Shown here in pieces: positions 1 through 64,000 of a stretch of DNA of 64,000 nucleotides. How positions within the stretch are numbered: the stretch's first letter is position 1; the number at the start of each line of letters is the position of its first letter. The stretch is from Escherichia coli. Its GTDB lineage: Bacteria > Pseudomonadota > Gammaproteobacteria > Enterobacterales > Enterobacteriaceae. The stretch lies in NCBI GenBank assembly GCA_902500125.1, contig GCA_902500125.1_4132.1. One strand, 5' to 3'. A program made the translations under genes and the position numbers. The notes beneath the pieces were generated by a model. The model did not search any database. It was not told the DNA's origin and worked only from the letters and a program-made list of their open reading frames with translations.

Positions 1-168
1 GGTTATAAGAAAGAAGTACAGAAGATTGATGTATTTGTTCGTGCATTAAGTCCAACACATGCACTATTTAAATTGTTTGATGAAGTAACTAAGTACAACA
101 CACCAAAAACACAACGCTATATTGAAACAGTACATAGTGTAATACTCACTGAATATGATGGAGAATGA
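1..168 (+). CDS. 3' end of ORF continuing upstream of window (hypothetical)
   Basis: Open frame from window edge to TGA at 166-168. Confidence 0.3.
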   Translation, partial: GYKKEVQKIDVFVRALSPTHALFKLFDEVTKYNTPKTQRYIETVHSVILTEYDGE

Positions 169-171
169 CAA

Positions 172-390
172 ATGAATTTATATCTAGTTGAAGGGTCAGT
201 ACAAGTATCCAAGCAAGACGGAGAAGGGTATCGTTTTTCACATGTAGAATATTTTAAGTACGTAGTAAAGGCCGATGGTCAGTACGACGCAGAAATTCAG
301 GTTGAAGAATCATTCCGTAAGAAGAATGATATTGGTAAATTTGAATACCAAGACTTACAATTCACTGTATGGCCTAGCATTAATGACTAA
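172..390 (+). CDS. hypothetical protein (72 aa)
   Basis: Track ORF; ATG 4 nt after upstream stop. Confidence 0.5.
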   Translation: MNLYLVEGSVQVSKQDGEGYRFSHVEYFKYVVKADGQYDAEIQVEESFRKKNDIGKFEYQDLQFTVWPSIND

Positions 391-391
391 G

Positions 392-595
392 ATGTGGTGG
401 TGTCATGGTGTCTACAATGTCTATGAATATGGTAGATTCAAAATGAGCAGCACCTATGCCAGACGTGTTAATGCGAAAAACCAAGTTGATGCTGCTTGTG
501 AGATTGTAGAGTGGTATGCAGAGTTCAATGCAATTGATTTTATGTACGAAATAGTTACAATAAATGTTGTACAAATTGACACGTCTTTGATATAA
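392..595 (+). CDS. hypothetical protein (about 67 aa)
   Basis: In-frame ATG just after previous stop inside track ORF 275..595. Confidence 0.4.
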   Translation: MWWCHGVYNVYEYGRFKMSSTYARRVNAKNQVDAACEIVEWYAEFNAIDFMYEIVTINVVQIDTSLI

Positions 596-629
596 TAACT
601 GTATCAAAACAACCGCAACTGAGGATACT

Positions 630-1292
630 ATGTTAGTTAATCTTAATTTCATCACTTCTCCTGATTGGGCATTGCGTGGTGTTTCTTTGAACTTTAAAGA
701 AACTAATTTCGACTACATTGGTGATTGTACTTTAGTTAATGCTACATTTGATCCTCATCATCCTTTTTGGGCTGAAATTCATGATCCTAATGTAAACAAT
801 AGTACATCTGTTATGACTATTGTACAGACGAAACATACAGGTATCCTCGCAGGTTACAGACCAGGACATGCGATTGAACACTTCACTGATTATGATGTAG
901 TAGATGAGTATCCAATGATCCATGAAGATGGAAGTTTATACACGTCAGAAGACTTCCGTGCTATCTTTAATAGTACTGATGACATTCTACCAAGTGGTCG
1001 TCCACGCCCTGAGTCTTATCTTATGCACTCGTCTTATGGTGTAGCAGATACGCTTGAACAGATTTTGACGAAGTACAAGAACCTTATTGAAGGTCCTGAA
1101 GAAATTGTCATGTGCTATCATCCAGTACTGAAGTCTGACCAACCAGAGAGTGGTGGGTGGCGTTGGCATAAGAATGGTGAGTACATCGGTACTAAGCGTA
1201 GTAAAGAACGCTTTGAGTACTTGTATGATGAGCCAGATGTTGAGGTTGTTTTATGTTATAATTTTCTTAAGGTGAAAAAGAAATGTATCTAG
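630..1292 (+). CDS. hypothetical protein (220 aa)
   Basis: Track ORF; GAGGA RBS upstream. Confidence 0.6.
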   Translation: MLVNLNFITSPDWALRGVSLNFKETNFDYIGDCTLVNATFDPHHPFWAEIHDPNVNNSTSVMTIVQTKHTGILAGYRPGHAIEHFTDYDVVDEYPMIHEDGSLYTSEDFRAIFNSTDDILPSGRPRPESYLMHSSYGVADTLEQILTKYKNLIEGPEEIVMCYHPVLKSDQPESGGWRWHKNGEYIGTKRSKERFEYLYDEPDVEVVLCYNFLKVKKKCI

Positions 1293-1525
1293 TATTGAGT
1301 TTTGTAGTTGCATTATTGTTTATGTTCTACCCTACACTAGTAGCAGTAGCCACTAAACGAAAGCTGGTGGATATCACTACTGTATTCTTGCTAAACGTGG
1401 CACTCGTTCTAGTGTCTATTATCATTCCCGTGAGCTTTACGGTTATTGATATTATTTCGGTATTACTCTTCGTGTTAAGTTATCTTATGCTTATTGAAGA
1501 AACAAATGTTGACAAACGTTCGTAG
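1283..1525 (+). CDS. small membrane protein
   Basis: Track ORF; two hydrophobic segments; overlaps upstream stop. Confidence 0.5.
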   Translation: MYLVLSFVVALLFMFYPTLVAVATKRKLVDITTVFLLNVALVLVSIIIPVSFTVIDIISVLLFVLSYLMLIEETNVDKRS

Positions 1526-1582
1526 TACTGTATAATGGTTCCTGTAGTCTGAAACTTAACACTTAAACTTGAGGTAAAAAAT

Positions 1583-1909
1583 ATGCTATCAGTACTAATT
1601 TCAATTCCGTCTTTAATTCTGATTTGGCTTCTGGTTTACGAATGCTTTATTACTGATGATAATGATAAAAAAGAGTTCTCTGAGTTGTTTATGCTTGATT
1701 CACCGATTGTGCGTATTTTCTATACAGTCGTTGTGGTTTCAGTAATTGTATGGGTTTTGAGTTTTATCTTCCCACTCGGTGCAGTAGTTAAAACTTTGGA
1801 TTTAGTTGAGAACTTTGTTGCAATTATGTGGCTAATCAAAGCACTATTTGCAGGAAATGTTAAAATTTGGATTGATATTATCAAATTCAAGTTCACGAAT
1901 AAGATGTAA
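1583..1909 (+). CDS. membrane protein (108 aa)
   Basis: Track ORF; hydrophobic helices; GAGG RBS. Confidence 0.55.
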   Translation: MLSVLISIPSLILIWLLVYECFITDDNDKKEFSELFMLDSPIVRIFYTVVVVSVIVWVLSFIFPLGAVVKTLDLVENFVAIMWLIKALFAGNVKIWIDIIKFKFTNKM

Positions 1910-1933
1910 CAGTGAAAATATCTCTATAGTATT

Positions 1934-1970
1934 AAATACTTCTGTACATATATATAGTACAGAAGTATTT
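1934..1970 (+). terminator. perfect inverted repeat hairpin (terminator-like)
   Basis: TACTTCTGTAC-(ATATATATA)-GTACAGAAGTA after gene end. Confidence 0.45.
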
Positions 1971-1987
1971 CTCGTTAGAGGTTTGTT

Positions 1988-2347
1988 ATGAAGAGTTATA
2001 TAAAATTAATAGCACTTGTGTGTGCATTATTTTCATGTTTTAGTTATGGTGCAGCAGCAGAAACATATTGTCGTAGTACTAAGGGAACGTGGCATGTATT
2101 GACTAACGACCCTAGAAATGGTAAAAATATAGTTGTTGATGGTGTGATTTATCGTTTTAAAGTAGCAAGTATTATCGGTAATAAAAAAATCTCGACTTAT
2201 AGAGATGATTCTGGTACATTAGCAAACGTAATATTAATTGTAGACCCAAGAACTGGTAATGGTGATATCTATATAGTAATTTACTTGGACTCATCGGTAC
2301 GCCGTGACCTAGATATAGATAAATTGAACTTACACTGTGAAATATAG
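1988..2347 (+). CDS. secreted protein with signal peptide
   Basis: Track ORF; N-term MKSYIKLIALVCALFSCFSYGAAA. Confidence 0.55.
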   Translation: MKSYIKLIALVCALFSCFSYGAAAETYCRSTKGTWHVLTNDPRNGKNIVVDGVIYRFKVASIIGNKKISTYRDDSGTLANVILIVDPRTGNGDIYIVIYLDSSVRRDLDIDKLNLHCEI

Positions 2348-2358
2348 GACTTAAAAAA

Positions 2359-2736
2359 ATGGTAAACACTATTTTACTTTTGTTGTTGAATATTCCAATT
2401 ATTCTGTCTTTTTTAATTTCTATTTTTATGGCAGGATATTGTTTAGTTGCAGTAATTCATTTCATTTTAACAAACAAATATGTCCTAATTTCTAAGCTTG
2501 ATTCTATTTTTGCTTGCGATTCGATTGCTTATAACTTGTGGTTAATTTGTTCTTGCATTATGGGAGTAACTTTCCTTCTGTATGTATTTGATGTCCTTGA
2601 CCAAAAGTTCGTATATATCAGTACTGGATTGGCTCTTTATCCTGCTACGTGGTACTTGATTTACGTTGGTGATATATGGTATAGTACTTATAAAGAATAT
2701 CAGTACAAGAAATCACTTAACGTTGGAGGAAAATAA
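2359..2736 (+). CDS. membrane protein (125 aa)
   Basis: Track ORF; multiple hydrophobic segments. Confidence 0.55.
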   Translation: MVNTILLLLLNIPIILSFLISIFMAGYCLVAVIHFILTNKYVLISKLDSIFACDSIAYNLWLICSCIMGVTFLLYVFDVLDQKFVYISTGLALYPATWYLIYVGDIWYSTYKEYQYKKSLNVGGK

Positions 2737-2738
2737 TC

Positions 2739-3089
2739 ATGAAAATTATTTTATTTTTTGTATGTATGTTAATGTGTGGATTGTCATATGCTGAACCATT
2801 GGAAGGTTTAGTTTGTACAGATGGTAATATTAAACATATCTATCAAGGTGATAGTGACGATCGAGATATTGTATATATTGATGGACAATCATATACGTTT
2901 GTTAAAGAGCATACAGTAGGCGACATTAGCTTCACTGAGTTTTCTAACGACACAGACCCTAACTTCTTAGCGTTTATTGAAGTAGATGTATATGAAGATA
3001 GTAATGGTACACAATATGCTAAATTAGTTATGATGCGTCGTGGTGCTAAAGAAACTAGTTTTGGTGGCTTGTGTAAATATAAGGATTGA
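2739..3089 (+). CDS. secreted protein with signal peptide
   Basis: Track ORF; N-term MKIILFFVCMLMCGLSYA; GGAGG RBS. Confidence 0.55.
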   Translation: MKIILFFVCMLMCGLSYAEPLEGLVCTDGNIKHIYQGDSDDRDIVYIDGQSYTFVKEHTVGDISFTEFSNDTDPNFLAFIEVDVYEDSNGTQYAKLVMMRRGAKETSFGGLCKYKD

Positions 3090-3093
3090 TATT

Positions 3094-3285
3094 ATGTTGA
3101 TTTATCAAAGTGATAATATTCGTGTTATGCAGCATCCCTACTTACAAATCTTTGATGTGCAGCAGTATATGGAAGGTGATGACCCAAGAACCTATGGTCG
3201 TAAGTATGATTACTTCACTGTAAAGCAGTGTAATAATATTAACGAAGTACGACAATTAGTTCAAGAACTTCAAAACAAAGGTTGA
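3094..3285 (+). CDS. hypothetical protein (63 aa)
   Basis: Internal ATG of track ORF 3040..3285 with AAGGA RBS; stop lies in terminator stem. Confidence 0.45.
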   Translation: MLIYQSDNIRVMQHPYLQIFDVQQYMEGDDPRTYGRKYDYFTVKQCNNINEVRQLVQELQNKG

Positions 3286-3311
3286 CTTCGGTCAGCCTTT
3301 TTTGTTATAAT
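3278..3311 (+). terminator. terminator hairpin (UUCG loop) fused to promoter
   Basis: GGTTGAC-TTCG-GTCAGCC plus T-run; TTGACT of stem is -35, TATAAT about 17 nt downstream. Confidence 0.6.
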
Positions 3312-3339
3312 TCTCTTAATAAATTAGAGGATTTTAATT

Positions 3340-3780
3340 ATGTATGTATATCGTTTTGAACTTAAATTTAGTTACATTGAACCTAACTTAGATCCTGCAC
3401 GAACTGTAGGTCCGTTTGCACGGTATTCAACCAGATACAGTACTAAAAATGGATTTGACCGTTTGCTTATGACTACACCTTCTCAATTCCAACCTGAACC
3501 AACTGAGGATGGGATCTATTCAATCAAAAGTGGATGGGTATTTGGCTGTCAAAGTTTGAAAGATTTGTTCAGATTCTTCACTATGGACTTAGGTAAATTG
3601 CATCGTGCTGGGTTTGCTATATCTGTATATGAAGTTCCAGACCACCATGTAGACATTGGTCGTAATCAGGTTCAGTACTATTGCGGTAGTGCTAAATTAG
3701 TTCGTATCATGTCAGTTAAGGAAGCAAAGGATGAGTTCCGACAAAGTAAAAGAGAAACACATGAGGTAATATATGGATAA
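3340..3780 (+). CDS. hypothetical protein (146 aa)
   Basis: Track ORF; GAGG RBS. Confidence 0.6.
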   Translation: MYVYRFELKFSYIEPNLDPARTVGPFARYSTRYSTKNGFDRLLMTTPSQFQPEPTEDGIYSIKSGWVFGCQSLKDLFRFFTMDLGKLHRAGFAISVYEVPDHHVDIGRNQVQYYCGSAKLVRIMSVKEAKDEFRQSKRETHEVIYG

Positions 3781-4117
3781 AACTCAAATAGAATTAAAGA
3801 AATTTGTTTCATTCTATCTTCCTGATGACCCACGTAATTCACAAAAAGATATTGAATATTATAATATCCTATCTAAACAGTTAATGAGAAAGTTTCAACA
3901 GTGTTTAACTATATTCAATACAGATGGAAGACGTAGATACCGAATCGTTTCAATGAATGATGAAAACGCAAATTTCTTTGATTACGATGTAGTTTTTAGA
4001 GCATATAATGATGATCGTATAAAATTAAATTATGATCAAATTATACTTGACCTGAATGTTATATGTGTTATAATCACTCACGTAGCCGAACTTAATGGTT
4101 TTAAAGAATGGTATTGA
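3773..4117 (+). CDS. hypothetical protein (114 aa)
   Basis: Track ORF; start overlaps upstream stop. Confidence 0.55.
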   Translation: MDKTQIELKKFVSFYLPDDPRNSQKDIEYYNILSKQLMRKFQQCLTIFNTDGRRRYRIVSMNDENANFFDYDVVFRAYNDDRIKLNYDQIILDLNVICVIITHVAELNGFKEWY

Positions 4118-4131
4118 ATAGAGGATAACAT

Positions 4132-4398
4132 ATGAAGCTTAAATTACAATATAATGGATTTACTTTACGTAATGATACTGAATTTATTAATCGTTCTCCT
4201 GGTGCTGAACTGTTTTTACGAGAGATGAACATTCCTTTCATCATTACTACAGTGGGCGACCGTGAAGTTCTACAATATGCAGAGCATCCGATTATTGATG
4301 TTCCTTGGTACTCTGAGCATATGTACATGGATATGGCACGTCGCTACAACTGTAAGTTCGTAGTTGAAGGTGATAAAATTACAGTCGAATTTAAATAA
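4132..4398 (+). CDS. hypothetical protein (88 aa)
   Basis: Track ORF; GAGGA RBS. Confidence 0.55.
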   Translation: MKLKLQYNGFTLRNDTEFINRSPGAELFLREMNIPFIITTVGDREVLQYAEHPIIDVPWYSEHMYMDMARRYNCKFVVEGDKITVEFK

Positions 4399-4409
4399 GG
4401 TAAATTAAA

Positions 4410-4703
4410 ATGATCAGTACTTCAGTTAATGAAAGCATCGTCGCTGACGTAGAAATGGTTAAAGAATGTGCAGATGAAACTCTTCGTGATATGTACATTA
4501 ATGATTTAATTACTGAATACGGTAGTCGTGGTGTACACGAATTTATTCGTTTAAGTGGAGAGTTGATGAAAAATCGAATTCGTATGAAGCTTAACGTACA
4601 TCCAAAAGCATGGGCATTTACATTAAAATACGCAGAAGATATTGTGAATTTGCGTCGAACTGAAGTATATGAACGTTTACACAATGGTATGTTAGATAAA
4701 TGA
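4410..4703 (+). CDS. hypothetical protein (97 aa)
   Basis: Track ORF. Confidence 0.55.
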   Translation: MISTSVNESIVADVEMVKECADETLRDMYINDLITEYGSRGVHEFIRLSGELMKNRIRMKLNVHPKAWAFTLKYAEDIVNLRRTEVYERLHNGMLDK

Positions 4704-4712
4704 TTGTAAAAT

Positions 4713-4739
4713 AGGAATTCTTAAATGAATTCCTTTTTG
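4713..4739 (+). terminator. rho-independent terminator
   Basis: AGGAATTC-TTAAAT-GAATTCCT hairpin followed by TTTTT. Confidence 0.6.
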
Positions 4740-4755
4740 TTTATAAGGTATAGTA

Positions 4756-4977
4756 ATGAAATATATAGTACTTGTACTGATATTATTCAGTACTGTTGTA
4801 AGTGCTAAACAAAAAGAATATATTAAATGTATAAATTATGAAGAGAAATATGTTGAAACATATAAAAAAAGTATAATTAAAAACGTTTCGATTACTAACA
4901 GAGCAACAATCATTGTACTTAAAAATGGGTTAATTATGCTATATAAACCACACGTTAAATGTGAAATTATTAATTGA
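4756..4977 (+). CDS. small secreted protein
   Basis: Track ORF; N-term MKYIVLVLILFSTVVSA. Confidence 0.5.
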   Translation: MKYIVLVLILFSTVVSAKQKEYIKCINYEEKYVETYKKSIIKNVSITNRATIIVLKNGLIMLYKPHVKCEIIN

Positions 4978-4984
4978 GGAAATT

Positions 4985-5557
4985 ATGAATCGTAAAGGTC
5001 GTTTTAAAGTATCAAAAAAGAACAAAAGTTCTAGGTTTAAACCTATTGTTTTAACAGTTAAATCTAACAAAGATTTAACTGCACTTAGTAAAAAGATAAT
5101 TTCATCTAAGATTGAAGTATCATACGTAAATTCATTAAAATATATGAATGTCAAACCACTGGACCAACTCATTTCACTTATATTTGAACGTAATGATTTT
5201 GAGATATCAGTAGATGATTATAGAGCCTATAATGCTGGTTTCATTAATGTTACTTGTAATAAAAAACTAACTGAGTTGGAAAATTTGTCATGTATAATAA
5301 ATCTAGATAAAGGTGTTGTGAAGTACCATTTTGTACATTTCACTAATATCAATAATGGAATGGGTGTACAATCCAGACCTATAGTGCCTACGTGTGATGT
5401 TACTAAATTAGCAAAGCTCAATGATGAAGAATATTTTCAAGAAAGCATTGTAACTGAGCATTTAGATGATATAATAGCTACTTACAAAGAATGCATATGG
5501 GTGTTGAATGCTATAAAACCTAAATTGTGTTTAATGAATATTGTTCGTGATTTATGA
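4985..5557 (+). CDS. family C paralog (EEYFQESI motif)
   Basis: Internal ATG of track ORF 4961..5557 with GAGGA RBS; NDEEYFQESIV matches 59-63.7 kb family. Confidence 0.55.
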   Translation: MNRKGRFKVSKKNKSSRFKPIVLTVKSNKDLTALSKKIISSKIEVSYVNSLKYMNVKPLDQLISLIFERNDFEISVDDYRAYNAGFINVTCNKKLTELENLSCIINLDKGVVKYHFVHFTNINNGMGVQSRPIVPTCDVTKLAKLNDEEYFQESIVTEHLDDIIATYKECIWVLNAIKPKLCLMNIVRDL

Positions 5558-5570
5558 ATGGGGAATCGTA

Positions 5571-6014
5571 ATGAGTTGGGTAAATGTTAATAGTATTGAA
5601 CTTAACGAACAAGATATTTTTGCATTTGTAAATTTAACTAATAACACAGTACTAAAAGGGCGTTTGTTCAGTGCGAGTGATGGATATAAATGGATCTCTT
5701 TGATGGATGATAGTGGTGTGATTTATAATGTAATGCAATTACCCCAATGGGTATATAGTAACACTGCCGACGATGTTCTTGCCGCAGTTATGCGTGAGTT
5801 TGAAAAACTCCCAGGTGGTGATATCAAAAACAAAGTTTTTAATGCAGAACGGAAAAATTATACAGCACAGCAGTTGGAATCCCTTGCCATTGCTGCTTAT
5901 CAAGCTGCTATTAAGAAGCCAGAGTGCGTTATTCTTAAGTATGTACCAGACTTAAAACTTACGTTGGAAGACATGGATGCATTCATTTTTACATCTGAAC
6001 TTGATCAGTACTAA
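5571..6014 (+). CDS. hypothetical protein
   Basis: Internal ATG of track ORF 5541..6014 placed after upstream stop. Confidence 0.5.
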   Translation: MSWVNVNSIELNEQDIFAFVNLTNNTVLKGRLFSASDGYKWISLMDDSGVIYNVMQLPQWVYSNTADDVLAAVMREFEKLPGGDIKNKVFNAERKNYTAQQLESLAIAAYQAAIKKPECVILKYVPDLKLTLEDMDAFIFTSELDQY

Positions 6015-6129
6015 TTTAACTTTGGGACAACCATTCTTATTATGATATAATGTTTTATGTCATTCGATATAAATGACAACGGAACTATAAATATTATAGT
6101 AAAATTTATCTCTTATAGGAGTTATAAAA

Positions 6130-6513
6130 ATGGTTGGTAAATGGAATAAGAAAGATCCATCACATGATGTTGATATTTCTGGTCTAGACAATGCACATAA
6201 GCACAAGTATCTAGATTCACTAGGTCTTCTAAAACCAGACCAAAGTCTTGCACATGATCGTCCATCCCGTGAAAAAGCATTTAGCCTAGAATCACTAGGC
6301 CATGAGCTTAATCGTGTGTTTGAGGATCACCCAATCTATGTACGTGATATTATCGAGAAACTTAAAGTAACTCCTAAAGAGCACTTTAAAGCAACTGTAC
6401 ACTCTGCATTCCGTGCATTACATGAATCTCTAAAGAAAACTCACAATCTTCGTAAAATTCATGATGAAATCGTGAATGCAATCGAAAGTGAAAAACATAA
6501 GTTCAAGAAGTAA
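6130..6513 (+). CDS. hypothetical protein, paralog of N-terminus of 7880..9118
   Basis: Track ORF; KHKYLDSLGLL and KVTPKEHFK match KLRYVNSLGLL and QSVPKEELK in 7880..9118. Confidence 0.55.
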   Translation: MVGKWNKKDPSHDVDISGLDNAHKHKYLDSLGLLKPDQSLAHDRPSREKAFSLESLGHELNRVFEDHPIYVRDIIEKLKVTPKEHFKATVHSAFRALHESLKKTHNLRKIHDEIVNAIESEKHKFKK

Positions 6514-6520
6514 TAAAAAT

Positions 6521-6552
6521 GGTTGACTAAGGTCAGCCCTTTGTTGTATCAT
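6521..6552 (+). terminator. terminator hairpin fused to promoter-like element
   Basis: GGTTGAC-TAAG-GTCAGCC hairpin; TTGACT and TATCAT spaced about 18. Confidence 0.45.
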
Positions 6553-6581
6553 AACTTCTCAATATAACTGAGGTATCATAT

Positions 6582-6695
6582 ATGCAAGGTTTGAAATTTG
6601 TAGTTGCTGCCCTAATCGCTGCTGTTGTAGTGGGTACAGTATGTTATTCAATTGACACCTATATCAATACACCTAGTGTTGAACAAACCAAATAA
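6582..6695 (+). CDS. small hydrophobic peptide (37 aa)
   Basis: ATG after TGAGG RBS; MQGLKFVVAALIAAVVVGTV...; below track size cutoff. Confidence 0.3.
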   Translation: MQGLKFVVAALIAAVVVGTVCYSIDTYINTPSVEQTK

Positions 6696-6703
6696 GGGAT
6701 ATC

Positions 6704-6967
6704 ATGGCTGAAACATTATCACTATATGCGTTAGTACTGTTATTTGTCGGATTTCTTCCCGCACTCATTACAGCCATTCGTGTTGTTAAACATGAAGCTG
6801 CATTGATTGTATGTAGTATTGGGTCGAACATTCTATTGTATTTCTTTTTGACAAATACTATTGTACTGTTTGCTTTCTTTATCATGATTCTGTGGGTACT
6901 TGTAATTCTCGGATTCTTCATTTGGTCATTGGTTGATCCTAAGAAAAAATCAGGAGAAGTGAAATGA
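6704..6967 (+). CDS. membrane protein (87 aa)
   Basis: Track ORF; hydrophobic. Confidence 0.5.
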   Translation: MAETLSLYALVLLFVGFLPALITAIRVVKHEAALIVCSIGSNILLYFFLTNTIVLFAFFIMILWVLVILGFFIWSLVDPKKKSGEVK

Positions 6968-7260
6968 AATTAATTATAGCAATGATAATGTGTTTGGCTT
7001 TCCCTGTACTGGCTACTCCTAATCTGGACTGCACACTGTTGCGTTCAGATGGTGACACACTTGAAATCAACACATATGAACTCTTTGGTCCAAGTGTAGT
7101 GGAGAATGAAACCACCTACAATTTCAAAGCTATTGACTTTGAAGGTAATGTTCCAGTACTAACTACAATGACTATTGACAAAACTACTTTACTCGGACGA
7201 ATCACCACACAACGCGGAGAAAGTAAAACATTCACAGCGAAAGCTGACTGTAACTACTAA
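6964..7260 (+). CDS. secreted protein with signal peptide
   Basis: Track ORF; ATGA overlap with upstream; N-term MKLIIAMIMCLAFPVLA. Confidence 0.55.
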   Translation: MKLIIAMIMCLAFPVLATPNLDCTLLRSDGDTLEINTYELFGPSVVENETTYNFKAIDFEGNVPVLTTMTIDKTTLLGRITTQRGESKTFTAKADCNY

Positions 7261-7282
7261 TGGTATAGTACAGTGAAAATAG

Positions 7283-7312
7283 GGTTGACTTCGGTCAACC
7301 TTTATATATAAT
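7283..7312 (+). terminator. terminator hairpin (UUCG loop) fused to promoter
   Basis: GGTTGAC-TTCG-GTCAACC perfect stem, T-run, TATAAT downstream. Confidence 0.6.
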
Positions 7313-7325
7313 GGAAGAAATAAAC

Positions 7326-7883
7326 ATGGAACGTTGGAAATTAATTCCTGATTATGACTATTCAATTTCTGATCATGGAAGAGTAAGAAACGAACAAACT
7401 GGATATATAAGTTGTGGATTTAAAAATAAAGATGGGTATGTGAAGGTCGATTTGTATCGCAATTCTGTGAAAAATAGAAAGGCGATTCATCGACTAGTAG
7501 CTGAAGCATTTTTACCACCACCCACACAGAAACAGTTACAGTGGGCGAGTAGAACAAAGAAAAAAGTTGTTCACATAAACCATAAAGATTGTAATAGAAG
7601 TAACAATCACTATTTGAATTTGGAATGGAACACAGCATCTGAAAACGTACTATATTCTTATTCACATGGTAACGCAACAACTAATCGTGGTGCTGCTGTG
7701 TTGACATGGGAAATTGTAAGAGAAATAAGAAAAGATTATAATGATAATTATAATGATGTGATAGAATATGCACGAGAAAATTGTAATAAATACCGTGTAT
7801 GTAAAAAAAACAATACGTCGTATTTTATACAATCAAACATGGATAGAGGATTAAAAATATGCCACAAGATAATGGGGATATGA
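7326..7883 (+). CDS. HNH homing endonuclease (NUMOD4-like N-terminus)
   Basis: ERWKLIPDYDYSISDHGRVRN and HINHKDCNRSNNHYLNLEWNTASEN motifs; start could be 7311. Confidence 0.8.
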   Translation: MERWKLIPDYDYSISDHGRVRNEQTGYISCGFKNKDGYVKVDLYRNSVKNRKAIHRLVAEAFLPPPTQKQLQWASRTKKKVVHINHKDCNRSNNHYLNLEWNTASENVLYSYSHGNATTNRGAAVLTWEIVREIRKDYNDNYNDVIEYARENCNKYRVCKKNNTSYFIQSNMDRGLKICHKIMGI

Positions 7884-9118
7884 AACATCGTAATGGTGGA
7901 CTAGTACAACACTCGGATAAATGGGCCGACCGAAATCGTCGCAAAAATAGTTATCAAGCAGGACAAGGTTCACGTGGTTCCAGAAACCAAGGAACGGGAC
8001 TTGCTGGTAAGGCAAACGCAGAAGCAGGTGAAGTTAAGAGTACTGAGAACATGACTGAGCTAGAAAAGCTACGTTATGTTAATTCATTGGGACTTCTTAA
8101 TGCTACACAAAAACAACGTCTAGCTGATATGGAACGTGAAGAAAAAGAAAAGTCTGCTCCTGCGAAAGAAGAACCAAAACAAGAAGCACCAAAGGCGGTT
8201 AACCCTGTCAAAGAACTGTCTGATAAGTTAGGTAAGATTTTTGCTAATAAACCACAACTTATCCAAGGTATTGTGAAAGAATTGCAATCTGTACCTAAAG
8301 AAGAATTAAAAGTCAAAGCACAAGCTGTACTTGATGCAATGAGTGGAAATACCAGTACTGAACCAACTGAAGTATTCAGTACTATAATGCGTGCACTTGA
8401 AGGTACGCAACAAGGTGATGTGCCTGCACAAGAGGAAGTAAGTCTTGAAAGCGTACTTAAAACATTTGATAGTATTGGTAAAGAAGACCGTGCTAATGCT
8501 CAACAAGTTAAGAATGTACTAGCTAAGTTAGAAAACCGTCTGGAAGGTAAAGACGATAAGATTAAATTAGTATCTGATGCAGTTAACGATGCACTTAAAT
8601 CTTATGTACAAGGTGAAAAGAGTCGTTTTGTAACTGCAATGGATGCTGCATTCAATACTATGAAAAAGTATGAAGCTGATCATGGTGAGAAGGTTACACG
8701 AGATGGTTATCTGATGCGTGATGATGAAGAAGGTGCAGTAGAACAGAATGATGTTCATTCAGACGAAGAAATTGATGACATGGAAGCTGAACTGTCACAA
8801 GACCGCCAAATGACTGAAAAATCCCATAACGAACTACAGAAATTAATGCAATGGGTTGCAGATGTTGGTGAAAAAGCTGGTGCTGATAAGAAGAGTATAA
8901 ACCGAAATCTTAGTTGGATTAAAGATAAAGTTGGTAACAACGCTCGTAAACTACAAAAAGCGTGGACTGATGTAGTGAATGGTGCTGTTGACATTGATGT
9001 TGAATCCGGTGAGGCATATGATTATGCATTGACTACACTTGATGACTCTTTCCGTGATTACGAAAATGGAAATGTAACTCCTTGGGAAAAGGATATCATG
9101 AGCAAATACGGTAAATGA
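7880..9118 (+). CDS. acidic, coiled-coil-rich hypothetical protein
   Basis: Track ORF 7859..9118; ATGA overlap with HNH stop chosen as start; N-terminal region paralogous to 6130..6513. Confidence 0.6.
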   Translation: MKHRNGGLVQHSDKWADRNRRKNSYQAGQGSRGSRNQGTGLAGKANAEAGEVKSTENMTELEKLRYVNSLGLLNATQKQRLADMEREEKEKSAPAKEEPKQEAPKAVNPVKELSDKLGKIFANKPQLIQGIVKELQSVPKEELKVKAQAVLDAMSGNTSTEPTEVFSTIMRALEGTQQGDVPAQEEVSLESVLKTFDSIGKEDRANAQQVKNVLAKLENRLEGKDDKIKLVSDAVNDALKSYVQGEKSRFVTAMDAAFNTMKKYEADHGEKVTRDGYLMRDDEEGAVEQNDVHSDEEIDDMEAELSQDRQMTEKSHNELQKLMQWVADVGEKAGADKKSINRNLSWIKDKVGNNARKLQKAWTDVVNGAVDIDVESGEAYDYALTTLDDSFRDYENGNVTPWEKDIMSKYGK

Positions 9119-9127
9119 TAAAACAAA

Positions 9128-9160
9128 AGGTTGACTTCGGTCAGCCTTTTTTGTTATGAT
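9128..9160 (+). terminator. terminator hairpin (UUCG loop) fused to promoter
   Basis: GGTTGAC-TTCG-GTCAGCC plus TTTTTT; TTGACT as -35. Confidence 0.6.
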
Positions 9161-9188
9161 GTTGGTATTAACTACAGAGGATAAAGTA

Positions 9189-9830
9189 ATGACTAAGCAA
9201 GACATATTCAAAACTTTAATTGACATTTTGCGTCCATCAAAAACTCGTTGTGCGATGGAGTTTGATATTCCTTATGCTGAACGCGTAATCTTTCCACAAG
9301 TTAAAGCTGCTGGACTTACTTTGCTTGGAATGGGGATGTACTCTGTAGTAGTTGAACATAAAAACTATCCTGGACGTGCATTTAAAGTAACCACTTCACG
9401 CTGGGATGGTTTTCGTGCTTATGCAAAGTACTGCATTGAAAACGCAGGAACCAAGTTTCTTCCAGTGATCTACAGTGCCAACGAACAAGGAAACTTTGGA
9501 TGGTATGAGATGGACAAGTACTATCCTATAATTAAACAAAAAAATAATTATGATGACTTTGTTAGTACTAAAATTGGAGATTTATATTCTTATGCACATG
9601 CTGGTCAGTACGCTACTTCAGTGAATGATATGCGTGGAAATTCTGAAGAGATTGCTATTGCAACGGTCGCTGCTAACATCATGAAAGAGTTTCACGGGCG
9701 TTTTGTACCAGACATTCATTCAAGTAATGTGATGATGGATAAAGATGGCAATGTATTCATTACTGATCCTCTTTCGTGTGATGTACGTAGAGAAATACCA
9801 GTTACTGAAGAAGATCCAGTTTTTTATTGA
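9189..9830 (+). CDS. protein-kinase-like protein
   Basis: GMGMYSVV..AFKV Gly-loop/Lys and DIHSSNVMMDKDGNVFITD catalytic-loop-like motifs; GAGGA RBS. Confidence 0.5.
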   Translation: MTKQDIFKTLIDILRPSKTRCAMEFDIPYAERVIFPQVKAAGLTLLGMGMYSVVVEHKNYPGRAFKVTTSRWDGFRAYAKYCIENAGTKFLPVIYSANEQGNFGWYEMDKYYPIIKQKNNYDDFVSTKIGDLYSYAHAGQYATSVNDMRGNSEEIAIATVAANIMKEFHGRFVPDIHSSNVMMDKDGNVFITDPLSCDVRREIPVTEEDPVFY

Positions 9831-9891
9831 CAGAACTGATGTTCTGGTGTATTCTTAATAAACCATAAAAATTGCGGTAAAGGATAAAATC

Positions 9892-10173
9892 ATGCGTTCA
9901 TTTGAAAACTTAATAGGTAAGCATCTTTTATCTGAAATTGATGCAGACGTTAAAGAATTATCCAAATCAAAAAGTTACATTCATTTGGATGAACTGTTTA
10001 TTAAGTACGGTGAGATTGGTTTTAAGTCATTATTTGTTTTTACTATGAAAGTACATAGTTTAAAGTACTTCGATTTGAGTTCTAAAGATGGTGAACCGAA
10101 TCTATATTACATGTATTACCTTAAGAACAAAGATGAAGCTAATACATTACTCTCTGAATATATATTGGGGTAA
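9892..10173 (+). CDS. hypothetical protein (93 aa)
   Basis: Track ORF; AAGGA RBS. Confidence 0.5.
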   Translation: MRSFENLIGKHLLSEIDADVKELSKSKSYIHLDELFIKYGEIGFKSLFVFTMKVHSLKYFDLSSKDGEPNLYYMYYLKNKDEANTLLSEYILG

Positions 10174-10175
10174 AA

Positions 10176-10514
10176 ATGGAACAATATTTTGAATTAATAA
10201 ACAAAGTATCATTTTATGTAGTATCTTTGGTTTGGGTGTATTATATGTTTTGCTATATTATTGCATTCTTCCGATATACTACTTTATATGAACGTATCTA
10301 CTATGATGCCCCAATTTCATTCTTGATGTTTTGTGCATGTACGTGGGGAATATTAGAAGTACTGATATGTGGGTATAGTACTGATGAATTAAATCTGGTA
10401 TCGGTGTTGACTGGGTTTTCATTTGTTGTTATGATAGCTGCCGTTCCAGTATGGTTGTTCTTTGGACTAGTTCATCGCATTGATATATGGCGTTCTAATA
10501 TCCCTGAAAAGTAA
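10176..10514 (+). CDS. membrane protein, paralog family (C-terminal RxN[ILM]PE)
   Basis: Track ORF; hydrophobic helices; ends WRSNIPEK. Confidence 0.55.
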   Translation: MEQYFELINKVSFYVVSLVWVYYMFCYIIAFFRYTTLYERIYYDAPISFLMFCACTWGILEVLICGYSTDELNLVSVLTGFSFVVMIAAVPVWLFFGLVHRIDIWRSNIPEK

Positions 10515-10517
10515 GGA

Positions 10518-10865
10518 TTGGAAATGATTTATTACACTAACATGTTTGCCTATGCTGTTGCTTGCATTTACATTGTTTACTTCTTATTCGGTGGAGTACT
10601 GTGCTTCTTTAAGTACAAAACGTTGTTCAACCGAATGTACCCAAATCATCCAATTGTAGTTGTACTTTTGATTCTTTCAGTTTCTCAAATAATCGTTGAA
10701 ACTACAATGGGTATCAGTAGTGTACATTATAGTTTTGGCACTATAGTAATTATTACTATGCTTATTGCATACATTTTAGTACTTGGATATGGTATCTTTG
10801 GTAATATTGGTATGAAAATGTATCATCGAATTAAAACATTACGTGATAATCTACCGGAGCGTTGA
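10518..10865 (+). CDS. membrane protein, paralog family
   Basis: Track ORF; ends LRDNLPER. Confidence 0.55.
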   Translation: MEMIYYTNMFAYAVACIYIVYFLFGGVLCFFKYKTLFNRMYPNHPIVVVLLILSVSQIIVETTMGISSVHYSFGTIVIITMLIAYILVLGYGIFGNIGMKMYHRIKTLRDNLPER

Positions 10866-10866
10866 T

Positions 10867-11211
10867 ATGTATAATTTGAACCTAATCTCATATATTATAA
10901 CAACACTGTTTACATTCTATGCCTTTGTTGGTATAATCCTACTGTACTTTAAATTTTATAAAGTGTTTAACCGTTTCTATCCTTCAATGGAGAATGAGTT
11001 TTTCTTTGTGTTGTACGTAGGTTACACATTAATGGCTACATGTTTCACTGTAGCCGATGGTGTCATCGGCATTAAAACTGATTCCCCAAATGGTAGTACG
11101 CTGGTTGCATTTATTCTTACTGGATTCCTTGCAACTTATATTGCCTTCATTACAACATGGTCAGTGGTTGAATTTCTCTTGCGACTACGAAAGAATATGC
11201 CGAATCGATAG
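10867..11211 (+). CDS. membrane protein, paralog family
   Basis: Internal ATG of track ORF 10843..11211 after GGAG; ends LRKNMPNR. Confidence 0.55.
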   Translation: MYNLNLISYIITTLFTFYAFVGIILLYFKFYKVFNRFYPSMENEFFFVLYVGYTLMATCFTVADGVIGIKTDSPNGSTLVAFILTGFLATYIAFITTWSVVEFLLRLRKNMPNR

Positions 11212-11220
11212 GAGACATAT

Positions 11221-11475
11221 ATGTTTGCGTTGCGTAATAAAAACACTAAAGAATTATTATGTATTGATACCGTATGGGATTGTGCGGGATCAACTACAGT
11301 TCTTGAAGAAGGAACTGGATATTGCGTGTTTGTTGTTCATGATAGGAATGAACTCGAATTATTACTTGCTGAGTTCAATGCTGGTGGTAATCCTAACAGT
11401 ACTGAATACCCTGAGATTATCAATCCAGCACCACCAGGCTCTTATGAAATTCTACAACTGTGGGAGTTGAAGTAA
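11221..11475 (+). CDS. hypothetical protein (84 aa)
   Basis: Track ORF; GGAG RBS. Confidence 0.5.
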   Translation: MFALRNKNTKELLCIDTVWDCAGSTTVLEEGTGYCVFVVHDRNELELLLAEFNAGGNPNSTEYPEIINPAPPGSYEILQLWELK

Positions 11476-11855
11476 TGCGTCAAATGCACAAAGTAACCGA
11501 GCTAAACAAGCGTCTGGTTAAACAATCAATGTTCGAGGATAAAGAGTCTTATTATAACTTTAAACGTGCTGTAGAGGCTGCTATCCACATTCAGAAGCTT
11601 AAAGAACGTGGTTGTATTATTCTGGAAAATGGGTCGGAAGTTGTAACGGATGACTTTAGTGTAGCGTTTGATGTTTCACCTGACGGGACGCTATCAATGC
11701 CCCGCTTAGGAACTGGAAACATGACTGTTTGGGTTGGCTTCACTATGGGGAATGTACCTGGTACTGTGTACGTAGATGATGCGGAATTGAAAGACAGTTT
11801 CAAAAACTTATCTTATCTTGAACCACAATACGCACATGAAATGAATTTATTTTGA
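11475..11855 (+). CDS. hypothetical protein
   Basis: TAATG overlap start inside track ORF 11460..11855. Confidence 0.5.
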   Translation: MRQMHKVTELNKRLVKQSMFEDKESYYNFKRAVEAAIHIQKLKERGCIILENGSEVVTDDFSVAFDVSPDGTLSMPRLGTGNMTVWVGFTMGNVPGTVYVDDAELKDSFKNLSYLEPQYAHEMNLF

Positions 11856-11931
11856 GTTGACAAACACATTCAGTACTGTATAATGCTTATCAAGGGGATG
11901 AACTTCTCATCCCTACAATCGAGGAACTACC

Positions 11932-12486
11932 ATGATTACTTTTAAGAAAACTGCTAACCACATCCATGAAATCTACATTAACGGTCACAAAGCTGGCCTT
12001 CTTCGTTTACTCGCCCATCATCCTGATGTTACCGTATCTGATAATGAACCTAAAGATTGGCGTGTATTTTTCTTTGGAAAGTACAGTGATTTTCAAGTAT
12101 CAAACCTGAAGAACATTCGTTCAGTATGCACGTTAACTGAAATTAAAGAAAAGTTAGAAAAAGCATTGAAAACTAATCCAGATGGTGTTCTTCCACCTGA
12201 TAACTTTGTAGAGAAAGGTTATGCATTAGCTCATTTCAAAGATGGTACTATTCAATCTATCAGTACTGAATATGAATATCAATGGACTGAGTACTTCACT
12301 TATGGATCGCGTAATACATTGATGGCTTCACGTAGTAAATTGGAAGAAGTACTGACTCGTATGAATGAACGCGAACGTCAATTTTATGACAAACCAGAAA
12401 TGTGGAGTTCAACTTACATTGACCGTATTGACTATGTTATTATGACTCCAATCTTTGACACTGCTTACTATGATTCTTTGAAATAA
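11932..12486 (+). CDS. hypothetical protein (184 aa)
   Basis: Track ORF; GAGGA RBS. Confidence 0.6.
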   Translation: MITFKKTANHIHEIYINGHKAGLLRLLAHHPDVTVSDNEPKDWRVFFFGKYSDFQVSNLKNIRSVCTLTEIKEKLEKALKTNPDGVLPPDNFVEKGYALAHFKDGTIQSISTEYEYQWTEYFTYGSRNTLMASRSKLEEVLTRMNERERQFYDKPEMWSSTYIDRIDYVIMTPIFDTAYYDSLK

Positions 12487-12497
12487 GGATAACTTAT

Positions 12498-12674
12498 ATG
12501 AAACTACGTACTCGTAATCGACTGATGGATGCACTGTACCATGAACAGCTTTCACTGAATGAAGTGAAGCGACAGTTAATGTACACATATCTGTTACCCG
12601 ATCGCATTGCAAAACAACGTGCTAAAGAATTGCTGAAAGAAGCAATCGAGTACTGGGAATCTGATTCGTACTAA
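12498..12674 (+). CDS. hypothetical protein (58 aa)
   Basis: ATG after AAGGA RBS; below track cutoff; coding-like composition. Confidence 0.4.
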   Translation: MKLRTRNRLMDALYHEQLSLNEVKRQLMYTYLLPDRIAKQRAKELLKEAIEYWESDSY

Positions 12675-12702
12675 TTGTCACGTTAATTAAGTGAGGCGAT
12701 AA

Positions 12703-12954
12703 ATGAAAATTTTATTAGTTCTAATACTACTAATTGTTTTACCATTTACGTTAGTATCCCCTGAACTTGCATGGAATGTGTTTGTGTACTTAGTATGTAC
12801 TATTGTAGTAAATGGTATCTTGTTCTTAGTTCTATTCATAAATGGAATAGGACACGGTGGAGGATGGACCAGTACTGCTGATATTGTACATAAAACCACT
12901 ATGTCTTTATTTGTAATGTGGAATTTATTCTGGACTTGGTTTGTGTTCTTCTAA
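12703..12954 (+). CDS. small membrane protein
   Basis: Track ORF; hydrophobic; GAGG RBS. Confidence 0.5.
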   Translation: MKILLVLILLIVLPFTLVSPELAWNVFVYLVCTIVVNGILFLVLFINGIGHGGGWTSTADIVHKTTMSLFVMWNLFWTWFVFF

Positions 12955-12962
12955 TTAAAAAT

Positions 12963-13334
12963 ATGAATATAGATTTGAAAGGTGCAACCCGAACTGTCAT
13001 ACTCATTGGGGAATATGCTATCAAGATTCCAACCTTTAAAAGTTGGAAGCTATTCTTAACAGGGATGATAGCTAACCTCAATGAACGTTCGTGGATGCAG
13101 TACTCCAATCGTAGTGATAGTAGTATCTGTCCTACGTTGTGGTCATCATGTACTGGACTAGTAACTGTACAGAAACGTTGTAAGCCAGTGCAACATAGGG
13201 GTTTATTTTGGGTGGAGTTGTGTGCTTTAGCATTGAATTCAGAGTTAAGTACTGACTTCTTCTATTCAGATGCGAAGCCAGAAAACTTTGGGTATCTGTG
13301 TGGTAAGTTGGTTAAACTTGATTATGGAGATTAA
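12963..13334 (+). CDS. mini protein-kinase-like protein
   Basis: GATRTVILIGEYAIK, DAKPENFG and KLDYGD in kinase motif order; internal ATG of track ORF. Confidence 0.45.
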   Translation: MNIDLKGATRTVILIGEYAIKIPTFKSWKLFLTGMIANLNERSWMQYSNRSDSSICPTLWSSCTGLVTVQKRCKPVQHRGLFWVELCALALNSELSTDFFYSDAKPENFGYLCGKLVKLDYGD

Positions 13335-13335
13335 T

Positions 13336-13605
13336 ATGTACGCATTGTATAATAAAGAAAAGAAACGATTTGCTAAGGTTGAAATTTCGATTGATACATT
13401 TGACATGTTGGAGTACTGTATTGTAACGGACTTATATGCTAACTTGTATTACGTTCTTGATGACGTATCAGTACTGCAACGATTGCTTGAGAATTCCAAA
13501 AGTCAATGCCAGGACATCCATGATGGTTCATCTTATGAAACACCTGAGTGTCCCCACGGGCAACTCGATGGGTATGAGATTGTTAAGTTGGGAATTGTTG
13601 AGTAA
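13336..13605 (+). CDS. hypothetical protein
   Basis: Internal ATG after GGAG within track ORF 13270..13605. Confidence 0.45.
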   Translation: MYALYNKEKKRFAKVEISIDTFDMLEYCIVTDLYANLYYVLDDVSVLQRLLENSKSQCQDIHDGSSYETPECPHGQLDGYEIVKLGIVE

Positions 13606-13670
13606 AAGGTATTGACACCGTACTCATTTAACTGTATTATGTATGTACACCAACTAATGAGGAATCGGAA

Positions 13671-14030
13671 ATGGCATCTTTATCTGAAATCACTGAACTG
13701 AATCCACTGGTAATTAGTACTGTTCAACGCACCAAGACGTTTTACTTCCGTCCTGCTGATGGATGGAAACGTGGAATGAATGGTGACTATCGAGTACTGG
13801 AAGATTCGCTCATCGAGCGTATCAACTCTGAACTACAGAAGTATGAAGGTGTTAAAGTTGTCCGTTCAACTTCTCGTTATTTTGAGTACTACATTGAGTC
13901 TTCAACTGTAAATGAAAACTCATCATTCTCGGTGGATAACACTGATATTCTTCGCAATGCAGTTGGTTTGCTATGCAACATTGCAGAAGAAATGGGATTA
14001 ACTATCACCACAATGAGTGAGTTAGAATAG
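13671..14030 (+). CDS. hypothetical protein (119 aa)
   Basis: Track ORF; GAGG RBS. Confidence 0.55.
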   Translation: MASLSEITELNPLVISTVQRTKTFYFRPADGWKRGMNGDYRVLEDSLIERINSELQKYEGVKVVRSTSRYFEYYIESSTVNENSSFSVDNTDILRNAVGLLCNIAEEMGLTITTMSELE

Positions 14031-14040
14031 AATAAAAAAA

Positions 14041-14073
14041 GGGTTGACTTAGGTCGGCCCTTTTGCTATTATA
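14041..14073 (+). terminator. terminator hairpin fused to promoter
   Basis: GGGTTGAC-TTAG-GTCGGCCC hairpin with wobble pairs, T-run, TTGACT/TATTAT. Confidence 0.55.
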
Positions 14074-14100
14074 TCTATATCGAAACGAAGGAGACAAACC

Positions 14101-14874
14101 ATGACCCGTCAAGAGAAAGCAATCCAAATCGAAAAAAACTTCAATAGCATGATGGCTGCACTGGAATGCCTTCTTGATACACAAGCTAACTCTATCAACT
14201 CTCTGATCGTATCAGGTAAAGGTGGTGTTGGTAAAACTTATAACGTTGACCAACGGTTGCAGAAAGCTGATGATAACTTTGAAATCGACTACAAGAAAAT
14301 CAGTGGTAAAGTAACTACTTTGGGTCTGTACGAAGCACTGTATCGTTCACGTCATGCCGCATCAGTACTGTTACTTGATGACGTTGATATCTTCTCTGAC
14401 GAGACTAATATTGATTTGCTTAAAGCTGTGTTGGATACGTCAGAGAAGCGTGTAGTTTCTTACGCGACTTCTGCTAAGTACCTGGAACAGCAGGGTATCC
14501 CTAAGCAGTTTGAATTCCGTGGTAAAGTAATCTTTCTGACTAACAAAAACCTGTCACAGATTGCTAAAGGTAAAAGCAGCTTAGCACCACACATCGATGC
14601 ACTGATCACTCGTAGTATCTTTGTTGACCTGCAACTGTTCACCAACGAAGAAGTGATGATTCACATTGAGAACATCATGAACAAAACTAACATCCTTGAA
14701 AACAATGGTGTTAACAAAAATGGTTGTAAAGCAATCCTGAATTGGATGCTGAACAACGAAGAACGTTTGCGTAGTCCATCACTGCGTATGCCAGTACTGA
14801 TCGCTGGTTTGTATAATAAATTCCCATACGATTGGGAATCAATGGCAGAGAATATGTTCCTTGAGAAAATTTAA
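14101..14874 (+). CDS. P-loop NTPase (Walker A GKGGVGKT, Walker B LLLDDVD)
   Basis: Track ORF; deviant Walker A resembling ParA/MinD-type; GGAG RBS. Confidence 0.65.
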   Translation: MTRQEKAIQIEKNFNSMMAALECLLDTQANSINSLIVSGKGGVGKTYNVDQRLQKADDNFEIDYKKISGKVTTLGLYEALYRSRHAASVLLLDDVDIFSDETNIDLLKAVLDTSEKRVVSYATSAKYLEQQGIPKQFEFRGKVIFLTNKNLSQIAKGKSSLAPHIDALITRSIFVDLQLFTNEEVMIHIENIMNKTNILENNGVNKNGCKAILNWMLNNEERLRSPSLRMPVLIAGLYNKFPYDWESMAENMFLEKI

Positions 14875-14941
14875 TTACATGTATTGACAGTACTACACTA
14901 TGGTAGTACTATAACTTAATATTCACCACCGGAGATACGAT

Positions 14942-15280
14942 ATGCTTGAGTTTTTTAATTCAGATACAATGATTAGTATTACTTTGATTTATCTGTTTGG
15001 TTTTTTCTTTTATCATGCACTGGTTGTAGTACTGTGGTATTTTAAAAAGAAAATTGTTTTTAAACTGTATCCAGTAAGGAATTCATCACTAGTTCTTTAC
15101 ACACTAGTTCAAGGTTTGTTTGCAATTGTTGGTCTTATGGCACACTTAATTTATTGTGCCAATCCTCACTTGAACTCAATCTCACAATATATTGTATTCT
15201 TTGGGTTGTTCATTTGGTTAGTTGTATACTTAATCCATCTCATTATTCATGGTAGAGATAAAATTCGCGGAGACTTCTAA
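14942..15280 (+). CDS. membrane protein, paralog family
   Basis: Track ORF; hydrophobic; GGAG RBS. Confidence 0.55.
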   Translation: MLEFFNSDTMISITLIYLFGFFFYHALVVVLWYFKKKIVFKLYPVRNSSLVLYTLVQGLFAIVGLMAHLIYCANPHLNSISQYIVFFGLFIWLVVYLIHLIIHGRDKIRGDF

Positions 15281-15627
15281 TGTTTGAAGCTTATCTTGAG
15301 TTTTTAAGGAGTAGTTCAGTTGCACATTCACTTGCAGGGATTATTCTAACAACTTATGTATCATTTTGGGTAGTTATGTTTCTAGGATGGTATTTTAAAC
15401 GACAATTCTATAAACGTAATGGTGAAGATTTTATGAATTCTGCCATTAATCAATCGTTGTTTGCATCAACATTGATTGCATGTATTGTAGCAACACTCAC
15501 AGGAAAGGTACTACCAGCTTTTTCCGCAGTTTACGGCACACTTGGGATGATATGTTTAACTTTTATATTGACCATTAAAATTTGTTGTGTTATGATTGAA
15601 CTTCGAAATAAGATACCGGAGGAATGA
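15280..15627 (+). CDS. membrane protein, paralog family
   Basis: Track ORF; ends LRNKIPEE; overlapping start. Confidence 0.55.
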   Translation: MFEAYLEFLRSSSVAHSLAGIILTTYVSFWVVMFLGWYFKRQFYKRNGEDFMNSAINQSLFASTLIACIVATLTGKVLPAFSAVYGTLGMICLTFILTIKICCVMIELRNKIPEE

Positions 15628-15962
15628 TGGAGTACTTTATTGATTTACTGCCGTGGTATATGAAAGTTAGTACCATGTACTATATTATTAGTGCTGGATT
15701 CTACTTTCTGATGTGGTTCTTTAAACGACCAATTTCAGTATTCATCGCTGATAACATGCTGCAATTAAAATTACACGCATGGTTTGGTATGGCGATGATT
15801 ATGCCTATTATTCACTACTCAATGATTAGTAGAGGTTTCCGTTCTAATGGTGAACCAATTGTATTAGTATTCTATTGGGGTTCAACTATTGCATATGTAA
15901 GTTTGTTGTTGTTCCCAGTCGTTCATAAGTTACGTGCTAAAGTTCCTGATGCGAGGTACTAA
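15624..15962 (+). CDS. membrane protein, paralog family
   Basis: Track ORF; ATGA overlap; ends LRAKVPDARY. Confidence 0.55.
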   Translation: MMEYFIDLLPWYMKVSTMYYIISAGFYFLMWFFKRPISVFIADNMLQLKLHAWFGMAMIMPIIHYSMISRGFRSNGEPIVLVFYWGSTIAYVSLLLFPVVHKLRAKVPDARY

Positions 15963-16276
15963 TGGATATAGTAACATTGATTTACACGTTGTATTCATTC
16001 TATTTCATTATGTGTTGGGTTGGATTTTTATTTGTACTCAAGATGTTTGATTATGTTGAAAAACAGATAAAAGAATTTTGTATTCCTTTTATCGGTTCAA
16101 CCATTATTAGTGTTTCTTGTGTGTATTTTTTGGTTTTTGATCCACCAGATAACACTGCAATGATTGACTTGATGTTACTACCAACAACTGTTACTTTTTT
16201 ATGTAGTCTGATGCCGCCGATTAGCCGTGGACTAACAGAATTTAGACGCAATCAAAAGCGTAAACGAGGGATGTAA
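15962..16276 (+). CDS. membrane protein, paralog family
   Basis: Track ORF; overlapping start. Confidence 0.55.
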   Translation: MDIVTLIYTLYSFYFIMCWVGFLFVLKMFDYVEKQIKEFCIPFIGSTIISVSCVYFLVFDPPDNTAMIDLMLLPTTVTFLCSLMPPISRGLTEFRRNQKRKRGM

Positions 16277-16644
16277 TGGAAATTGCTCTTATTATCTTAA
16301 CTGCTATGCTGTTTATTAGTACTGTGGTTATAATTGGTAAATTCTTTTGTGTATCATTTTTAGAAACGGTATACGATGAAATTGCTGATGATTATGAATT
16401 ACAAGCCGGATTTTTCATTACGTATTGGCTTAGTTTATTTTGTCTAGTCATTGCTTGGATTTTACATATCTTTAAATGGGGTATGGTAGACGGTGATCCT
16501 ATTATGGCAATTATTGTTCTAGTGTTTGGTATCCTTGGTGGTGCAGTGCATAATCTAATGGTTATCTGGCAAACTGTTCAATATGTTTTGGTTCCCTATT
16601 TCGAAAAGATGCACAGTACAATTAAAAAACGTAAACGAGGTTAG
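16276..16644 (+). CDS. membrane protein, paralog family
   Basis: Track ORF; overlapping start. Confidence 0.55.
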   Translation: MEIALIILTAMLFISTVVIIGKFFCVSFLETVYDEIADDYELQAGFFITYWLSLFCLVIAWILHIFKWGMVDGDPIMAIIVLVFGILGGAVHNLMVIWQTVQYVLVPYFEKMHSTIKKRKRG

Positions 16645-16645
16645 T

Positions 16646-17008
16646 ATGAACGGGATAGAATTATCTTTCGTTGGTCAATTACTAGTAATGGCGTATACAT
16701 TTATCTTCTCACTGAATGCATTCGTGTGCATTGGGAAGTACTTCCATAAGCGACCATTATCAAATATATATGATGTAATCCAAAAGAGATATAGTCCAGC
16801 ATATACTGTGTTGGGTACAGTATTCAATTTTGGTTTTATTGTATTAATAATTGGACTGTTCACATCCTCTTTGAATACAATAACCTTCGGTCTTATGATA
16901 TGTTCATTGGTATTAGCCGTAATTATATGTTGTTTAGTACTGCACCTTGTGGTACTATTGTATATAAAGATCTCTGAAATCCACCAACGTTTGGGTATGA
17001 GGAAATAA
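16646..17008 (+). CDS. membrane protein, paralog family
   Basis: Internal ATG of track ORF 16583..17008 after upstream stop. Confidence 0.5.
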   Translation: MNGIELSFVGQLLVMAYTFIFSLNAFVCIGKYFHKRPLSNIYDVIQKRYSPAYTVLGTVFNFGFIVLIIGLFTSSLNTITFGLMICSLVLAVIICCLVLHLVVLLYIKISEIHQRLGMRK

Positions 17009-17009
17009 T

Positions 17010-17381
17010 ATGAGTTACCGTGAGATATTTTCCATTATTTCAATTATTATGTTCAGTACTGGAACACTGGTATGGTTATTATACTTCTTCTGTATTAATC
17101 CAGTGTATAATATGTTATGTAATATTAAATCAAGTGCCGGATATATCACTTTTATGGTCTTTATGGGATATTATTGTCTAAGCATTTTAGGTGTTGTTTT
17201 GGTTGTTATATTTGATGTGGGACCAAATAGTGATGGTATGGAAATACATGAATTAATAACCATGTTTGGATGTATGATACCAACAGCACTACTGTTTGTA
17301 GCTACTGGTAGTGGATTGATAAAATTATATAATTATTTAAAATCCATTCATAATTCCATTCATAATAAGCGTATGTCATAA
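17010..17381 (+). CDS. membrane protein, paralog family
   Basis: Track ORF. Confidence 0.55.
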   Translation: MSYREIFSIISIIMFSTGTLVWLLYFFCINPVYNMLCNIKSSAGYITFMVFMGYYCLSILGVVLVVIFDVGPNSDGMEIHELITMFGCMIPTALLFVATGSGLIKLYNYLKSIHNSIHNKRMS

Positions 17382-17388
17382 TAAAAAA

Positions 17389-17410
17389 TCCAGTACTATT
17401 AAGTACTGGA
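17389..17410. other. AGTACT-containing hairpin
   Basis: TCCAGTACT-ATTA-AGTACTGGA inverted repeat between genes. Confidence 0.4.
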
Positions 17411-17423
17411 TGTATAAGGAGTT

Positions 17424-18086
17424 ATGATGAAATCAAAATTAGGTTTGTTTTATAAAAACTATTTTGTTAAACAACGTAAATTTATAAAAAAATATTTCTC
17501 TGGCGAGAAGTCTAGTCCTATAATCTTTAAAAGACCAAGTTATAATACTTACTTAGCTGGTGCTAAACAGTCTAAGAAATTTATTACTCTTTTACATAAA
17601 AACAAAATTAAAGCTTCTTATGTTGAAACGAGAAGAAACTCATCAATAACTCCTGGTGATTTTATTGAGTACGGATGTTTCAATATTAAGTACAATGATA
17701 ATACATACTTTATGGATATTGATTGTAATACATCCAATCTTTTTAACATTGTAGTAAATCCATTAAAACAATATAATGTTTATGGTGATTCTATTATCAA
17801 ATTAATCAAAAACAAAGATAGCTTTGATTTTGAAATAAATGTTTTAGATGATAATTTTGACGAAGTACCAGTAAACCCTGAAATCTGTGATATTTTAAAC
17901 AGTTTAAAAGGTAGTACCTACACTATATCATCTGATTTAATGTTTCAGTACTCATTAATCCATAAAGATATTGAAAAGTATATTGAATGCTCCAAAATTT
18001 TGAATTATCTTTACGATGAATTTAAAAAGAGTTCTAAAATAACCGCATACACTTTGTACAATATTCCTAAAATGGTGAATCTTTGA
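17424..18086 (+). CDS. hypothetical protein (220 aa)
   Basis: Track ORF; GGAG RBS. Confidence 0.55.
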   Translation: MMKSKLGLFYKNYFVKQRKFIKKYFSGEKSSPIIFKRPSYNTYLAGAKQSKKFITLLHKNKIKASYVETRRNSSITPGDFIEYGCFNIKYNDNTYFMDIDCNTSNLFNIVVNPLKQYNVYGDSIIKLIKNKDSFDFEINVLDDNFDEVPVNPEICDILNSLKGSTYTISSDLMFQYSLIHKDIEKYIECSKILNYLYDEFKKSSKITAYTLYNIPKMVNL

Positions 18087-18490
18087 CAAATACAGTACTG
18101 GCAACTCCACCGTCTGTAACATATTGTCCAGTACTGTAAATTTGTATACCATCGGTTAAGTAAGTTCTGTATAAAGTTGCTGTAACATATACGTTATTCA
18201 TATTCATCTCTATTGGTAGTACACATTTGGTATAGGCTGAGACATCTGTTTGTGTACCTATACCTAATTGACCTGCGTTATCGCCTGTGTTATAACCAGT
18301 TGCGTAAACACCTAATGAAGTTATAATATGATTAGAAAAATATGAATAACCCAAACTCTTGAGATTCTCTACTGTACAACGTACCATCTGACATAAGGGC
18401 AAAAACTGTTGTATCAGATGAAGCTATTTTTGTTACAGAAGGTTGTATGTTCTGTTTTGATGATGTGATAATTCTTCGAAAGGGTAGCAT
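18067..18490 (-). pseudogene. truncated, frameshifted remnant of MLPF-tag family
   Basis: ATG at 18490 after GGAGGA encodes MLPFRRIITS.. then stops; family C-terminus (LGIGTQTDVS..TVFVKDSPF) continues in another frame. Confidence 0.5.
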
Positions 18491-18536
18491 TGTATCCTCC
18501 AAATGTAAATCGTTATTATATTTAGGACAAAAAAAT

Positions 18537-18555
18537 GCCAGTACAAAATACTGGC
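18537..18555 (-). terminator. terminator hairpin
   Basis: GCCAGTA-N-TACTGGC stem with T-run on minus strand. Confidence 0.55.
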
Positions 18556-18561
18556 TTTATT

Positions 18562-28756: not shown

Positions 28757-28969
28757 ATGAAAACTATGAACATTCATCAGTACTACTTGGATATTCTCCC
28801 TAAAGATGTACAGTTCATCCTTAAACAAGAATACAGTACTTTAAAAAACCTTAAAAGAACCGCACCGAATGTATTAATCCTGCACCAAGAAAATGTAGTT
28901 GATAATATTCTACAAGGTGTACCAGGAACCGAGTACTTTAACATAATAAGGCTAATTACATTACCATGA
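28757..28969 (+). CDS. family A small tandem paralog
   Basis: Track ORF. Confidence 0.55.
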   Translation: MKTMNIHQYYLDILPKDVQFILKQEYSTLKNLKRTAPNVLILHQENVVDNILQGVPGTEYFNIIRLITLP

Positions 28970-29151
28970 ATCATATATTATACTATTACCAAAATCTATC
29001 CGACAGGGACAAGTACACCCACAACTCCCATGTATGGTACTACAAACGCGGTAGTATAAGGGACAAACAACATTACTTCAGTACTGCTATAAAAGAAACA
29101 CTAACAACTAAGTACACGTACAGAGCAGTACTGAAACTTATTGATATGTAA
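28966..29151 (+). CDS. family A small tandem paralog
   Basis: Track ORF; ATGA overlap. Confidence 0.55.
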   Translation: MNHILYYYQNLSDRDKYTHNSHVWYYKRGSIRDKQHYFSTAIKETLTTKYTYRAVLKLIDM

Positions 29152-29161
29152 AGAGAATACT

Positions 29162-29347
29162 ATGAATACATTTGAGTACTATACAAATAAACTATCTATG
29201 CCAGAAAGATCTCATCTCTATGTGTGGAGAAATGCGTATAAAAGCGGCAATAAACTTATACAAAGAAATTCCCTTACAGTGTGTACAAATTTAATTAAAG
29301 CAGAGTACCGCACATATATTGAAGTACTGAAACTAATCTCTATCTAA
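29162..29347 (+). CDS. family A small tandem paralog
   Basis: Internal ATG (MNTFEYY) of track ORF 29141..29347. Confidence 0.5.
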   Translation: MNTFEYYTNKLSMPERSHLYVWRNAYKSGNKLIQRNSLTVCTNLIKAEYRTYIEVLKLISI

Positions 29348-29355
29348 GGTACTCT

Positions 29356-29535
29356 ATGCAAGAATTCTATATCTATAAACTTCAGCACAAAGATAGATAC
29401 AACTATAATAAATTCCAAAGGTACTACACAGTCGGGAACAAAAGAGATAAAAAACGATACTTTCTATCATGTACAGTAGAAGCACAAAACGAAAAGTACA
29501 CGTACAGAGAAGTACTGAAACTCATCTCTATGTAA
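29356..29535 (+). CDS. family A small tandem paralog (59 aa)
   Basis: MQEFYIYKL..VLKLISM; below track cutoff. Confidence 0.45.
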   Translation: MQEFYIYKLQHKDRYNYNKFQRYYTVGNKRDKKRYFLSCTVEAQNEKYTYREVLKLISM

Positions 29536-29543
29536 GGAATAAT

Positions 29544-29723
29544 ATGCAAGAATACTATATAGAACACATAAACATTAAAGACCGTTTCATGTACGACACC
29601 TTCGTGAAGTACTACAACCTGGCAACTAACAGTACTAAAAATATTAATCTCAATAGCTGCATTCATCACGCACTAACAAAAGATAATCCCTTCAGGGAAA
29701 TCCTCGCACTAGCATCTGTATAA
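29544..29723 (+). CDS. family A small tandem paralog
   Basis: Internal ATG (MQEYYIEH) of track ORF 29469..29723. Confidence 0.5.
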   Translation: MQEYYIEHINIKDRFMYDTFVKYYNLATNSTKNINLNSCIHHALTKDNPFREILALASV

Positions 29724-29733
29724 AGGAAACCAA

Positions 29734-30393
29734 ATGAAACTTAATGCACACAGCAAACAATACCTTAAGCACTTTAAGTACCTCAACAGTATTCAAGCAG
29801 AATCTATTACATCTGCATATACGTATCACCCTAATGTACTAAAGAAACGAAATAAAAAGAAAAAATCCAGAAATGTTCTCGTATCTAAGAACCTCAAATC
29901 GTACTTGAAGAAAAATAATATAGCTCTTGCTTTTATTAATATCTATCATACTGATTTAAAAGTATTGAGTACTAATACCAGCACAAAAGCACTAAAGAAT
30001 GCATCTATCTATATACACATGGATAATATCCCGTGCACTATAATTCTATCTTTCGGGAATGTATACTTCTTCGGGAATTGTAATAGCACCCATGATATCA
30101 GTACTGCACAATTCCAAATCGGCGATATGTACTGCATGGGTTCAGAAAAAATACACGATAACATGCACTTCTTCCAAAAGCAACGTACTAACGAAACTGA
30201 TACAGTACTGCAATTCCTCAAAGAACTACAAAACAAAGAATTAACACCAGAAGAAGAATTCATGTACAGTACTGTAATCGATAATCCAGAACTCTATAAA
30301 AACGCGTACAAACTAACAAAACATGTACAGGAACTTATCAGTACTGATAAGAAATTTCATAACCTCATTACGTATATTACAAACTATGTATAA
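29734..30393 (+). CDS. hypothetical protein (219 aa) embedded in family A array
   Basis: Track ORF. Confidence 0.55.
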   Translation: MKLNAHSKQYLKHFKYLNSIQAESITSAYTYHPNVLKKRNKKKKSRNVLVSKNLKSYLKKNNIALAFINIYHTDLKVLSTNTSTKALKNASIYIHMDNIPCTIILSFGNVYFFGNCNSTHDISTAQFQIGDMYCMGSEKIHDNMHFFQKQRTNETDTVLQFLKELQNKELTPEEEFMYSTVIDNPELYKNAYKLTKHVQELISTDKKFHNLITYITNYV

Positions 30394-30571
30394 AGAATAC
30401 TACATAGAGAAACTCCCAATGTATCTCCAACACCTTCTACCAACAGAACCATTGGGTATAGAAAAAAACTACGAAAAAGACTACTTCATTCAGTGCACTA
30501 AATCCTCGATATATATTGAAGACTATAATCGAGTACTGTATCACATCCTTTTACTAATATATAGGTACTAA
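30386..30571 (+). CDS. family A small tandem paralog
   Basis: Internal ATG (MYKEYYIEKL) of track ORF 30323..30571; ends LLIYRY. Confidence 0.5.
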   Translation: MYKEYYIEKLPMYLQHLLPTEPLGIEKNYEKDYFIQCTKSSIYIEDYNRVLYHILLLIYRY

Positions 30572-30572
30572 T

Positions 30573-30755
30573 ATGCACAAAGAATACTACACACAATTTC
30601 TCCCCAGCATTTTTGAACACTACGCCAGATACAAAGTCCCTATGGATAACGATTTGGCAGTACTGGGATTCAATAACTGCATAGAACGAAGTATAGAAAA
30701 TAGTAGTAGTTATGACCAGCTATATAACACTATCCTACTTATATTCAGGTACTAA
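30573..30755 (+). CDS. family A small tandem paralog
   Basis: Track ORF; MHKEYYTQF..LLIFRY. Confidence 0.55.
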   Translation: MHKEYYTQFLPSIFEHYARYKVPMDNDLAVLGFNNCIERSIENSSSYDQLYNTILLIFRY

Positions 30756-30756
30756 T

Positions 30757-30945
30757 ATGCATAAAGAATACTACACAAAATATTTCCCAATGTACCTCAG
30801 TACTAATCTATTAGATAAACCTCGCGGTATCAATGCACAAAACGATAAAGTGTACTTTACTATGTGCACTAAAGCATGTATACTAGATTTTGACAGCTAT
30901 CATCGAGTACTGTATCATACCCTGTACCTAGCTTTCGTATTCTAA
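30757..30945 (+). CDS. family A small tandem paralog
   Basis: Internal ATG (MHKEYYTKY) of track ORF 30712..30945. Confidence 0.5.
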   Translation: MHKEYYTKYFPMYLSTNLLDKPRGINAQNDKVYFTMCTKACILDFDSYHRVLYHTLYLAFVF

Positions 30946-30954
30946 AAGAACAAT

Positions 30955-31140
30955 ATGCATAAAGAATTCTACTTAAGCCATCTCGATCTAAACTCCCAAA
31001 TGCTTATACCACTAATCCCAATAGATATCAAGGATAAGAAAAATACCGAACAATTCATTTACCATACACAGTGTGCGATCACCCCAAATTACATTCCATA
31101 TGAATTGTACTACATTATCGCCCTAATATATAGGTACTAA
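30955..31140 (+). CDS. family A small tandem paralog
   Basis: Track ORF; ends ALIYRY. Confidence 0.55.
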   Translation: MHKEFYLSHLDLNSQMLIPLIPIDIKDKKNTEQFIYHTQCAITPNYIPYELYYIIALIYRY

Positions 31141-31141
31141 T

Positions 31142-31327
31142 ATGCATAGAGAATACTACACACAATTTGTTAAAGGGAACTACAAACATGCCGTACCCAG
31201 AACCCCTTTAAATTCTCATGACCCAAGTACTATATTCTTGTTTAATGACGCAATACGTACAGTACTCAATACTAAAGATGAACAAGTGCAGTACGTATTC
31301 TTACTATTACTTATATACAGACACTAA
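31142..31327 (+). CDS. family A small tandem paralog
   Basis: Track ORF; ends LLLIYRH. Confidence 0.55.
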   Translation: MHREYYTQFVKGNYKHAVPRTPLNSHDPSTIFLFNDAIRTVLNTKDEQVQYVFLLLLIYRH

Positions 31328-31332
31328 CTAAT

Positions 31333-31542
31333 ATGAATAAAGAACATAAAGAATACTACTCCAAACACCTCAGCCCCTCAGAACAAATGTTTCTAAGGAC
31401 TACTCCACCTTTAAGTACTAATACATTTTTCGGCAGAGTATGCTACAATAATTGTATTCAAATGACTTTAAACGCAAACGAAGATGGTAACAGTACTAAC
31501 CTGTACTCAGGTATCATAGGTATACTATTCCTGTATGAATAA
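31333..31542 (+). CDS. family A small tandem paralog
   Basis: Track ORF; near-duplicate of 28349..28558. Confidence 0.55.
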   Translation: MNKEHKEYYSKHLSPSEQMFLRTTPPLSTNTFFGRVCYNNCIQMTLNANEDGNSTNLYSGIIGILFLYE

Positions 31543-31723
31543 TTACAAAGACTTCTATTTGAATACACTACCTACTGTACTTTCTCTAAGTGCTCAATGT
31601 AAAATCCCGCTGGATAATGCTTACGCCAGATATAGCTATTCCATAACTGTTAATCGATGTATAGAGAATCATTGCAGTACTAACCAGTACTATAACATAA
31701 TCCTACTTATATTCAGGTACTAA
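31535..31723 (+). CDS. family A small tandem paralog
   Basis: Track ORF; ends LLIFRY. Confidence 0.55.
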   Translation: MNNYKDFYLNTLPTVLSLSAQCKIPLDNAYARYSYSITVNRCIENHCSTNQYYNIILLIFRY

Positions 31724-31724
31724 T

Positions 31725-31907
31725 ATGAATAAAGAACATAAAGAATTCTATATACGAAAACTAACATTCGTCCCCGTAAGAATATATAAAGAATGCGACC
31801 CAAGATTATACCTATGGCACTTCAATGAGTGCATAAAAGATTCTATATACCATAAGAACTATAAAGAACAATTGTGCTCAGTACTAACACTAGTACTATC
31901 ATATTAA
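31725..31907 (+). CDS. family A small tandem paralog
   Basis: Track ORF. Confidence 0.55.
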   Translation: MNKEHKEFYIRKLTFVPVRIYKECDPRLYLWHFNECIKDSIYHKNYKEQLCSVLTLVLSY

Positions 31908-31922
31908 TTAATAGAGAATACT

Positions 31923-32114
31923 ATGTATAAAAACTTCTATATAAGTAAACTAAAAGAAAATGAACAAGTATGGATTAGATCTATAATTCCACTGGCATTT
32001 AATAGATATGCATTTAACAGATGTACCGAGATTGCTATAGACCCTTATAATATTAAAGAGAATGTACAGTATAATCAGTACTACTATATCTTAATGCTTA
32101 TATATAGAAAGTAA
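31923..32114 (+). CDS. family A small tandem paralog
   Basis: Track ORF; ends MLIYRK. Confidence 0.55.
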   Translation: MYKNFYISKLKENEQVWIRSIIPLAFNRYAFNRCTEIAIDPYNIKENVQYNQYYYILMLIYRK

Positions 32115-32127
32115 TTAAACACATAGA

Positions 32128-32218
32128 GACAGGGGAAGCTCCTAGTGAACAACCTTTATGTACAGGCGAATTGTTAAAATTCAGCCTGGACAAATGCGAT
32201 CACTAGGATTCTCCCCAG
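32128..32218. repeat. imperfect long inverted repeat
   Basis: GGGGAAGCTCCTAGTG ... CACTAGGATTCTCCCC arms enclosing about 60 nt. Confidence 0.35.
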
Positions 32219-32762
32219 GCTAAACCCCGTAATCATAGGTAGTCATAAGTAATCATATATAAACATTTATATGAGCACCGTAGAATCACAGAATGATTAT
32301 ATATGATTCAGTACTGATTAGTATAGACAAGATTGCTCAAGAATGCACGGAAATGTGTGTGAATGATTATATATGATTCAGTACTGATATGCCACTAAGT
32401 AGGCAGAGGAAGTCTGCCGTACTTTGTAGTTTCCAAGCTCCTTTTCCATTTTGCAAATTACATCAAATGTAATCAAAAGTAATCACACAATGATTAGTAC
32501 TGAATTATTACTTTCACCTTAATTACAATTACCCTTTTACCCTTCGGGGTAAAATTCCATTACCCCTTGAGGCTCCAGCAAAAAGTTGGTTAGTACTCCA
32601 TCCTAAATCTCGATCCTAAAAATTTTGGAGTACCTATGAAATAAAAGTTGGATCTTCGAAAGTTGAAATTTACGTTGGGACGTTTATGATTTGTGGGATA
32701 TAATGATGTTTGTAGTCGGGTAGTTCTCAAGAATATCAGTACTGAATAATGAAAGAAAGCTA

Positions 32763-32790
32763 TTGACATTATGATTCAGTACTGTATAAT
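32763..32790 (+). promoter_or_regulatory. sigma70-like promoter in non-coding island
   Basis: TTGACA-N16-TATAAT with no ORF downstream. Confidence 0.45.
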
Positions 32791-32796
32791 GTTCTA

Positions 32797-32912
32797 CATA
32801 GAGAGATGAGTTGCCGCAAACAATTCATTCACTCTACCTCCTGTCGTGAGACAGTACTGAAAGGATAGTTCCTCCTATGGGTGGTACATCTTTTTATAAC
32901 CTCTTTTTTCGT
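32797..32912 (+). ncRNA. candidate small RNA
   Basis: Promoter upstream, no ATG-initiated ORF, GNRA-loop hairpin CTGTC-GTGA-GACAG, T-run at 3' end. Confidence 0.25.
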
Positions 32913-33180
32913 AATATAAACAGTACTGATATTAACAGAATGGTGTCAGTACTGATTTTAATCTAAAGCATTATGCCACCAGCTTGTGCTGGTGGATTCC
33001 CTCTAACAGTATTCAGTACTACATGATGGTCTTCATCCTCCTAGGGTAACATAGTGAGGGCTATGATGGCAGTACTGAATACTCCCTTTCAAAAGATAGA
33101 TCTATGGTATAGTACTGACGGATTTTGGGTGTAGTTACCCTGGGTGGATTTTGGACGTAGATATGTCTAGCCCTCCAGAA

Positions 33181-33332
33181 GTCTGGAAGTAAAGATGGCT
33201 ATCCATCTAGACGGCTAAACGGCTAGATTTCTGGATGGCTGGATGGCTAGATTTCTGGATGGCTGGATGGCTAGACGTTTGGACGGCTAAACGGCTAGAT
33301 GGTTACACGTCTGGAAGTATAGACGGCTAAAT
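33181..33332. repeat. iteron-like short direct repeats
   Basis: GGATGGCT/GACGGCTA units; 24-bp ATTTCTGGATGGCTGGATGGCTAG duplicated in tandem; flanked by GTCTGGAAGTA. Confidence 0.55.
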
Positions 33333-33949
33333 CAAAATTTTATTTTGTTTTTTCCAATAGTTCCCCTACCGCGTGGGGATAGTTTCCCCGCAGTATCTGG
33401 AGTTAGATTTTTCTGAATCTGGAATCATTATCTTATAAACTGGGGGCAATGTCAACGGCCTGGACGGATATTTTTAAAAATTTTTTCAGTACTGAATTTT
33501 GGGCGTAACTATGCACCCGGTGGGCTTGAGTCTTTCTCGACTTGATGGAACTATTATACAGTACTGAAAAAATAAAGCAATACCCTGGAAGCAAAAAAAT
33601 TTTAATTAATTTGCTTGCTATCCTGGGCCGGACTATGGTACTATATTTCAGTACTGAGAAAGTGCGTTTGCCTGCTAGGGTGCGGGAGTGTATCCTTTTT
33701 TTATATCTTGAATTTTGGGCGTAATTCCGCACCCCCTGGGGTTTCCGCTTTCTCGCGTCTATGTAGTAATTATACGCTTTTTCAGGATCAAGTCAATACC
33801 TAAAAACAAAATAATTGAAAATAATTTAACGCGTTTAAACGGCCCGTAAAGCCCTGGAATGATTAGAATGGTGCAAATGTATAGCTTAGGTGTATTAATG
33901 CGTTAGAATGCGTCTGAGGCCGTTTTACGGGGTATAGGGATGATTTAGT

Positions 33950-34110
33950 GGATTGATTCAGTACTGAATAATAGTACTCCTATATAGAAAGATAGTTCCC
34001 CTGGATTGATTCAGTACTGAATAATAGTACTCCTATATAGAAAGATAGTTCCCCTGGATGGTTGCAGTACTGAATGATAGTACTGAATAATAGTTCCCCT
34101 ATATAGAAAG
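33950..34110. repeat. 53-bp direct repeat, two copies plus partial third
   Basis: GGATTGATTCAGTACTGAATAATAGTACTCCTATATAGAAAGATAGTTCCCCT repeated in tandem. Confidence 0.6.
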
Positions 34111-34142
34111 AAAACTATTTTAAAAGTATTTGTAGAAAGTAC

Positions 34143-34202
34143 TTGCAAACTAAGTTTAACGGCGTATAATGTTTTACATCGAGAGCGGGAACACTTCCCG
34201 CT
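34143..34202 (+). promoter_or_regulatory. promoter plus leader hairpin unit
   Basis: TTGCAA-N16-TATAAT then AGCGGGA-loop-TCCCGCT hairpin. Confidence 0.55.
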
Positions 34203-34225
34203 ACATATTACGAGAGATTAAAACG

Positions 34226-34588
34226 ATGGCGACTCAAATCACTAAAATTATTGCTAACCTGGTTAACTTTCGCGACGAGATGAAAGATCTTCCGGCAGAA
34301 ACGGTAAAAATTCACATTTCAGCTTATCGGGAACTTATTGCAATGTTACCGCTTAAGCGTGAACAATACGCCGCGACCGTGATGCTTGATGCGATGATCC
34401 ATAAGATGATCGCCAGTGATTTAACGATGGTTTATCAGTATATGGGCGAAAATTTCGCGGTGTATAGTAAACCAGTACCAGGAATGGAAAGTACAGAAGT
34501 ATTACACGGTTTAAATTTAAAACAAGATGCATGGGATAATATGCCTCGTTTCCTGGTATGGGCTGACAGTGGCAAGATTTACGAATAA
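34226..34588 (+). CDS. hypothetical protein (120 aa)
   Basis: Internal ATG of track ORF 34169..34588; track start lies in -10 box. Confidence 0.55.
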   Translation: MATQITKIIANLVNFRDEMKDLPAETVKIHISAYRELIAMLPLKREQYAATVMLDAMIHKMIASDLTMVYQYMGENFAVYSKPVPGMESTEVLHGLNLKQDAWDNMPRFLVWADSGKIYE

Positions 34589-34602
34589 GTTTTAGAAAGT
34601 AC

Positions 34603-34660
34603 TTGCAAACTAAGTTTAAAAGCGTATAATGTTTTACATCAGGTGGGGAATAGTTCCCCA
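34603..34660 (+). promoter_or_regulatory. promoter plus leader hairpin unit
   Basis: TTGCAA-N16-TATAAT then GGGGAA-TAGT-TCCCC. Confidence 0.55.
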
Positions 34661-34681
34661 CTATATAAGAGGATTAAAAAA

Positions 34682-34921
34682 ATGGCTAAATCAAAAATGT
34701 TCTTAGGTCACAAAAACAAAACTCATTGGAATGTAAGCCTTTGGATTAATAACGATGAGTCATTGTACCGGTTGGCCCAGGACTTTATTAACGATAGCAC
34801 TAATCGCAATGATGCGGCCCGTCATATGATGTTATTTTTAGAACAGACTGGACAAGATAAAACACCGGACGGATTCAAATATAGCACTACTGCGATCCGT
34901 GCGGCTATGGTTGGAATGTAA
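34682..34921 (+). CDS. hypothetical protein, paralog of 36724..36963
   Basis: Internal ATG of track ORF; GHKNKTHWNVSLWINN..TPDGFKYSTTAIRAAMVGM shared. Confidence 0.55.
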   Translation: MAKSKMFLGHKNKTHWNVSLWINNDESLYRLAQDFINDSTNRNDAARHMMLFLEQTGQDKTPDGFKYSTTAIRAAMVGM

Positions 34922-35009
34922 TAGAATAGAATTTATTTAAAGTACTATTGCACGGGGATAGTACTTTATAATAGTGTTTTATTCATACACCAACGATAAG
35001 GGCAACAGC

Positions 35010-35276
35010 ATGAATATTAAGTATTTTGCGACGCGTGAACAAGCTCGGATCGCCGCTCGCCAGGACGGGGCAACGTTTAAAGATATGGGCGTACAATCGG
35101 AACGTGGTAAACGTTGGGCCATTGTAAAGCGTAGTACAGCCAGATCATTACAGTACTGGTTAGCGGCGTTAAAAAGTCCCGATAGTGTATCGCGTCGAGT
35201 GGTAGAAATAAAGCTCGACCGAAAGGGCAACCGCGTGACCGTGTACCGTACTAAAAAGATTGCAGTACTTGAATAA
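35010..35276 (+). CDS. hypothetical protein, paralog of 46942..47337
   Basis: Internal ATG of track ORF; YFATREQARIAAR..DRKGNRVTVY shared. Confidence 0.55.
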   Translation: MNIKYFATREQARIAARQDGATFKDMGVQSERGKRWAIVKRSTARSLQYWLAALKSPDSVSRRVVEIKLDRKGNRVTVYRTKKIAVLE

Positions 35277-35283
35277 AAAGTAC

Positions 35284-35342
35284 TTGCACCGTACTGATAA
35301 AAGCGTATAATGTTTTACATCGAGAGCGGGAACTCTTCCCGC
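35284..35342 (+). promoter_or_regulatory. promoter plus leader hairpin unit
   Basis: TTGCAC-N16-TATAAT then GCGGGAA-CTC-TTCCCGC. Confidence 0.5.
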
Positions 35343-35363
35343 CTATAACCTGGAGTAATGAAA

Positions 35364-35594
35364 ATGACTAATATGTATATGACTGAAGTTAAAACCGTAA
35401 AAGATACTACCACGAATAAAACTACTTACTTACAGCGGATCTGTGGTGTATGGCAACGTATCAGCAAATCAAAGTACTTTAAATTAACATCATATGCAAA
35501 CCGTTCGGATTCATTCAGTACTGAAATAAAAGGTAATAAAGTACACCAATACGGCACTTATTATTATTACAGCCTGGACGCGATTGCAGTATAA
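35364..35594 (+). CDS. hypothetical protein
   Basis: Track ORF 35358..35594; second ATG has better RBS spacing. Confidence 0.5.
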   Translation: MTNMYMTEVKTVKDTTTNKTTYLQRICGVWQRISKSKYFKLTSYANRSDSFSTEIKGNKVHQYGTYYYYSLDAIAV

Positions 35595-35843
35595 GCAGTT
35601 TACAAATCTTTACAATTGCCGGTATTGACTTATTTTGTCAGTACTGGCATAATGTATTCATTGGCAGATAAGCCGTAGCCCATAGGGTGCGGGAGTGTAT
35701 CTATAGAAAAATTAGTTTAGTATAGTTACAATTGTGCACCCGGTGGGTTAGCTGTTGTCATGGGGTATATTATGCCAGTACTTGATAATGCTGTCAATAC
35801 TTTTTTTTAATATTCAGTACTGAAAACTATTTTTAAAAAGTAC

Positions 35844-35989
35844 TTGTAAACTATGTTTAAAGGCGTATAATGTTTTACATCAGGACGGGGAACGAAATAA
35901 GTAACTTCCCGTTAAGTAGCCCAGGAGTAAGGCACACGAAAAACTCCCCTGATAAAATAGTTTGACAATAGAAAGTAAAAGCGTATAAT
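35844..35989 (+). promoter_or_regulatory. dual-promoter module enclosing conserved about 80-nt element (copy 1)
   Basis: TTGTAA..TATAAT, conserved ATG-free 35882-35960 with hairpin, then TTGACA-N16-TATAAT. Confidence 0.45.
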
Positions 35990-36021
35990 ACTTACATCAA
36001 CTACTGAATGAGGGTTACAAA

Positions 36022-36633
36022 ATGAAAACTATCACTACTACTACTTTTGTTATGGCTTTTTCTGAACTGAACGCAGAACAAAAAACGGCGGCTATCGAAC
36101 TGGTTCGGGATCGTGAGCGTTCATGTGAGGATAATTTCTTTGCTGAGGGCGTTATCGAGTACTATAAAGAAACAGTACTACCAGAATACGGCATAGATGA
36201 AGCTGAATTGCAATACAGTGGTTTTTGGTCGCAAGGTGACGGTGCATCAATCAGTACTAACCACGTTGACGCTGAGAAGTTTTTACGCAAGGTTAAGGCG
36301 TTAACGAAATATCGTTCAATCCGTCACCTGTTGAACGAGGATGATTTAGAAATGAGTGTAGAACGTTTCCAATCACGCTACGCACACGAAAACACGGTAG
36401 GCGGTTGCGTTGATACTCGCTACACTGATTTAACTGTAAAACAGGCGGCATTGGCTGAGGATCTGGAAAACTTACTGACTGATGCGATCCGTGAATTATC
36501 TCGTAAGTTGTACCGTGATTTAGAGAATGCATATGAGGATCAATTCACTACTGAAAACATTACTGCACTGATTGAGGGTAACGAATATCAATTCAATGTT
36601 ATTGATGGCGTAGTGGAATCAATCGAATATTAA
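36022..36633 (+). CDS. hypothetical protein (203 aa)
   Basis: Track ORF; GAGGG RBS. Confidence 0.6.
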   Translation: MKTITTTTFVMAFSELNAEQKTAAIELVRDRERSCEDNFFAEGVIEYYKETVLPEYGIDEAELQYSGFWSQGDGASISTNHVDAEKFLRKVKALTKYRSIRHLLNEDDLEMSVERFQSRYAHENTVGGCVDTRYTDLTVKQAALAEDLENLLTDAIRELSRKLYRDLENAYEDQFTTENITALIEGNEYQFNVIDGVVESIEY

Positions 36634-36645
36634 TTTAAAAAGTAC

Positions 36646-36706
36646 TTGTAAACTAAGTTTAAAAGCGTATAATACTTTACATCAAGGCGGGGAGTGGTTC
36701 CCCGCT
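36646..36706 (+). promoter_or_regulatory. promoter plus leader hairpin unit
   Basis: TTGTAA-N16-TATAAT then GCGGGGA-GTGG-TTCCCCGC. Confidence 0.55.
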
Positions 36707-36723
36707 CAAACGAGGATTTAAAA

Positions 36724-36963
36724 ATGGCTAGTACTAAAACTTACAACGGACACAAAAACAAAACTCATTGGAATGTAAGCCTTTGGATTAATAACGGTGA
36801 GTCATTGTATCGGCTTGCTCAAAGTTGCATCGCACAAAGTAGAACTAAAGATATTGCTGCGGAATGTATGTACCGCAGATTAAAAGCCAACGGTACTACT
36901 ACAACGCCGGACGGCTTTAAGTATAGCACTACTGCGATCCGTGCTGCAATGGTTGGAATGTAA
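36724..36963 (+). CDS. hypothetical protein, paralog of 34682..34921
   Basis: Internal ATG of track ORF 36694..36963. Confidence 0.55.
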   Translation: MASTKTYNGHKNKTHWNVSLWINNGESLYRLAQSCIAQSRTKDIAAECMYRRLKANGTTTTPDGFKYSTTAIRAAMVGM

Positions 36964-37020
36964 TATTCAGTACTGAGATAATGGCGGGTAATAGTTCCCG
37001 CCTTTACTGAGGGTTATCTA

Positions 37021-37281
37021 ATGAGTAAAGTAATTAGCTATACAGCACTAAGCAAGTCATTATCTATTAGCCAGTGCACCGATGGTTATTGGCTTTATGA
37101 TGAAACGCGTGGAATGAATTTAGCTATGCGTGCAAAAACTGCTGAGGCGGCGTATCTTGAGGCACTGGAATACTACCAGGAACGTTTAACGGAAGTAGAA
37201 GAAGATTATAAAAGCCTCAAAGCGAAAGTAGATCATTTCGTCGGTCAATTCATCGAGGAAGACGACGATAAACAATACTGA
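37021..37281 (+). CDS. hypothetical protein (86 aa)
   Basis: Track ORF; GAGGG RBS. Confidence 0.55.
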   Translation: MSKVISYTALSKSLSISQCTDGYWLYDETRGMNLAMRAKTAEAAYLEALEYYQERLTEVEEDYKSLKAKVDHFVGQFIEEDDDKQY

Positions 37282-37291
37282 AAAAAAGTAC

Positions 37292-37350
37292 TTGCAATTA
37301 GTTTTCAGTACTGTATAATGGTTTACATCAAAGGGAGAAATGGTTCTCCC
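37292..37350 (+). promoter_or_regulatory. promoter plus leader hairpin unit
   Basis: TTGCAA-N16-TATAAT then GGGAGAA-ATGG-TTCTCCC. Confidence 0.55.
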
Positions 37351-37369
37351 TGGTAATGAGGAAAATAAA

Positions 37370-37591
37370 ATGGCTAATATCACTACTCTTTCCCAACTGG
37401 AAGCACTGGTGAAATCTATGCGGGAACATGCCGACAAAATCGGCGTACAAGATCCAGCCGTTTGCTTCTGCGACGAATTGAATGATGATACCCTGGTAAT
37501 AGCAGAAGTCCAGGACGTTTCTAACTATTCATCGCGTTACACTGGCGGCGTAGCAAATAAAGGCGACTTCTGTTTATACCTTACAAAATAA
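37370..37591 (+). CDS. hypothetical protein
   Basis: Internal ATG of track ORF 37340..37591 after GAGGAAAATAAA. Confidence 0.55.
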   Translation: MANITTLSQLEALVKSMREHADKIGVQDPAVCFCDELNDDTLVIAEVQDVSNYSSRYTGGVANKGDFCLYLTK

Positions 37592-37760
37592 CAACGCGGG
37601 GAGATAATAACTCCCCGTTACTTTTTCAGTACTGAATCATTTAATAGACGGATCTCGGCACCCGGTGGGTTAGTGACTGTTTCGTCTTGATGTAGTAATT
37701 ATGCCAGTACTGGATGCACTTGTCAACAACTATTTTTCAAATACTTTTTATTAAAATACT

Positions 37761-37816
37761 TGCAATTAGTTTTTAAACGCGTATAATGTTTTGCATAGGG
37801 GGAGCGGTTCCCCCTG
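37761..37816 (+). promoter_or_regulatory. promoter plus leader hairpin unit
   Basis: TTGCAA-N16-TATAAT then GGGGGA-GCGG-TTCCCCC. Confidence 0.55.
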
Positions 37817-37835
37817 GTAACTAAGGAATAATAAA

Positions 37836-38072
37836 ATGCTTGAACAAATCAAATCAACGACTTCGAATGTAACGGGAACGGTAGCACACTTTACTAGTGA
37901 TGAATCGCGGGGCGTACCCTATTGTGCTGTACATGTAAACACTGATGGCAACTACTGGTTTACTGTTTACGGATCATATTCCTTTGGACGACCAGGGCAT
38001 CAAAAAATTCTGGATAAAGTACAGCCAACGGGTAAAAATATCACTGCTGAAATGTTTTATAAAAAATCATAA
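37836..38072 (+). CDS. hypothetical protein (78 aa)
   Basis: Track ORF; AAGGA RBS. Confidence 0.55.
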   Translation: MLEQIKSTTSNVTGTVAHFTSDESRGVPYCAVHVNTDGNYWFTVYGSYSFGRPGHQKILDKVQPTGKNITAEMFYKKS

Positions 38073-38077
38073 AGTAC

Positions 38078-38137
38078 TTGATAATAGTTTTTAGTACTGT
38101 ATAATATTTTACATCGCAAGGGGGAGCGGTTCCCCCT
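38078..38137 (+). promoter_or_regulatory. promoter plus leader hairpin unit
   Basis: TTGATA-N16-TATAAT then GGGGGA-GCGG-TTCCCCC. Confidence 0.5.
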
Positions 38138-38156
38138 GGTAACTAAGGATAATCAA

Positions 38157-38456
38157 ATGAAAATTGCAATCATCGCCCTGGCTTTATCTGTTTCCTCTTT
38201 CGCTGTTAATGCGTCATTAGATGTAAGTAGTGAAAAATTCATTCAGTGCACTGTTGCAATGACCGATGAAAGTACTGGCGAGATTGTATTAAAGGATCTG
38301 GAGATTCAGCCGGAAGCATTTAAAAACGGCCCGTTCCATGAAGAAGACGAAAACGGTAGCACGACAATTTATTATGATGCCAGTACTAAACGCGGTTCGG
38401 TCACTGTAATGGATACTGAGAAAGTAACGCATACCGGCGTTATTAATTGCCGTTGA
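38157..38456 (+). CDS. secreted protein with signal peptide
   Basis: Track ORF; N-term MKIAIIALALSVSSFAVNA. Confidence 0.55.
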   Translation: MKIAIIALALSVSSFAVNASLDVSSEKFIQCTVAMTDESTGEIVLKDLEIQPEAFKNGPFHEEDENGSTTIYYDASTKRGSVTVMDTEKVTHTGVINCR

Positions 38457-38477
38457 TAGATACTACGGGGTAACATC

Positions 38478-38708
38478 ATGACTAAGCGAATTGTTTTACT
38501 TAACGAAAGCAGTACTACACAACTACTTAACGCCGTGCATTATGATATTGAAACGAGCGTTAATCTTATCAGTACTGTAGTACTGTTGGACACTGGAAAG
38601 GTCGCCAATGATAAAGCGATTGCAGGTATATTAACGGATCTTGAGCCTGGTAGCAGTGCACCAATAACGTTAAATGGTAAAGTGTTTAATATTTTACTCA
38701 CTGATTAA
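38478..38708 (+). CDS. hypothetical protein (76 aa)
   Basis: Track ORF. Confidence 0.5.
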   Translation: MTKRIVLLNESSTTQLLNAVHYDIETSVNLISTVVLLDTGKVANDKAIAGILTDLEPGSSAPITLNGKVFNILLTD

Positions 38709-38714
38709 GTACAT

Positions 38715-38737
38715 AGCCCACCTGGTGGGCTTTTTTG
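38715..38737 (+). terminator. rho-independent terminator
   Basis: AGCCCACC-T-GGTGGGCT plus TTTTTT. Confidence 0.75.
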
Positions 38738-38790
38738 TTTTTGTAGTATCGTAGTACTGAGATACTTTGAAAATAGTTTTAAGAAAGTAG

Positions 38791-38818
38791 TTGACATTAC
38801 CGCAGAAAAGCGTAGAAT
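38791..38818 (+). promoter_or_regulatory. sigma70-like promoter
   Basis: TTGACA-N16-TAGAAT. Confidence 0.45.
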
Positions 38819-38941
38819 GTATTACATCAAGACGGGGAGCACTAAGTAGACCGCCAGTAAGTCGAACGAAAAACTGGACACGTCGAGAAAACTTTGATAC
38901 ACTAATAAACGTAAACTAAACTTTAATTGAGGATTTATAAA

Positions 38942-39424
38942 ATGGCTAATGTAAAATCATTCATCAAAGCACTGGTAGCAAATGAAACTAACGTCGCGGC
39001 TGAGATCCTGGCTGAACTGGATAACGATACCATGAAAGCGGTACGCAATAATTTTAACATCGCGTACAGTACTGCGAAAGAACTACAAGCAAATAAAGCG
39101 GCAGAGATTGAAGCAGCGAAGGCGGCCCGTGAAGCAGAACTACAAGCAACAATTGAAAGTATCCAGGCGGCAGTAGTTGGGCTGGATCTGGAAGTAGTTA
39201 CCGAGATGGCACAAAAAGCCCTGGCGGTTAAGTACGGGGAAGATAAGCCGGAATCTAAGCCTAAAAAATGGATTCAAGAACGTGTAGCGGTAGTACTTGA
39301 TAACGGGGAAGAATATCTGATTCCGGTGCGTGGTAACTGCATTGCGGTAGTACTGGATGCTATCAAAGAAAGCGGATTGACTCGCGAGGAATGGATCGAA
39401 GCTCATCGCAAAGTTGAAGCATAA
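38942..39424 (+). CDS. hypothetical protein (160 aa), Ala/Glu-rich
   Basis: Internal ATG of track ORF 38927..39424 after GAGGA. Confidence 0.55.
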   Translation: MANVKSFIKALVANETNVAAEILAELDNDTMKAVRNNFNIAYSTAKELQANKAAEIEAAKAAREAELQATIESIQAAVVGLDLEVVTEMAQKALAVKYGEDKPESKPKKWIQERVAVVLDNGEEYLIPVRGNCIAVVLDAIKESGLTREEWIEAHRKVEA

Positions 39425-39445
39425 CAATTAAAGTACTGAATCATT

Positions 39446-39471
39446 AGCCCACTTATACAGTGGGCTTTTTT
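39446..39471 (+). terminator. rho-independent terminator
   Basis: AGCCCACT-TATAC-AGTGGGCT plus TTTTTT. Confidence 0.75.
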
Positions 39472-39625
39472 GTGTTTATCGTTTACCAGGCCACCAGCAC
39501 CGCCTAGAAACGATTCTAACGTATTAAACTGTTTATCTGATGCATTGCCCTAGCTGGTGGCGTTAAAGTCGTTAGAATGCGATTGAGTGCGTTTAAAGTA
39601 TTTTGCAAAAAGTAATAAAAAGTAC

Positions 39626-39684
39626 TTGCACGATTAAGAGATTAGCGTATAATGTTTTACATCGAGAGGGGGAAACGGTTCTCC
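39626..39684 (+). promoter_or_regulatory. promoter plus leader hairpin unit
   Basis: TTGCAC-N16-TATAAT then GGGGA-AACGGT-TCTCC. Confidence 0.5.
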
Positions 39685-39708
39685 TTCCAAATCAAAGGAA
39701 TCAAAACA

Positions 39709-39936
39709 ATGGCTATCGTAATCGCTTATGTAACTGGTACTACTGGCACTTCTTCTACTGTTGCTGTAATTACCAACAAGAAAGGTGCGGAATTACATTC
39801 TGCAATGGATACCTGGGCGGTAAATGAGTTCGGTCAGTGGGCAAGTGTAGCATATGTTGAAACCTATCAAGTGCCAACCATTAGCTTAACGGATCTCGGT
39901 GTAGATCGTATCCTTTGCCTGGATGAATTAAATTAA
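39709..39936 (+). CDS. hypothetical protein (75 aa)
   Basis: Internal ATG of track ORF 39652..39936. Confidence 0.55.
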   Translation: MAIVIAYVTGTTGTSSTVAVITNKKGAELHSAMDTWAVNEFGQWASVAYVETYQVPTISLTDLGVDRILCLDELN

Positions 39937-39944
39937 AAAAGTAC

Positions 39945-40005
39945 TTGCAAAGTAAGTTGGATAAAGTATAATACATTACATCAAGGGGAGAAAATGGTTC
40001 TCCCC
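39945..40005 (+). promoter_or_regulatory. promoter plus leader hairpin unit
   Basis: TTGCAA-N16-TATAAT then GGGGAGA-AAATGG-TTCTCCCC. Confidence 0.55.
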
Positions 40006-40023
40006 ACTAAGAGGAAACTAAAA

Positions 40024-40167
40024 ATGAAAACTTGTCAATGTGGTAAAAAATCTATTACTGGTTTGAAACGGGGCGTTGCTCTTTGTCAGTATCACTATAA
40101 CGCTCAGGTATGGGGTAAAGAGTGGGCCGACCAGGTGGAAGCAGTAAAGAAAGCAAAAAGTAAGTAA
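40024..40167 (+). CDS. small Cys/His-containing protein (47 aa)
   Basis: ATG after AAGAGGAAA RBS; MKTCQCGKK..CQYHY; below track cutoff. Confidence 0.45.
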   Translation: MKTCQCGKKSITGLKRGVALCQYHYNAQVWGKEWADQVEAVKKAKSK

Positions 40168-40186
40168 AATTATTATCACAGTACTA

Positions 40187-40215
40187 TTGACATAGATTGA
40201 TAGTACTGGCATAAT
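40187..40215 (+). promoter_or_regulatory. sigma70-like promoter
   Basis: TTGACA-N17-CATAAT flanked by AGTACT. Confidence 0.5.
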
Positions 40216-40248
40216 AGATTTTATCAAGACAACTAAGAGGAAACAATA

Positions 40249-40461
40249 ATGGCTATCATCACAAAAATCAAAGTAAACAAATCACTGGTTAAGCTGGAAG
40301 AAGTGAAAGAAGGTTATAAAGTATCGTGGTGCGGCATGTATCGGATTTTTACAGATGTTGACGATGCAATCAATTACTACACTGACACGGTAAAAAACTT
40401 TGTTCGTGCTGATGTGGTTATGGCAGTGGCAACACACAAAGCATCGAAAGAAAGTAAGTAA
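40249..40461 (+). CDS. hypothetical protein (70 aa)
   Basis: Track ORF; AAGAGGAAA RBS. Confidence 0.55.
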   Translation: MAIITKIKVNKSLVKLEEVKEGYKVSWCGMYRIFTDVDDAINYYTDTVKNFVRADVVMAVATHKASKESK

Positions 40462-40480
40462 AAATATTATCACAGTACTA

Positions 40481-40509
40481 TTGACATAGTTTGATAGTAC
40501 TGGCATAAT
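40481..40509 (+). promoter_or_regulatory. sigma70-like promoter (duplicate of 40187 unit)
   Basis: Same about 70-nt promoter/leader repeated. Confidence 0.5.
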
Positions 40510-40542
40510 AGATTTTATCAAGACAACTAAGAGGAAATTAAA

Positions 40543-40887
40543 ATGGCTAATATCAACACTATCGCAAAACAAAATATCAACCTGTCTTCTGTTGAAGTTG
40601 TACATATTGCCGCTCGGCGTTGGTTCCAGGCTTCATATGGTAACACTTATTTCTCTTTAAGTGTAGACGTAGAAATTGATGGTAATTTTATTGAAGTAGT
40701 AAACGTGCCGTTCCAATATGGATACGGGGATCACTTTGACACTGTAGCAATGGAAGAATTTAGCAAGGTTATTAATATGGAAGATAAAGAGTTTTTACGC
40801 GGTTCTTATCTTTCCCGTTTTTGCCGTGACAATAATATCACTGTTTACAGTTCGGTAACTGATGTTAAACGCAAAAAAGATCTTTAA
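40543..40887 (+). CDS. hypothetical protein, paralog of 46523..46846
   Basis: Track ORF; shared ..YGYG.. and C-terminal DVKRKKD. Confidence 0.55.
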   Translation: MANINTIAKQNINLSSVEVVHIAARRWFQASYGNTYFSLSVDVEIDGNFIEVVNVPFQYGYGDHFDTVAMEEFSKVINMEDKEFLRGSYLSRFCRDNNITVYSSVTDVKRKKDL

Positions 40888-40967
40888 TTAGCTTTACTTT
40901 ATGCAGATACTTTGATATAGTGTCTGCATAGGGGAAAGAAATTAAATTAACTTAAGAGGATCGTATA

Positions 40968-41237
40968 ATGAAAAATATCAGTACTTTAATCGATGCAGGT
41001 ACACATGTTCGGCGGTCTATGGTTGCAACCAGTACTACAAAACAAGTAGCGAGCGGTTATCTTGTATTTGTGCACGATGGTAAACTCCTGGAACGTTCAA
41101 TCAATTTTGATGTTAAAAACAATTGCCGTTTTATTATCTTTCGCCGTGAACAATATAAGATCGACATTCCAGCGAAGCCCATTAGCGGTGCGTACAATGT
41201 GCAATCATTGTTTGAGCGTCAACCATACACCTATTAA
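40968..41237 (+). CDS. hypothetical protein (89 aa)
   Basis: Track ORF; AAGAGGA RBS. Confidence 0.5.
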   Translation: MKNISTLIDAGTHVRRSMVATSTTKQVASGYLVFVHDGKLLERSINFDVKNNCRFIIFRREQYKIDIPAKPISGAYNVQSLFERQPYTY

Positions 41238-41288
41238 TCAAAACATCGTTAGCGGTCGATTCAGGCCGCTTATATTGGGGATTATACC

Positions 41289-41561
41289 ATGAACGTTAAT
41301 CAAGTACTGAATGAGATCGAAAGCATCATTAAACCGATGAAGCGTACTGATGCTATGTTAACACCGGAAGAATGCCGCCTTTATGAGCGTTACAGCGTCG
41401 AACAAGTCCAGGCAATGGCTATGGCTACCCCAGCCGTTAAACCGCCTGAGAATGCGTTACAGGACGTTACAGGGGATTATATCATCAATCCAGTACTAGG
41501 GAAGATGGCTGCAATCACCGAAGATCAACAAGACTACTTAAGCCAGTACTTAAAAGGTTAA
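41289..41561 (+). CDS. hypothetical protein (90 aa)
   Basis: Track ORF. Confidence 0.5.
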   Translation: MNVNQVLNEIESIIKPMKRTDAMLTPEECRLYERYSVEQVQAMAMATPAVKPPENALQDVTGDYIINPVLGKMAAITEDQQDYLSQYLKG

Positions 41562-41566
41562 TTAAT

Positions 41567-41776
41567 ATGCTTACTGTACAGGATAAGATCGACATCTTAA
41601 AGGTTAATATGTATGTGATTGATGCCGTACCTGGTAAAGTATTTGCATACGATGACACTACTGTAAGCGATTTCTACTATAGCCAGGCCGTGGGGGATCT
41701 TTCTGTACAGTCGGTTATTGAAAACGTAGTTAATGCAGCGTATGAGCATTTACTTTCAAATAGTACTTGCAATTAG
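41567..41776 (+). CDS. hypothetical protein (69 aa)
   Basis: Track ORF. Confidence 0.5.
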   Translation: MLTVQDKIDILKVNMYVIDAVPGKVFAYDDTTVSDFYYSQAVGDLSVQSVIENVVNAAYEHLLSNSTCN

Positions 41777-41826
41777 TTTTTAAACGCGTATAATGTTTTA
41801 CATGAAGGGGAGAAATGATTCTCCCC
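41766..41826 (+). promoter_or_regulatory. promoter plus leader hairpin unit
   Basis: TTGCAA-N17-TATAAT then GGGGAGA-AATGAT-TCTCCCC. Confidence 0.55.
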
Positions 41827-41845
41827 ACTAATTAAGGAATATGAA

Positions 41846-41992
41846 ATGAAAGCATCAAAAAAGAGTAATACTAAGAAAGCACGTTCACCTTTCGCTGGGG
41901 TATTCCCTTTACGTTTCGTTGATGAAGTAGTTTCCTACCCGCCGGGCCTTACTCCTGAGATGGTAGAAAGTTTGCGTAAATCTAAAAAATAG
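41846..41992 (+). CDS. small basic protein (48 aa)
   Basis: ATG after AAGGAATATGAA; below track cutoff. Confidence 0.4.
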   Translation: MKASKKSNTKKARSPFAGVFPLRFVDEVVSYPPGLTPEMVESLRKSKK

Positions 41993-41995
41993 TAC

Positions 41996-42055
41996 TTGCA
42001 ATTAGTTTTTAGTACTGTATAATAGTTTACATGAAGGGGAGAAATGATTCTCCCC
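41996..42055 (+). promoter_or_regulatory. promoter plus leader hairpin unit
   Basis: TTGCAA-N16-TATAAT then GGGGAGA-AATGAT-TCTCCCC. Confidence 0.55.
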
Positions 42056-42073
42056 AATAACAGGAGAAACAAA

Positions 42074-42226
42074 ATGAAACAATACAACGCTCGGTTTGAT
42101 GTTACTATCGGTAACGGCAAAGGTCAATTCTCTTTCAGTACTCGCAAAAGTTATACAGAAAACTTCCTGCGTAATTGTGCACTGACCGCCGCTCAAATTA
42201 AACATTATTTTCAGGCTAAAAAATGA
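42074..42226 (+). CDS. hypothetical protein (50 aa)
   Basis: Internal ATG of track ORF 42044..42226 after CAGGAGAAACAAA. Confidence 0.5.
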   Translation: MKQYNARFDVTIGNGKGQFSFSTRKSYTENFLRNCALTAAQIKHYFQAKK

Positions 42227-42312
42227 AATCATTAGCTTATTACAGTTCAGCGGTGATCGGTGCATTGATCGCGGCATTGTTAGTAACCTATCTATTCTTT
42301 ATGGTGATTTAA
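42223..42312 (+). CDS. small hydrophobic peptide (29 aa)
   Basis: ATGA-coupled to upstream gene; single TM-like segment. Confidence 0.3.
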   Translation: MKSLAYYSSAVIGALIAALLVTYLFFMVI

Positions 42313-42453
42313 ATGAATCCTAACGGTTTAATTTACAGTACTCCTAAAACGAAAGCAGATAAAGCGAAAGCACGTAAAGCGAAAGTAAAGGAGTACATTA
42401 AGCAAGGCATGACGCGAAAGGCCGCACTACTCAGAGTAAAGGCTGAAAAATAA
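42313..42453 (+). CDS. small Lys-rich protein (46 aa)
   Basis: Translationally coupled; followed by terminator module. Confidence 0.3.
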   Translation: MNPNGLIYSTPKTKADKAKARKAKVKEYIKQGMTRKAALLRVKAEK

Positions 42454-42462
42454 TTGAAAAAA

Positions 42463-42545
42463 GGGTTGACTCCGGTCAGTCCCTTTGCTATTATATATAC
42501 ATACCAGCGATACACTGGCGGCCCATAGGGTGCACAAATGTATCT
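42463..42545 (+). promoter_or_regulatory. extended terminator-promoter module with CCCATAGGGTGC motif
   Basis: GGGTTGAC-TCCG-GTCAGTCCC hairpin, TTGACT/TATTAT, then GCCCATAGGGTGCACAAATGTATC. Confidence 0.55.
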
Positions 42546-42588
42546 ATTATATAAGTATTGAGTACTGAAAACTATTTTTAAAAAGTAC

Positions 42589-42647
42589 TTGCAAACTATC
42601 TCAATAAGCGTATAATGTTTTACATCGAAAGGGGAAACGGTTTCCCC
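42589..42647 (+). promoter_or_regulatory. promoter plus leader hairpin unit
   Basis: TTGCAA-N16-TATAAT then GGGGAAA-CGG-TTTCCCC. Confidence 0.55.
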
Positions 42648-42667
42648 TGGTAATAAGGAAACAAATC

Positions 42668-43009
42668 ATGACTATCTCAATTGCTCAATCTAACTTTGAA
42701 AATGAAATCATCGCCCAGGCACTGCGTTTAAATGATGGTCGGGCCGAAATTAATTACGGTTTCAATTCAGGCGGTTGTGAAAAATATCAGTACTTTGTAA
42801 CGGCTGATGGCGGTGTCCTGGGTATCAATACAGTTATTGTAAACATCCAAAAAATTAATTTCAATGATCCAGACGATAGCCAGTTTTACATCACGGGCGT
42901 AGACGTGAACTATGAGGATGACTCACTAACTGATGACTACACTGGTGAAACGTTAGAAAGTGCATACTGTGAAGATGATTATCAGTCCGGTCCAGAAGAT
43001 TTCGAATAA
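42668..43009 (+). CDS. hypothetical protein (113 aa)
   Basis: Track ORF; AAGGAAACAAA RBS. Confidence 0.55.
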   Translation: MTISIAQSNFENEIIAQALRLNDGRAEINYGFNSGGCEKYQYFVTADGGVLGINTVIVNIQKINFNDPDDSQFYITGVDVNYEDDSLTDDYTGETLESAYCEDDYQSGPEDFE

Positions 43010-43023
43010 TATAAAAAAATAGT

Positions 43024-43083
43024 TTGACAATAGATTATAGTACTGTATAATAGTTTACATCAAGGGGAGAAAAACTTCTCCCC
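43024..43083 (+). promoter_or_regulatory. promoter plus leader hairpin unit
   Basis: TTGACA-N16-TATAAT then GGGGAGAA-AAAC-TTCTCCCC. Confidence 0.55.
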
Positions 43084-43105
43084 ACTAACAGAGAGAGAAA
43101 ACAAA

Positions 43106-43318
43106 ATGGCTAATATCTGCACTGTACTGAAAAATGCAAAACAAGTTTTATTTTCTGATCACGATCATTTAAACAAGGATATTACTGGCGTTCGGAATAT
43201 CAAAGATGTAAAAAGTGTTATGGGTATCTATTGCAATATGAAACGTGTTGGAACGTTCGGCGACAAAGTACTATACCAGGCAGGGGATTACAATTTTACA
43301 CTGACTATCATTAACTAA
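43106..43318 (+). CDS. hypothetical protein (70 aa)
   Basis: Track ORF. Confidence 0.55.
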   Translation: MANICTVLKNAKQVLFSDHDHLNKDITGVRNIKDVKSVMGIYCNMKRVGTFGDKVLYQAGDYNFTLTIIN

Positions 43319-43337
43319 AAATATATTACCAGTACTA

Positions 43338-43365
43338 TTGACATAGTTTGATAGTACTGTATAAT
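43338..43365 (+). promoter_or_regulatory. sigma70-like promoter
   Basis: TTGACA-N16-TATAAT. Confidence 0.5.
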
Positions 43366-43409
43366 AAGTTTTATAAACAGTAGTTAACTTAACCTAAGAG
43401 AGAAATAAA

Positions 43410-43553
43410 ATGATCGCACTGGATTCATTCATCGACGCAGTACTGGCAAAAACTGGCGAGGATCTGACCGCAGAACAATACGCGATGATCGAGCAATGTC
43501 AGCAAGACGGTAAATCGGTGAAAGATACTGTTAAGATTATCCGCAAGATGTAA
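43410..43553 (+). CDS. small protein (47 aa)
   Basis: ATG after AAGAGAGAAATAAA; below track cutoff. Confidence 0.4.
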   Translation: MIALDSFIDAVLAKTGEDLTAEQYAMIEQCQQDGKSVKDTVKIIRKM

Positions 43554-43560
43554 TATTATA

Positions 43561-43590
43561 GCCCACTGGTCAACGCTGGTGGGCTTTAAT
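43561..43590 (+). terminator. rho-independent terminator
   Basis: GCCCAC-loop-GTGGGC plus TTT. Confidence 0.55.
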
Positions 43591-43652
43591 CCTTTACCCT
43601 ATACAATGCCAGTACTAAACCGTTTATCTCGTTAGAATGCGTTACAGGACGT

Positions 43653-43856
43653 TTGACAATGATTAGCATGAAATCAGTACAAAAACAAATAGAAACATTA
43701 TCAAAAATTAAACGTAAACAGTACTCGTTAGAATATACAATCAATGGTAACTATCATCTAATGAAAGAGAATAATTTTATTGTCATTGATGAATCATTGC
43801 AAATCATTAGTATAGTACTGAAAGCATTAATCAATGACAGAAAAAAATTAAAATAA
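43653..43856 (+). CDS. hypothetical protein (AT-rich)
   Basis: Track ORF; start uncertain, alternative ATGs at 43659 and 43668. Confidence 0.4.
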   Translation: MTMISMKSVQKQIETLSKIKRKQYSLEYTINGNYHLMKENNFIVIDESLQIISIVLKALINDRKKLK

Positions 43857-44185
43857 TCTATTGACAATATCATCCAGTACTGGCATAATACTTACATCAA
43901 GACGAGAACGTCACTAACCCATAGGGTGCACAAATGTAACTATATAATATCGATCAATAAATGATCAAAAAAGTACTGGATCAATTTAACATAAGGAGTA
44001 TAATTCTGATCAATTCTTGATCAAAGGCAATATACGCAGTTGAATTTATATAGACATTACAAAGGCGTTACTATCCGTGGTAATGCTGGTGGATATGTAG
44101 TATCATATGGTTTGAATAAGATTAGCACTAGTAGTATTATTGTAGCATTACAGTACTATAGTATTTTTATAATGAGGTTAAAATA

Positions 44186-44443
44186 ATGGCAGTAGGATAC
44201 GCGAAAGACGGGGCCGAACAAGACGAGATTCACGCAGTGATTCAGGCCGCCGTTAACCACGCTAGAAAGCAAATTAACGCACAAAGAGAATCACTGGTAC
44301 ATTGCCTCGACTGCGGCGATAAAATCCCTGAGAATCGACGCCAGGCCGTTATAGGGTGCATGTATTGTATTACTTGCCAGGAGGATCATGATAGTACTTT
44401 TAAAAGAGATCCGCGTAATTGTTGGCATAGATCTATGAGATAA
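44186..44443 (+). CDS. C4 zinc-finger protein, DksA/TraR-like
   Basis: CLDCGDKIPENRR..VIGCMYCITCQ spacing matches TraR/DksA-type finger. Confidence 0.55.
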   Translation: MAVGYAKDGAEQDEIHAVIQAAVNHARKQINAQRESLVHCLDCGDKIPENRRQAVIGCMYCITCQEDHDSTFKRDPRNCWHRSMR

Positions 44444-44450
44444 AAAGTAA

Positions 44451-44478
44451 TTGACAGTACTGAAAGATAGTGTATAAT
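44451..44478 (+). promoter_or_regulatory. sigma70-like promoter
   Basis: TTGACA-N16-TATAAT. Confidence 0.5.
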
Positions 44479-44507
44479 GTTTTATATCTTAACTGAGGAT
44501 AGTAATC

Positions 44508-44864
44508 ATGGGAATACAACATATCACGCGTACTACTGACAATGGAGAGATCACTGGTTATCAGGTACAGGGCAAAGTAGCACAATTGCAGTACTGGTTT
44601 GTTAAACGTGGAATCATTGCACCGGATCTTGATTATGACCGTGTAGCGTTTATTGATTCTCTTTATGTTGATCCTGATAGTCGGGGCAATGGTGAAGGTA
44701 ACGAATTAATGAATGCCTTTATCGATGCCGCCGATGATTCAGATTGTATCATCTTAGAATGCGATACGGGAGAAGATAACGCCTTTAATCTTAAAGAATG
44801 GTACGAAGGTTTCGGATTCGAGGTATTGATAGATAGTGAATATCCTATCATGATTTTATCATAG
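44508..44864 (+). CDS. possible small GNAT-type acetyltransferase
   Basis: Track ORF; LYVDPDSRGNGEGNELMNAF resembles acetyl-CoA-binding motif; weak. Confidence 0.35.
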   Translation: MGIQHITRTTDNGEITGYQVQGKVAQLQYWFVKRGIIAPDLDYDRVAFIDSLYVDPDSRGNGEGNELMNAFIDAADDSDCIILECDTGEDNAFNLKEWYEGFGFEVLIDSEYPIMILS

Positions 44865-44867
44865 TAC

Positions 44868-44924
44868 TTGCATTTAGTTTTCAGTACTGTTATAGTACTT
44901 GCATCAAGGGGAAACATCTTCCCC
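44868..44924 (+). promoter_or_regulatory. promoter plus leader hairpin unit
   Basis: TTGCAT-N17-TATAGT then GGGGAA-ACATC-TTCCCC. Confidence 0.5.
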
Positions 44925-44942
44925 TACTAAGAGGAAATAAAA

Positions 44943-45131
44943 ATGGAAAACTTATCAAGTATTTTAGTACAAGATGATTTCGGTAATCCTGGAAGTGCTA
45001 TCATTGTTCGGGGCAATAAAGCAACGTTTGTTATTGCTGGTGGACCCGTACAGCGTAGCATTAAAAATAATGCTGTTACCATTAATAATGTACGCTATCG
45101 CTTAGATAAAGAATTAATTCATAAACTGTAA
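44943..45131 (+). CDS. hypothetical protein (62 aa)
   Basis: Track ORF; AAGAGGAAATAAA RBS. Confidence 0.55.
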   Translation: MENLSSILVQDDFGNPGSAIIVRGNKATFVIAGGPVQRSIKNNAVTINNVRYRLDKELIHKL

Positions 45132-45161
45132 AAAAGTACTGGATAATAGATTATAGTACTG

Positions 45162-45199
45162 TATAATAGTTTACATGAAGGGGAGAAATGATTCTCCCC
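45162..45199 (+). promoter_or_regulatory. promoter -10 plus leader hairpin
   Basis: TATAAT then GGGGAGA-AATGAT-TCTCCCC. Confidence 0.5.
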
Positions 45200-45216
45200 A
45201 CTAAGAGGAAAGAAAA

Positions 45217-45429
45217 ATGCAAGGTCAACTAATCGTTCGTAAATGGTCTGATACTAACGAAAAACCGTGGGATGTACAATACATCGCCCCCAATGGTGAA
45301 TCCAGATATCAACCAGGTGTAACGCATAGTACTGAGCAATTCGCCGCCGCTCATCGCGAACGTCTGTTACAATCAATGCAGCAAGGTTTCGGTGAAAAAT
45401 TCATTCAGGATCATTGGCTGAAAGATTAA
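45217..45429 (+). CDS. hypothetical protein (70 aa)
   Basis: Track ORF. Confidence 0.55.
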   Translation: MQGQLIVRKWSDTNEKPWDVQYIAPNGESRYQPGVTHSTEQFAAAHRERLLQSMQQGFGEKFIQDHWLKD

Positions 45430-45436
45430 AAAGTAC

Positions 45437-45494
45437 TTGCACTGTACTGAATAAAGTGTATAATGTTTTATATCGGAAGGGGAATAGTTCCCCT
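45437..45494 (+). promoter_or_regulatory. promoter plus leader hairpin unit
   Basis: TTGCAC-N16-TATAAT then GGGGAA-TAGT-TCCCC. Confidence 0.55.
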
Positions 45495-45515
45495 CCTAAC
45501 AAAGAGGAAAGTATA

Positions 45516-45689
45516 ATGGTCCAGGTAGAATTAACAGTACTGAAAGATCTGTTTTATCGGATTGGTACTACTGGCGAATATCCGAAGGGTGATAATGCAA
45601 AACTTTACGTATCACTCGACTTATGGCAACGCGAACAATTAGCAACGGCCTGGCGTAAAGGCAAAGCAGATAGCGAGGTGAAAGCATGA
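45516..45689 (+). CDS. hypothetical protein (57 aa)
   Basis: Internal ATG of track ORF 45414..45689 after AAGAGGAAAGTATA. Confidence 0.5.
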   Translation: MVQVELTVLKDLFYRIGTTGEYPKGDNAKLYVSLDLWQREQLATAWRKGKADSEVKA

Positions 45690-45835
45690 AAGAATTCTTA
45701 TTTGAAGTAGTGTTTCAAGGTGTCGGTAGTAACCAACTGATTCGCTCAAGTGGTTATAATGTTAACCAGGCATGGAATAACATTAAACAAATGTACCCGA
45801 ACGCTATCACCTATCGCAACCCGAAAGAAGTTTAA
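45686..45835 (+). CDS. small protein (49 aa)
   Basis: ATGA-coupled; below track cutoff. Confidence 0.35.
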   Translation: MKEFLFEVVFQGVGSNQLIRSSGYNVNQAWNNIKQMYPNAITYRNPKEV

Positions 45836-45849
45836 AAATAATTGAAAAA

Positions 45850-45930
45850 GGGATTGACTCCGGTCAGTCCCTTTGCTATTATATACGCATAGAAACAAAT
45901 TAGCCCACCGGGTGCATAAATGTATCTATT
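45850..45930 (+). promoter_or_regulatory. extended terminator-promoter module with CCCACCGGGTGC motif
   Basis: Same module as 42463, 48857 and 51610. Confidence 0.55.
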
Positions 45931-45982
45931 GTTTGCTGGTGGCTAGTACTATCAAGTACTGAAAACTATTTTTAAAAAGTAC

Positions 45983-46126
45983 TTGCATTGTAATTAGAAT
46001 CAAGTATAATGTTTTACATCAGGACGGGGAACGAAACAAGTAACCCCGTTAAGTAGTCCAGGAGTAAGACATACGAAAAACTCCCCTGATAAAATAGTTT
46101 GACAATAGAAAGTAAACGAGTATAAT
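45983..46126 (+). promoter_or_regulatory. dual-promoter module enclosing conserved about 80-nt element (copy 2)
   Basis: Near-identical to 35844..35989, including element 46021-46098. Confidence 0.45.
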
Positions 46127-46159
46127 ACTTACATCAACCACTGATAAGGAAACATTAAA

Positions 46160-46435
46160 ATGCGGATTCTACTGACAGCTAACGAAATCGAACAAGTACT
46201 GACTACTAACCTGGAACAATGGAAACGTGATGCAGATATCCAGGCGGTTCAATGGCTTAACGATAAGTTAACGCCGGATGACTTAAGCAAGATTGTAGAT
46301 CCTCAATTCTACGAAGATATTCACGACACGGCTTTAAGCGTCGAGGATGTACTTGATAAGCATTACATTAATACCGATTTACAGGTTTACGGGCGTAAAA
46401 ACTTTATCACTATTCACGACATTTACAATACTTAA
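46160..46435 (+). CDS. hypothetical protein (91 aa)
   Basis: Track ORF. Confidence 0.55.
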   Translation: MRILLTANEIEQVLTTNLEQWKRDADIQAVQWLNDKLTPDDLSKIVDPQFYEDIHDTALSVEDVLDKHYINTDLQVYGRKNFITIHDIYNT

Positions 46436-46438
46436 GTA

Positions 46439-46500
46439 TTGACAAAGTATCTTAGTACTGTATAATAGTTTACATCAAGGCGGGGAAATGGTTCCCCTCC
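46439..46500 (+). promoter_or_regulatory. promoter plus leader hairpin unit
   Basis: TTGACA-N16-TATAAT then GGGGAA-ATGG-TTCCCC. Confidence 0.55.
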
Positions 46501-46522
46501 TAACAAAGAGAGAGAAATAAAA

Positions 46523-46846
46523 ATGGCTATGATCCTTACCCAGAAAGTGGAATTGAAAATTGTAACCTCCTTTGACATTAAAGTTAATCGCTGGACTGAT
46601 CGGAACGGCAATACTTACCACTCTTGCTACGTGTCTGCGTTAATTGGCGACCGCTGGGAAGACCTGGGACACGAAACCTTTACATACGGTTACGGTACGC
46701 AAGGCGAATACACTGGTTTGGAGATCATTAAAGAAACCGTTATAGGTTTCAACCCGAAAGAAAAAGTTATGCACCGCATCGAAAAAGAGATTAACAAAGA
46801 AATAACAGTTCGCTACTACGATGTAAAACGTAAGAAAGACATGTAA
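46523..46846 (+). CDS. hypothetical protein, paralog of 40543..40887
   Basis: Track ORF. Confidence 0.55.
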   Translation: MAMILTQKVELKIVTSFDIKVNRWTDRNGNTYHSCYVSALIGDRWEDLGHETFTYGYGTQGEYTGLEIIKETVIGFNPKEKVMHRIEKEINKEITVRYYDVKRKKDM

Positions 46847-46868
46847 TAGAATCCATTTAAAGTACTAT

Positions 46869-46897
46869 TTGACATTGCCCAGATAGTACTTTATAAT
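46869..46897 (+). promoter_or_regulatory. sigma70-like promoter
   Basis: TTGACA-N17-TATAAT. Confidence 0.5.
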
Positions 46898-46941
46898 AGA
46901 CTCTAACTTGTAGTACTAACTCAACTAATAGGATGTATACC

Positions 46942-47337
46942 ATGATTACTAAATTCTACGCTACCCGTGAAGCTGCCCGTATTGTTGCACGCGAGGAAGG
47001 AGCAGCATTTAAAGACATGGGAACGACAGCACCGAAAGGTCAACGCTGGGCCGTACAGTTCAAAGAAATCTCTGATATTGTGAATTCACCTGAGCCAGTA
47101 CTAACAGCAGCAGAACTAAAACGAGCGGATATGCTGGCGGCAATACTTGACGCACAAGATGAGTTTATCGCTGATTCTGATATCAAAGTACAGGTAAACC
47201 ACACCGCATGGACTCACGCGGATCACCTGGCAAACCTTAAGCGTCCAAGTGAACTGATTCGCAACCAGAAAGAGATCCGACATGATCGTAAGGGTAATCG
47301 TGTAACAGTATACAGTAAACGCCGCCAGGTTATCTAA
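46942..47337 (+). CDS. hypothetical protein, paralog of 35010..35276
   Basis: Internal ATG of track ORF 46933..47337. Confidence 0.55.
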   Translation: MITKFYATREAARIVAREEGAAFKDMGTTAPKGQRWAVQFKEISDIVNSPEPVLTAAELKRADMLAAILDAQDEFIADSDIKVQVNHTAWTHADHLANLKRPSELIRNQKEIRHDRKGNRVTVYSKRRQVI

Positions 47338-47359
47338 TAACTTGCAGTACTAACAACAC

Positions 47360-47384
47360 GGCGGGATCAGTTCCCGCCTTTTTT
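47360..47384 (+). terminator. rho-independent terminator
   Basis: GGCGGGA-TCAG-TTCCCGCC plus TTTTTT. Confidence 0.7.
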
Positions 47385-47398
47385 ATAGGACAAACAAA

Positions 47399-47653
47399 AT
47401 GATTAAGGTTCAACTATATAAAGATAACATCTTACGGGTACACTATAAAGCACCGAAGAGAATCATCACAAAGGCCGTACAGCTTGCTAATGAGTTTATT
47501 AATGGTAACCTATTACCAAGGAAGTTAAGCAACGGGAAACTGCGTGTAATCGACGTGGACACTAACAACAGGATAGTAATCGAGAACACAGGAAAAATAA
47601 ACCTTTATGAGCATCAACAATACAATAAGAAAATAAAACTAATATCACGTTGA
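47399..47653 (+). CDS. hypothetical protein (84 aa)
   Basis: Track ORF; TAGGACAAACAAA upstream. Confidence 0.5.
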   Translation: MIKVQLYKDNILRVHYKAPKRIITKAVQLANEFINGNLLPRKLSNGKLRVIDVDTNNRIVIENTGKINLYEHQQYNKKIKLISR

Positions 47654-47678
47654 CAGTACTCAAATGTTTTAGTATTAT
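47650..47678 (+). promoter_or_regulatory. sigma70-like promoter
   Basis: TTGACA-N17-TATTAT. Confidence 0.45.
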
Positions 47679-47706
47679 GTACACATACCAACACGGGAGA
47701 AACAAA

Positions 47707-47925
47707 ATGAAATTATCTAAAATCGAAAAGAAAACTATTGATGAAGCAGTTAAGCACGGTTATACCTTTCGTAATGATTCACATTTTACCAATTTTCAAC
47801 AGGGGTATCGTACTATTAAAAAACTAATTGACAAAGGTTTATTAGTTGAAGTCAATAATGGGAACGGTATCGAGTATCAGCCAACCCAAGACGCATTATC
47901 TTTAAAGAAATATAATATTATCTAA
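47707..47925 (+). CDS. hypothetical protein (72 aa)
   Basis: Internal ATG of track ORF 47650..47925 after GGGAGAAACAAA. Confidence 0.5.
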   Translation: MKLSKIEKKTIDEAVKHGYTFRNDSHFTNFQQGYRTIKKLIDKGLLVEVNNGNGIEYQPTQDALSLKKYNII

Positions 47926-47954
47926 TTGACAGTACTCAAATGTTTTAGTACTAT
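47926..47954 (+). promoter_or_regulatory. sigma70-like promoter
   Basis: TTGACA-N17-TACTAT. Confidence 0.45.
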
Positions 47955-47983
47955 ATGTACATACCAACACGGGGAAAAACAAA

Positions 47984-48226
47984 ATGATTACTTTAGAAAA
48001 ACGTATCAAAGAAACTACATCGCTGGTGGAATTGTTAACAGTACTCAAATGTAAAACAACACCATTCAGCACGCCGGACTTTATTAATATGGTTGATGTT
48101 AATGGTCGCTATCGTATCACGGTCGAACAAGGAGCGGCGAAAGTATTCAGTACTAAAAACACGAAGGAAGTGATCCACGCCGTTAATGTTAAAAAAGTAG
48201 TTGCCATTGATAGTAAAGTACTGTAA
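47984..48226 (+). CDS. hypothetical protein (80 aa)
   Basis: Track ORF. Confidence 0.5.
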   Translation: MITLEKRIKETTSLVELLTVLKCKTTPFSTPDFINMVDVNGRYRITVEQGAAKVFSTKNTKEVIHAVNVKKVVAIDSKVL

Positions 48227-48257
48227 TATAGTTTCATTAACTCAAGGAGAACATGCA

Positions 48258-48842
48258 ATGCGTAATTATACTAAATTCATCCGTACACTGTCAGAAATGG
48301 AAACCAACAAAGAGATCCTTTCAGCTTGTCGGTTAGCTGGCCTGGAGATCATCGGTGCTGGTTCTTCCCGTATAGTTTTCGCTTTAAATGATCGGTTAGT
48401 GATTAAGGTCGCGAATTGTGATGCGGGTGTAGAACAAAATGAAACTGAATGTAAGGTATGGAATTTTTTAGACTATGACCGCCCTCAGTTGAAACAGTAC
48501 TTTGCAAAGGTGCATATGCATTTATGCGATCCTGATAATATGTTTATCGTTATGGATCGGTTGAGTACTGCAAGCAAAGGTAGTGTGAAGCACGTAAACG
48601 CGTGCAATGAATTAAAGTACAATATTAAACGTAATGCAATCGAACGCCAGCACCGCTTTGCTGATGCACTACAACACGTCGATGATACATTATCAACACT
48701 AACGATAAGAGATATCAGAAAACAGAATATCGGCCAGGATCGTAATGGCCTTATTAAAGTACTTGATTACGGTTTAACCTGCAATATCTGGAATCAGTAC
48801 TATAAAAAGCGTGATGTGGCAGCAAGTAAGGTAACACGATAA
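48258..48842 (+). CDS. protein-kinase-like protein
   Basis: IGAGSSRIVFALNDRLVIKVA and IRDIRKQNIGQDRNGLIKVLDYG motifs; AAGGAGA RBS. Confidence 0.5.
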   Translation: MRNYTKFIRTLSEMETNKEILSACRLAGLEIIGAGSSRIVFALNDRLVIKVANCDAGVEQNETECKVWNFLDYDRPQLKQYFAKVHMHLCDPDNMFIVMDRLSTASKGSVKHVNACNELKYNIKRNAIERQHRFADALQHVDDTLSTLTIRDIRKQNIGQDRNGLIKVLDYGLTCNIWNQYYKKRDVAASKVTR

Positions 48843-48856
48843 AAAAGATTAAAAAA

Positions 48857-48930
48857 GGGATTGACTCCGGTCAGTCCCTTTGCTATTATATATCCATTGA
48901 GAGATAACTCACTGACCCATAGGGTGCGGA
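48857..48930 (+). promoter_or_regulatory. extended terminator-promoter module with CCCATAGGGTGC motif
   Basis: Same module as 42463. Confidence 0.55.
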
Positions 48931-48983
48931 AGTGTATCTATTATATAAGTATTCAGTACTGAAAACTATTTTTTAAAAAGTAC

Positions 48984-49043
48984 TTGCATTGTACTTAGAA
49001 TCAAGTATAATGTTTTATATCGAGAGGGGGAAATGGTTCTCCC
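48984..49043 (+). promoter_or_regulatory. promoter plus leader hairpin unit
   Basis: TTGCAT-N16-TATAAT then GGGGGAA-ATGG-TTCTCCC. Confidence 0.55.
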
Positions 49044-49065
49044 TGGTATATTAAGGAATAAAATC

Positions 49066-49287
49066 ATGACTACAATGACTTGCATTTACGCTTCCAATCG
49101 TCTGAATGATGCGGCCTTTAATGTTGATTCAGAATATCAATGTTATCGGGATGAAAATAAAAAAGTTTTTGTAGTTGATAATAATGGTTTCCATATTGAA
49201 TTACAATCCGGCTTCACTGGTGTTGATGGTAAATCAGTATGGGGCGTACAGGATGATAAAGGTACATATCATTTTAAACGTAATTAA
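49066..49287 (+). CDS. hypothetical protein (73 aa)
   Basis: Internal ATG of track ORF 49033..49287. Confidence 0.55.
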   Translation: MTTMTCIYASNRLNDAAFNVDSEYQCYRDENKKVFVVDNNGFHIELQSGFTGVDGKSVWGVQDDKGTYHFKRN

Positions 49288-49291
49288 GTAT

Positions 49292-49350
49292 TTGACAAAG
49301 TATCTTAGTACTGTATAATAGTTTACATCAAGGGGAGAATAGTTCTCCCC
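49292..49350 (+). promoter_or_regulatory. promoter plus leader hairpin unit
   Basis: TTGACA-N16-TATAAT then GGGGAGA-ATAG-TTCTCCCC. Confidence 0.55.
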
Positions 49351-49371
49351 GATACTAAAAGGAATAAAATC

Positions 49372-49776
49372 ATGACTACTACTAATCTTGCTCGGAATAT
49401 CGCCAACGATAAAAATCATGCTGCAATGGTCGCTGGTTACATTGAAGCTATGCAATTCAGTACTGTACATAATGATAACGGCGATTACCTGGAAGATTAT
49501 GAGTTATCTGATGAAGCACGTCAAGCGGCGGTGATTGCATGTTCTCGCTTCATTGAGAAACACGGTAATGATCTGGAAGTAGTTCGCGGTATGTTTATTG
49601 ATTACGGTTATGAGCAAGCTGGTCATGATCTGTTCCTTACCCGCGAAGGTCACGGAACTGGTTTTTGGGATCGTGGTTTAGGTCACTATGGCGATGTATT
49701 CACGAAGTACTGCGAAGAAATCAACGTTTGCGATCCCTATGTAGGCGATGATAACTTAATCTATATGGGCGAATAA
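49372..49776 (+). CDS. hypothetical protein (134 aa)
   Basis: Track ORF. Confidence 0.6.
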   Translation: MTTTNLARNIANDKNHAAMVAGYIEAMQFSTVHNDNGDYLEDYELSDEARQAAVIACSRFIEKHGNDLEVVRGMFIDYGYEQAGHDLFLTREGHGTGFWDRGLGHYGDVFTKYCEEINVCDPYVGDDNLIYMGE

Positions 49777-49782
49777 AAGTAT

Positions 49783-49841
49783 TTGACAAAGTATATCAGT
49801 ACTGTATAATAGTTTACATCAAGGGGAGAATAGTTCTCCCC
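49783..49841 (+). promoter_or_regulatory. promoter plus leader hairpin unit
   Basis: Near-duplicate of 49292 unit. Confidence 0.55.
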
Positions 49842-49863
49842 AATACTAAAAGGAAACAAAATT

Positions 49864-50136
49864 ATGTCCAGCTACTCCGCTACTATGATCATTAAAGATA
49901 TGAACGGTAATCCTACTTCTGCTGGTGGATCATTTGGAAATATTAACTTAGATGGGCGGTTATCCATGCAATCAGCCATCGATGCAGCGAAAGAAGTTTT
50001 TAAGAATGAATGTACTGTTAGTAAGCTGGATTATATGGGTTTCGCTATCGAGAAAACTACTCGTTTTGTGAACTACAAAAATCCACTGATGATTGATACT
50101 AACCTGAAAGCTAACGAAGTGGGGTACTTATTATGA
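49864..50136 (+). CDS. hypothetical protein (90 aa)
   Basis: Track ORF. Confidence 0.55.
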   Translation: MSSYSATMIIKDMNGNPTSAGGSFGNINLDGRLSMQSAIDAAKEVFKNECTVSKLDYMGFAIEKTTRFVNYKNPLMIDTNLKANEVGYLL

Positions 50137-50324
50137 CAGTAGAAGAAGTAAAAAAAGTACTGGCAGTACTACGATATCATAATCATTGCAAGGTGAAGAA
50201 TGATCCTGATTATCTTGATTCATCCCTGGAGGAAGACACCTTGAACGCTATAAGCCATATGCAGACATTAGCAAAGCGTATGACTGAAAAGAACATGCCG
50301 GACTATATCGGAAATAAAATTTAA
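50133..50324 (+). CDS. hypothetical protein (63 aa)
   Basis: Track ORF; ATGA overlap. Confidence 0.5.
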   Translation: MTVEEVKKVLAVLRYHNHCKVKNDPDYLDSSLEEDTLNAISHMQTLAKRMTEKNMPDYIGNKI

Positions 50325-50331
50325 AAAGTAC

Positions 50332-50391
50332 TTGCATTGTAGTTAGATTAACGTATAATGTTTTATATCGAGAGGGGGAAATGGTTTCCCC
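50332..50391 (+). promoter_or_regulatory. promoter plus leader hairpin unit
   Basis: TTGCAT-N16-TATAAT then GGGGGAA-ATGG-TTTCCCCT. Confidence 0.55.
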
Positions 50392-50411
50392 TCAAGTCCA
50401 GGAGATACACA

Positions 50412-50675
50412 ATGAACACTATCGAAATCACTATCAATGCACACGTATACGACAACGTAGTACTGCAAACTACTATGACCGCTAATGATACCAGTACTTT
50501 GCGGAATACTGTTATTAGTGCCGTATGTGCTGCAATCGGTGATGTATCCCTGGAAAATGCAGAACATATCAACAACGGTTTCACTATGTGCAAGCGTGAT
50601 AACGCAAAACATATCATCGTGGAAGGTTACGGCGGTGTAGAATTTAATGTTTATATGAAAAAAGTACTTGCATAA
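50412..50675 (+). CDS. hypothetical protein (87 aa)
   Basis: Internal ATG of track ORF 50358..50675. Confidence 0.55.
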   Translation: MNTIEITINAHVYDNVVLQTTMTANDTSTLRNTVISAVCAAIGDVSLENAEHINNGFTMCKRDNAKHIIVEGYGGVEFNVYMKKVLA

Positions 50676-50724
50676 TAACTAAAACAAAGTATAATGTTTT
50701 GCATAGGGGGAGATATCCTCCCCC
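50668..50724 (+). promoter_or_regulatory. promoter plus leader hairpin unit
   Basis: TTGCAT-N16-TATAAT then GGGGGAG-ATAT-CCTCCCCC. Confidence 0.55.
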
Positions 50725-50742
50725 ACTAAAAGGAGTAATAAA

Positions 50743-50967
50743 ATGGCTAACTTTGATGAACTGATGCGGGAAGTAGCTAACCTGGCAGAAGAGAAGAAAT
50801 CATTCGATTCTATCTATAACACCGCTCACCGTGATTCAGTACTGGCATGTAACCAGGATCAAAAAGATGAACTAATCGCCACCTATCATGAAGCATGGAA
50901 GTACTACCGACAATGGGAGAAAGAAGAAAGTGAGTCTACCATTGACGGCCTCAATAATCTAATCTAA
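50743..50967 (+). CDS. hypothetical protein (74 aa)
   Basis: Track ORF. Confidence 0.55.
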   Translation: MANFDELMREVANLAEEKKSFDSIYNTAHRDSVLACNQDQKDELIATYHEAWKYYRQWEKEESESTIDGLNNLI

Positions 50968-50986
50968 AAGTTTTATTTCAGTACTA

Positions 50987-51017
50987 TTGACATAGCTTGA
51001 TAGTACTGATGTAATAA
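50987..51017 (+). promoter_or_regulatory. sigma70-like promoter
   Basis: TTGACA then weak -10; same architecture as 40187. Confidence 0.4.
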
Positions 51018-51043
51018 CTTTACTAACTACAAGGGGAAACATA

Positions 51044-51301
51044 ATGGATCAGTTCACACAATATCGGGTAAATCCTCAAGCTATGGCCTACGTAGAAGAC
51101 CATAAAACGTTACCAGTACTGCAACCAGTTAAAGGCCATATCTATCGTGCAATGTCGTGGTGTGCGGCCCAGGATGGCTATAAAACCGTAGCCGTTGGTA
51201 TGTACTGCGGTAATGGTGAATGGTTTGATCCAAATAATCCGGTATCCATTGACAGTACTGAAAAAATGAAATGGGCCGACTACATCGAAGATATTTCATA
51301 A
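51044..51301 (+). CDS. hypothetical protein (85 aa)
   Basis: Track ORF. Confidence 0.55.
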   Translation: MDQFTQYRVNPQAMAYVEDHKTLPVLQPVKGHIYRAMSWCAAQDGYKTVAVGMYCGNGEWFDPNNPVSIDSTEKMKWADYIEDIS

Positions 51302-51307
51302 AAACTA

Positions 51308-51368
51308 TTTGACAGTACTAACCAGTAATGTATAATGTTTTACATAGAGCGGGGGAATAGTTCTCCCG
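51308..51368 (+). promoter_or_regulatory. promoter plus leader hairpin unit
   Basis: TTGACA-N16-TATAAT then GCGGGGGAA-TAG-TTCTCCCGC. Confidence 0.55.
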
Positions 51369-51391
51369 CCAATAGTTTGGAGTAAAACATT

Positions 51392-51592
51392 ATGTCTATC
51401 GCTATCGCCCTGGTTGAAGTACTGAAAGAAGCTAAAGCCAACCAGATCGACGTAAAGATCCAGGAACTACAAAACGGCTTAATCGGCTGTACTTGTACCG
51501 CTGGTGGAGCGGCAGACTATCGAGAACACGAATCACTCGAATCACTGGTTCGGTATCTTACCATGATCGTTGATGATTGGAGAATCATCTAA
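51392..51592 (+). CDS. hypothetical protein (66 aa)
   Basis: Track ORF. Confidence 0.55.
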   Translation: MSIAIALVEVLKEAKANQIDVKIQELQNGLIGCTCTAGGAADYREHESLESLVRYLTMIVDDWRII

Positions 51593-51609
51593 CAAAAAAG
51601 AATAAAAAA

Positions 51610-51690
51610 GGGATTGACTCCGGTCAGTCCCTTTGCTATTATATACGCATAGACAAAAACTAGCCCACAGGGTGCATAGGTGTATCCAAA
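51610..51690 (+). promoter_or_regulatory. extended terminator-promoter module with CCCACAGGGTGC motif
   Basis: Same module as 42463. Confidence 0.55.
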
Positions 51691-51836
51691 ATATATAGTT
51701 AATAACGGTGAGTAACTATCTGCTGGTGGAACTAAAACTATTAATAAAAAAGTATTGACAAAGTATATCAGTACTGCAATAATGTATCTCGTAGGGCGGC
51801 AATGGTGCGACGGCCCACAAAGTTAGGAGATTCAAA

Positions 51837-52169
51837 ATGACTACTTCAATCGCTATCGTTAAAGCTTTCATCCGTACTAATGTTTCCTCTGTATTCATCG
51901 ACGGCCTCGACCGTAACGTAGAATACTCAATCATTATCGCACAAACGGCAAACGGTTCTCGGTACATCCTGAATGATAGTGAAGCAAATCACTACTACTT
52001 CACTAAAGCCACTGGCTTTAAACGCATCGATGCTGATGTAGTATACGCTAAGATGAATAAGCTGGTAGACAAGATTAACGCGAAAGGTACTATCGATTTA
52101 CAGTACTGGACCGAAACCGATCCAGAATATGGATCTCACCGCTACCTGAATCCAGGTATTAAAATGTAA
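51837..52169 (+). CDS. hypothetical protein (110 aa)
   Basis: Track ORF; TAGGAGA RBS. Confidence 0.6.
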   Translation: MTTSIAIVKAFIRTNVSSVFIDGLDRNVEYSIIIAQTANGSRYILNDSEANHYYFTKATGFKRIDADVVYAKMNKLVDKINAKGTIDLQYWTETDPEYGSHRYLNPGIKM

Positions 52170-52176
52170 AAAGTAC

Positions 52177-52238
52177 TTGCATAGTACTTAGAATCAAGTA
52201 TAATGTTTTACATAGAGAGGGGGAAATGGTTCTCCCTC
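52177..52238 (+). promoter_or_regulatory. promoter plus leader hairpin unit
   Basis: TTGCAT-N16-TATAAT then GGGGGAA-ATGG-TTCTCCC. Confidence 0.55.
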
Positions 52239-52258
52239 CTAAATTAAGGAGTTTTATC

Positions 52259-52660
52259 ATGACCTTCTCAATCAATTCCTTCGCTGACGTTTTAGTACTG
52301 GCCCGGACTTTTGGTAAAGCTGGCCTTGAACACGCTGTAAGTAATGGTCATATGCACCCTGAATATTGCCGCATCATTGGAAGCTGTAAACGTTGGGCCG
52401 TGTCCCGTAACATTGAGATTGAAAACTTCAATGACGGTAACAACGAATATACAGTTGATGCAGTATTCGAATCCGTTGATCTCGGCGGTATCTATAACAC
52501 TAACCTGAATGATGTGCGTATCGTTCGCACGGGGTTCGGTGCTTATGATGTATCTATCCGTGAAGCTATGGACAAGGGATACATTAGCAAGGACCAGTTA
52601 GCTTACATCATGCAGCAAACTAAGGAACGTAACGAAGCACGTACTATCTTAGGGCTGTAA
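52259..52660 (+). CDS. hypothetical protein (133 aa)
   Basis: Internal ATG of track ORF 52226..52660. Confidence 0.6.
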   Translation: MTFSINSFADVLVLARTFGKAGLEHAVSNGHMHPEYCRIIGSCKRWAVSRNIEIENFNDGNNEYTVDAVFESVDLGGIYNTNLNDVRIVRTGFGAYDVSIREAMDKGYISKDQLAYIMQQTKERNEARTILGL

Positions 52661-52728
52661 GCAATACACATCACCAAACATCATAGGCCGCTCTCTAGCG
52701 GCCTTAACTATATCAGGAGGGCATACAT

Positions 52729-52938
52729 ATGTTCTATACAGTATACAGCGTTCTAGGCACTATTGCAGGCGTACATGATAACGTCGATAGTGCTATGCGT
52801 ACAGTACTGCAACAGGTTCCACTAAAGCCTAAGACCATTAAGCAGATGACAGCACGACTAACCAGGGCGACGGCTGGCGTGGAAGTATGGCAGGACTATG
52901 GGGATACACAGATAATCGTAAGCGTAACGAAGGATTAA
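52729..52938 (+). CDS. hypothetical protein (69 aa)
   Basis: Track ORF; CAGGAGG RBS. Confidence 0.55.
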   Translation: MFYTVYSVLGTIAGVHDNVDSAMRTVLQQVPLKPKTIKQMTARLTRATAGVEVWQDYGDTQIIVSVTKD

Positions 52939-52970
52939 TGCGTAAAAGGATTTAGTACTGAATCATAAAA

Positions 52971-53028
52971 AAGTCAAGGCATTTTTAAAAATCAGCGTTA
53001 AAAAAATGCATAGGTAATCCCTTGACTT
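52971..53028. terminator. long inverted repeat, possible bidirectional terminator
   Basis: AAGTCAAGG ... CCTTGACTT arms with A-run before and T-run after. Confidence 0.4.
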
Positions 53029-53129
53029 TTATGAATAAAAAGGGATTGGACTATGGCAAAATGCGTAGGGGGCTTAACTGCGGGTAACCTTAGCGACTTC
53101 GATAAAGGGGTATTACTAATAAAATGTTA

Positions 53130-53158
53130 TTGACTTTTTATACGAATCGTATATTATA
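53130..53158 (+). promoter_or_regulatory. sigma70-like promoter for family B array
   Basis: TTGACT-N17-TATTAT. Confidence 0.5.
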
Positions 53159-53187
53159 GGATTGATATTATTTTTAATGGAGTCCCT

Positions 53188-53385
53188 ATGCGTATTTTAA
53201 CTCAAGCAGAACATCACGAAAGACTTATCAATAACATGGCATATATCCTACATATGTCACATATCCGTGGTATTGCATATAAGCGTGAATTGGTTATGGC
53301 ACTATTCATTGGAACTAACTTTCAGGAAAGGTATGTCAAGGATTGGATTTCATATTTAATTGAAGATATAACGGGTAAACTATGA
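53188..53385 (+). CDS. family B small tandem paralog
   Basis: Track ORF; IGTNFQERY motif. Confidence 0.55.
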   Translation: MRILTQAEHHERLINNMAYILHMSHIRGIAYKRELVMALFIGTNFQERYVKDWISYLIEDITGKL

Positions 53386-53590
53386 AAATTATCACACAAT
53401 TTCAACTATATAATCTTATGATCGAATATAGAAAGAATATATATATATACCAGATGAGTTATCTAGGGATGAAAAAAAGTTTATTCTATCGGAGTGGTGG
53501 ATGATGGCTGGACTGGGAACCAACTTCCAAGAAAGTTTTGTTAATGATTGGATTTTACATTTAATAAAAGATATAAAGAGTAAACAATGA
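53382..53590 (+). pseudogene. family B member interrupted by frameshift at (AT)n tract
   Basis: N-terminus stops at 53502; LGTNFQESF..DIKSKQ continues in another frame; AT dinucleotide run about 53436-53449. Confidence 0.5.
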
Positions 53591-53796
53591 AAACTATAAC
53601 ACGAACCCAATCATTAGGTCTTATCTTGAAATACATGGACTTAATGTTGGATATCAGCAAAGACCTTCCTAAAACTGAAATCCAAGTTGCAAGAGCAGAG
53701 ATCCGCATGTTGGCTGTACTGAACACAAACCATCAGGAAGATTATGTTGAAGAATGGATTCGATTTTTAATAGAAGATATAAAGAGTAAATTATGA
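53587..53796 (+). CDS. family B small tandem paralog
   Basis: Track ORF; ATGA overlap; LNTNHQEDY. Confidence 0.55.
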   Translation: MKTITRTQSLGLILKYMDLMLDISKDLPKTEIQVARAEIRMLAVLNTNHQEDYVEEWIRFLIEDIKSKL

Positions 53797-54008
53797 TTAT
53801 TATAGAAAACTCATATCAATATACTGAACGCATCGCTGCCAGACAACTTGAAATCCTCATAATATACGAAGAGACTTCTGATTTAAACTTAGCCGAGGTA
53901 TTGGAAAATGATATACTATTGGGTGCATTCTTAGGAACAGACTATCAGAAGTATTATGAGGAAAAGTATTTGTCATCTCTTGAGAAATATATCAGGAGCA
54001 AATTATGA
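53793..54008 (+). CDS. family B small tandem paralog
   Basis: Track ORF; LGTDYQKYY. Confidence 0.55.
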   Translation: MIIIENSYQYTERIAARQLEILIIYEETSDLNLAEVLENDILLGAFLGTDYQKYYEEKYLSSLEKYIRSKL

Positions 54009-54217
54009 TTTTTTTAACACCAGAAGAATATAAGAAACGTTTCAATTCCGCACAGGGTGAAATCTTACTTATATACCTTTCAAATGCAGACCTTAACTTA
54101 TCAAGGGTATTAGAAAAAGATTTACTTATGGGTGCATTCCTTGATACAGACTTTCAGGTGTATTATGTAGGGGAATACTTAATTGCACTTCAGAATTATA
54201 TCAGGAGTAAACTATGA
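54005..54217 (+). CDS. family B small tandem paralog
   Basis: Track ORF; LDTDFQVYY. Confidence 0.55.
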   Translation: MIFLTPEEYKKRFNSAQGEILLIYLSNADLNLSRVLEKDLLMGAFLDTDFQVYYVGEYLIALQNYIRSKL

Positions 54218-54441
54218 AACATTTAAGTAATTCCGAGAAGAATAAAATTATCATTGCTGCAATAAACAAATATTTTACACTTCCTCACAAAGAAGGTTTA
54301 TGTATAAGAGAACACAGGATAAACACCACCGATATACGCATGATGGCTGTACTGGGGACGAACTTCCAGGAAGAGTATGTTATTGCACACATAGTTGCAC
54401 TCAAGAATTACATTATGGACAAATGTAATGAACATCATTAA
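54214..54441 (+). CDS. family B small tandem paralog
   Basis: Track ORF; LGTNFQEEY. Confidence 0.55.
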   Translation: MKHLSNSEKNKIIIAAINKYFTLPHKEGLCIREHRINTTDIRMMAVLGTNFQEEYVIAHIVALKNYIMDKCNEHH

Positions 54442-54652
54442 TAACTTTGAATACGAGGCCCGTGCTAAGAGTGCCAGAAAAAAAGAGAACACCATTTACT
54501 TCACTATGATGTACTTACAATGGACTGAAATTGAAGAAAAGGTTGCTGAAGTATGGATGTTGGAATTCATGGGGACGCAGTATCAGAATAGGTTTGCGGG
54601 TGAGTATATCAATGTTCTTATGAAACAAATAGAAAGAAAGGAAAAGAACTAA
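54428..54652 (+). CDS. family B small tandem paralog
   Basis: First ATG in track ORF 54395..54652 (track start is TTG); MGTQYQNRF. Confidence 0.5.
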   Translation: MNIINNFEYEARAKSARKKENTIYFTMMYLQWTEIEEKVAEVWMLEFMGTQYQNRFAGEYINVLMKQIERKEKN

Positions 54653-54810
54653 TGGTTTTCATTAACATATCTGACCAACTCGATACTAAACTAGAAGTCG
54701 AGCAGAGTGAGGGATGGATGTTGTACTTTCTTGGAACTTCTCATCAGAATTTTTATATCCATGAACACATAGTTGCACTCACAAATCTAATAAGGGATAA
54801 ATGTAAATGA
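54652..54810 (+). CDS. family B small tandem paralog (short, 52 aa)
   Basis: TAATG-coupled; LGTSHQNFY; below track cutoff. Confidence 0.45.
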   Translation: MVFINISDQLDTKLEVEQSEGWMLYFLGTSHQNFYIHEHIVALTNLIRDKCK

Positions 54811-55064
54811 AACACTTGACGAACGATGAATATTCACTTAGAATTCGAAAGCTCACCCCAGAAGCAAGAGTAATCTACGATGACGATGCACTTTCATGGA
54901 ACGAGATGAAAGTTAAAGTTCATGAGCTATGGTTGCTGTACTTTGTGGGAACCCAATATCAAGAGAAATATTGTACCGATTATCTTGAACAACTAATGGA
55001 TCTTATACAGATAAAACTAAATGAACGAATTGTGGAAAAATATGAAAACTTTATCAAGCACTGA
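54807..55064 (+). CDS. family B small tandem paralog
   Basis: Track ORF; VGTQYQEKY. Confidence 0.55.
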   Translation: MKHLTNDEYSLRIRKLTPEARVIYDDDALSWNEMKVKVHELWLLYFVGTQYQEKYCTDYLEQLMDLIQIKLNERIVEKYENFIKH

Positions 55065-55293
55065 GTATCAAACTGCCCTCTTCTCCCTTCTAAACACCCT
55101 CCGCACGAACAATAAACTTTATAATTCCCGTGAAGCTGATATCGTCAACGCTGATGTATATCTTAATAAATTCATAGGGACTAACTATCAAGAACTGTTC
55201 ACTCTACGATATATCGCTGCATTGAGAAACGAAATATCAGATAAAACCCGTCAAGCCAGAAGAGAATGGAATAAACAATGCGACAAAGACTAA
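55042..55293 (+). CDS. family B small tandem paralog
   Basis: Internal ATG of track ORF 55021..55293; IGTNYQELF. Confidence 0.5.
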   Translation: MKTLSSTEYQTALFSLLNTLRTNNKLYNSREADIVNADVYLNKFIGTNYQELFTLRYIAALRNEISDKTRQARREWNKQCDKD

Positions 55294-55514
55294 ATCACAA
55301 AATGTATTGTAAACTATTGCAGACACTGGCACAGAAACACTATGACACTGTATCTGAAATATTACCCTATGATATCATGCGTTTAATTCATAGTGAGGCA
55401 GAGATGCTTGTACTGATGACAGGCACTGATAAAAAAGCAATTGCCAAATCAATAGATATGTTCATCGAAGCACAATGTCAACACATTAGAACCGAGATAT
55501 GGAGACGAGAATGA
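55278..55514 (+). CDS. family B small tandem paralog (divergent motif)
   Basis: Track ORF; MTGTDKKAI. Confidence 0.5.
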   Translation: MRQRLNHKMYCKLLQTLAQKHYDTVSEILPYDIMRLIHSEAEMLVLMTGTDKKAIAKSIDMFIEAQCQHIRTEIWRRE

Positions 55515-55726
55515 TAACACTAAATGAGTTTCAGTATCATTGGAGGTTACAAACTATCAAATCAAAAGTGTATAGTATTGTGTTAAACAAATCTATTGCA
55601 CAAGAGGACAAATGTGTTATAATAGCTGAAATGAAGTTGGGTGCTTTCGTAGGGACAAACTATCAAAACATCTACACTGACGTATTGTTAAGTGCCTTAC
55701 GTAACAAGGTGGTATCCAAAATATGA
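55511..55726 (+). CDS. family B small tandem paralog
   Basis: ATGA-coupled ATG in track ORF; VGTNYQNIY. Confidence 0.55.
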   Translation: MITLNEFQYHWRLQTIKSKVYSIVLNKSIAQEDKCVIIAEMKLGAFVGTNYQNIYTDVLLSALRNKVVSKI

Positions 55727-55941
55727 GAAATTTACAAGGCTTTGAATACATCAGACTCCTGAAAACATGCACCAGCAGAAGGAAAATCTTATCAAGCGAT
55801 AAGAGCATCCAAGCTAACCTTAAGCACGCACTAGTAACTGAACTCTATGTAGGTGCACTCTTAGGCACAAACTATCAACAAATGTATGTGGATCTATGGA
55901 TTGACGCTCTACAGAAAGAGGTTAAAAGTAAATGCAAATGA
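55723..55941 (+). CDS. family B small tandem paralog
   Basis: Track ORF; LGTNYQQMY. Confidence 0.55.
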   Translation: MRNLQGFEYIRLLKTCTSRRKILSSDKSIQANLKHALVTELYVGALLGTNYQQMYVDLWIDALQKEVKSKCK

Positions 55942-56150
55942 TTAATTTAAGTAAAGATGAATATTATGAACGTCTTGCAAAAACTTATCCAGCACGTAAG
56001 GCCGTTTATGATAGTCACATTATTGAACGCTCAAAGAAGTTGATTGTAGTAAATGAGATTAAGATGCTTTCAGTCTTAGGAACAAACTATCAAGAGAATG
56101 CTGTACTGTTGTTAATTGATGCCCTCCAGAGAGAGATACAAAGTAAATGA
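55938..56150 (+). CDS. family B small tandem paralog
   Basis: ATGA-coupled ATG in track ORF; LGTNYQENA. Confidence 0.55.
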   Translation: MINLSKDEYYERLAKTYPARKAVYDSHIIERSKKLIVVNEIKMLSVLGTNYQENAVLLLIDALQREIQSK

Positions 56151-56395
56151 TTCATTTATCTTACCATGATTATCAAAAACGTTTAAATGCATCAAGGGAT
56201 ATAAGGATTCAAATCTTCAATAACAAAAAATTGAAACCTGACACCAGAAGAATCAAAATGATAGAAGCAGAGTTATGCAACTTCCTGGGGACGAACTATC
56301 AGGCAGGTAAGGTAAAAAACTATCTTAGAGAACTAATGATTTGTATCGAAAATAAATGTGAGGTTGATGAACATGCAAATGATCAATTTAAGTAA
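56147..56395 (+). CDS. family B small tandem paralog
   Basis: Track ORF; LGTNYQAGK. Confidence 0.55.
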   Translation: MIHLSYHDYQKRLNASRDIRIQIFNNKKLKPDTRRIKMIEAELCNFLGTNYQAGKVKNYLRELMICIENKCEVDEHANDQFK

Positions 56396-56636
56396 AGATG
56401 AATATACCGAGCGTATGACAAAAATTACGCACAAACGTAATACAATCTATCACAACCCAGAAATTCAACACAGTAAGAAAATGATTATGATGCGTGAGTT
56501 AAAGATGGGTGTATTCTTGGGAACAAACTATCAAGAGCCAGAAGTAAATCGATTAATTGCTGAGTTACTATTGGAAATCAAAGGTAAGCTGTACTTTCAT
56601 CAAATGACCCAGCCACTGAGGTGTACTGATCGATGA
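56379..56636 (+). CDS. family B small tandem paralog
   Basis: Internal ATG (MINLSKDEY) of track ORF; LGTNYQEPE. Confidence 0.5.
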   Translation: MINLSKDEYTERMTKITHKRNTIYHNPEIQHSKKMIMMRELKMGVFLGTNYQEPEVNRLIAELLLEIKGKLYFHQMTQPLRCTDR

Positions 56637-56884
56637 ATGCGATGAATATTGTGAATAACATCAGATTAGCAGAAAGATTTGATAGAATTGGGGAAGCACT
56701 GAGAAGATACGATAAAGAATATGGTCATTTGAGCTTTTCTATAGAAAAGAGATATGAACTTGAAGCAGAGTTTAAAATGCAGAGTCTCTTAGGCACACAG
56801 TATCAAAACCAATATATTCAAACTTGGATTGATTGTTTAATCCAGACAATTTACGTAAGAAACATTAAATGCAAAATGAAATGA
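56633..56884 (+). CDS. family B small tandem paralog
   Basis: Track ORF; LGTQYQNQY. Confidence 0.55.
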   Translation: MNAMNIVNNIRLAERFDRIGEALRRYDKEYGHLSFSIEKRYELEAEFKMQSLLGTQYQNQYIQTWIDCLIQTIYVRNIKCKMK

Positions 56885-57129
56885 TATACTTAACCTATAA
56901 TGAATACGTCGAGAGATTAGTTCGTGCCAAGAGATATACCAATAAACGTCCAATTGACCTAAACCAAACCCCAGCAGAAAGGAGTGCAGAAGTATTATTC
57001 CAATCACTACCATATCTTCTGGGAACTGATAGACAAGAGGAATATGTTGCACGTATGATTAGATATCTTAAAATCACTATTAAGGAAAAAGTAAATGCAA
57101 ATGCAAATGAAATACTTAACAGACGATGA
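56881..57129 (+). CDS. family B small tandem paralog
   Basis: ATGA-coupled ATG in track ORF; LGTDRQEEY. Confidence 0.55.
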   Translation: MIYLTYNEYVERLVRAKRYTNKRPIDLNQTPAERSAEVLFQSLPYLLGTDRQEEYVARMIRYLKITIKEKVNANANEILNRR

Positions 57130-57352
57130 GTTAAAAGAACGACTAATTAAATCCAGAAAACTTACAAATCAACTTCCAAACGACACAAACAAGTCACATG
57201 CCGAAAGGAGTGCAGAAGTTTTATACATTCAACTCATGTACTTTCTTGGTACTGACAGACAAGAGTATTACATTGAAAGTATGCTTCGATATCTTAAATT
57301 CTCTATAAAGGAAAAGATACATGCTCAAGAATTTAAAAATCCTAACAGTTAA
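57107..57352 (+). CDS. family B small tandem paralog
   Basis: Internal ATG (MKYLTDDE) of track ORF; LGTDRQEYY. Confidence 0.5.
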   Translation: MKYLTDDELKERLIKSRKLTNQLPNDTNKSHAERSAEVLYIQLMYFLGTDRQEYYIESMLRYLKFSIKEKIHAQEFKNPNS

Positions 57353-57563
57353 TGAATATCATAAGATTGTAATGAAAACTAATAGTGAAATTTCTAAAAA
57401 ATCAAACCCAAAGTACATACTGGAACACACATTCGAAGAACGTCAATTAGCTCTAGTTGAAGCAAAACTTCTTGCACTCCTAGGGACTAACTATCAAGAA
57501 GAATACATCAGAAAACTAATATACCTTTTAACTAAACATATAAGAAAAAGAAAAAATGCATGA
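57321..57563 (+). CDS. family B small tandem paralog
   Basis: Track ORF; LGTNYQEEY. Confidence 0.55.
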   Translation: MLKNLKILTVNEYHKIVMKTNSEISKKSNPKYILEHTFEERQLALVEAKLLALLGTNYQEEYIRKLIYLLTKHIRKRKNA

Positions 57564-57790
57564 AACACTTGACAGATGATGAACATGGGCTTATAGTAAT
57601 GGATGTAATCAACATCGAATACAAAAAGTTGATACGCTACCGTTGTTATGAAGATAAGCAACTCGTTCTAGCAGAACAGAAGTTGTTTCGACTCTTAAAC
57701 ACAAACTTCCAAGCACAATACGAAGAATCGTATATGTACCTTTTGGCGAGGAAAGCAAAAAGAGATTATGAAAATTTTAAGCAAAGGTGA
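57560..57790 (+). CDS. family B small tandem paralog
   Basis: Track ORF; LNTNFQAQY. Confidence 0.55.
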   Translation: MKHLTDDEHGLIVMDVINIEYKKLIRYRCYEDKQLVLAEQKLFRLLNTNFQAQYEESYMYLLARKAKRDYENFKQR

Positions 57791-57983
57791 TTCAGTAATA
57801 TTACTTATAGAGAGTTCAAGTAAATTCTTAAACATAACACTGTCTGATATAGATGAAGATGACAAAGAAGTACTGAGAGCAGATTTAAGAGTACTGTTAC
57901 ATATCGGAACAAACCTACAAGAAGAATATGTAGAGTGCTACATCAATGAACTTAAAGAATTAGTACTGAGAAAATGCAAATGA
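57768..57983 (+). CDS. family B small tandem paralog
   Basis: Track ORF; IGTNLQEEY. Confidence 0.55.
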   Translation: MKILSKGDSVILLIESSSKFLNITLSDIDEDDKEVLRADLRVLLHIGTNLQEEYVECYINELKELVLRKCK

Positions 57984-58201
57984 AAATCATTACCGATGCA
58001 GAATACCTAACAATCATAAATGGACTGTTTTTGAAGCTCTTCGTCATTAACACATCAGATATACCAGATATGGATAAAATTATTAAGAGAAATGAAGTCT
58101 ATGTTCTAGCTACCCTTGGAACGAACTATCAAGAACACGACATTAAAGATTATATTAATACACTTAAACGAGCGATTGAACTAAAATGCCAAAACCACTA
58201 G
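57980..58201 (+). CDS. family B small tandem paralog
   Basis: ATGA-coupled ATG in track ORF; LGTNYQEHD. Confidence 0.55.
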   Translation: MKIITDAEYLTIINGLFLKLFVINTSDIPDMDKIIKRNEVYVLATLGTNYQEHDIKDYINTLKRAIELKCQNH

Positions 58202-58401
58202 GAACAGCAGAATACATTGAACTAATGGGATTACACTTCTCATCCTTTCAGAAACTTATGCGAGAATCAAAGAATGATTTAGAATATACCATCAGAGGTT
58301 CCGATTTAAGAATGCTTCTCACCCTAGACACAGATTCCCAAGAGCGATTTGTCAATGAGCATATTAGAGCACTTTTAATGGAAATTCAAAGTAAACTATG
58401 A
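58186..58401 (+). CDS. family B small tandem paralog
   Basis: Track ORF; LDTDSQERF. Confidence 0.55.
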   Translation: MPKPLGTAEYIELMGLHFSSFQKLMRESKNDLEYTIRGSDLRMLLTLDTDSQERFVNEHIRALLMEIQSKL

Positions 58402-58613
58402 AGGTAATATCAAATCAAGAGTACTTGGCACTATTCAGGAAGAATAATCACAAATATATGGCACTTGATTCAAGAACTGATATAAGTGAACTTGAAAAAA
58501 ATCTTTTGCGTTCAGATATGATAGTACTGACACTCTTAGGAACACAGCATCAAGAGAGAACTGTTAATTCACACATAGGGATTCTAATGCAGATAGTACA
58601 GGAAAAGATATGA
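58398..58613 (+). CDS. family B small tandem paralog
   Basis: Track ORF; LGTQHQERT. Confidence 0.55.
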   Translation: MKVISNQEYLALFRKNNHKYMALDSRTDISELEKNLLRSDMIVLTLLGTQHQERTVNSHIGILMQIVQEKI

Positions 58614-58831
58614 GAATCATAACACAACAAGATATTCTTAAGTTCACAAGGGTTCATGCATCTGAATTTGATGCTATATTATCAAAAAGTTACAACAACC
58701 CTTATACAGAAGATGTACACTACAATGAATTATGGGTGTATATACTTTTAGGTACAGATCATCAAGAGCAAGCAGTACAGAAGTATTTGTTAGCTTTACG
58801 TGATGCTACTGCTAATGGAGTACGTGTTTAA
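58610..58831 (+). CDS. family B small tandem paralog
   Basis: Track ORF; LGTDHQEQA. Confidence 0.55.
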   Translation: MRIITQQDILKFTRVHASEFDAILSKSYNNPYTEDVHYNELWVYILLGTDHQEQAVQKYLLALRDATANGVRV

Positions 58832-58832
58832 T

Positions 58833-59075
58833 ATGAAAGTACTGACAGAACTAGAAATGTATCATAGATTTAATAAGTACTATCATTTACTTAAGCCTAT
58901 ACAGAGGATTAAATGTCCATTTGAAGAGAAACAGGTATTAATTTATGAGCATAAGTTATTTGTATCATTAGGTACAGATCAACAAGAGTACTATTTGACG
59001 TTGTACTTGATTACATTAATAGATTTAATTTACTATAAAACCAAACAAGCTAATAAAGAGAAATATGAAAACTAA
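58833..59075 (+). CDS. family B small tandem paralog
   Basis: ATG just after upstream stop in track ORF 58800..59075; LGTDQQEYY. Confidence 0.55.
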   Translation: MKVLTELEMYHRFNKYYHLLKPIQRIKCPFEEKQVLIYEHKLFVSLGTDQQEYYLTLYLITLIDLIYYKTKQANKEKYEN

Positions 59076-59409
59076 TATACAACTCAAGGTATATAAATCA
59101 TTTGAACATACATATATCAAAAGTAGTCTATGTAGAGATGTAATGGATTACAAGGGTAAGCCATTCACAATTACTTATGATTCTTATGTTGATGATTTAT
59201 ATATATCATTTGTTAATTACGAAAATAAAATATACAAGCACGTTGATATTAAAGATTTAAGTACTTTATCACCAGAGGAATACTTCCAGGAATCATTAGT
59301 ATGGGATTTAGAGTTCCCTATGCCATTAGTACATAAGATGATAGTACTAATGAAAGAATCTAAACAGGAGCCTAATAGTGCTTATGAAGAACACATTATT
59401 GAGTATTAA
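59065..59409 (+). CDS. family C paralog (EEYFQESL motif)
   Basis: Track ORF; PEEYFQESLVWDLEF. Confidence 0.55.
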   Translation: MKTNIQLKVYKSFEHTYIKSSLCRDVMDYKGKPFTITYDSYVDDLYISFVNYENKIYKHVDIKDLSTLSPEEYFQESLVWDLEFPMPLVHKMIVLMKESKQEPNSAYEEHIIEY

Positions 59410-59779
59410 GAGTACTGATAATATTAAGAGTTATACAAGCTCAAGTACTGTGACAATCGAAGTGAATTCTATTAATGCTGGTAATGCAGTAGATAAGTTC
59501 TTTATTGCTCAAGGGTACAGGAAAGATATTCATCAATATTGTTCAGTATATGGGGAGTACAATAGTACTGAAGATATAATTTATTGGTCAACACATCAAG
59601 ATTATCTAACTAAAATTGGAGTCCCAGATGTTAGTACTTTATCTGAAGAAGAATACTTTCAGTACAGCTTAATATGTGATGTACCTATACCTTTAGGGTT
59701 AATCAAGGGTATACAGGAAGAGGTTCATAAGCTTAAATCCATGAGTAAAGGTACTTTCATTAGAACAGTGCAATACTAG
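59384..59779 (+). CDS. family C paralog
   Basis: Track ORF 59378..59779; SEEEYFQYSLICDV. Confidence 0.55.
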   Translation: MKNTLLSIKSTDNIKSYTSSSTVTIEVNSINAGNAVDKFFIAQGYRKDIHQYCSVYGEYNSTEDIIYWSTHQDYLTKIGVPDVSTLSEEEYFQYSLICDVPIPLGLIKGIQEEVHKLKSMSKGTFIRTVQY

Positions 59780-59780
59780 C

Positions 59781-59809
59781 TTGACAGTACTTTTCATTAC
59801 TGATATAGT
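59781..59809 (+). promoter_or_regulatory. sigma70-like promoter
   Basis: TTGACA-N17-TATAGT. Confidence 0.4.
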
Positions 59810-59838
59810 ACACTAACGTTAATCATAGGGTAAAAATT

Positions 59839-60084
59839 ATGTTAAATTTTTTAAATTTCCTTATCGTTTTGTGTATTGTTCTTGGGATTGCACCATTTGT
59901 ATTGTATTTCATGGATTCAGATGAAATGCAGAAGATGAATTGTACAAGGACAGGACAGAGTAGAGAAGAGACGATTCTTATGCCTGTTACGGTTATTGTT
60001 AACAACATGCCCATTACAAACATGGTCCCTACCCTAACGACAACGTACCAGTACTCTTGTGCTGACGGAGAGAGGTGGAGATGA
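59839..60084 (+). CDS. small protein with N-terminal transmembrane segment
   Basis: Track ORF; MLNFLNFLIVLCIVLGIAPFVLYF. Confidence 0.5.
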   Translation: MLNFLNFLIVLCIVLGIAPFVLYFMDSDEMQKMNCTRTGQSREETILMPVTVIVNNMPITNMVPTLTTTYQYSCADGERWR

Positions 60085-60401
60085 AATTTAATATAGCAAA
60101 AACATCGAGTATATGTATTTTTGGTTATGCAGAAGAGTTAGGTGATATTGACATTCTTTTGTACAAAAAGGATGGTGTTATGCATTTCAAGTACCAGGAT
60201 GAAGAGGCAGACAATTATCTTTTACCTAATTTAGTACAAATGCAGGAAGAGGAATTATTCCAGTACAGCTTAGTATACGACATTGATATTTGCACGATGC
60301 CAGTACTAATTAGTATTCAAAAAGTGATGCTCGATATGTATGATAAGCTAATACAAGGTACATCAGGGAGAATCATTGAAATCGATATACAAGACAATTA
60401 A
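60081..60401 (+). CDS. family C paralog
   Basis: ATGA-coupled ATG in track ORF 60075..60401; EEELFQYSLVYDI. Confidence 0.55.
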   Translation: MKFNIAKTSSICIFGYAEELGDIDILLYKKDGVMHFKYQDEEADNYLLPNLVQMQEEELFQYSLVYDIDICTMPVLISIQKVMLDMYDKLIQGTSGRIIEIDIQDN

Positions 60402-60594
60402 TCAAGAATGGAAGACCCAAAAGTACAGGGAATTCAACAGGAATTTTACAAAAGATGCATTGAATTTAAAAACAACAGAGTTTGATATGTTTATTTTTCT
60501 TGGAACACGTTCACAAGAACAATTTGTTCATTATTATATAAATTCGTTGCGAACGGAGATAGTATGCAAAACACAGGGTATTATAAAAAGGTAA
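60376..60594 (+). CDS. family B-like small protein
   Basis: Track ORF; FLGTRSQEQFVHYYINSL. Confidence 0.5.
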   Translation: MKSIYKTINQEWKTQKYREFNRNFTKDALNLKTTEFDMFIFLGTRSQEQFVHYYINSLRTEIVCKTQGIIKR

Positions 60595-60830
60595 ACCAAT
60601 ATTTGTACGCTACAAAGTACAGGGATTTTTGTTTAAAGGGTGGTGATGAAGATTTTTCTTTGCGATTATCAGAATTTAATCTGTTATTTTATCTTGGTAC
60701 AAAAGAACAAGAAGAAATGGCACAGAAATTTATCAAGCACCTTTTACAAAAAATTAATATGCAAATTTTGATGCTTAAGTTACAGAATGAGATAAATGAA
60801 TATGAATCCAGAAATAGTACAGGATCTTAA
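60564..60830 (+). CDS. family B-like small protein
   Basis: Track ORF; YLGTKEQEEMAQKFI. Confidence 0.5.
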   Translation: MQNTGYYKKVNQYLYATKYRDFCLKGGDEDFSLRLSEFNLLFYLGTKEQEEMAQKFIKHLLQKINMQILMLKLQNEINEYESRNSTGS

Positions 60831-61188
60831 ACAAGTAATATTCCTTTTGAATACCAGAAGTGAATTGTATACAGAGTTAAAAGAGATTAATGCATTTTAT
60901 CAGAATTTTGTAATCCAAGAGTTCAGTGATTTAATTACAGATGCATTATTTGAATTCTCGGAGAAATACAAAGGAACAGAGTTCAGTGTTAAGAATGTTA
61001 TTCGTCCAAGTACAAGGAAAATTATATTATCACATTTTACATTTGACAATAAAGATTTATTCAGTCATAATCCAAGTACAGCTTTATATTTTATTCCTGA
61101 TTCAGACAAAAATCATCCTATTCATTACGGATGGATTTTGTCATATATAGTACAAGGAAAGGAGTATCCTATTAAATGGAAAGATTAG
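60802..61188 (+). CDS. hypothetical protein
   Basis: Track ORF 60796..61188. Confidence 0.5.
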   Translation: MNPEIVQDLKQVIFLLNTRSELYTELKEINAFYQNFVIQEFSDLITDALFEFSEKYKGTEFSVKNVIRPSTRKIILSHFTFDNKDLFSHNPSTALYFIPDSDKNHPIHYGWILSYIVQGKEYPIKWKD

Positions 61189-61337
61189 GGCGATTAGATT
61201 ATTACACAATTAATACAAATTATTTGTTGAGTAATATAAAATCCGATTACAAAATATGGATAAAGAACAGAGATAGCATGTGTTATGAATTTTATTTAGA
61301 TTATGCTATCAAACGATTTTTAAGAGAAGAACATTAA
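61176..61337 (+). CDS. small protein (53 aa)
   Basis: ATG overlapping upstream gene end, TAATG-coupled to next gene; below track cutoff. Confidence 0.35.
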   Translation: MERLGRLDYYTINTNYLLSNIKSDYKIWIKNRDSMCYEFYLDYAIKRFLREEH

Positions 61338-61540
61338 TGCAAAAGATTAATACGATAACATTAAATGCATTACAGGATTCATTATTAGATAGTATTAAGA
61401 TGTATTACAATATACATTTGAAGGGTGGTATTGATAATTACGATTATTATTTGAGTTTAATTACATTTGAGCACCTTTCAGTACAGGACAGGATTATACA
61501 TCCTACAAATCCTAGGTATCCATCGATAGGTAAATTATGA
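61337..61540 (+). CDS. hypothetical protein (67 aa)
   Basis: Track ORF. Confidence 0.5.
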   Translation: MQKINTITLNALQDSLLDSIKMYYNIHLKGGIDNYDYYLSLITFEHLSVQDRIIHPTNPRYPSIGKL

Positions 61541-62085
61541 ATGAGATAGATTTATTAGCACACAAGATAAGTACAATAATGCTTATCCTCAATAACAACC
61601 ATCCTATATCGCAGATAGATGGAATCCTGAGTCAGAGGACAGGTGGTAGTTTATATTTGTCCATAAACGCAGATATCGCAAGGAAATACATTGATATTGA
61701 TGTTGAAATCGAATATGATACAACGGGGATTGTTGATGTAGGAGCATTAATCAGTTCAAATCCAGTATCAGCATCCCCATTGACCAAAGATGTTAGTACA
61801 GGATTCGAAGGATATTTGTGGTACAATACCAATGATGATTATTTTATATATCAGCATTCCAATACAAATTATGATGAAGACAAATTTCAGTTCATAGACC
61901 CTTATGATGAAGCTGAAGTATTTCAAAAATCATTAATCACAAAACCGCATGAGATGATGTATCTAATGTTATTCAGTACAATGCATTTGAATCCATTAAT
62001 TAAAGGTTTAAAATTTTATATTCAATTAAATTTAGTCCATGTAGTTTATGATTTATTAATGCAAGGATATAGTTATGAAGTATAA
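61537..62085 (+). CDS. family C paralog
   Basis: Track ORF; DEAEVFQKSLIT. Confidence 0.55.
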   Translation: MNEIDLLAHKISTIMLILNNNHPISQIDGILSQRTGGSLYLSINADIARKYIDIDVEIEYDTTGIVDVGALISSNPVSASPLTKDVSTGFEGYLWYNTNDDYFIYQHSNTNYDEDKFQFIDPYDEAEVFQKSLITKPHEMMYLMLFSTMHLNPLIKGLKFYIQLNLVHVVYDLLMQGYSYEV

Positions 62086-62386
62086 AATGATGTATACCCC
62101 AGATATGATTTATGTTGAATTAGAAGATGATGACGATGGGTGGAATTTGATTTATTCAAGAAGTTCAGGTTGGTACATGGCACATTTAAATGATTCGATA
62201 GTTACAGATTATTTTGTAGATTTCAATACATTATCCGATGAAGAATTGTTCCAACAGCAATTAGTGATTGACACGGGTGGTTATGATGTCTTATTATTAA
62301 AAAAGATACAAAAAGCTGTTATTGATTTTAAGCCCATGATATGGCAAAGGAAATATTATGACCTCGAAGTACCATACCAGCAATGA
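62075..62386 (+). CDS. family C paralog
   Basis: Track ORF; SDEELFQQQLVID. Confidence 0.55.
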   Translation: MKYKMMYTPDMIYVELEDDDDGWNLIYSRSSGWYMAHLNDSIVTDYFVDFNTLSDEELFQQQLVIDTGGYDVLLLKKIQKAVIDFKPMIWQRKYYDLEVPYQQ

Positions 62387-62924
62387 AATTCAGTACACCT
62401 ACGCTAATGCAATCCTTATGGGACAAAAGTTAGCTTGTATTGTTGCAGCCTTATATAATGCCCAGAAATATCACAAGCGTCATTTCCACAAATGTATTGG
62501 TATTATTCCATCGAAGTACAATACATATATTGCGTGCACGAGTCATTTTGATAAACGATTCAATACACCTGATACCCCAAATGCCAGTAGTGTTATTGGT
62601 CTTTTGGATTTCGCACCTGGTGCTGTTATTGGAAAGAATGATTTAGAGTACACATGGTATAATAAAAATGCCCCGTTAGTAATGGGAAAATATGATACAG
62701 AAACGAATAAAACAATAGAGTACAATACATATAAATCAGAGGAAGAATTTTTCCAAGGTTCATTGCTTGTACCAGTGCGTTTGTTGTTTTATAATGTCCT
62801 TATTAGTACAGTACACAATAGTCCATTACACAAGAATCACAAAATTAATTTCAATTTTTGTGCTTATGCGATTGATGGTGTGTATGAGTGTTTAATGGAG
62901 GTATTGAGTTATGAAGCTGAATAA
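62358..62924 (+). CDS. family C paralog
   Basis: Track ORF; SEEEFFQGSLLVP. Confidence 0.55.
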   Translation: MTSKYHTSNEIQYTYANAILMGQKLACIVAALYNAQKYHKRHFHKCIGIIPSKYNTYIACTSHFDKRFNTPDTPNASSVIGLLDFAPGAVIGKNDLEYTWYNKNAPLVMGKYDTETNKTIEYNTYKSEEEFFQGSLLVPVRLLFYNVLISTVHNSPLHKNHKINFNFCAYAIDGVYECLMEVLSYEAE

Positions 62925-63252
62925 TACATTTGATATTAATAAGTTAAGAGAATGGTTTTATAGTATTGAAATTGAAGCCATCCCGTATCATAGATATGAA
63001 CAATATAATTTAACCAGTATTGATATCCGTGAGTTGTACGCGTATTATCAAAGTGCATTAGAGATGCATAAGTTATTTTTGAGTACAGATTTTGTTATAA
63101 ATTACAATTTTGAGGAATTTAATAATTATAATTTAGTACAGAAATATGTAGTAGCAAAGTACATGTACCTTCAAGGAATTACAAGTAATTTGGAATTCAA
63201 TACAGTCCTGGCTTTAGTTGAGGTAATTTTATGCAGTACATGTATGATTTAG
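62911..63252 (+). CDS. hypothetical protein (113 aa)
   Basis: Track ORF. Confidence 0.5.
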   Translation: MKLNNTFDINKLREWFYSIEIEAIPYHRYEQYNLTSIDIRELYAYYQSALEMHKLFLSTDFVINYNFEEFNNYNLVQKYVVAKYMYLQGITSNLEFNTVLALVEVILCSTCMI

Positions 63253-63737
63253 AGTTTAGTTTAGATGCTGCCTTTAAATTTGTTCACAAGATAGAAACAA
63301 TATACAGTACATTATGTGCAATACAATCAGTATCATCTGAGTTTGATGTTGGTGAAAAATATCAGGTATGGAATAATACATTTCTAAACAAAGAACGTTG
63401 CTCTACGGGGTTTAATATTTTAACATTTAATCCCAGCAATTGTTACCCAGAGAAGCATGAACGTTATCCGAATGACGACATGTGGTTTGATTACACAAAA
63501 GATGGTGATATGTCATCCCTTGTAGTTCCTGATGATTTTAATGCCGAAGATTTAACGAAAGAGTGGTGGTTTCAACAGAATTTAGTACACGATGATATTG
63601 ATTTATTTTTTTATGTAGTATTTAAAATGCTTTACCACAACAATATATTAAAAGATAGTGTGTTTTTTTCATGTCTATATATTGATGATTTGTACAATGA
63701 AATCCAAATCAACATGCCCAGAACGCCTGTATCGTAA
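63231..63737 (+). CDS. family C-like paralog
   Basis: Track ORF; TKEWWFQQNLVHDD. Confidence 0.5.
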   Translation: MQYMYDLEFSLDAAFKFVHKIETIYSTLCAIQSVSSEFDVGEKYQVWNNTFLNKERCSTGFNILTFNPSNCYPEKHERYPNDDMWFDYTKDGDMSSLVVPDDFNAEDLTKEWWFQQNLVHDDIDLFFYVVFKMLYHNNILKDSVFFSCLYIDDLYNEIQINMPRTPVS

Positions 63738-63762
63738 GATATGGGCTTTTTTCGTTTTGGTA

Positions 63763-63791
63763 TTGACAAAGAAGTGCAAAGCTGTTATCAT
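63763..63791 (+). promoter_or_regulatory. sigma70-like promoter
   Basis: TTGACA-N17-TATCAT. Confidence 0.45.
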
Positions 63792-63819
63792 GTGTAATCA
63801 TTTTAAAGGAGAACATATA

Positions 63820-64000: not shown

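Follow-up and report, generated by a model that had tools for sequence, protein, structure and literature searches.

PeSLs (promoter-early stem-loops) were described in the coliphages RB49 and phi1, where each joins a stem-loop terminator to a strong sigma-70 promoter with an AT-rich region upstream, all in the interval from a stop codon to the next Shine-Dalgarno (SD) sequence and ATG (Arbiol et al. 2010, PMC2839356). Five subclasses are known, among them one in which the stem-loop overlaps the -35 box, and lacZ fusions showed both promoter and terminator activities; the stem-loop of PeSL211/210 reduced lacZ expression to roughly the same degree as rrnB T1 (PMC2839356). The promoters were too strong for intact cloning, and recombination between neighboring PeSLs excised cassettes with the formation of mini-circles (PMC2839356). 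For the T4-like vibriophages of the KVP40/nt-1 group, the consensus was later given as A3-4 G3, loop, C3 T3-4, together with a sigma-70-like TTGYVH-N17-TAWWAT (Comeau, Arbiol & Krisch 2014, PMC4122927). For bacteria, the general idea of a preprint, 'Widespread coupling of promoters and terminators of transcription in bacteria' (bioRxiv 10.64898/2026.08.19.745784), is that sites of initiation and of termination are coupled between adjacent units. We analyzed a 64,000-nucleotide stretch of DNA (the window), which belongs to a 121Q/phAPEC6-like jumbo coliphage (Asteriusvirus). On the evidence below, its repeated hairpin elements are quite probably PeSL-type composite cassettes in early gene blocks transcribed by the host RNA polymerase.

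A search for GGTTGACTTCGGTCAGCC at up to three mismatches returned nine matches in the window, all nine on the + strand, compared to a chance expectation of 0.00 in 100 dinucleotide shuffles. The exact consensus is found only at 3280 and 9129. Five near-identical elements had been reported in the initial annotation, and these exist within 1–2 nt of where it placed them (motif starts 3280, 6521, 7283, 9129 and 14042). Four more lie outside the range that it covered (motif starts 42464, 45852, 48859 and 51612) and share the variant form G(G/A)TTGAC-TCCG-GTCAGTC. Besides these four copies, it had overlooked the recombination role and the prior PeSL literature. The layout is an A-tract, a G-rich stem containing TTGACT, a 4-nt loop, the 3′ arm, a short T-run, TGn where present, and a -10 hexamer. 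The elements, with their predicted promoter boxes, are the following:

Element 1, 3277..3311, + strand: stem-loop 3277-3300, AAAGGTTGAC-TTCG-GTCAGCCTTT; -35 TTGACT 3282-3287; T6 run; TGT and -10 TATAAT 3306-3311; next ATG 3340.
Element 2, 6517..6552, + strand: stem-loop 6517-6542, core GGTTGAC-TAAG-GTCAGCC; -35 6523-6528; 18-nt spacer; -10 TATCAT 6547-6552; upstream stop ends at 6513; downstream SD and ATG 6582 of a 37-aa hydrophobic ORF.
Element 3 (atypical), 7281..7312, + strand: stem-loop 7281-7302, GGGTTGAC-TTCG-GTCAACCT, a perfect stem with U-A in place of U.G; -35 7285-7290; 16-nt spacer; T-run TTTATATA; -10 TATAAT 7307-7312; ATG 7326 of an HNH homing endonuclease just 13 nt past the -10, leaving almost no leader.
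Element 4, 9125..9160, + strand: stem-loop 9125-9150; -35 9131-9136; T6; TGT and -10 TATGAT 9155-9160; upstream stop ends at 9118; next ATG 9189, a protein-kinase homologue.
Element 5, 14037..14072, + strand: stem-loop 14037-14064, AAAAGGGTTGAC-TTAG-GTCGGCCCTTTT, with two U.G pairs; -35 14044-14049; TGC and -10 TATTAT 14067-14072; ATG 14101.
Element 6, 42460..42494, + strand: variant stem GGGTTGAC-TCCG-GTCAGTCCC with one bulge or mismatch; -35 42466-42471; -10 TATTAT 42489-42494.
Element 7, 45847..45882, + strand: AAAGGGATTGAC-TCCG-GTCAGTCCCTTT, 12 bp, -19.5 kcal/mol; -35 45854-45859; -10 TATTAT 45877-45882; non-coding leader downstream.
Element 8, 48854..48889, + strand: variant as in element 7; -35 48861-48866; -10 48884-48889.
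Element 9, 51607..51642, + strand: variant as in element 7; -35 51614-51619; -10 51637-51642.

Every copy lies 0–22 nt after the upstream stop codon and carries an A-run of 3–7 immediately 5′ of the G clamp. The -10-like hexamer at promoter spacing from the TTGACT of the stem, as the initial annotation had it, is present throughout: the spacer is 16–18 nt in all nine copies and the hexamer is TATAAT, TATCAT, TATGAT or TATTAT, with the extended -10 TGn in seven of the nine. Its observation of a stop codon inside the stem was likewise correct, as the TGA (3283-3285) of the upstream ORF 3094-3285 lies within both the stem and the -35 box of element 1. Two details were revised. The UUCG-type loop attributed to four of the first five copies occurs in three (3280, 7283 and 9129); the loop is TAAG at 6521 and TTAG at 14042, and the four copies at 42–52 kb have TCCG. 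The T-run following the stem is T6 at 3280 and 9129, while the other seven copies have 3–4 T that are then interrupted by G or A, as in the TTTATATA of 7283. In four of the first five copies the SD and ATG are found 28–29 nt past the -10, element 3 being the exception. What follows the four copies at 42–52 kb is not a gene but a non-coding interval of 143–277 nt that has a second promoter; downstream of element 6 this is a 173-nt stretch with a CCCATAGGGTGC box.

The predicted RNA hairpins have stems of 7–12 bp and energies of -10.7 to -19.5 kcal/mol, with the -35 box in the 5′ arm. A canonical intrinsic terminator consists of a G+C-rich hairpin and, immediately after it, a U-tract of about 7–9 nt. 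The hairpin component is present in all copies; the short U-tracts (3–4 U) in seven of the nine suggest that termination may be weak, and termination by these copies is likely partial. A consensus terminator scan of the region called the sites at 3277, 6521, 9125 and 14037 terminator-like. Orthologous hairpins were called intrinsic terminators independently in G17 (by ARNOLD; -14.3 at the site of element 1 and -13.8 at that of element 2), in UE-S1 and in the CBB paper (Torf39).

We evaluated stem pairing in 77 distinct 28-mers from many phages, a set in which the inner five stem pairs are fixed by the search pattern and which is enriched for TTCG loci through the exact-match scan. Paired cells amount to 91.3%, compared to 24–58% in the slid controls, where pairing collapses. 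Double-sided stem changes numbered 35, against 10.3 ± 2.7 after shuffling, a value not reached in any of 500 shuffles. At stem pair 5-24, for example, GC was seen in 51 sequences, AU in 10, UA in five and CG in two. The loops are diverse (TTCG, TCCG, TACG, GAAA, GAGA, GTAA, GCAA and others) and include UNCG and GNRA tetraloops. The U8.G21 pair is a wobble in 68 of the 77 sequences, which makes the hairpin strand-specific; it may also serve to avoid an antisense TTGAC. The covarying outer stem and the varying loops support the view that the hairpin behaves like a selected RNA structure.

These data bear on whether the elements could be promoters only, the inverted repeat either having no function or serving early shut-off as a DNA operator bound by a dimeric regulator of the phage or the host, and termination not taking place. 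The repeat is centered on the -35 box, a frequent repressor site, most U-tracts are short, and the phage does have other conserved DNA boxes adjoining promoters (AGTACT and CCCAYMGGGTGC). Yet the half-sites differ in DNA, GGTTGAC versus GGCTGAC, which puts a T.G mismatch into 68 of 77 sequences, a pairing that only RNA tolerates. The outer stem varies in sequence and stays paired, which is the opposite of what a sequence-specific operator would do. The tetraloop classes, the invariable location after a stop codon with T-rich sequence next, and the RB49/phi1 stem-loop that terminated about as well as rrnB T1 (PMC2839356) point the same way, and we regard the operator reading as very unlikely.

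The promoter half was examined through an IMG/VR scan for the exact 18-mer in viral contigs, which gave 52 non-redundant contexts. In 46 of them TAnnnT follows at 16–19 nt, mostly as a tTGcTATAAT-like sequence and usually with SD and ATG thereafter; by a rough, informal estimate about 14% would have TAnnnT at one of the four spacings by chance in AT-rich DNA. The coupling of the -10 to the hairpin across diverse phage contigs thus supports selection on the promoter half as well. It is difficult to reconcile with ordinary intrinsic terminators in which the TTGAC of the stem and the -10-like hexamer are incidental and the downstream genes are served by read-through or other promoters. That reading has the annotations on its side: the deposited records of G17 and UE-S1 and the CBB paper give the hairpins as terminators and nothing else. 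Furthermore, a scan of the region for sigma-70-like sites found 94 against 88.3 ± 10.2 in shuffles, so promoter-like matches are cheap in AT-rich DNA, and several of the rare bacterial copies of the hairpin have no obvious downstream gene. However, the -10 usually comes with TGn and at a fixed distance of about 28 nt from SD/ATG, and other terminators in the window (4713 and 17411) are built on unrelated stems. In nt-1, a phage with published PeSLs, AAAAAGGGTTGAC-AGAT-GTCAGCCCTTTTTTGTATCAT and AAAAGGGTTGC-TTCG-GCAGCCCTTTTTTGTTATTCT are read with the -35 inside the stem, and TTGC variants occur too. There the 3′ arm co-varies with the -35 variant (TTGC/GCAG versus TTGAC/GTCAG), indicating that a TTG-type -35 is kept in the stem while the stem remains paired. 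We consider it highly improbable that the elements are terminators alone. The dual use proposed in the initial annotation therefore has comparative support in silico for both of its halves, the covarying stem and the coupled -10.

The relatives of the window reveal a further property. The element at 9129 is a chimeric junction, with the left flank of the G17 element at 8315 and the right flank of that at 9400. At this position G17, phAPEC6, 121Q and CRJP21 have two elements around a three-gene cassette of about 1.1 kb, and UE-S1 has a single element, as in the window. At 14042 the left flank is that of the phAPEC6 element at 14634, and the alignment continues rightwards from the element at 16815 (91.7% identity); the relatives have element pairs around different 1.4–2.2 kb cassettes where the window has one element. 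The denV cassette of the relatives starts with its own element, and the element at 7283 sits, together with the HNH homing endonuclease, within a 1.3 kb insertion. About two of eight breakpoint clusters are within 30 nt of a window element, a distance that takes in 1.6% of the sequence (binomial P about 0.007, a rough calculation by hand).

Such junctions, and the mini-circles formed between PeSLs in RB49/phi1 (PMC2839356), would be expected were the elements mainly sites of recombination or mobility, that is, cassette boundaries, possibly cut by a site-specific enzyme or carried with homing endonuclease genes, their transcription signals being secondary. Most copies nevertheless keep their positions among relatives without rearrangement. 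The indels of the 40–54 kb region are located at other repeated promoter or leader sequences and not at hairpin elements, so any repeat of about 50–100 nt seems to serve. A search of the element-flanked cassettes for homing-endonuclease domains found none that was recognizable, and the spacer length, TGn and SD distance are explained by transcription, not by recombination. A primary role in recombination is accordingly the least credible of the readings, and one that we think most unlikely.

In the PeSL-type reading, which we prefer, a stretch of about 45 nt would be read twice, as nascent RNA and as double-stranded DNA. The RNA from the upstream gene would fold to give a hairpin with a G/C clamp, its loop being 4 nt long and usually UNCG, and a U-rich tract would come next. 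Acting as an intrinsic terminator or attenuator, this structure would free the polymerase while it is still within the promoter spacer and has yet to reach the -10 or the start site. At the DNA level the 5′ arm would offer TTGACT as a sigma-70 -35 box, the upstream A-tract, which resembles a proximal UP element, may act as one, and the end of the T-run would supply the TG of an extended -10, with the hexamer at 16–18 nt. The new transcript would begin about 7 nt past the -10 and have a leader of about 21 nt with the SD sequence. That termination and initiation take place in vivo is inferred, as are their efficiencies. At element 1, a ribosome stopped at 3283-3285 may delay folding of the hairpin. 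Each small early gene or gene group would in this manner be expressed as a self-contained unit, insulated from its neighbors. The initial proposal, insulation between small genes that adjoin each other, does not describe the four copies at 42–52 kb, since these precede non-coding sequence. As the cassettes repeat in direct orientation, they would also provide homology for recombination by which the intervening genes are deleted, inserted or swapped.

Stop hairpins joined to host-type start signals have already been described as PeSLs in T4-like phages, and the elements are hence a further instance of a known device; no new mechanism is involved, and the general understanding of transcription is unchanged. 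What they add is the extension of PeSL-type cassettes from T4-like phages to Rak2/121Q jumbo phages. This would allow promoters and operon boundaries to be called for hundreds of early genes that lack annotation, explain the differences in gene content of these regions among phage-therapy isolates, and offer synthetic biology a very compact, portable insulator-plus-promoter part. The core of 24–26 nt, AAAGGGTTGAC-UUCG-GTCAGCCCTTT, with tTGcTAtaaT, is found almost verbatim in phage lineages that lack other detectable DNA similarity: Rak2/121Q-like jumbo phages, KVP40-like and Aeromonas Straboviridae, and unclassified viral contigs of 108–162 kb. The core sequence AAAGGGTTGACTTCGGTCAGCCCTTT is present in Vibrio phage D480, Aeromonas phage 65 and RaK2. 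The exact 24-mer is very rare in bacteria, with eight stretches in 185,579 genomes. Near-verbatim occurrence in otherwise dissimilar phages and near absence from bacteria suggest, tentatively and against our own leaning, that the core might be a horizontally mobile regulatory cassette that crosses phage families with genes, and not merely a convergent optimum. A subset of the elements would launch short non-coding leaders in which a CCCAYAGGGUGC box is invariant and lies at a constant distance from the start site. As part of the same conjecture this box could be a cis-acting signal, which could, for example, modulate read-through of the many downstream cassette terminators.

By the sequence-level criteria for promoter, stem-loop, A-run and placement, the elements have the PeSL architecture. 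The association of PeSLs with variable regions of small ORFans and with indels between relatives is seen at 9129, 14042, denV and 7283, except in the 40–54 kb region. The original host type is a T4-like myovirus, whereas the closest records here are Caudoviricetes of Asteriusvirus, not Straboviridae. That host type reflects the phages in which PeSLs were discovered, and the mechanism does not require it; the core sequence of the element is also present in Straboviridae. The bacterial promoter-terminator coupling of the preprint (bioRxiv 10.64898/2026.08.19.745784) is alike in general idea, but differs in that the phage 24-mer is scarcely found in bacteria. The RB49/phi1 PeSLs are likewise composites of promoter and stem-loop between stop codon and SD/ATG. 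Their stem-loops, however, are polyG/polyC and mostly lie between -35 and -10 or over the -10, whereas the stem of the present elements incorporates the -35 itself; and they were studied by reporter and mini-circle assays, whereas the elements here are known from sequence, with only the end-products of deletion and insertion visible. The KVP40/nt-1 vibriophage PeSLs (PMC4122927) come closest. Their architecture is the same and their sequence almost so, and they too are intergenic among small ORFans and tied to indels; the exact core found here also occurs in a related vibriophage and in Aeromonas phage 65. The phage here differs from that group in being a Rak2/121Q-like jumbo phage of about 350 kb (Asteriusvirus) and not a member of the Straboviridae, in its uniform TTGACT -35, and in the 42–52 kb subset, which would drive non-coding leaders with a second promoter and no gene.

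A search with GGTTGACTTCGGTCAGCC, allowing up to 3 mismatches, returned nine matches in the window, all on the + strand, compared with 0.00 in 100 dinucleotide shuffles. The five sites of the initial annotation (3280, 6521, 7283, 9129 and 14042) are real, and four further copies are located at 42464, 45852, 48859 and 51612. The observation is confirmed and widened from five copies to nine. As had been proposed, a good -10 hexamer lies at promoter spacing from the TTGACT of the stem, and it does so in all nine elements (spacer of 16–18 nt), seven of which have the extended -10 TGn. The RNA hairpins, in which the A-tract pairs with the T-run, have predicted energies of -10.7 to -19.5 kcal/mol, and a + strand stop codon is found 0–22 nt upstream of each element. 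The stop at 3280 (TGA, 3283–3285) falls within the stem, as described earlier, and within the -35 as well. The UUCG loop attributed to four of the first five copies is seen in three (6521 has UAAG and 14042 has UUAG). The T-run said to follow the hairpin is strong at 3280 and 9129, and not strong at the other copies. A Shine-Dalgarno sequence and ATG are found 28–29 nt downstream of the -10 in four of the first five elements, which implies a leader of ~21 nt; element 7283, with its 16-nt spacer, has an ATG merely 13 nt from the -10. Copy 42464 was considered as a G-C to G.U to A-U intermediate, an idea that was dropped when re-alignment showed a mismatch or bulge. A search of the whole window with Rfam (gathering threshold) and ARAGORN gave no match; thus, the elements and the conserved leaders downstream are not known RNA families or tRNAs.

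Positions 3000–15000 of the window are 96–98% identical (megablast, phage records) to the Escherichia jumbo phages CRJP21, phAPEC6, 121Q, G17 and PBECO4, which are Asteriusvirus members of the Rak2-like group with genomes of ~350 kb. The G+C content of the window is 30–40%, and the GC skew delineates + strand gene blocks at 1–18 kb and 32–64 kb, with a - strand block in between. The region of the elements is a series of small ORFs, most without annotation, and includes a homologue of the gp0.7-like protein kinase annotated in relatives, in which the denV gene is also present at this region. It looks like early DNA transcribed by the host polymerase.

A generic promoter scan gave 94 sites compared with 88 in shuffles and is uninformative in such AT-rich DNA, hence the promoter argument rests on the coupling of the hairpin with the -10. 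In the viral contigs of IMG/VR, 39 stretches contain the exact 18-mer and provide 52 non-redundant contexts; among the contigs are Rak2-like genomes of 345–378 kb, Aeromonas phage 65 (235 kb), a vibriophage of 247 kb and unclassified contigs of 108–162 kb. TAnnnT is found at 16–19 nt in 46 of the 52 contexts, mostly as ...CTTTT(T)GCTATAAT/TATTAT; the chance of TAnnnT at four spacings in AT-rich DNA is ~14%, a rough estimate and not a computed value. Most of these -10-bearing contexts have a Shine-Dalgarno sequence and ATG downstream. The -35 variants TTGCTT and TTGCAC of phage nt-1 are paired with GCAG/TGCAG in the 3' arm, and so the stem tracks the -35.

For the analysis of covariation, every TTGAC-N4-GT[CT][AG][AG] 28-mer was collected from the window, the loci of relatives and the viral contigs, for 77 distinct sequences. 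When a 12-bp helix was imposed on this set, 91.3% of the cells were paired, and pairing fell to 24–58% when the partner columns were slid by 1–3. Double-sided changes numbered 35, compared with 10.3 ± 2.7 in column shuffles (0 of 500). As the search pattern itself fixed the inner five pairs, the information comes from the outer seven; pair 5-24, for example, is GC in 51 sequences, AU in 10, UA in 5, GU in 4 and CG in 2, and pair 4-25 is AU in 48, GU in 13 and GC in 7. The loops are freely variable, with UNCG and GNRA tetraloops among them, and 68 of the 77 sequences have a U.G wobble at position 8-21. Such a wobble is tolerated in the sense RNA and is a mismatch in DNA and in the antisense RNA. 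These covariation, loop and wobble signatures point to a coding-strand RNA hairpin and not to a DNA operator. The wobble G would also block a mirror-image TTGAC on the opposite strand.

From the sequence and established knowledge of terminators and promoters, we propose that a polymerase arriving from the upstream gene would transcribe the hairpin and U-tract and be released inside the spacer. The released polymerase would never cross the -10 or the start site, and promoter occlusion would thus be avoided. For a fresh sigma-70 holoenzyme, the identical 5' arm would be the -35, the A-tract would probably act as an UP element, and the TGn would be supplied by the final T plus G of the T-run. The short U-tracts suggest that most copies attenuate rather than fully stop transcription. 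A ribosome that terminates at 3280 would sit over the stem, and the gap between ribosome and polymerase may thus influence transcription termination at this copy.

The elements also mark sites of gene gain and loss. When window 1–18500 was aligned (blastn) with G17, phAPEC6, UE-S1, CRJP21 and 121Q, the breaks in collinearity were located at the elements. The single element at 9129 corresponds to two in G17 (8315, 9400), phAPEC6 (8049, 9134), CRJP21 and 121Q, which flank a ~1.1 kb cassette of three genes. The two alignments overlap here by exactly the element (9105–9152), the window matching the first copy on the left side and the second copy on the right; UE-S1 has the single-element state. 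Likewise, the one element at 14042 corresponds to pairs around different 1.4–2.2 kb cassettes in the four relatives with two elements. G17 also has an element pair at 15177/16591. The denV cassette of relatives starts with its own hairpin element. The window instead continues directly with a plain TTGACA promoter (13612), a junction compatible with exchange at TTGAC boxes. Two further features accompany elements 6521 and 7283.

Insertion and one-gene cassette near elements 6521 and 7283
6625–7910: insertion of 1.3 kb, absent from G17, phAPEC6, UE-S1, CRJP21 and 121Q; contains small ORFs (6704–6967, 6964–7260), element 7283 and an HNH homing endonuclease (7326–7883; NUMOD4 + HNH_3)
6582–6695: 37-aa hydrophobic ORF (MQGLKFVVAALIAAVV...), directly 3' of element 6521

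What the insertion replaces is an element that relatives have at ~6706, together with the 5'-most ~45 nt of the gene after it. In relatives the 37-aa ORF is annotated as a hypothetical protein and is bracketed by two hairpin elements, hence it is a one-gene cassette. Homing endonucleases as the agents behind the indels were rejected: the sole such ORF is the one after 7283, and no endonuclease domains were found in the cassettes between the element pairs of G17, phAPEC6, 121Q and CRJP21. The domain search of the cassettes did find a CapR domain in 121Q gp221. At 40–54 kb the hairpin elements are not the indel junctions. The overlapping alignment ends (against fEgEco12, G17 and ph0011) fall there at plain-promoter/leader repeats, 43318–43378 and 46433–46529, where relatives have additional small-gene cassettes between duplicated copies; hairpin-free promoters therefore also act as recombination junctions. 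The alignments make it seem a general rule that any repeated regulatory block provides homology.

These hairpin-free promoters form a second class, TTGACA-N9-AGTACTG-TATAAT, in which a palindromic AGTACT adjoins the -10 and is often found again just 5' of the -35. The search with AGTACTGTATAAT (up to 1 mismatch) gave 23 sites in the window compared with 0.33 expected. AGTACT looks like a putative regulator-binding box within near-consensus sigma-70 promoters. An invariant box, CCCAYMGGGTGCRNRRNTGTAWC, occurs 8 times in the window compared with 0.01 expected.

AGTACT promoters (among the 23 sites)
1509–1536
11857–11884
32763–32790
43024–43051
43338–43365
46439–46466
49292–49319
49783–49810

Occurrences of CCCAYMGGGTGCRNRRNTGTAWC
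33672
35679
35725 (- strand)
42522
43918
45904
48916
51664

CCCAYMGGGTGCRNRRNTGTAWC is placed at a fixed ~27–29 nt after the -10, including at all four hairpin promoters of 42–52 kb, usually with a small variable hairpin 5' and with the AGTACT box and second promoter 3'. Hairpin promoters of other contigs, Rak2-like ones and a viral contig of 108 kb (loci L010, L026 and L033), likewise have the box on their 3' side, and it gave no Rfam or tRNA match. An RNA structure in the leader of the box, CCCAYMGGGTGC (also written CCCAYAGGGTGC), is not claimed: RNAalifold on 27 copies returned a weak 5-bp helix of -1.64 kcal/mol and no double-sided covariation. A signal in a leader or sRNA is one possible role of CCCAYMGGGTGCRNRRNTGTAWC, and a binding site for a protein is another. 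At 35625–35800 two convergent promoters, 35625 (+) and 35797 (-), are ~170 nt apart, each with CCCAYMGGGTGC on its 3' side, so that the boxes make a long inverted repeat. Viral contigs L026 and L033 have this convergent layout too; it could produce antisense transcripts that overlap, or form a terminator that works in both directions.

Within the literature searched, we found no description of composite cassettes of this type in the jumbo/RaK2/GAP32/121Q/phAPEC6 group. The RaK2 paper nowhere mentions promoters or terminators, and the word "promoter" is absent from the matched text of the phAPEC6 paper. The CBB paper gives an orthologous element as a terminator only, the RpoD-like promoters listed there being different ones, and the G17 and UE-S1 records annotate the elements as terminators only. 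The architecture matches that of the published PeSLs (promoter-early stem-loops). As defined, these combine a strong sigma-70 promoter, preceded by AT-rich DNA, with a stem-loop; relative to the -35 and -10 boxes, the stem-loop may overlap either one or be situated between them, 5' of them or 3' of them (PMC2839356; Arbiol et al. 2010). The drop in lacZ expression caused by the stem-loop of PeSL211/210 was similar to that caused by rrnB T1, clones of PeSL promoters gained -35 or -10 mutations because the promoters are so strong, and mini-circles arose from recombination between neighboring PeSLs (PMC2839356). In silico evidence, together with experiments on this class of element in other phages, supports the dual use of the element as terminator and promoter, as initially read.

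Another hairpin, CAGAACTGATGTTCTG (9831–9846), lies inside the spacer of a promoter at 9827–9855 (TTGACA-17-TATTCT), which fits a further published PeSL subclass, whose stem-loop separates the -35 from the -10. Two more hairpins (1399–1416, 4713–4734) similarly have -10-like hexamers close downstream. The 24-mer AAGGGTTGACTTCGGTCAGCCCTT is very rare in bacteria (8 stretches in 185,579 genomes). Exact copies are found in the Bdellovibrio bacteriovorus chromosome (L053), Vibrio (L054, L057) and Bacteroidetes MAGs (L055, L056, L058), some with a -10-like hexamer on the 3' side (in Bdellovibrio, ...CTTTCTTTATTAT). The PeSL consensus of nt-1/KVP40 is A3-4G3-loop-C3T3-4 with TTGYVH-N17-TAWWAT (Comeau et al. 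2014, PMC4122927). The nt-1 genome itself carries AAAAAGGGTTGAC-AGAT-GTCAGCCCTTTTTTGTATCAT and related versions, and the exact AAAGGGTTGACTTCGGTCAGCCCTTT is found in Vibrio phage D480, Aeromonas phage 65 and RaK2, the last with eight copies in 20 kb.

Follow-up and report, generated by a model that had tools for sequence, protein, structure and literature searches.

Why does a gene for an HNH endonuclease stand beside two related genes in a jumbo phage, and did it have a part in making the pair? The window (the whole 64-kb stretch of DNA analysed here) comes from an Asteriusvirus-type jumbo coliphage of the 121Q/PBECO4/phAPEC6 group, a jumbo phage of ~350 kb. The original prediction, made from the sequence alone, was that endonuclease-associated duplication or gene conversion had shaped the two genes. 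We propose, with a probability of about 80%, that the endonuclease gene is a freestanding I-HmuI-like homing gene, that the foreign tract around it stems from repair of an HNH-less allele, and that the paralogs are unconnected with it. The features of the locus are collected in Table 1.

Table 1. Features of the HNH locus in the window.
Feature	Position	Strand	Evidence or remark
Short paralog, 127 aa, virion protein, phAPEC6 gp037c ortholog	6130..6513	+	phrog_16530 E=2e-56
Hairpin GGTTGACTAAGGTCAGCC with -35-like TTGACT, then TATCAT; terminator/promoter-like intergenic element	6521..6552	+	
37-aa membrane ORF, phrog_35037	6582..6695	+	left recombination junction inside, 6605-6611
EC.P1-like donor-type tract in phAPEC6-like backbone	6611..8011	.	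sliding identity and informative sites
87-aa protein, three apparent hydrophobic (membrane-spanning) segments	6704..6967	+	
98-aa protein, signal-peptide-like N-terminus, second co-transferred cargo gene	6964..7260	+	
Hairpin GGTTGACTTCGGTCAACC and the region's best sigma-70-like promoter, TTGACT-16-TATAAT	7283..7312	+	11/12 matches
HNH-specific insert, 555 bp	7304..7858	+	alignment with HNH-less vB_Ec-M-J
HNH_3+NUMOD4 endonuclease ORF, 185 aa as read in the window	7326..7883	+	
Poly-A run, A8 in the window vs A7 in most copies	7803..7810	+	
Long paralog, 419 aa, virion protein, phAPEC6 gp035c ortholog	7859..9118	+	phrog_20398 E=9e-170
Junction with hairpin 9129-9146; three phAPEC6 small genes absent here	9105..9152	+	

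The predicted HNH/NUMOD4-type gene at 7326..7883 is real, as both Pfam domains score above their gathering thresholds: HNH_3 (PF13392) reaches 30.0 bits against 24.8 in the ORF 7311/7326..7883, and the N-terminal NUMOD4 (PF07463, residues 7-49 of the 190-aa ORF) reaches 30.5 bits against 23.4. The ORF also matches phrog_59 'HNH endonuclease' (E=8e-36). Its nearest solved structure is that of I-HmuI (1U3E, E=2e-5), and the alignment pairs the H..N..NN..NL.W motif of the two proteins, VVHINHKDCNRSNNHYLNLEW of the phage protein facing LVVDHKDGNKDNNLSTNLRW of I-HmuI. The start at 7326 is preferred because the best promoter-like site has its -10 hexamer over the ATG at 7311. A search of the 64-kb window found no second copy of the HNH gene, and the nearest jumbo-phage homologs, in KP13-7 (42% identity) and TH47 (39%), are both at other genome positions.

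The gene had been described as lying between two paralogs; it is flanked by them, but three further ORFs (6582-6695, 6704-6967 and 6964-7260) separate it from the 127-aa gene. The paralogy itself held up when the alignment was run (26% identity over 93 aa, E=5e-8, pairwise BLASTP). The profile phrog_16530 matches both the 127-aa protein (2e-56, profile positions 50-168) and the 419-aa protein (4e-33, positions 9-164), and a 171-aa homolog, P0013, bridges the two with E-values of 1e-43 and 4e-32. Since a tblastn search of the window with the 127-aa protein missed the 419-aa gene at E<1e-3, the paralogy rests on the profile and bridging evidence. At the DNA level no similarity between the two genes was found by blastn at word size 7 (best E=0.71), each protein also has its own PHROG family, and the bridging homolog points to an old divergence. 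Judged by these comparisons the two genes are true but ancient paralogs, which would descend from an old duplication of a virion-protein module. Of the sequence motifs that had been quoted for the pair, the second, [KT]-x-P-K-E-[EH], is corrected to [TV]-P-K-E-[HE]. The long gene exists as predicted, but it starts at 7859 (MPQDNG...) and not at 7880; the 'MP' start is conserved across the family.

Both paralogs fall into the phrog_16530/phrog_20398 'virion structural protein' module and are related to proteins found in phage particles. In phAPEC6, gp037c was detected in virions by mass spectrometry with 5 peptides (48% coverage) and gp035c by ESI-MS/MS with 8 peptides (28.8% coverage) (PMC7247149). 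The window paralogs are 96-98% identical to these two proteins, and the 127-aa protein is 98-99% identical to its phAPEC6 and 121Q orthologs. Pfam lends no support to the label 'chromosome segregation/SMC' that the gp035c ortholog of phAPEC6 bears, and the label was rejected; it is probably a false match from charged, coiled-coil-like composition. The first ~37 codons of the long paralog (7859-7969) form a diverged 'type-2' N-terminus that accompanies HNH. This donor-type 5' end is similar to the native N-terminus in Klebsiella jumbo phages. It is not always linked to an endonuclease, being native in the distant locus L019 and in KP13-7 with no endonuclease gene directly upstream.

The distribution of the HNH gene is sporadic. 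Among the 45 phage records that match the locus it is found in EC.P1 only, and EC.P1 is the sole carrier of the HNH-specific insert among 50,697 phage records. More than 12 further HNH-plus contigs were retrieved via the HNH-linked 419-aa allele, a route by which the occurrence of HNH in every retrieved locus is partly built in. The prediction of a freestanding homing-type HNH gene is supported, and at this conserved locus the gene is present in some related phages and absent from other close relatives. The HNH-less vB_Ec-M-J is the same as EC.P1 except at 7304-7969. The insert begins within the promoter spacer and stands in place of ~62 bp of the HNH-less genomes, which hold the virion gene's -10 element, 5'UTR and ribosome-binding site. 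The HNH gene is placed between a predicted sigma-70-like promoter with its hairpin and the predicted virion-gene ribosome-binding site, the putative Shine-Dalgarno sequence of the virion gene being provided by the 3' end of the HNH gene. Due to this position, HNH and the virion gene are probably co-transcribed. The GGTTGACTAAGGTCAGCC hairpin motif occurs six times in the window against 0 occurrences expected by chance.

Upstream of the HNH gene, the 87-aa gene belongs natively to the EC.P1/vB_Ec-M-J lineage, and phAPEC6-type phages lack it. Its product has no family match in Pfam or PHROG, and the label 'immunity to superinfection' that the vB_Ec-M-J annotation gives to it was not adopted, being without support from either database. 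The 98-aa protein has a 43%-identical homolog upstream of the long paralog in L019. Downstream, the three small genes absent at 9105-9152 correspond to L001 4072-5109 in phAPEC6, where the same 48 bp border both ends of the segment; presence or absence of these three genes is independent of HNH.

The comparison of the window with HNH-less phAPEC6 and with EC.P1 shows a donor-type tract around the HNH gene. On both sides of 6611-8011 the window is 99-100% identical to phAPEC6, whereas within 6611-8011 it is 99-100% identical to EC.P1, which is just 75-89% identical in the flanks. Informative sites change from phAPEC6-type to EC.P1-type between 6605 and 6611 at the left junction; the right one falls within 8011-8083. 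In the 12-kb phAPEC6-like block 1501-13500 the tract is the only clearly EC.P1-like stretch; 12251-13250 is about equally close to both phages, and the edge window 13501-13750 is marginally nearer to EC.P1 (85% vs 81%). The same analysis covered 11 distinct HNH-plus genomes, namely ten loci with the 419-aa allele (P0014) and L021 with a 418-aa allele, all of which match the window at 98.1-99.7% identity beyond the donor tract. Left junctions fall into four classes (6545/6550, 6605/6611, 6614/6620, and at or left of ~5510) and right junctions into two (8011/8083 or 8356/8365), the right junction common to the ten P0014 loci following from their selection on an identical protein. In these 11 genomes, followed tract by tract, the donor tracts are nested, measure 1.4-2.9 kb and all enclose HNH. 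Flanking DNA is thus co-converted around HNH with variable tract ends, in loci that were retrieved via the HNH-linked allele. Two small membrane/secreted-protein genes and a replaced virion-protein N-terminus travelled with HNH. Gene conversion at the locus, as the original prediction had it, is borne out between phage lineages but not between the two paralogs.

Two simpler accounts of the tract were rejected. Deletion of the cassette in phAPEC6-type phages does not explain it, because both cassette flanks (6611-6695 and 7909-8011) have the sequence type of the other lineage, which no deletion can bring about. EC.P1 itself is not the exact donor: at 7981-7987 the HNH-plus recipients all agree with one another and differ from EC.P1, so the donor was EC.P1-like, but not EC.P1.

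The HNH gene is nearly invariant across phage backbones, apart from decay alleles. The window carries A8 at 7803-7810 where the majority of copies carry A7. This +1 frameshift turns the C-terminal ...KKTIRRILYNQTWIED into 24 unrelated residues, while the majority allele, found in EC.P1, L008, L011-13, L015 and L021 among others, encodes 175 aa and would terminate at 7854. In the A8 form the match to phrog_59 goes no further than residue 162 of 185 (110 bits), and in the A7 form it reaches residue 173 of 175 (125 bits, 15 bits higher). An intact C-terminal HTH-like DNA-binding tail is present in the A7 majority allele and missing from the window copy. Going by its reading frame, the window copy is probably decaying or inactive, or else the extra A is a homopolymer miscall; being frameshifted, it may be inactive at present. 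The decay alleles comprise A8, A9, a 12-bp deletion and a 186-bp deletion in which the catalytic motif is gone. Near-invariance of the gene combined with decay alleles fits the known life cycle of homing endonuclease genes, which is invasion followed by decay.

We hypothesize that in a mixed infection the enzyme would cut or nick the HNH-less allele close to the point of insertion, with the promoter-proximal/5' part of the virion gene as the likeliest place. This part is diverged in the HNH-plus allele over 7859-7969. The break would be repaired from an HNH-plus genome, and HNH together with flanking donor DNA would be copied in. In the window, the outcome would be the 1.4-kb EC.P1-type tract (6611-8011), the remainder being phAPEC6-type backbone. 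As phAPEC6-type phages are without the genes at 6704-7260, the nearest usable homology on the left would be the 37-aa ORF, so that the two genes would have been carried as passengers. On the right, the donor version would take the place of the virion gene's first ~50 codons. The +1 poly-A frameshift strips the helix-turn-helix-like tail from the window copy. A single long introgression, cut back afterwards by back-recombination, could also have produced the nested tracts.

That HNH was a passenger only, and that ordinary homologous recombination of co-infecting jumbo phages produced the EC.P1-type patch without any HNH cut, is in our view unlikely. Such recombination fits with EC.P1-like mosaicism elsewhere in the window, at 1-1500 and at 27.7-42 kb (90-97%), and with the three-gene indel at 9105-9152 that segregates independently of HNH; inspection by eye recognised no endonuclease-like ORF at 1-2200. 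The EC.P1-like segment 1-1500, with no visible endonuclease, indicates that general recombination is active in such phages. Against this account stand the shortness of the patch (1.4-2.9 kb), its standing as the sole clearly EC.P1-nearer stretch in a 12-kb phAPEC6-like block, the position of HNH always inside the patch despite at least four left and two right junctions in the genomes analysed tract by tract, and the near identity of HNH on different backbones. Far less credible still is the idea that the endonuclease caused, or was kept by, duplication of or conversion between the flanking paralogs. The two genes are indeed homologous, at most 1.4 kb apart and placed one on each side of HNH, but the pair (127-aa and ~417-aa proteins) is kept in the HNH-less genomes examined, phAPEC6, ELP-22, 121Q, vB_Ec-M-J and UE-S1, which contradicts endonuclease-associated duplication. 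Conversion between the paralogs is equally at odds with ~26% protein identity and the blastn result, and the separate PHROG families and the old divergence indicated by P0013 speak against either process.

It is also improbable that HNH has been domesticated or weaponised for the benefit of the phage, for instance in the exclusion of related phages during co-infection or in DNA processing, and is not purely selfish. An HNH homing endonuclease reportedly mediates competition between co-infecting phiKZ-like jumbo phages, a case that lends this idea some appeal, and the gene is under a predicted strong early-type promoter. However, HNH is rare among sequenced relatives (1/45 phage records), and the common occurrence of alleles with frameshifts or deletions speaks against selection for its retention. 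Domestication would be compatible with homing, and the two are not mutually exclusive.

Taken as a homing gene with co-converted flanks, the locus documents homing cleanly in nature, with the HNH-less allele, an HNH-plus donor, several recipients with nested tracts and decayed copies all represented. It is a clear but ordinary case with no new mechanism, and it corrects the idea that the neighbouring paralogs are products of the endonuclease. With such elements, adjacent genes and a portion of a virion gene are dragged from one lineage to another, which is relevant for interpreting jumbo-phage mosaicism and for the design of phage cocktails, where co-infecting relatives swap markers. More speculatively, and with rather more doubt than confidence, homing might repeatedly move a package between jumbo-phage lineages and thereby shape virion-protein and accessory-gene diversity, with the slippery A7/A8/A9 run perhaps switching the nuclease off after invasion. 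The package would consist of the two accessory membrane/secreted proteins (6704-7260) and the alternative virion-protein N-terminus. Its transfer possibly crosses the Asteriusvirus/Alcyoneusvirus boundary, and the two accessory proteins could conceivably act in superinfection exclusion. If this were true, the endonuclease would shape jumbo-phage diversity beyond its own spread.

In the literature searched, we found no description of an HNH insertion upstream of the gp035c ortholog or of its conversion tracts. Freestanding HNH genes whose presence varies between close relatives are described for Rak2-like jumbo phages, namely CBB_420/528/535 (PMC5259590) and fEgEco12 Gp520/Gp570 (PMC13070987); they belong to the same phage group and the same gene class, but are located at other loci. 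I-HmuI/I-HmuII of the Bacillus phages SPO1/SP82 (PDB 1U3E) have the same pair of domains, HNH_3 and NUMOD4. I-HmuI aligns with the phage protein in the N-terminal NUMOD4 and in the H-N-N catalytic motif at the E-value given above, both proteins are small (~175 aa), and the C-terminal HTH-like tail of the majority HNH allele adds to the likeness. In contrast to the freestanding, intergenic phage HNH gene, I-HmuI lies within a group I intron of a DNA polymerase gene, and the identity between the two is low. The closest parallel in behaviour is offered by the freestanding Seg and Mob homing endonucleases of T4-like phages, which are known for marker exclusion and co-conversion between T2 and T4; Seg proteins are GIY-YIG enzymes and Mob proteins are HNH enzymes of another subfamily. 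In both systems an intergenic gene is present in some and absent from other close relatives, markers are co-converted with variable tract ends, and the adjoining allele is diverged. The locus described here differs in its Asteriusvirus jumbo host and in that two unrelated small genes and a packaged virion-protein N-terminus were moved as well.

Of the 45 phage records matching window positions 5500-9900, from jumbo phages of E. coli, Klebsiella and Salmonella (top identity 98.4%), none covers at least 80% of this query, so the window comes from a group member absent from the phage collection. The top-ranked records opened (phAPEC6, ELP-22, 121Q, UE-S1 and vB_Ec-M-J) are classified as Asteriusvirus. 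Aligned with phAPEC6, EC.P1 and vB_Ec-M-J, the window is a mosaic. It shares 99-100% identity with phAPEC6 as far as 6605 and again from 8083, and 99-100% with EC.P1 across 6611-8011, the EC.P1 flanks reaching just 75-89%. This patch with the HNH endonuclease gene is the sole stretch clearly closer to EC.P1 inside a 12-kb phAPEC6-like block (1501-13500), and EC.P1 is the only phage record with this HNH gene (1/50,697). vB_Ec-M-J and seven other phages carry the two small genes (window 6606-7303) at 98-99% DNA identity and have no HNH gene. Between EC.P1 and vB_Ec-M-J, the only one of these HNH-less phages compared in full, the sole difference lies at 7304-7969, where a 555-bp insert with the HNH gene replaces ~62 bp (-10 element, 5'UTR and RBS) and the virion gene is diverged over its first ~37 codons.

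Further HNH-carrying loci were found by looking up the exact 419-aa allele of the virion protein, that is, via an HNH-linked allele; both E. coli and read-archive assemblies contain an identical copy of this protein. Ten further loci (L007-L016) carry it, all with HNH upstream (10/10). They are 98.1-99.7% identical to the window (0/10 identical), with left junctions at 6545/6550, 6605/6611 or 6614/6620, and the two small genes (6704-7260) are 100% conserved in all ten. In a second allele, of 418 aa (P0016/P0017), donor-type, EC.P1-like sequence persists as far as residue ~165. The backbone of the contig encoding it, L021, is 100% phAPEC6-type and is interrupted by an EC.P1-type tract of ~2.6 kb (L021 coordinates). 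In window positions this tract begins at ~5510 or further left, ends at 8356/8365 and encloses HNH. In this HNH-carrying metagenome contig, a deletion of about 270-290 bp at ~2930-3040 (window ~6560-6900) removes the whole 37-aa ORF and the greater part of the 87-aa ORF and leaves the 98-aa ORF, so the passenger genes are dispensable.

Nested tracts of varied length around a near-invariant endonuclease gene are what homing with co-conversion classically leaves behind. The two small genes would have been carried along because phAPEC6-type genomes lack 6704-7260, the first homology left of the break then being the 37-aa ORF. A single long introgression, later trimmed by recombination, would leave similar nested tracts, and what speaks against homing is that the genome is mosaic elsewhere with no visible endonuclease. 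This includes a second EC.P1-like block at 1-1500 (97-100% to EC.P1, 80-92% to phAPEC6), which ends near 1500; inspection by eye recognised no endonuclease-like ORF among those at 1-2200, so the lineages also recombine without an obvious endonuclease. For homing with co-conversion, we infer HNH cleavage, a target site and co-transcription. Three other segments (~14000-14750, 18750-19500 and 25500-26000) have only 66-70% identity or no match in the fetched phAPEC6 and EC.P1 stretches and appear to be hypervariable or replaced.

The HNH-linked N-terminus of the virion protein (MPQDNGDMKHRNGGLVQHSDKW...), which differs from the HNH-less one (MPGQFTDKNGGNMAGHSDKW...), resembles the N-terminus native to Alcyoneusvirus phages of Klebsiella, for example KP13-7 (~80% DNA identity); the element and its right flank therefore probably came from a more distant lineage. 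A third variant (MPSDYNNGDMKHRNGAIVQHSKRKSEYRPAGNYHSGRKMSRNQ...), in the long-gene homologs P0033, P0035-P0043, P0047 and P0051-52, looks like a frameshifted form of the usual DKW..NRR..GSRGSRNQ stretch, and in P0033 it is joined to a phAPEC6-type body. From such variants, the 5' end of the virion gene seems to have been exchanged repeatedly. In a more distant relative (L018, ENA metagenome contig k141_135667), a different endonuclease-like gene (2-478) lies directly upstream of the long paralog, which there too has the HNH-linked ("type-2") N-terminus. The matches of this endonuclease-like gene to T5orf172 and GIY-YIG are sub-threshold (E ~0.003-0.006). Homing elements may favour this site as a hotspot.

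The predicted HNH identity is borne out by both Pfam domains (HNH_3 and NUMOD4), which exceed gathering thresholds, and by phrog_59 (E=8e-36). The nearest solved structure is I-HmuI (1U3E), with the catalytic motif aligned, and domain content groups the gene with I-HmuI-like HNH_3/NUMOD4 enzymes. The 16 copies compared are a few SNPs apart, apart from inactivating variants. The majority form has seven A residues in an internal poly-A run (A7) and encodes 175 aa ending in ...KKTIRRILYNQTWIED; the window, L009 and L014 have A8 and L007 has A9, L010 and L016 have a 12-bp deletion, and L024 has lost the catalytic motif through a 186-bp deletion. Since phrog_59 matches the A7 form through residue 173/175 (125 bits) and the window's A8 form only through residue 162 (110 bits), the window's copy has lost the C-terminal tail, unless an error in base calling produced the extra A.

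The original prediction, that duplication or conversion of the flanking gene pair is associated with the endonuclease, fails: the pair is kept in HNH-less phAPEC6, ELP-22, vB_Ec-M-J, 121Q and UE-S1, and its two members show no similarity at the DNA level. The duplication is old and unconnected to the endonuclease. The paralogy itself stands (BLASTP E=5e-8; both proteins match phrog_16530). In L019, the 127-aa protein matches a distantly related version of the long gene (E=6e-8), and P0013 (171 aa), which combines the N-terminus of the long gene with the body of the short gene, matches the long gene at 4e-32 and the short gene at 1e-43. HNH does lie between the paralogs, though not directly, as three further ORFs separate it from the short gene, and the conserved "MP..." start of the long gene is at 7859, not at 7880 as first placed. 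Virion mass spectrometry detected both phAPEC6 orthologs, gp037c and gp035c (PMC7247149). The "chromosome segregation protein / SbcC / SMC" label of gp035c has no Pfam support; it is probably a false match from the coiled-coil-like composition of a charged virion protein.

Features of the HNH locus in window coordinates
Position	Feature
6130-6513	127-aa protein, phrog_16530 "virion structural protein"
6521-6552	Hairpin/promoter-like element
6582-6695	37-aa membrane ORF
6704-6967	87-aa protein, apparently three hydrophobic segments (by visual inspection)
6964-7260	98-aa protein, signal-peptide-like N-terminus
7283-7312	Hairpin + TTGACT-16-TATAAT, top sigma-70-like site of the region (11/12 matches)
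7326-7883	HNH_3 + NUMOD4 endonuclease
7859-9118	419-aa protein, phrog_20398 and phrog_16530
9156-9830	T7 gp0.7-like protein kinase

The hairpin GGTTGACTNNGGTCARCC occurs in six + strand copies in the window (3280, 6521, 7283, 9129, 14042 and 42464), with none expected by chance. It is intergenic and conserved, with a -35-like TTGACT inside the hairpin and, after it, a T-rich stretch and a -10-like hexamer; this arrangement suggests an element that serves these phages as terminator and early promoter at once. The 87-aa membrane protein, labelled "immunity to superinfection" in vB_Ec-M-J (EcMJ_540), has no Pfam or PHROG matches. Window 9105-9152 lacks three small genes that phAPEC6 has between virion gene and kinase (4072-5109 of the retrieved locus); 121Q and several HNH-carrying loci also have them, and whether they are present does not depend on HNH. 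Since in phAPEC6 one 48-bp sequence with the hairpin is found at either end of the segment, a repeat-mediated deletion is suggested.

In the literature searched, we found no description of the HNH insertion at this locus or of its conversion tracts. Freestanding HNH genes that vary among relatives are already known in Rak2-like and Asteriusvirus phages (PMC5259590; PMC13070987). By analogy, the HNH locus would behave as do the Seg/Mob endonucleases, which are likewise freestanding, in T-even phages.

Follow-up and report, generated by a model that had tools for sequence, protein, structure and literature searches.

The question raised by this locus is whether three short open reading frames in one segment of phage DNA, each carrying motifs of a protein kinase, do encode kinases, and what such enzymes would do in the infected cell. 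The window analysed, a stretch of 64,000 nucleotides, derives from an Asteriusvirus (a 121Q/G17-like E. coli jumbo phage) with 97-98% DNA identity to G17, phAPEC6 and others. The genes, here K1 (9189..9830), K2 (12963..13334) and K3 (48258..48842), all lie on the plus strand and encode proteins of 213, 123 and 194 amino acids, with translations that match exactly those quoted in the initial annotation. That annotation had read all three as protein-kinase-like, with the motifs of a kinase in their proper sequence; this order is borne out, the quoted motifs being family-conserved positions, and the kinase likeness is supported by PHROG matches, profile-profile links and a fold search with K2. 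The PHROG E-values (4e-91 for K1, 5.3e-43 for K2 and 4.3e-41 for K3) argue firmly for more than chance resemblance.

The three proteins are probably real members of the protein-kinase-like superfamily, that is, phage-borne minimal kinases that comprise Hanks subdomains I-VII and would phosphorylate Ser/Thr. Each has the Gly-rich loop and strand-3 Lys, the D-x-x-x-x-N catalytic loop and, after strands 7-8, the Asp that binds metal in the DFG motif (D193 of D-P-L in K1; D120 and D170 of D-Y-G in K2 and K3, respectively), and structure comparison finds the kinase fold, shown for K2. All stop 1-25 residues past the DFG-equivalent and lack a complete C-lobe; what remains is the N-lobe and, beyond it, helix E, the catalytic loop and the Asp for metal binding. 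None of the three reaches the gathering threshold of the canonical Pfam domain PF00069, with 17.2 bits for K3 against a cut-off of 31.7 and no match for K1 or K2. A regular expression for the ordered motifs matched only K1, K2 and K3 among 581 six-frame ORFs of the window, compared to 0.04 per shuffled set; it is supporting evidence only, because the pattern was composed after the three had been seen. Profile searches found no further kinase paralogue in the window.

K1 is, on its sequence, evidently a homologue of the T7 gp0.7 kinase (T7K) without the C-terminal shut-off/DNA-binding domain. It matches phrog_15752, and also phrog_2828, the T7K PHROG (E 7.8e-17); BLASTP aligns it over 178 residues with residues 68-230 of T7 gp0.7 at 26% identity (E 5e-9), with the catalytic loop and D-P-x in register. 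Its motifs are G47/G49 of the G-loop, Lys66, the catalytic loop D175-I-H-S-S-N180 and the DFG-equivalent D193-P-L. Across 21 K1 homologues and T7 gp0.7 itself, G47, G49, K66, D175, H177, N180, D193 and P194 are invariant, and the only candidate for the helix-C acidic residue is the invariant D73. The initial annotation had given the DFG-like site as "ITD"; the full equivalent is D193-P194-L195, like the D-P-V of T7K. Translation is assigned to ATG 9189, preceded by the ribosome-binding site GAGGA (9177-9181). An alternative ATG at 9156, directly past a terminator hairpin and lacking a ribosome-binding site, was rejected. The reverse strand of the ORF is full of stops.

T7K has been shown experimentally to be a hyperactive, promiscuous kinase that phosphorylates most of the host proteome and counteracts the cell's defences, disarming several defence systems; its kinase domain ends 27 residues past D-P-V (PMC13645617). 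Jumbophage homologues, including the orthologue group of G17, have been described, and this clade likewise lacks the shut-off (SO) domain and varies at the third position of D-P-V (Bartolec et al. 2026, PMC13645617). With gp0.7 (PHROG 2828/15752, CDD PHA00451, and PF27024, which is carried by K1 homologues), K1 shares the G-x-G loop, strand-3 Lys, D-x-H-x-x-N and I-T-D-P, and S196 of K1 falls where T7K has Ser216, its autophosphorylation site. K1 differs in its length (213 residues versus 359 for T7K), ending 18 residues past D-P-L with the shut-off domain absent, in having D-P-L rather than D-P-V, and in the residue preceding the catalytic Asn, which is Ser in K1 and Gly in T7K. A kinase domain that ends soon after the DFG-equivalent is common to T7K, K1, K2 and K3, and K1-K3, like T7K, are phage-encoded and, probably, early. 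K2 and K3 differ from T7K in having D-Y-G, nearer to canonical DFG, in place of a D-P-V-type motif, and in two features absent from T7K, an invariant G-loop Arg and a helix-C motif Q-N-x-x-E.

K2 and K3 are recognised by their profiles as the short and long forms of a second family, PHROG 4301 (of unknown function), which K3 links to the T7K family. K3 matches positions 13-185 of the PHROG 4301 profile. It begins with two N-terminal helices, followed by G33-x-G35-S-S-R38, Lys50, Q60-N61-x-x-E64, D152-I-R-K-Q-N157, D170-Y-G172 and a tail of about 22 residues. G33, G35, K50, E64, D152, N157 and D170 are conserved; E64 is invariant and lies inside a predicted helix (55-67), D152 is likewise invariant; close homologues keep N157 at a conservation of at least 90%, and distant tandem-domain relatives vary at this Asn. 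Translation is assigned to ATG 48258, with ribosome-binding site AAGGAG at 48244-48249. The K3 family profile finds MAP2K4/7 (E 1.5e-4 to 1e-3), the G-loop, catalytic loop and DFG falling into register, and 8 of 13 family members match Pfam Pkinase below threshold. Against the K1/T7K alignment, hhalign gives 91% probability (E 1e-6, 157 columns), so that K3 joins the T7K family at profile level only, and a K3-type profile recovers K1 in the window (E 1.4e-5). The structure model of K3 is poor (pLDDT 52.5), and its fold is therefore drawn from sequence profiles.

K2 is the shortest of the three, and the initial annotation had been hesitant over so short a copy, which it counted as 124 residues. 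Its motifs are G7-x-T-R10 (a single-Gly form of the Gly-rich loop), Lys21, N38/E41 in helix C, D103-A-K-P-E-N108 and D120-Y-G122, and the stop codon falls one residue past D-Y-G. The start is ATG 12963, 8 nt past the upstream stop; homologues start at the same residue, and there is no Shine-Dalgarno sequence upstream of this ATG. K2 matches positions 40-167 of the 225 in the PHROG 4301 profile, and hhalign joins K2-type and K3-type alignments at 98% (E 1.3e-13). Compared directly by profile, K2 and the T7K family show no significant similarity, and K2 has no significant match among solved kinase sequences, the best being TTK (E 0.17). Structure prediction, one of the checks suggested with the initial annotation, yielded a kinase fold: the AlphaFold2 model is confident (pLDDT 90.1, pTM 0.80), its best 50 Foldseek matches in the PDB are all kinases, and E41 lies inside a predicted helix (28-43). 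Among 127 diverse homologues, K21 and D120 are present in all, E41 and G7 in 126 each and K105 in 105, while position 103 is D in 96 and E in 31, and position 108 is N in 100 and S in 27.

The hesitation over length is removed by the family at large, in which shortness is a conserved state and not a truncation. K2 has 2053 cluster representatives at E<=1e-3, the best 150 of which are mostly 110-135 amino acids long, with the profile match running through to D-Y-G. Homologues occur in 114 phage records of many genera, and the family ranges through jumbo phages, T4-like phages, Pseudomonas siphoviruses and the morons of lambdoid prophages, almost entirely unannotated. K1 and K3 are already recognised as kinases: K1 orthologues are annotated "protein kinase", and K3 is annotated as a kinase in fEgEco12, ph0011, K64-1 and fENko-Kae01 and has been called "another protein kinase" (PMC11895373). 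It is K2 that belongs to a large and mostly unannotated phage family. The earlier view that several minimal kinase genes in one phage segment would be unusual was thus overstated, the more so as other jumbo phages have more than one such gene (two proteins of CBB; two places in Aeromonas phage PS1).

Among cellular kinases, the eukaryotic-type Ser/Thr enzymes (PF00069; TTK/Mps1, MAP2K4/7, PknB) share the order of catalytic motifs and provide the best structural matches. D-L-K-P-A-N-F...I-D-F-G of TTK aligns with D-A-K-P-E-N-F-G...L-D-Y-G of K2, and MAP2K7 aligns with the K3 profile from G-loop to DFG; the post-DFG half of these kinases (activation segment, APE motif, helices F-I) is missing from K1-K3. 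OspG, NleH and HopBF1 have no sequence-level relationship to the three; their solved chains have 160-176 residues, K2 being some 40-50 residues shorter, and they work inside eukaryotic cells as effectors of type III secretion, whereas K1-K3 are phage proteins. The atypical kinases RIO/Bud32 and the RNA kinase ArkI of archaea are cellular, have 170-290 residues and retain the C-lobe core, and no sequence relationship of K1-K3 to them was detected.

What K2-type proteins do can be proposed tentatively, with the chances put somewhat below even: proteins of about 110-135 residues that run to D-Y-G may be autonomous, active protein kinases with the smallest kinase domains known, in essence an N-lobe and a catalytic loop without helix F or a substrate lobe, forming a large phage family with unregulated, promiscuous anti-host or anti-defence activity like that of T7K, and K1, K2 and K3 may be a layered set of three enzymes in Rak2-like jumbo phages. 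An unlikely alternative is that K2, and possibly K3, is a phosphotransferase whose substrate is not a protein but RNA, a nucleotide, a sugar or some other small molecule. Such substrates are served by the kinase core in aminoglycoside phosphotransferases and in ArkI, a tRNA kinase; K2 has no peptide-binding lobe, and its relatives can keep suggestive company, lying 1 nt upstream of the RNA ligase gene rnlB in T4-like phage JS10, adjoining an RNA ligase in phage NC-G, and standing among ligase, NTP hydrolase and exonuclease genes in PaMx11. These neighbourhoods are, however, not conserved across lineages, differing between jumbo phage, T4-like phage and lambdoid prophage. The D-x-K-P-x-N loop of K2 is a Ser/Thr protein-kinase signature and matches S-D-L-K-P-A-N-F of TTK residue for residue, and PHROG 4301 is connected, by way of K3, with T7K, which is proven to be a protein kinase.

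Slightly less probable again is that K2 is a pseudokinase or a module that binds ATP without catalysis, or is active only with a host or phage protein that supplies the missing C-lobe. By stopping one residue past D-Y-G, K2 does without helix F, which forms the hydrophobic core in canonical kinases, and without everything after it, so that stability or activity may need a partner; OspG, which requires E2~ubiquitin, and HopBF1, which engages HSP90, are models for such dependence. The sub-group with Glu for the catalytic Asp and Ser for the Asn also speaks for this alternative. Against a pseudokinase is the retention, across the 127 clusters at 30-66% identity, of all catalytic residues and not just those that bind ATP, which is unusual for pseudokinases. 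A partner is disfavoured by the confident monomer model, which suggests a self-contained fold, and by the lack of a co-occurring partner gene: the ORF abutting K2 (13336-13605) occurs in 39 records, versus 114 for K2, and only in Rak2-like phages, and prophage copies stand alone. That the motifs agree by coincidence, or that K2 is what is left of a decaying K3-like gene, so that these ORFs are not functional kinase-fold genes, might be argued from the lack of a Pfam or NCBIfam match for K2 and from the failure of K1, K2 and K3 to detect one another by pairwise phmmer, but is highly improbable, being already contradicted by the PHROG and profile links, the fold search, the retained length and the wide distribution.

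Early in infection, K1-K3 would most likely use ATP to phosphorylate host or defence proteins on Ser/Thr. Mg-ATP would be bound by the Gly-rich loop, strand-3 Lys, helix-C Glu, catalytic-loop Asn and the Asp of D-[YP]-x, and the catalytic-loop Asp would transfer the gamma-phosphate to Ser/Thr hydroxyls. Lacking both an activation segment and a lobe for substrate binding, K1-K3 may be constitutively active with little sequence restriction, like T7K. They would serve to modify proteins of the host and to neutralise defence systems, and we infer, as the initial annotation did, that they may be host-takeover enzymes. If K2 works as a kinase, it would show how small a kinase core can be, subdomains I-VII being enough. 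It also provides a testable functional label for some two thousand sequence clusters, nearly all "hypothetical protein", that include accessory genes in Salmonella lambdoid prophages; this family is the part worth following up. Should K1-K3 prove inactive, or not act on host proteins, the finding becomes an improvement in annotation.

Early production would come, for K1, from a sigma-70-like promoter and, for K3, from the terminal repeat, a timing read from gene position and consensus promoter matches only. Immediately 5' of K1 (9125..9160, plus strand), a terminator-like hairpin (9125-9150) overlaps a promoter-like sequence (TTGACT, 18 nt, TATGAT, with extended TG) recognised by consensus match only; ARNOLD terminators are annotated at the equivalent relative place in G17, and the surroundings of K1 show no enrichment of promoter-like sites. 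A similar hairpin with an overlapping promoter-like site, again by consensus match only, lies directly 3' of K3 (48854..48889, plus strand). One E. coli jumbo phage holds a T7K homologue together with two relatives further removed, K3 being the one placed in the terminal repeat. In the close relative vB_Ec-M-J a direct terminal repeat of 21,525 bp is annotated; it aligns with 32398..53090 of the window, and K3 sits about 15.9 kb inside this stretch. It lies likewise inside the annotated terminal repeat of Klebsiella phage fENko-Kae01, and hence in two genera, and records that include both repeats have two copies of K3.

Three open reading frames on the plus strand of the window, whose translations were reproduced as quoted in the initial annotation, are referred to here as K1 (9189-9830, 213 aa), K2 (12963-13334, 123 aa) and K3 (48258-48842, 194 aa). 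The start codon of K1 (ATG 9189) has GAGGA 7 nt upstream; an alternative ATG at 9156, which is the start in some records, directly follows a terminator hairpin and lacks a ribosome-binding site. K3 (ATG 48258) is preceded by AAGGAG 8 nt upstream, while the K2 start (ATG 12963), 8 nt past the preceding stop codon, lacks a Shine-Dalgarno sequence and is the residue at which its homologues also start. Of the 581 six-frame ORFs, a pattern of ordered kinase motifs matched these three alone, where shuffled sets gave 0.04 matches each; this result is supporting evidence only, because the pattern was written after the three ORFs had been seen. Five family profiles, searched against all six-frame ORFs, found no further kinase paralogues in the window.

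K1 is an already known kinase homologue. Two PHROG families recognise it, 15752 ("protein kinase; inhibitor of host transcription..."; E 4e-91) and 2828, to which the T7 kinase belongs (E 8e-17), and BLASTP aligns it to residues 68-230 of T7 gp0.7 with 26% identity (E 5e-9). When K1 is aligned with 20 homologues and the T7 kinase domain, the invariant residues are G47, G49, K66, D73, D175, H177, N180, I191, T192, D193 and P194. The D193-P-L195 of K1 has D213-P-V215 as its counterpart in the T7 enzyme, and the adjacent S196 aligns with Ser216, the inhibitory autophosphorylation site of gp0.7. Because K1 ends 18 residues past D-P-L, it is without the shut-off domain. Precomputed Pfam domains place PF27024.1 on all of the K1 homologues P0172-P0198; K1 itself had no Pfam match in a Pfam-A set that does not include PF27024, and an NCBIfam search of the kinase ORFs returned nothing. 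Orthologues are labelled "protein kinase" in 121Q, G17, phAPEC6 and others, and the Sharanji paper names the orthologue WNN14432.1 a T7 kinase homologue (PMC11895373). Homologues of the K1 type are also described by Bartolec et al. (PMC13645617), and from the G17 annotation we infer that the G17 entry of that study is the K1 orthologue.

K3 is known at the level of annotation, being labelled a kinase in the fEgEco12, ph0011, K64-1 and fENko-Kae01 records and described, as WNN14351.1, as "another protein kinase, which function is unknown" in the Sharanji paper (PMC11895373). It belongs to PHROG 4301 (E 4e-41), a family of unknown function. None of the 13 close cluster representatives found has a Pfam domain on record, and 8 of these 13 family members match Pfam Pkinase, every score falling below threshold. 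Family invariants include G33, G35, S36, R38, K50, Q60, N61, E64, D152, D170 and G172, and N157 is conserved in at least 90%. The family profile, searched against the PDB, aligns from the G-loop to the DFG with MAP2K4 (E 1.5e-4) and MAP2K7 (E about 5e-4 to 1e-3); it reaches 315 PDB sequences at E<=10, and among the 60 matches listed nearly all are kinases. A broader K3-type alignment also takes in single domains excised from metagenomic phage proteins that carry 3-4 copies in tandem. By hhalign it matches the alignment of K1 and the T7 kinase over 157 columns with a probability of 91% (E 1e-6); the matched stretch begins at the helix that precedes the G-loop ("AGL..LG.G" in both) and extends to the metal site. 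The profile of this broader alignment detects K1 in the window at E 1.4e-5. PADLOC gave weak matches of K3 to PD-T4-6, a defence gene of the kinase type (E about 1e-3), which are noted without a claim of membership. The AlphaFold2 model of K3, built from 13 sequences, is poor (pLDDT 52.5, with only the N-lobe, residues 1-66, at 68-87) and was left out of the fold search.

The tandem metagenomic proteins (P0034, P0085, P0104, P0105 and P0125) are 638-969 aa long and carry 3-4 K3-type kinase-like domains each, with the motifs G-x-G-S-S-R...K...Q-N-x-x-E...D...W-G...L-D-Y-G; His, Gln or Thr often takes the place of the Asn in the catalytic loop. Similarly long proteins of uncultured Myoviridae (608 and 751 aa) occur among the BFVD structural matches to the K2 model.

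K2 joins, as a new member, a family with almost no annotation. It too falls in PHROG 4301 (E 5e-43), as a short form, and has no match in Pfam, NCBIfam or PADLOC. All 15 close homologues are 118-127 aa long and end one residue past D-Y-G. From 1.84 billion cluster representatives, a joint profile of K2 and K3 retrieved 2053 proteins with E<=1e-3, of which 682 had E<=1e-10; among the best 150 of the 2053, most are 110-135 aa with the profile match reaching D-Y-G. These lengths rule out a recent truncation or pseudogene. Conservation was counted in 127 of the joint-profile matches, with 27-66% identity to K2: K21 and D120 are present in all 127, G7, R10 and E41 in 126, N38 and G110 in 125, and K105 in 105, while position 103 is Asp in 96 and Glu in 31 and position 108 is Asn in 100 and Ser in 27. 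The K3-type and K2-type alignments match each other with a probability of 98.1% (hhalign, E 1.3e-13), and the K2-type profile detects K3 in the window at E 1.7e-9. Direct hhalign comparison of the K2 and T7 kinase families gave no significant match. Against the PDB, a 15-sequence K2 profile found nothing and the 127-sequence profile found TTK only (E 0.17), whose S-D-L-K-P-A-N-F...I-D-F-G aligns with S-D-A-K-P-E-N-F-G...L-D-Y-G of K2. As judged from these profile comparisons, the family connection runs from K1 and the T7 kinase through K3 to K2.

Structure prediction, one of the checks proposed in the initial annotation, indicated a kinase fold for K2, the model of K3 being too poor to judge. 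The AlphaFold2 model of K2 is confident (pLDDT 90.1, pTM 0.80) and consists, in order, of three strands, a long helix (28-43), two strands, a helix at 79-92, a short helix, two strands and D120. As modelled, the succession of elements corresponds to that of a kinase: strands 1-3, helix C, strands 4-5, helix E, catalytic loop, strands 7-8 and DFG. All of the top 50 Foldseek matches in the PDB are protein kinases (TTK and Legionella Lpg2603; probability 0.92-1.0). Searched against viral models, K2 is closest to uncharacterised phage proteins; these include the K3 orthologue of RaK2 and a "protein kinase domain-containing protein" of RP12. The kinase call on 12963-13334 had been tentative, the ORF being short for a kinase; that length proves to be a conserved property of the family, and both model and Foldseek matches are kinase-like.

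K1, K2, K3 and the T7 kinase domain (residues 1-242, with D-P-V at 213-215) all end shortly past their DFG-equivalent, and hence lack the activation segment and helices F-I. A kinase ending at DFG, the architecture of K2, is an extreme case of the T7 arrangement. The T7 enzyme is a hyperactive kinase with no sequence-motif preference, whose off-switch is autophosphorylation only, and it acts against host defences, retron and DarTG among them (PMC13645617). By analogy, K1, K3 and K2 would be Ser/Thr phosphotransferases that depend on Mg-ATP, are active constitutively and are synthesised early in infection. The results themselves establish homology, the fold of K2, the conserved catalytic residues and the positions in the genome; catalysis, protein substrates, timing and role are inferred. 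The indirect grounds for early synthesis are, for K3, its place in the terminal repeat and, for K1, the terminator and sigma-70-like promoter match (TTGACT, 18 nt, TATGAT) that precede it. K2 might instead be a pseudokinase or a partner-dependent enzyme, given that helix F is missing and that the smallest solved kinase chains among the matches (160-176 residues) exceed K2 by 37-53 residues; we regard this as improbable, since its catalytic residues are conserved as well as its binding residues, the model of the monomer has high confidence and no partner gene accompanies it. Chance resemblance or gene decay is excluded by the homology, conservation and structure results for K1, K3 and K2. That a jumbo phage encodes kinases will not surprise the specialist; what merits experimental attention is the 123-aa kinase core, conserved across about two thousand sequence clusters, and the presence of three related kinases in a single phage.

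Genes of the K2 type occur in 114 phage records, from Asteriusvirus, Aeromonas phages, T4-like Dhakavirus, jumbo phages of Erwinia, Klebsiella and Ralstonia, and Pseudomonas PaMx11-like siphoviruses. Among the 40 matches listed, 38 are annotated as hypothetical and the other two as [quoted passage not shown] and "serine/threonine kinase". Their neighbours vary among lineages. In Salmonella lambdoid prophages a 45%-identical homologue is found by itself between Rz (lysis) and Nu1 (small terminase), where accessory genes typically lie; a scan of representative bacterial genomes with the K2 alignment gave no confirmed locus. In T4-like Dhakavirus JS10 (L011, 2477-2845) the gene lies 1 nt upstream of the RNA ligase gene rnlB. 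The ORF at 13336-13605, which starts 1 nt past the K2 stop codon, was considered as the missing C-lobe of a split kinase and rejected, because it belongs to the unrelated PHROG 8563 and is itself confined to Rak2-like phages (39 records), whereas K2-type genes span many lineages and stand alone in Salmonella prophages or have other neighbours. The occurrence in PaMx11-like phages raised a link to thymidine-hypermodification kinases (5-HMUDK), which is unsupported; the PaMx11 homologue sits in a ligase/exonuclease region. K3 homologues (60 records) are confined to Rak2-like jumbo phages. In vB_Ec-M-J and Klebsiella phage fENko-Kae01 the gene lies about 16-17 kb inside the annotated terminal repeat, and records that keep both repeats have two copies.

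DNA searches assign the window (G+C content 35.6%) to the genus Asteriusvirus, the 121Q/PBECO4/G17-like E. coli jumbo phages of about 350-380 kb, with 96-98% identity around the kinase ORFs to G17, phAPEC6, Sharanji and others. Window position 32,398 aligns with position 1 of vB_Ec-M-J, where the annotated direct terminal repeat of that phage (21,525 bp) starts, and the matching region extends to about 53,090; the window therefore comprises the right-hand unique genome end and a single repeat copy. On this alignment, the ORF-poor stretch at about 32.1-34.2 kb probably marks where the genome physically ends, and the window is joined across a terminal repeat that has been collapsed. By tblastn, two sets of genes present in G17, 121Q and Sharanji are absent from the 64 kb: three small ORFs upstream of K1 (G17_109-111; gap at about 9120), and an endonuclease V (pyrimidine-dimer glycosylase) gene with one small ORF downstream of K2 (gap at about 13610-13670).

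The segment 47000-50000 matches 4-10 separate places per related genome; as terminal-repeat duplication would account for two, this points to dispersed short repeats across small-gene arrays, probably intergenic modules. A composite module recurs at 9125-9160, 14037-14072 and 48854-48889, between transcription units: an 11-12-bp G+C-containing hairpin with TTGACT on its 5' arm, overlapped by a TAT(G/T)AT -10 box, a predicted fusion of terminator and promoter. Terminator-like sites are enriched at 8.8-14.2 kb (7, against 2.1 expected). On the minus strand, 18562-27816 holds a tandem array of seven paralogous genes (269-411 aa) matching PHROG 4219 ("regulator of chromosome condensation", RCC1-like repeats; E 1e-43 to 3e-106), with an unrelated phrog_4474 gene at 24642-25379 in its midst. 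Depletion of Ser, Thr and Tyr in early genes is a reported pattern in T7-like phages; here these residues make up 17-18% in the flanking small plus-strand genes, presumed early, and 25.7% in the Ser- and Thr-rich proteins of the array, an atypical comparator in a window that holds no proper late-gene set.

Follow-up and report, generated by a model that had tools for sequence, protein, structure and literature searches.

Class I holins, of which lambda S105 is an example, follow a common plan of about 105-125 aa, three TM helices, an N-out/C-in topology and a C-terminal tail that is charged and cytoplasmic. SAR-type endolysins pair with two-helix pinholins, not with class I holins. Small phage inner-membrane proteins also serve in superinfection exclusion, as do T4 Imm and Sp and P22 SieA. 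Among large eukaryotic DNA viruses, ASFV encodes MGF110, a multigene family of small membrane/ER proteins.

The stretch analysed here, 64,000 nt in full and called the window below, is from an Asteriusvirus, a 121Q/phAPEC6-like E. coli jumbo phage. Ten plus-strand ORFs, m1 to m10, encode proteins of 104-123 aa, three within 10176-11211 (cluster 1) and seven within 14942-17381 (cluster 2), as listed in Table 1. A sequence-only reading had proposed a ten-member family of small membrane proteins in two clusters that flank a P-loop ATPase and a kinase-like gene. This arrangement is borne out by the positions of the ORFs, by hhalign and by family and leave-group-out HMMs, and both flanked ORFs lie between the clusters. 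A second kinase gene, of T7 gp0.7 type, sits just upstream of cluster 1. Translation of m2, m3 and m9 probably begins at internal ATGs, each preceded by a good Shine-Dalgarno sequence; the mechanical ORF of m2 begins at TTG 10518, and the 121Q annotation uses the ATG equivalent to 10524. Outside the family, a small ORF at 6704-6967 weakly resembles, at profile level, a protein of an Erwinia phage that carries the annotation 'superinfection immunity protein'.

Table 1. Positions and properties of the array genes and neighbouring features in the window
Feature	Position	Strand	Length (aa)	PHROG	Leave-group-out HMM (bits)	Remarks
gp0.7-type kinase	9156-9830					Upstream of cluster 1
Promoter-like TTGACA-N17-TATTCT	9827-9855	+				Spacer hairpin CAGAAC..GTTCTG; precedes a 93-aa ORF and m1-m3
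m1	10176-10514	+	112	phrog_19285 (E 4e-59)		Type I; three TM helices (ORF, hydropathy/charge); tail WRSNIPEK
m2	10524-10865	+	113	phrog_19285	17.1	From ATG 10524; tail LRDNLPER
m3	10867-11211	+	114		31.4	From ATG 10867; GGAG 8 nt upstream; tail LRKNMPNR
Kinase-like ORF	12918-13334					Between the clusters
P-loop ATPase	14101-14874	+		phrog_1250		T4 NrdC.10 homologue; about 40% identity to T-even nrdC.10 (tblastn)
Sigma-70-type promoter TTGACA-N17-TACTAT	14884-14912	+				Spacer hairpin AGTACTAC..GTAGTACT; 30 nt before m4
m4	14942-15280	+	112	phrog_19454	25.7	Opens cluster 2; WYFKKK after helix 1; tail GRDKIRGDF
m5	15280-15627	+	115	phrog_19046	40.7	WYFKRQ; tail LRNKIPEE; start overlaps m4 stop (TAATG)
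m6	15624-15962	+	112	phrog_27396	19.0 (best negative 11.0)	MWFFKRP; tail LRAKVPDARY; ATGA overlap with m5
m7	15962-16276	+	104	phrog_33258	19.1 (best negative 8.2)	Tail FRRNQKRKRGM; member with weakest links
m8	16276-16644	+	122	phrog_26405	30.6	Type II; GKFFC after helix 1; tail MHSTIKKRKRG
m9	16646-17008	+	120		18.0	From ATG 16646; GAGG upstream; GKYFHKRP; tail IHQRLGMRK
m10	17010-17381	+	123	phrog_27618	41.6	Closes array; YFFC; tail IHNSIHNKRMS
Hairpin ATCCAGTACT-ATTA-AGTACTGGAT	17388-17411					Directly after m10; T-run on minus strand only

Sequence relationships and predicted topology

The family HMM scores at least 60 bits for exactly ten window ORFs, m1-m10 (m1, 89.8 bits), with the next ORF of the window at 6.5 bits. 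In full-length hhalign comparisons, links of 84-97% over 91-109 columns connect all subgroups, compared with at most 16% for reversed controls and at most 9% for unrelated small membrane proteins, and the members thus align beyond hydrophobic composition. The m4 protein is joined at 96% to both the m1-3 and the m5 groups. When the last ten residues are removed, m1-3, m4, m5, m6, m8/9 and m10 are still joined at 45-92% (reversed controls at most 1.8%), whereas m7, whose full-length links to m5 and to the m8/9 group are at 84-88%, drops to at most 6%. In leave-one-group-out HMMs, the reported window members score 17-42 bits, while the top-scoring negative reaches 6.5-13.3 bits; the 572 negatives include five other small membrane proteins from the same phages; m1 was merged in this test with its identical 121Q copy, and the lowest score in the m1 group is 15.6 bits.

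Pairwise searches connect fewer members. BLAST and phmmer link only m1-m2-m3 (BLASTP of m1 against m2, 1e-9) and, weakly, m4-m5, m8-m9 and m1-m10, with phmmer tying m9 to the m8 group. In PHROGs, at least seven families of unknown function cover the ten genes, with E values per window member of 1e-51 to 1e-70 except for m3 (3e-4) and m9 (0.05); m5 also matches phrog_16874, 'membrane protein', at 7e-6. Taken together, the sequence comparisons support the ten genes as paralogues of one ancient, clade-restricted family, in which the membership of m7 leans on its last ten residues. On this assignment, PHROGs 19285, 19454, 19046, 27396, 33258, 26405 and 27618 (and 16874), listed apart, are joined into a single superfamily, for which motifs and a topology can be defined.

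Three hydrophobic segments occur in every protein at matching positions, in register by Kyte-Doolittle hydropathy, and in most members the N-terminus and loop 2 are acidic or neutral while loop 1 and the C-terminal tail are basic. AlphaFold2 models of m5 (pLDDT 76.6; helices 2-11, 13-38, 42-73 and 80-109) and m10 (pLDDT 79.1; helices 3-26, 32-38, 41-68 and 79-122) have the same helix plan. Hydropathy, charge pattern and the two models support a predicted N-out/C-in topology in the inner membrane. The family therefore has the shared topology proposed from the sequence alone, although of the 3-4 hydrophobic helices suggested there, three are found and a fourth is not. In the predicted orientation, the proteins would expose the N-terminus to the periplasm, and loop 1 and the C-terminal helix to the cytoplasm.

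Two motifs run through the family: helix 1 is followed by [WK][FY]F[KC], and the C-terminus carries an element of the form L-x-x-[LIF]-[RH]-x-[KN]-[IL]-[PK]. Among 68 members sharing less than 70% identity, the conserved columns include F in 62/67 and [RH] in 64/65. The tail initially described, R-x-N-[ILM]-P-E/D, fits m1 and m2; m3 has P-N instead, K replaces N in m5 and m6 (R-x-K-[IV]-P-[ED]), and the pattern is absent from m4 (R-D-K-I-R-G-D-F) and from m7-m10, where [RH]-x-x-[IQL] is followed by a K/R-rich stretch. Judged from the aligned sequences, the truly common C-terminal motif is [RH]-x-[KN]-[IL]-[PK]. The last 3-4 codons double as the ribosome-binding site of the next gene, and part of the constraint on the very end of the tail comes from this embedded site. 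The parts common to all paralogues, [WK][FY]F[KC] and the C-terminal motif, would face the cytoplasm. Helix 2, helix 3 and the turn on the periplasmic side differ from one paralogue to another but are kept within each orthologue line.

Distribution, evolution and expression of the arrays

Only 41 of 1.84 billion representative proteins match the family, which is present in jumbo phages of Escherichia, Salmonella, Klebsiella and Erwinia. Xanthomonas XaC1, Pseudomonas PA5oct and T6 have no array beside this ATPase, and in essence the family does not extend beyond this clade of enterobacterial jumbo phages. Klebsiella RaK2 and an Erwinia phage retain both the division into two clusters and the seven subtypes, and the ATPase immediately precedes the array in RaK2, A4, Turkey5, Hallingskeid and the metagenomic contig L014. 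Positional orthologues in RaK2 are 25-39% identical to the window proteins (ORF312 to m6, 38%; ORF315 to m10, 39%; ORF313 is the positional orthologue of m7); paralogues of the same genome, measured for the pairs m1-m2 and m8-m9, share 21-25%. Across all ten genes, dN/dS is 0.05-0.47 (0.13-0.20 for m1 and about 0.1 for m8), which by this measure indicates that every copy is under purifying selection.

Within the stretch retrieved for each complete locus, copy number varies from 8 to 11, or from 8 to about 12 when RaK2 ORF316 and the unclustered and second-cluster copies of Hallingskeid are counted. The sequence-only reading was fair in calling the copy number high for a phage, but the feature is not peculiar to this one, as related genera have similar numbers in the same two-cluster layout. 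An extra m4-like copy, 50% identical to m4, is found in 121Q, UE-S1 and ph0011; RaK2 309/310 are a duplicate pair (42%), m7 is doubled in Turkey5, and cluster 1 is a single copy in A4. These lineage-specific duplications and losses suggest a birth-and-death pattern of array evolution. In Salmonella phage SD-6_S16, m9 is frameshifted.

The m4 promoter is kept in 121Q, TH47, UE-S1, ph0011, WPEC3 and Turkey5, with varying hairpin loops, and no intergenic promoter lies between the ATPase and the array in Hallingskeid and A4. The m4 promoter is one of 37 sites of its kind on the plus strand of the window, compared with 1 on the minus strand, and no T4-type TATAAATA occurs near the arrays. In ph0011 and Turkey5, too, the array is followed by a sequence resembling the hairpin after m10. 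Junctions between array genes are 0-4 nt, and the Shine-Dalgarno sequence of the next gene lies within the final codons of the preceding one; TAATG or ATGA junctions with such embedded sites are found at almost every junction in all genera examined. The neighbourhood includes the gp0.7-like kinase in the window and, in the same interval of relatives, denV and HNH endonuclease genes. From the promoter consensus and this early host-takeover neighbourhood, we infer that the arrays are probably expressed early.

Putative roles and comparison with known systems

We tentatively favour a reading in which the arrays encode clade-restricted, three-helix inner-membrane paralogues that are made early and act as a putative battery for takeover of the host envelope, not as lysis holins. 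Host RNA polymerase would transcribe the arrays early, from sigma-70-type promoters and as tightly coupled operons, so that the proteins would reach the host cytoplasmic membrane soon after infection. With a scaffold in common, the paralogues would each be directed at a separate membrane target, whether of enterobacterial hosts or of competing phages, with putative roles in superinfection exclusion or in neutralising membrane-acting defence effectors. Superinfection exclusion and other membrane or host-envelope roles are plausible, if putative. Searches of Pfam, NCBIfam, PADLOC and the PDB, by sequence and fold, yield no functional homologues; the sole PADLOC match, m4 to PycTM (E 0.026, 12 bits), is not significant. 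Genes for exclusion or counter-defence tend to be patchy and to evolve fast. The seven subtypes ordered alike across genera, the purifying selection and the strict coupling seen here would be explained no less well by a fixed assembly of several subunits.

Such an assembly is a less probable but serious alternative: the paralogues would be subunits of one hetero-oligomeric inner-membrane complex in fixed proportions, possibly docked to the NrdC.10-like AAA+ ATPase through their C-terminal peptides, with putative phage-specific tasks at the membrane, such as anchoring replication or assembly, or transport. Translational coupling at almost all junctions in every genus examined, a subtype order shared by Asteriusvirus and RaK2, purifying selection on all copies, and the predicted cytoplasmic placement of all conserved motifs are consistent with this, as is the position of the array right after the ATPase in five relatives, two of them (Hallingskeid and A4) without an intervening promoter. 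The variation in copy number among viable isolates through lineage-specific duplication and loss, and the frameshifted m9 of SD-6_S16, argue against such a complex. As for the ATPase, cluster 1 lies 4 kb away from it, T-even phages, XaC1 and PA5oct have it without any array, and TH47 carries a divergent allele (59.7% identity) between array genes that are 63-90% identical, which does not resemble co-evolution. More doubtful still is a putative inner-membrane machine, formed by a hetero-oligomeric ring or raft of three-helix subunits that recruits the ATPase by the C-terminal peptides; if real, it would let enterobacterial jumbo phages reshape the host membrane or divide it into compartments, for instance to provide a platform on which giant virions assemble or macromolecules are moved.

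It is very unlikely that the proteins are holins or antiholins of class I architecture that time membrane permeabilisation at lysis. Their size, helix number, topology and charged tail do match that plan, and the literature examined names no holin for this clade. However, the ten genes form two operons that have sigma-70-type promoters and lie in an apparently early region, which would be unexpected for holins, the N-termini have no dual-start motif, and searches of Pfam (E up to 1), NCBIfam and PHROGs give no match to a holin family. The arrays are also outside the lysis cassette: in 121Q, the family genes lie at 105,829-106,864 and 113,623-116,404 and the endolysin gene, gp532, at 254,191-255,117, about 140 kb away. 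The endolysin of the clade carries an N-terminal TM (SAR-like) domain (PMC5259590). By the pairing of SAR-type endolysins given at the outset, a two-helix pinholin would suit it instead. The conserved m4 promoter, translational coupling, early neighbourhood and distance to the endolysin together argue against the holin-like role suggested from the sequence alone, which is disfavoured, and favour early inner-membrane proteins with a putative part in host takeover, exclusion or counter-defence.

That the ten ORFs are unrelated, and alike through composition and shared 3'-end ribosome-binding sites, has a very slim chance: the sparse and mostly weak pairwise links, the separate PHROGs, the weakening of several links and loss of m7 when ten residues are dropped, and the GGAG/GAGG in final codons would fit, but this is already largely refuted by the links among tail-less members, by an invariant F and [WK][FY]F[KC] lying 80 residues from any ribosome-binding site, by every subgroup outscoring all 572 negatives, by a number of database matches that a composition-only profile would not give, and by the retention of P-[ED] outside the Shine-Dalgarno overlap (CCT GAA in m1, CCA GAC in RaK2).

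Compared with known systems, the early host-envelope proteins that we favour resemble class I holins such as lambda S105 in size, three TM helices, N-out/C-in topology and charged cytoplasmic tail. They differ in having ten copies (about 7-12 in relatives), early-type promoters and a location far from the endolysin, and in lacking a dual start and any sequence or profile similarity to holin families. Like T4 Imm and Sp and P22 SieA, they are small inner-membrane proteins and, from their genomic context, apparently early; they are found in a plastic early region of a T4-related genome, beside denV (in relatives) and nrdC.10 homologues. Unlike Imm, Sp and SieA, they have three helices, not one or two, and form a large ordered array kept across genera, not a single patchy gene; homology to Imm or Sp is seen neither in Pfam at E up to 1 nor in any PHROG so annotated. 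Although m1-m10 have no sequence relationship to ASFV MGF110 and are set in the bacterial inner membrane, they are similar to it, by analogy only, as diverged paralogues of small membrane proteins that stand in tandem in a giant viral genome and arise and disappear as genes are duplicated or lost locally.

Membership of the small membrane-protein family

By megablast, positions 9000-18000 of the window match 21 jumbo phage records of Escherichia and Salmonella at 95-99% identity, including CRJP21, phAPEC6, slurp01, 121Q, and PBECO4 of the genus Asteriusvirus. The ten small membrane-protein genes proposed in the sequence-only reading are all found on the + strand of the window, three in cluster 1 (m1-m3) and seven in cluster 2 (m4-m10), with products of 104-123 aa. 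For m2, m3, and m9, sequence context indicates that the true start is likely different from the mechanical ORF start. Between the clusters lie the kinase-like ORF and the P-loop ATPase, homologous to T4 nrdC.10, that were placed there in the same reading. Just upstream of the clusters is a gene for a T7 gp0.7-type Ser/Thr kinase, giving two kinase-like genes within 4 kb.

By BLASTP and phmmer, m1, m2, and m3 are well linked, and other pairs are marginal at best; in PHROGs, the ten proteins are spread over seven or more families, every one of unknown function. Because these comparisons were unconvincing, we built alignments of orthologue groups and compared their profiles, using syntenic regions from 121Q, TH47, UE-S1, ph0011, WPEC3, A4, Turkey5, Klebsiella phage RaK2, and Erwinia phage Hallingskeid. 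Full-length hhalign links join all of the groups: m1-3 with m4 (probability 96%, 101 columns) and m5 (93%, 97 columns); m4 with m5 (96%, 104 columns) and m6 (94%, 109 columns); m5 with m6 (96%, 91 columns), m8/9 (91%, 102 columns), and m7 (84%, 94 columns); and m8/9 with m7 (88%, 100 columns) and m10 (97%, 107 columns). Reversed partners reach at most 16%, and small membrane proteins from the same phages but outside the family at most 9% against any family group. A family HMM run on the window ORFs scores exactly ten at 60-95 bits, the next ORF being at 6.5 bits. With one subgroup left out at a time, the reported window members score 17-42 bits versus 6.5-13.3 bits for the best of 572 negative ORFs; in this test, m1 and its identical 121Q copy counted as one sequence, and the lowest score of the m1 group is 15.6 bits. 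A search of 1.84 billion representative proteins with the profile gave only 41 matches at E <= 0.001, which is not the behaviour of a profile driven by composition; 39 of these are 56-127 aa long, and the other two are long proteins matched over short stretches. The hhalign links, leave-out HMMs, and low controls bear out the earlier claim of a single alignable family, and by profile comparison seven or more PHROGs of unknown function constitute one family with a defined topology and motifs.

When the last ten residues are removed, hhalign still links m1-3/m4 (73%), m4/m5 (92%), m5/m6 (82%), m5/m8-9 (45%), and m8-9/m10 (87%), with controls at 1.8% or less. The links of m7 drop to 6% or less, which makes it the least secure member. 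Its support comes mainly from the tail, a leave-out score of 19.1 versus 8.2 bits, and its fixed place between m6 and m8 in every genus.

The family is restricted to enterobacterial jumbo phages and lies distant from the endolysin. Scans of the ten proteins against Pfam, NCBIfam, and PADLOC yielded no significant match, fold searches gave no informative match, and a word-indexed protein search with a 19-sequence alignment returned 23 proteins, none outside the same phage clade. A search of IMG/VR for related loci recovered 121Q and RaK2 themselves and nothing else. In GenBank and PHROGs, the genes are labelled hypothetical or 'membrane protein'; our literature search found no paper on the family or on NrdC.10 function, and the published accounts of these phages that we consulted do not discuss the family genes.

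Topology and conserved motifs

The Kyte-Doolittle profile of each protein peaks three times, near residues 3-18, 41-60, and 66-89, so that of the three to four helices initially proposed, three stand and a fourth does not. AlphaFold2 models of m5 and m10 (pLDDT 76.6 and 79.1, respectively) follow one common plan: helix 1, a short cytoplasmic helix, helix 2, a short turn, and a helix 3 that extends into a cytoplasmic C-terminal helix. Together with the three peaks, this agreement upholds a shared topology. Charge is acidic or neutral in the N-terminus and loop 2, and most members have a basic loop 1 and a basic tail; m8 departs from this in loop 1 and m5 in the tail. Under the positive-inside rule, this charge pattern suggests N-out/C-in membrane insertion, which would place both conserved motifs in the cytoplasm.

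Conserved columns were taken from 68 members with <70% shared identity. They comprise an optional N-terminal motif, M-x-E-[FY]-[ILF]-N; [WK]-[FY]-F-[KC] where helix 1 ends on the cytoplasmic side (F in 62/67; F39 in m5), with Y five residues further; D-[PG] in the turn joining helices 2 and 3; and a C-terminal L-x-x-[LIF]-[RH]-x-[KN]-[IL]-[PK], with [RH] in 64/65 (R109 in m5). Between paralogues, helices 2 and 3 are poorly conserved. Type I members (m1-m6) have W/Y-F-K-R/K and a tail ending in [IL]-P-[ED], and type II members (m7-m10) have mostly G-K-F/Y-F-C/H and a [RH]-x-x-[ILQ]-K/R-rich tail.

At nearly all array junctions, the two genes overlap (TAATG, ATGA) or are separated by 0-4 nt, and the upstream gene contains the Shine-Dalgarno sequence of the downstream gene in its final three or four codons, as in CCG GAG GAA TGA tg, CGC GGA GAC TTC TAA tg, CGA GGG ATG TAA tg, and ATG AGG AAA TAA tatg. 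The R/G/E-rich extreme tail therefore partly reflects a constraint on the nucleotide sequence. This constraint does not reach the [RH]-x-[KN]-[IL] core, which lies further upstream, and P-[ED] is retained even outside the ribosome-binding site in m1 (CCT GAA), RaK2 (CCA GAC), and the A4 cluster-1 copy. Among the products of the 121Q genome are a ClpA-like ATP-dependent protease, which could matter if the conserved cytoplasmic tails are recognition peptides, and a late sigma factor.

Array organisation and expression context

Cluster 2 always lies 3' of the NrdC.10-like ATPase and 5' of minus-strand RCC1-repeat ('regulator of chromosome condensation'-like) genes that converge on it, an opposite-strand arrangement common to RaK2-like phages, including XaC1, which is without the array. 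Seven or eight family genes make up this cluster in Asteriusvirus, eight in RaK2 (ORF309-316), and about ten in Hallingskeid; a metagenomic contig that also has denV and an HNH gene carries six. Hallingskeid has a separate small cluster of two members, and such a cluster is also present in Turkey5 and JNE01, indicating that the two-cluster layout is old. As in the window, where one of two phrog_8563 paralogues lies directly 3' of m3, the small Hallingskeid cluster is followed by MFA-type soluble proteins with a similar N-terminus. Overall, phages of at least three host genera keep 8 to about 12 copies in the same two-cluster arrangement, and all carriers with an identified host are Enterobacterales phages. 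In Xanthomonas phage XaC1, Pseudomonas phage PA5oct, and T6, the ATPase has no such array next to it.

RaK2 positional orthologues are 25-39% identical to window members (m6/312 38%, m10/315 39%, m8/314 34%), and the two within-genome paralogue pairs measured are 25% (m1-m2) and 21% (m8-m9) identical. Purifying selection acts on each of the ten genes (dN/dS 0.05-0.47). An extra m4-like gene, 50% identical to m4, is found in 121Q, UE-S1, and ph0011; the eleventh 121Q member, gene 224, is not in the window. RaK2 309/310 (42% identical) are a local duplication, Turkey5 has two m7-type genes, A4 has one cluster-1 gene instead of three, and m9 is frameshifted in Salmonella phage SD-6_S16. In 121Q, a single additional T in a T6 run splits the m7 orthologue into two annotated CDS (228, 229); since this T may come from a sequencing error, we left the split out as evidence of gene loss. 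The ph0011 m4 orthologue bears a 'Phi92_gp233' note; tblastn of m4 gave no phi92 match.

The NrdC.10 ATPase is carried by >1,300 T4-like and jumbo phage records. In TH47, it is 59.7% identical to that of the window and the adjoining array genes are 63-90% identical, whereas WPEC3 is the opposite (ATPase 98%, m10 62%); these contrasting identities indicate mosaic exchange within the locus. We rejected a ParA/MinD-type deviant Walker A reading of its 'KGGVGKT', as RaK2 has 'GAPGIGKT' and the Pfam AAA matches are weak only; sequence search gave no solved relative.

Two further small genes have no Pfam or PHROG match. An 83-aa hydrophobic protein, outside the m1-m10 family, is 96-100% identical across Asteriusvirus, compared with 70-90% for neighbouring genes, and matches RaK2 ORF298 (hhalign 80%). 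An 87-aa three-helix ORF weakly matches Hallingskeid CDS0113 (hhalign 55%, 60 columns), annotated as 'superinfection immunity protein'.

A TTGACA-N17-TACTAT element with a spacer hairpin lies 30 nt upstream of m4, and six further Asteriusvirus genomes retain it with loops that differ in sequence; a similar element precedes a 93-aa ORF and m1-m3. Consensus matches to TTGAC[AT]-N16-18-TAnnnT number 37 on the + strand of the window versus 1 on the - strand. This promoter consensus, together with the gp0.7-like kinase, the denV and HNH endonucleases of relatives, and an Imm-like small ORF, points to early transcription by host polymerase, through which the family proteins would be synthesised early. 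No Asteriusvirus or Alcyoneusvirus transcriptome was found in the searchable literature. The T4-type late-promoter octamer TATAAATA occurs once in 64 kb, far from the arrays, versus 13.5 +/- 3.4 expected from shuffles, a strong depletion; its scarcity near the arrays hints at most weakly against late expression, as the octamer is T4-type and may not be this clade's.

The window also holds a repeated cassette, AAAAGGG-TTGACT-yCGG-TCAGyCCCTTT-GyTATTATAT, in the form of a terminator-like hairpin with a -35 hexamer within its stem, then a -10 hexamer; we take it to resemble the promoter-early stem-loop (PeSL) cassettes of T4-type phages. Further recurring promoter-like types are TTGACA...AGTACTGTATAAT and TTGACAGTACT...AGTACTAT.

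Coordinates of features in the window and in related phage genomes
Feature	Source	Position	Strand	Remarks
T4-type late-promoter octamer	window	6086-6093
87-aa three-helix ORF	window	6704-6967	+
gp0.7-type kinase gene	window	9156-9830	+	phrog_15752, E 2.5e-97
m2 start	window	ATG 10524	+	probable; annotated start in 121Q; AGGA 7 nt upstream
m3 start	window	ATG 10867	+	probable
phrog_8563 paralogue, 3' of m3	window	11221-11475	+	E 1e-21
83-aa hydrophobic protein	window	12703-12954	+
Second kinase-like gene	window	12918-13334	+	short ORF; DAKPEN...DYG catalytic-loop-like stretch; phrog_4301
phrog_8563 paralogue	window	13270-13605	+	E 6e-24
NrdC.10-like ATPase	window	14101-14874	+
m9 start	window	ATG 16646	+	probable
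RCC1-like genes	window	18067-19767 onward	-
Repeated cassette	window	3282, 6523, 7285, 9131, 14044, 42466, 45854, 48861, 51614	+
Gene 224	121Q (L001)	10365-10706
m7 orthologue (228, 229)	121Q (L001)	11726-12041
ClpA-like protease/late sigma factor region	121Q (L019)	298257-300545; 321985-
ATPase	TH47 (L003)	7001-7768
MFA-type proteins	Hallingskeid (L021)	4094-4853

Candidate functions

The family consists of three-helix membrane proteins with conserved cytoplasmic motifs, encoded in tandem coupled operons under purifying selection and in an ancient two-cluster layout. Such proteins would act at the host inner membrane, most likely as a battery of factors for host-envelope takeover, exclusion, or counter-defence, in which paralogue-specific membrane and periplasmic surfaces would be displayed on one common scaffold. 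We rank this reading first because of the host-clade restriction, the birth-and-death dynamics of copy number, the early context, and the combination of conserved "handles" with variable helices. The main alternative is that the proteins make up a fixed hetero-oligomeric complex, perhaps together with the adjacent AAA+ ATPase. Strictly coupled genes, an order that is conserved, and purifying selection on all of them speak for the complex; against it, copy number varies, and the ATPase is distributed independently and has been mosaically replaced in TH47. The holin-like role raised in the sequence-only reading fits the architecture only and is at odds with the promoters, location, and copy number, as well as with the absence of any holin-family match for the ten proteins in Pfam, NCBIfam, or PHROGs.

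According to PMC7247149, >80% of the genes of RaK2/121Q-group jumbo phages are without a function. Phages of this group are being isolated for use in therapy against E. coli, Klebsiella, and Salmonella. The family is not a surprise, and it offers a well-defined and experimentally cheap target of two small operons. Should its members turn out to act in exclusion or counter-defence, the battery would parallel, in a bacterial virus, the multigene families of large eukaryotic viruses; should they instead form a multi-subunit membrane assembly tied to the NrdC.10 ATPase, they would also provide a first functional handle on that widespread enzyme. No described family matched the ten proteins in family-library searches. 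In general terms, they fall within the territory of small early phage membrane proteins, but unlike these, they form a large, ordered, and anciently diverged array of paralogues.
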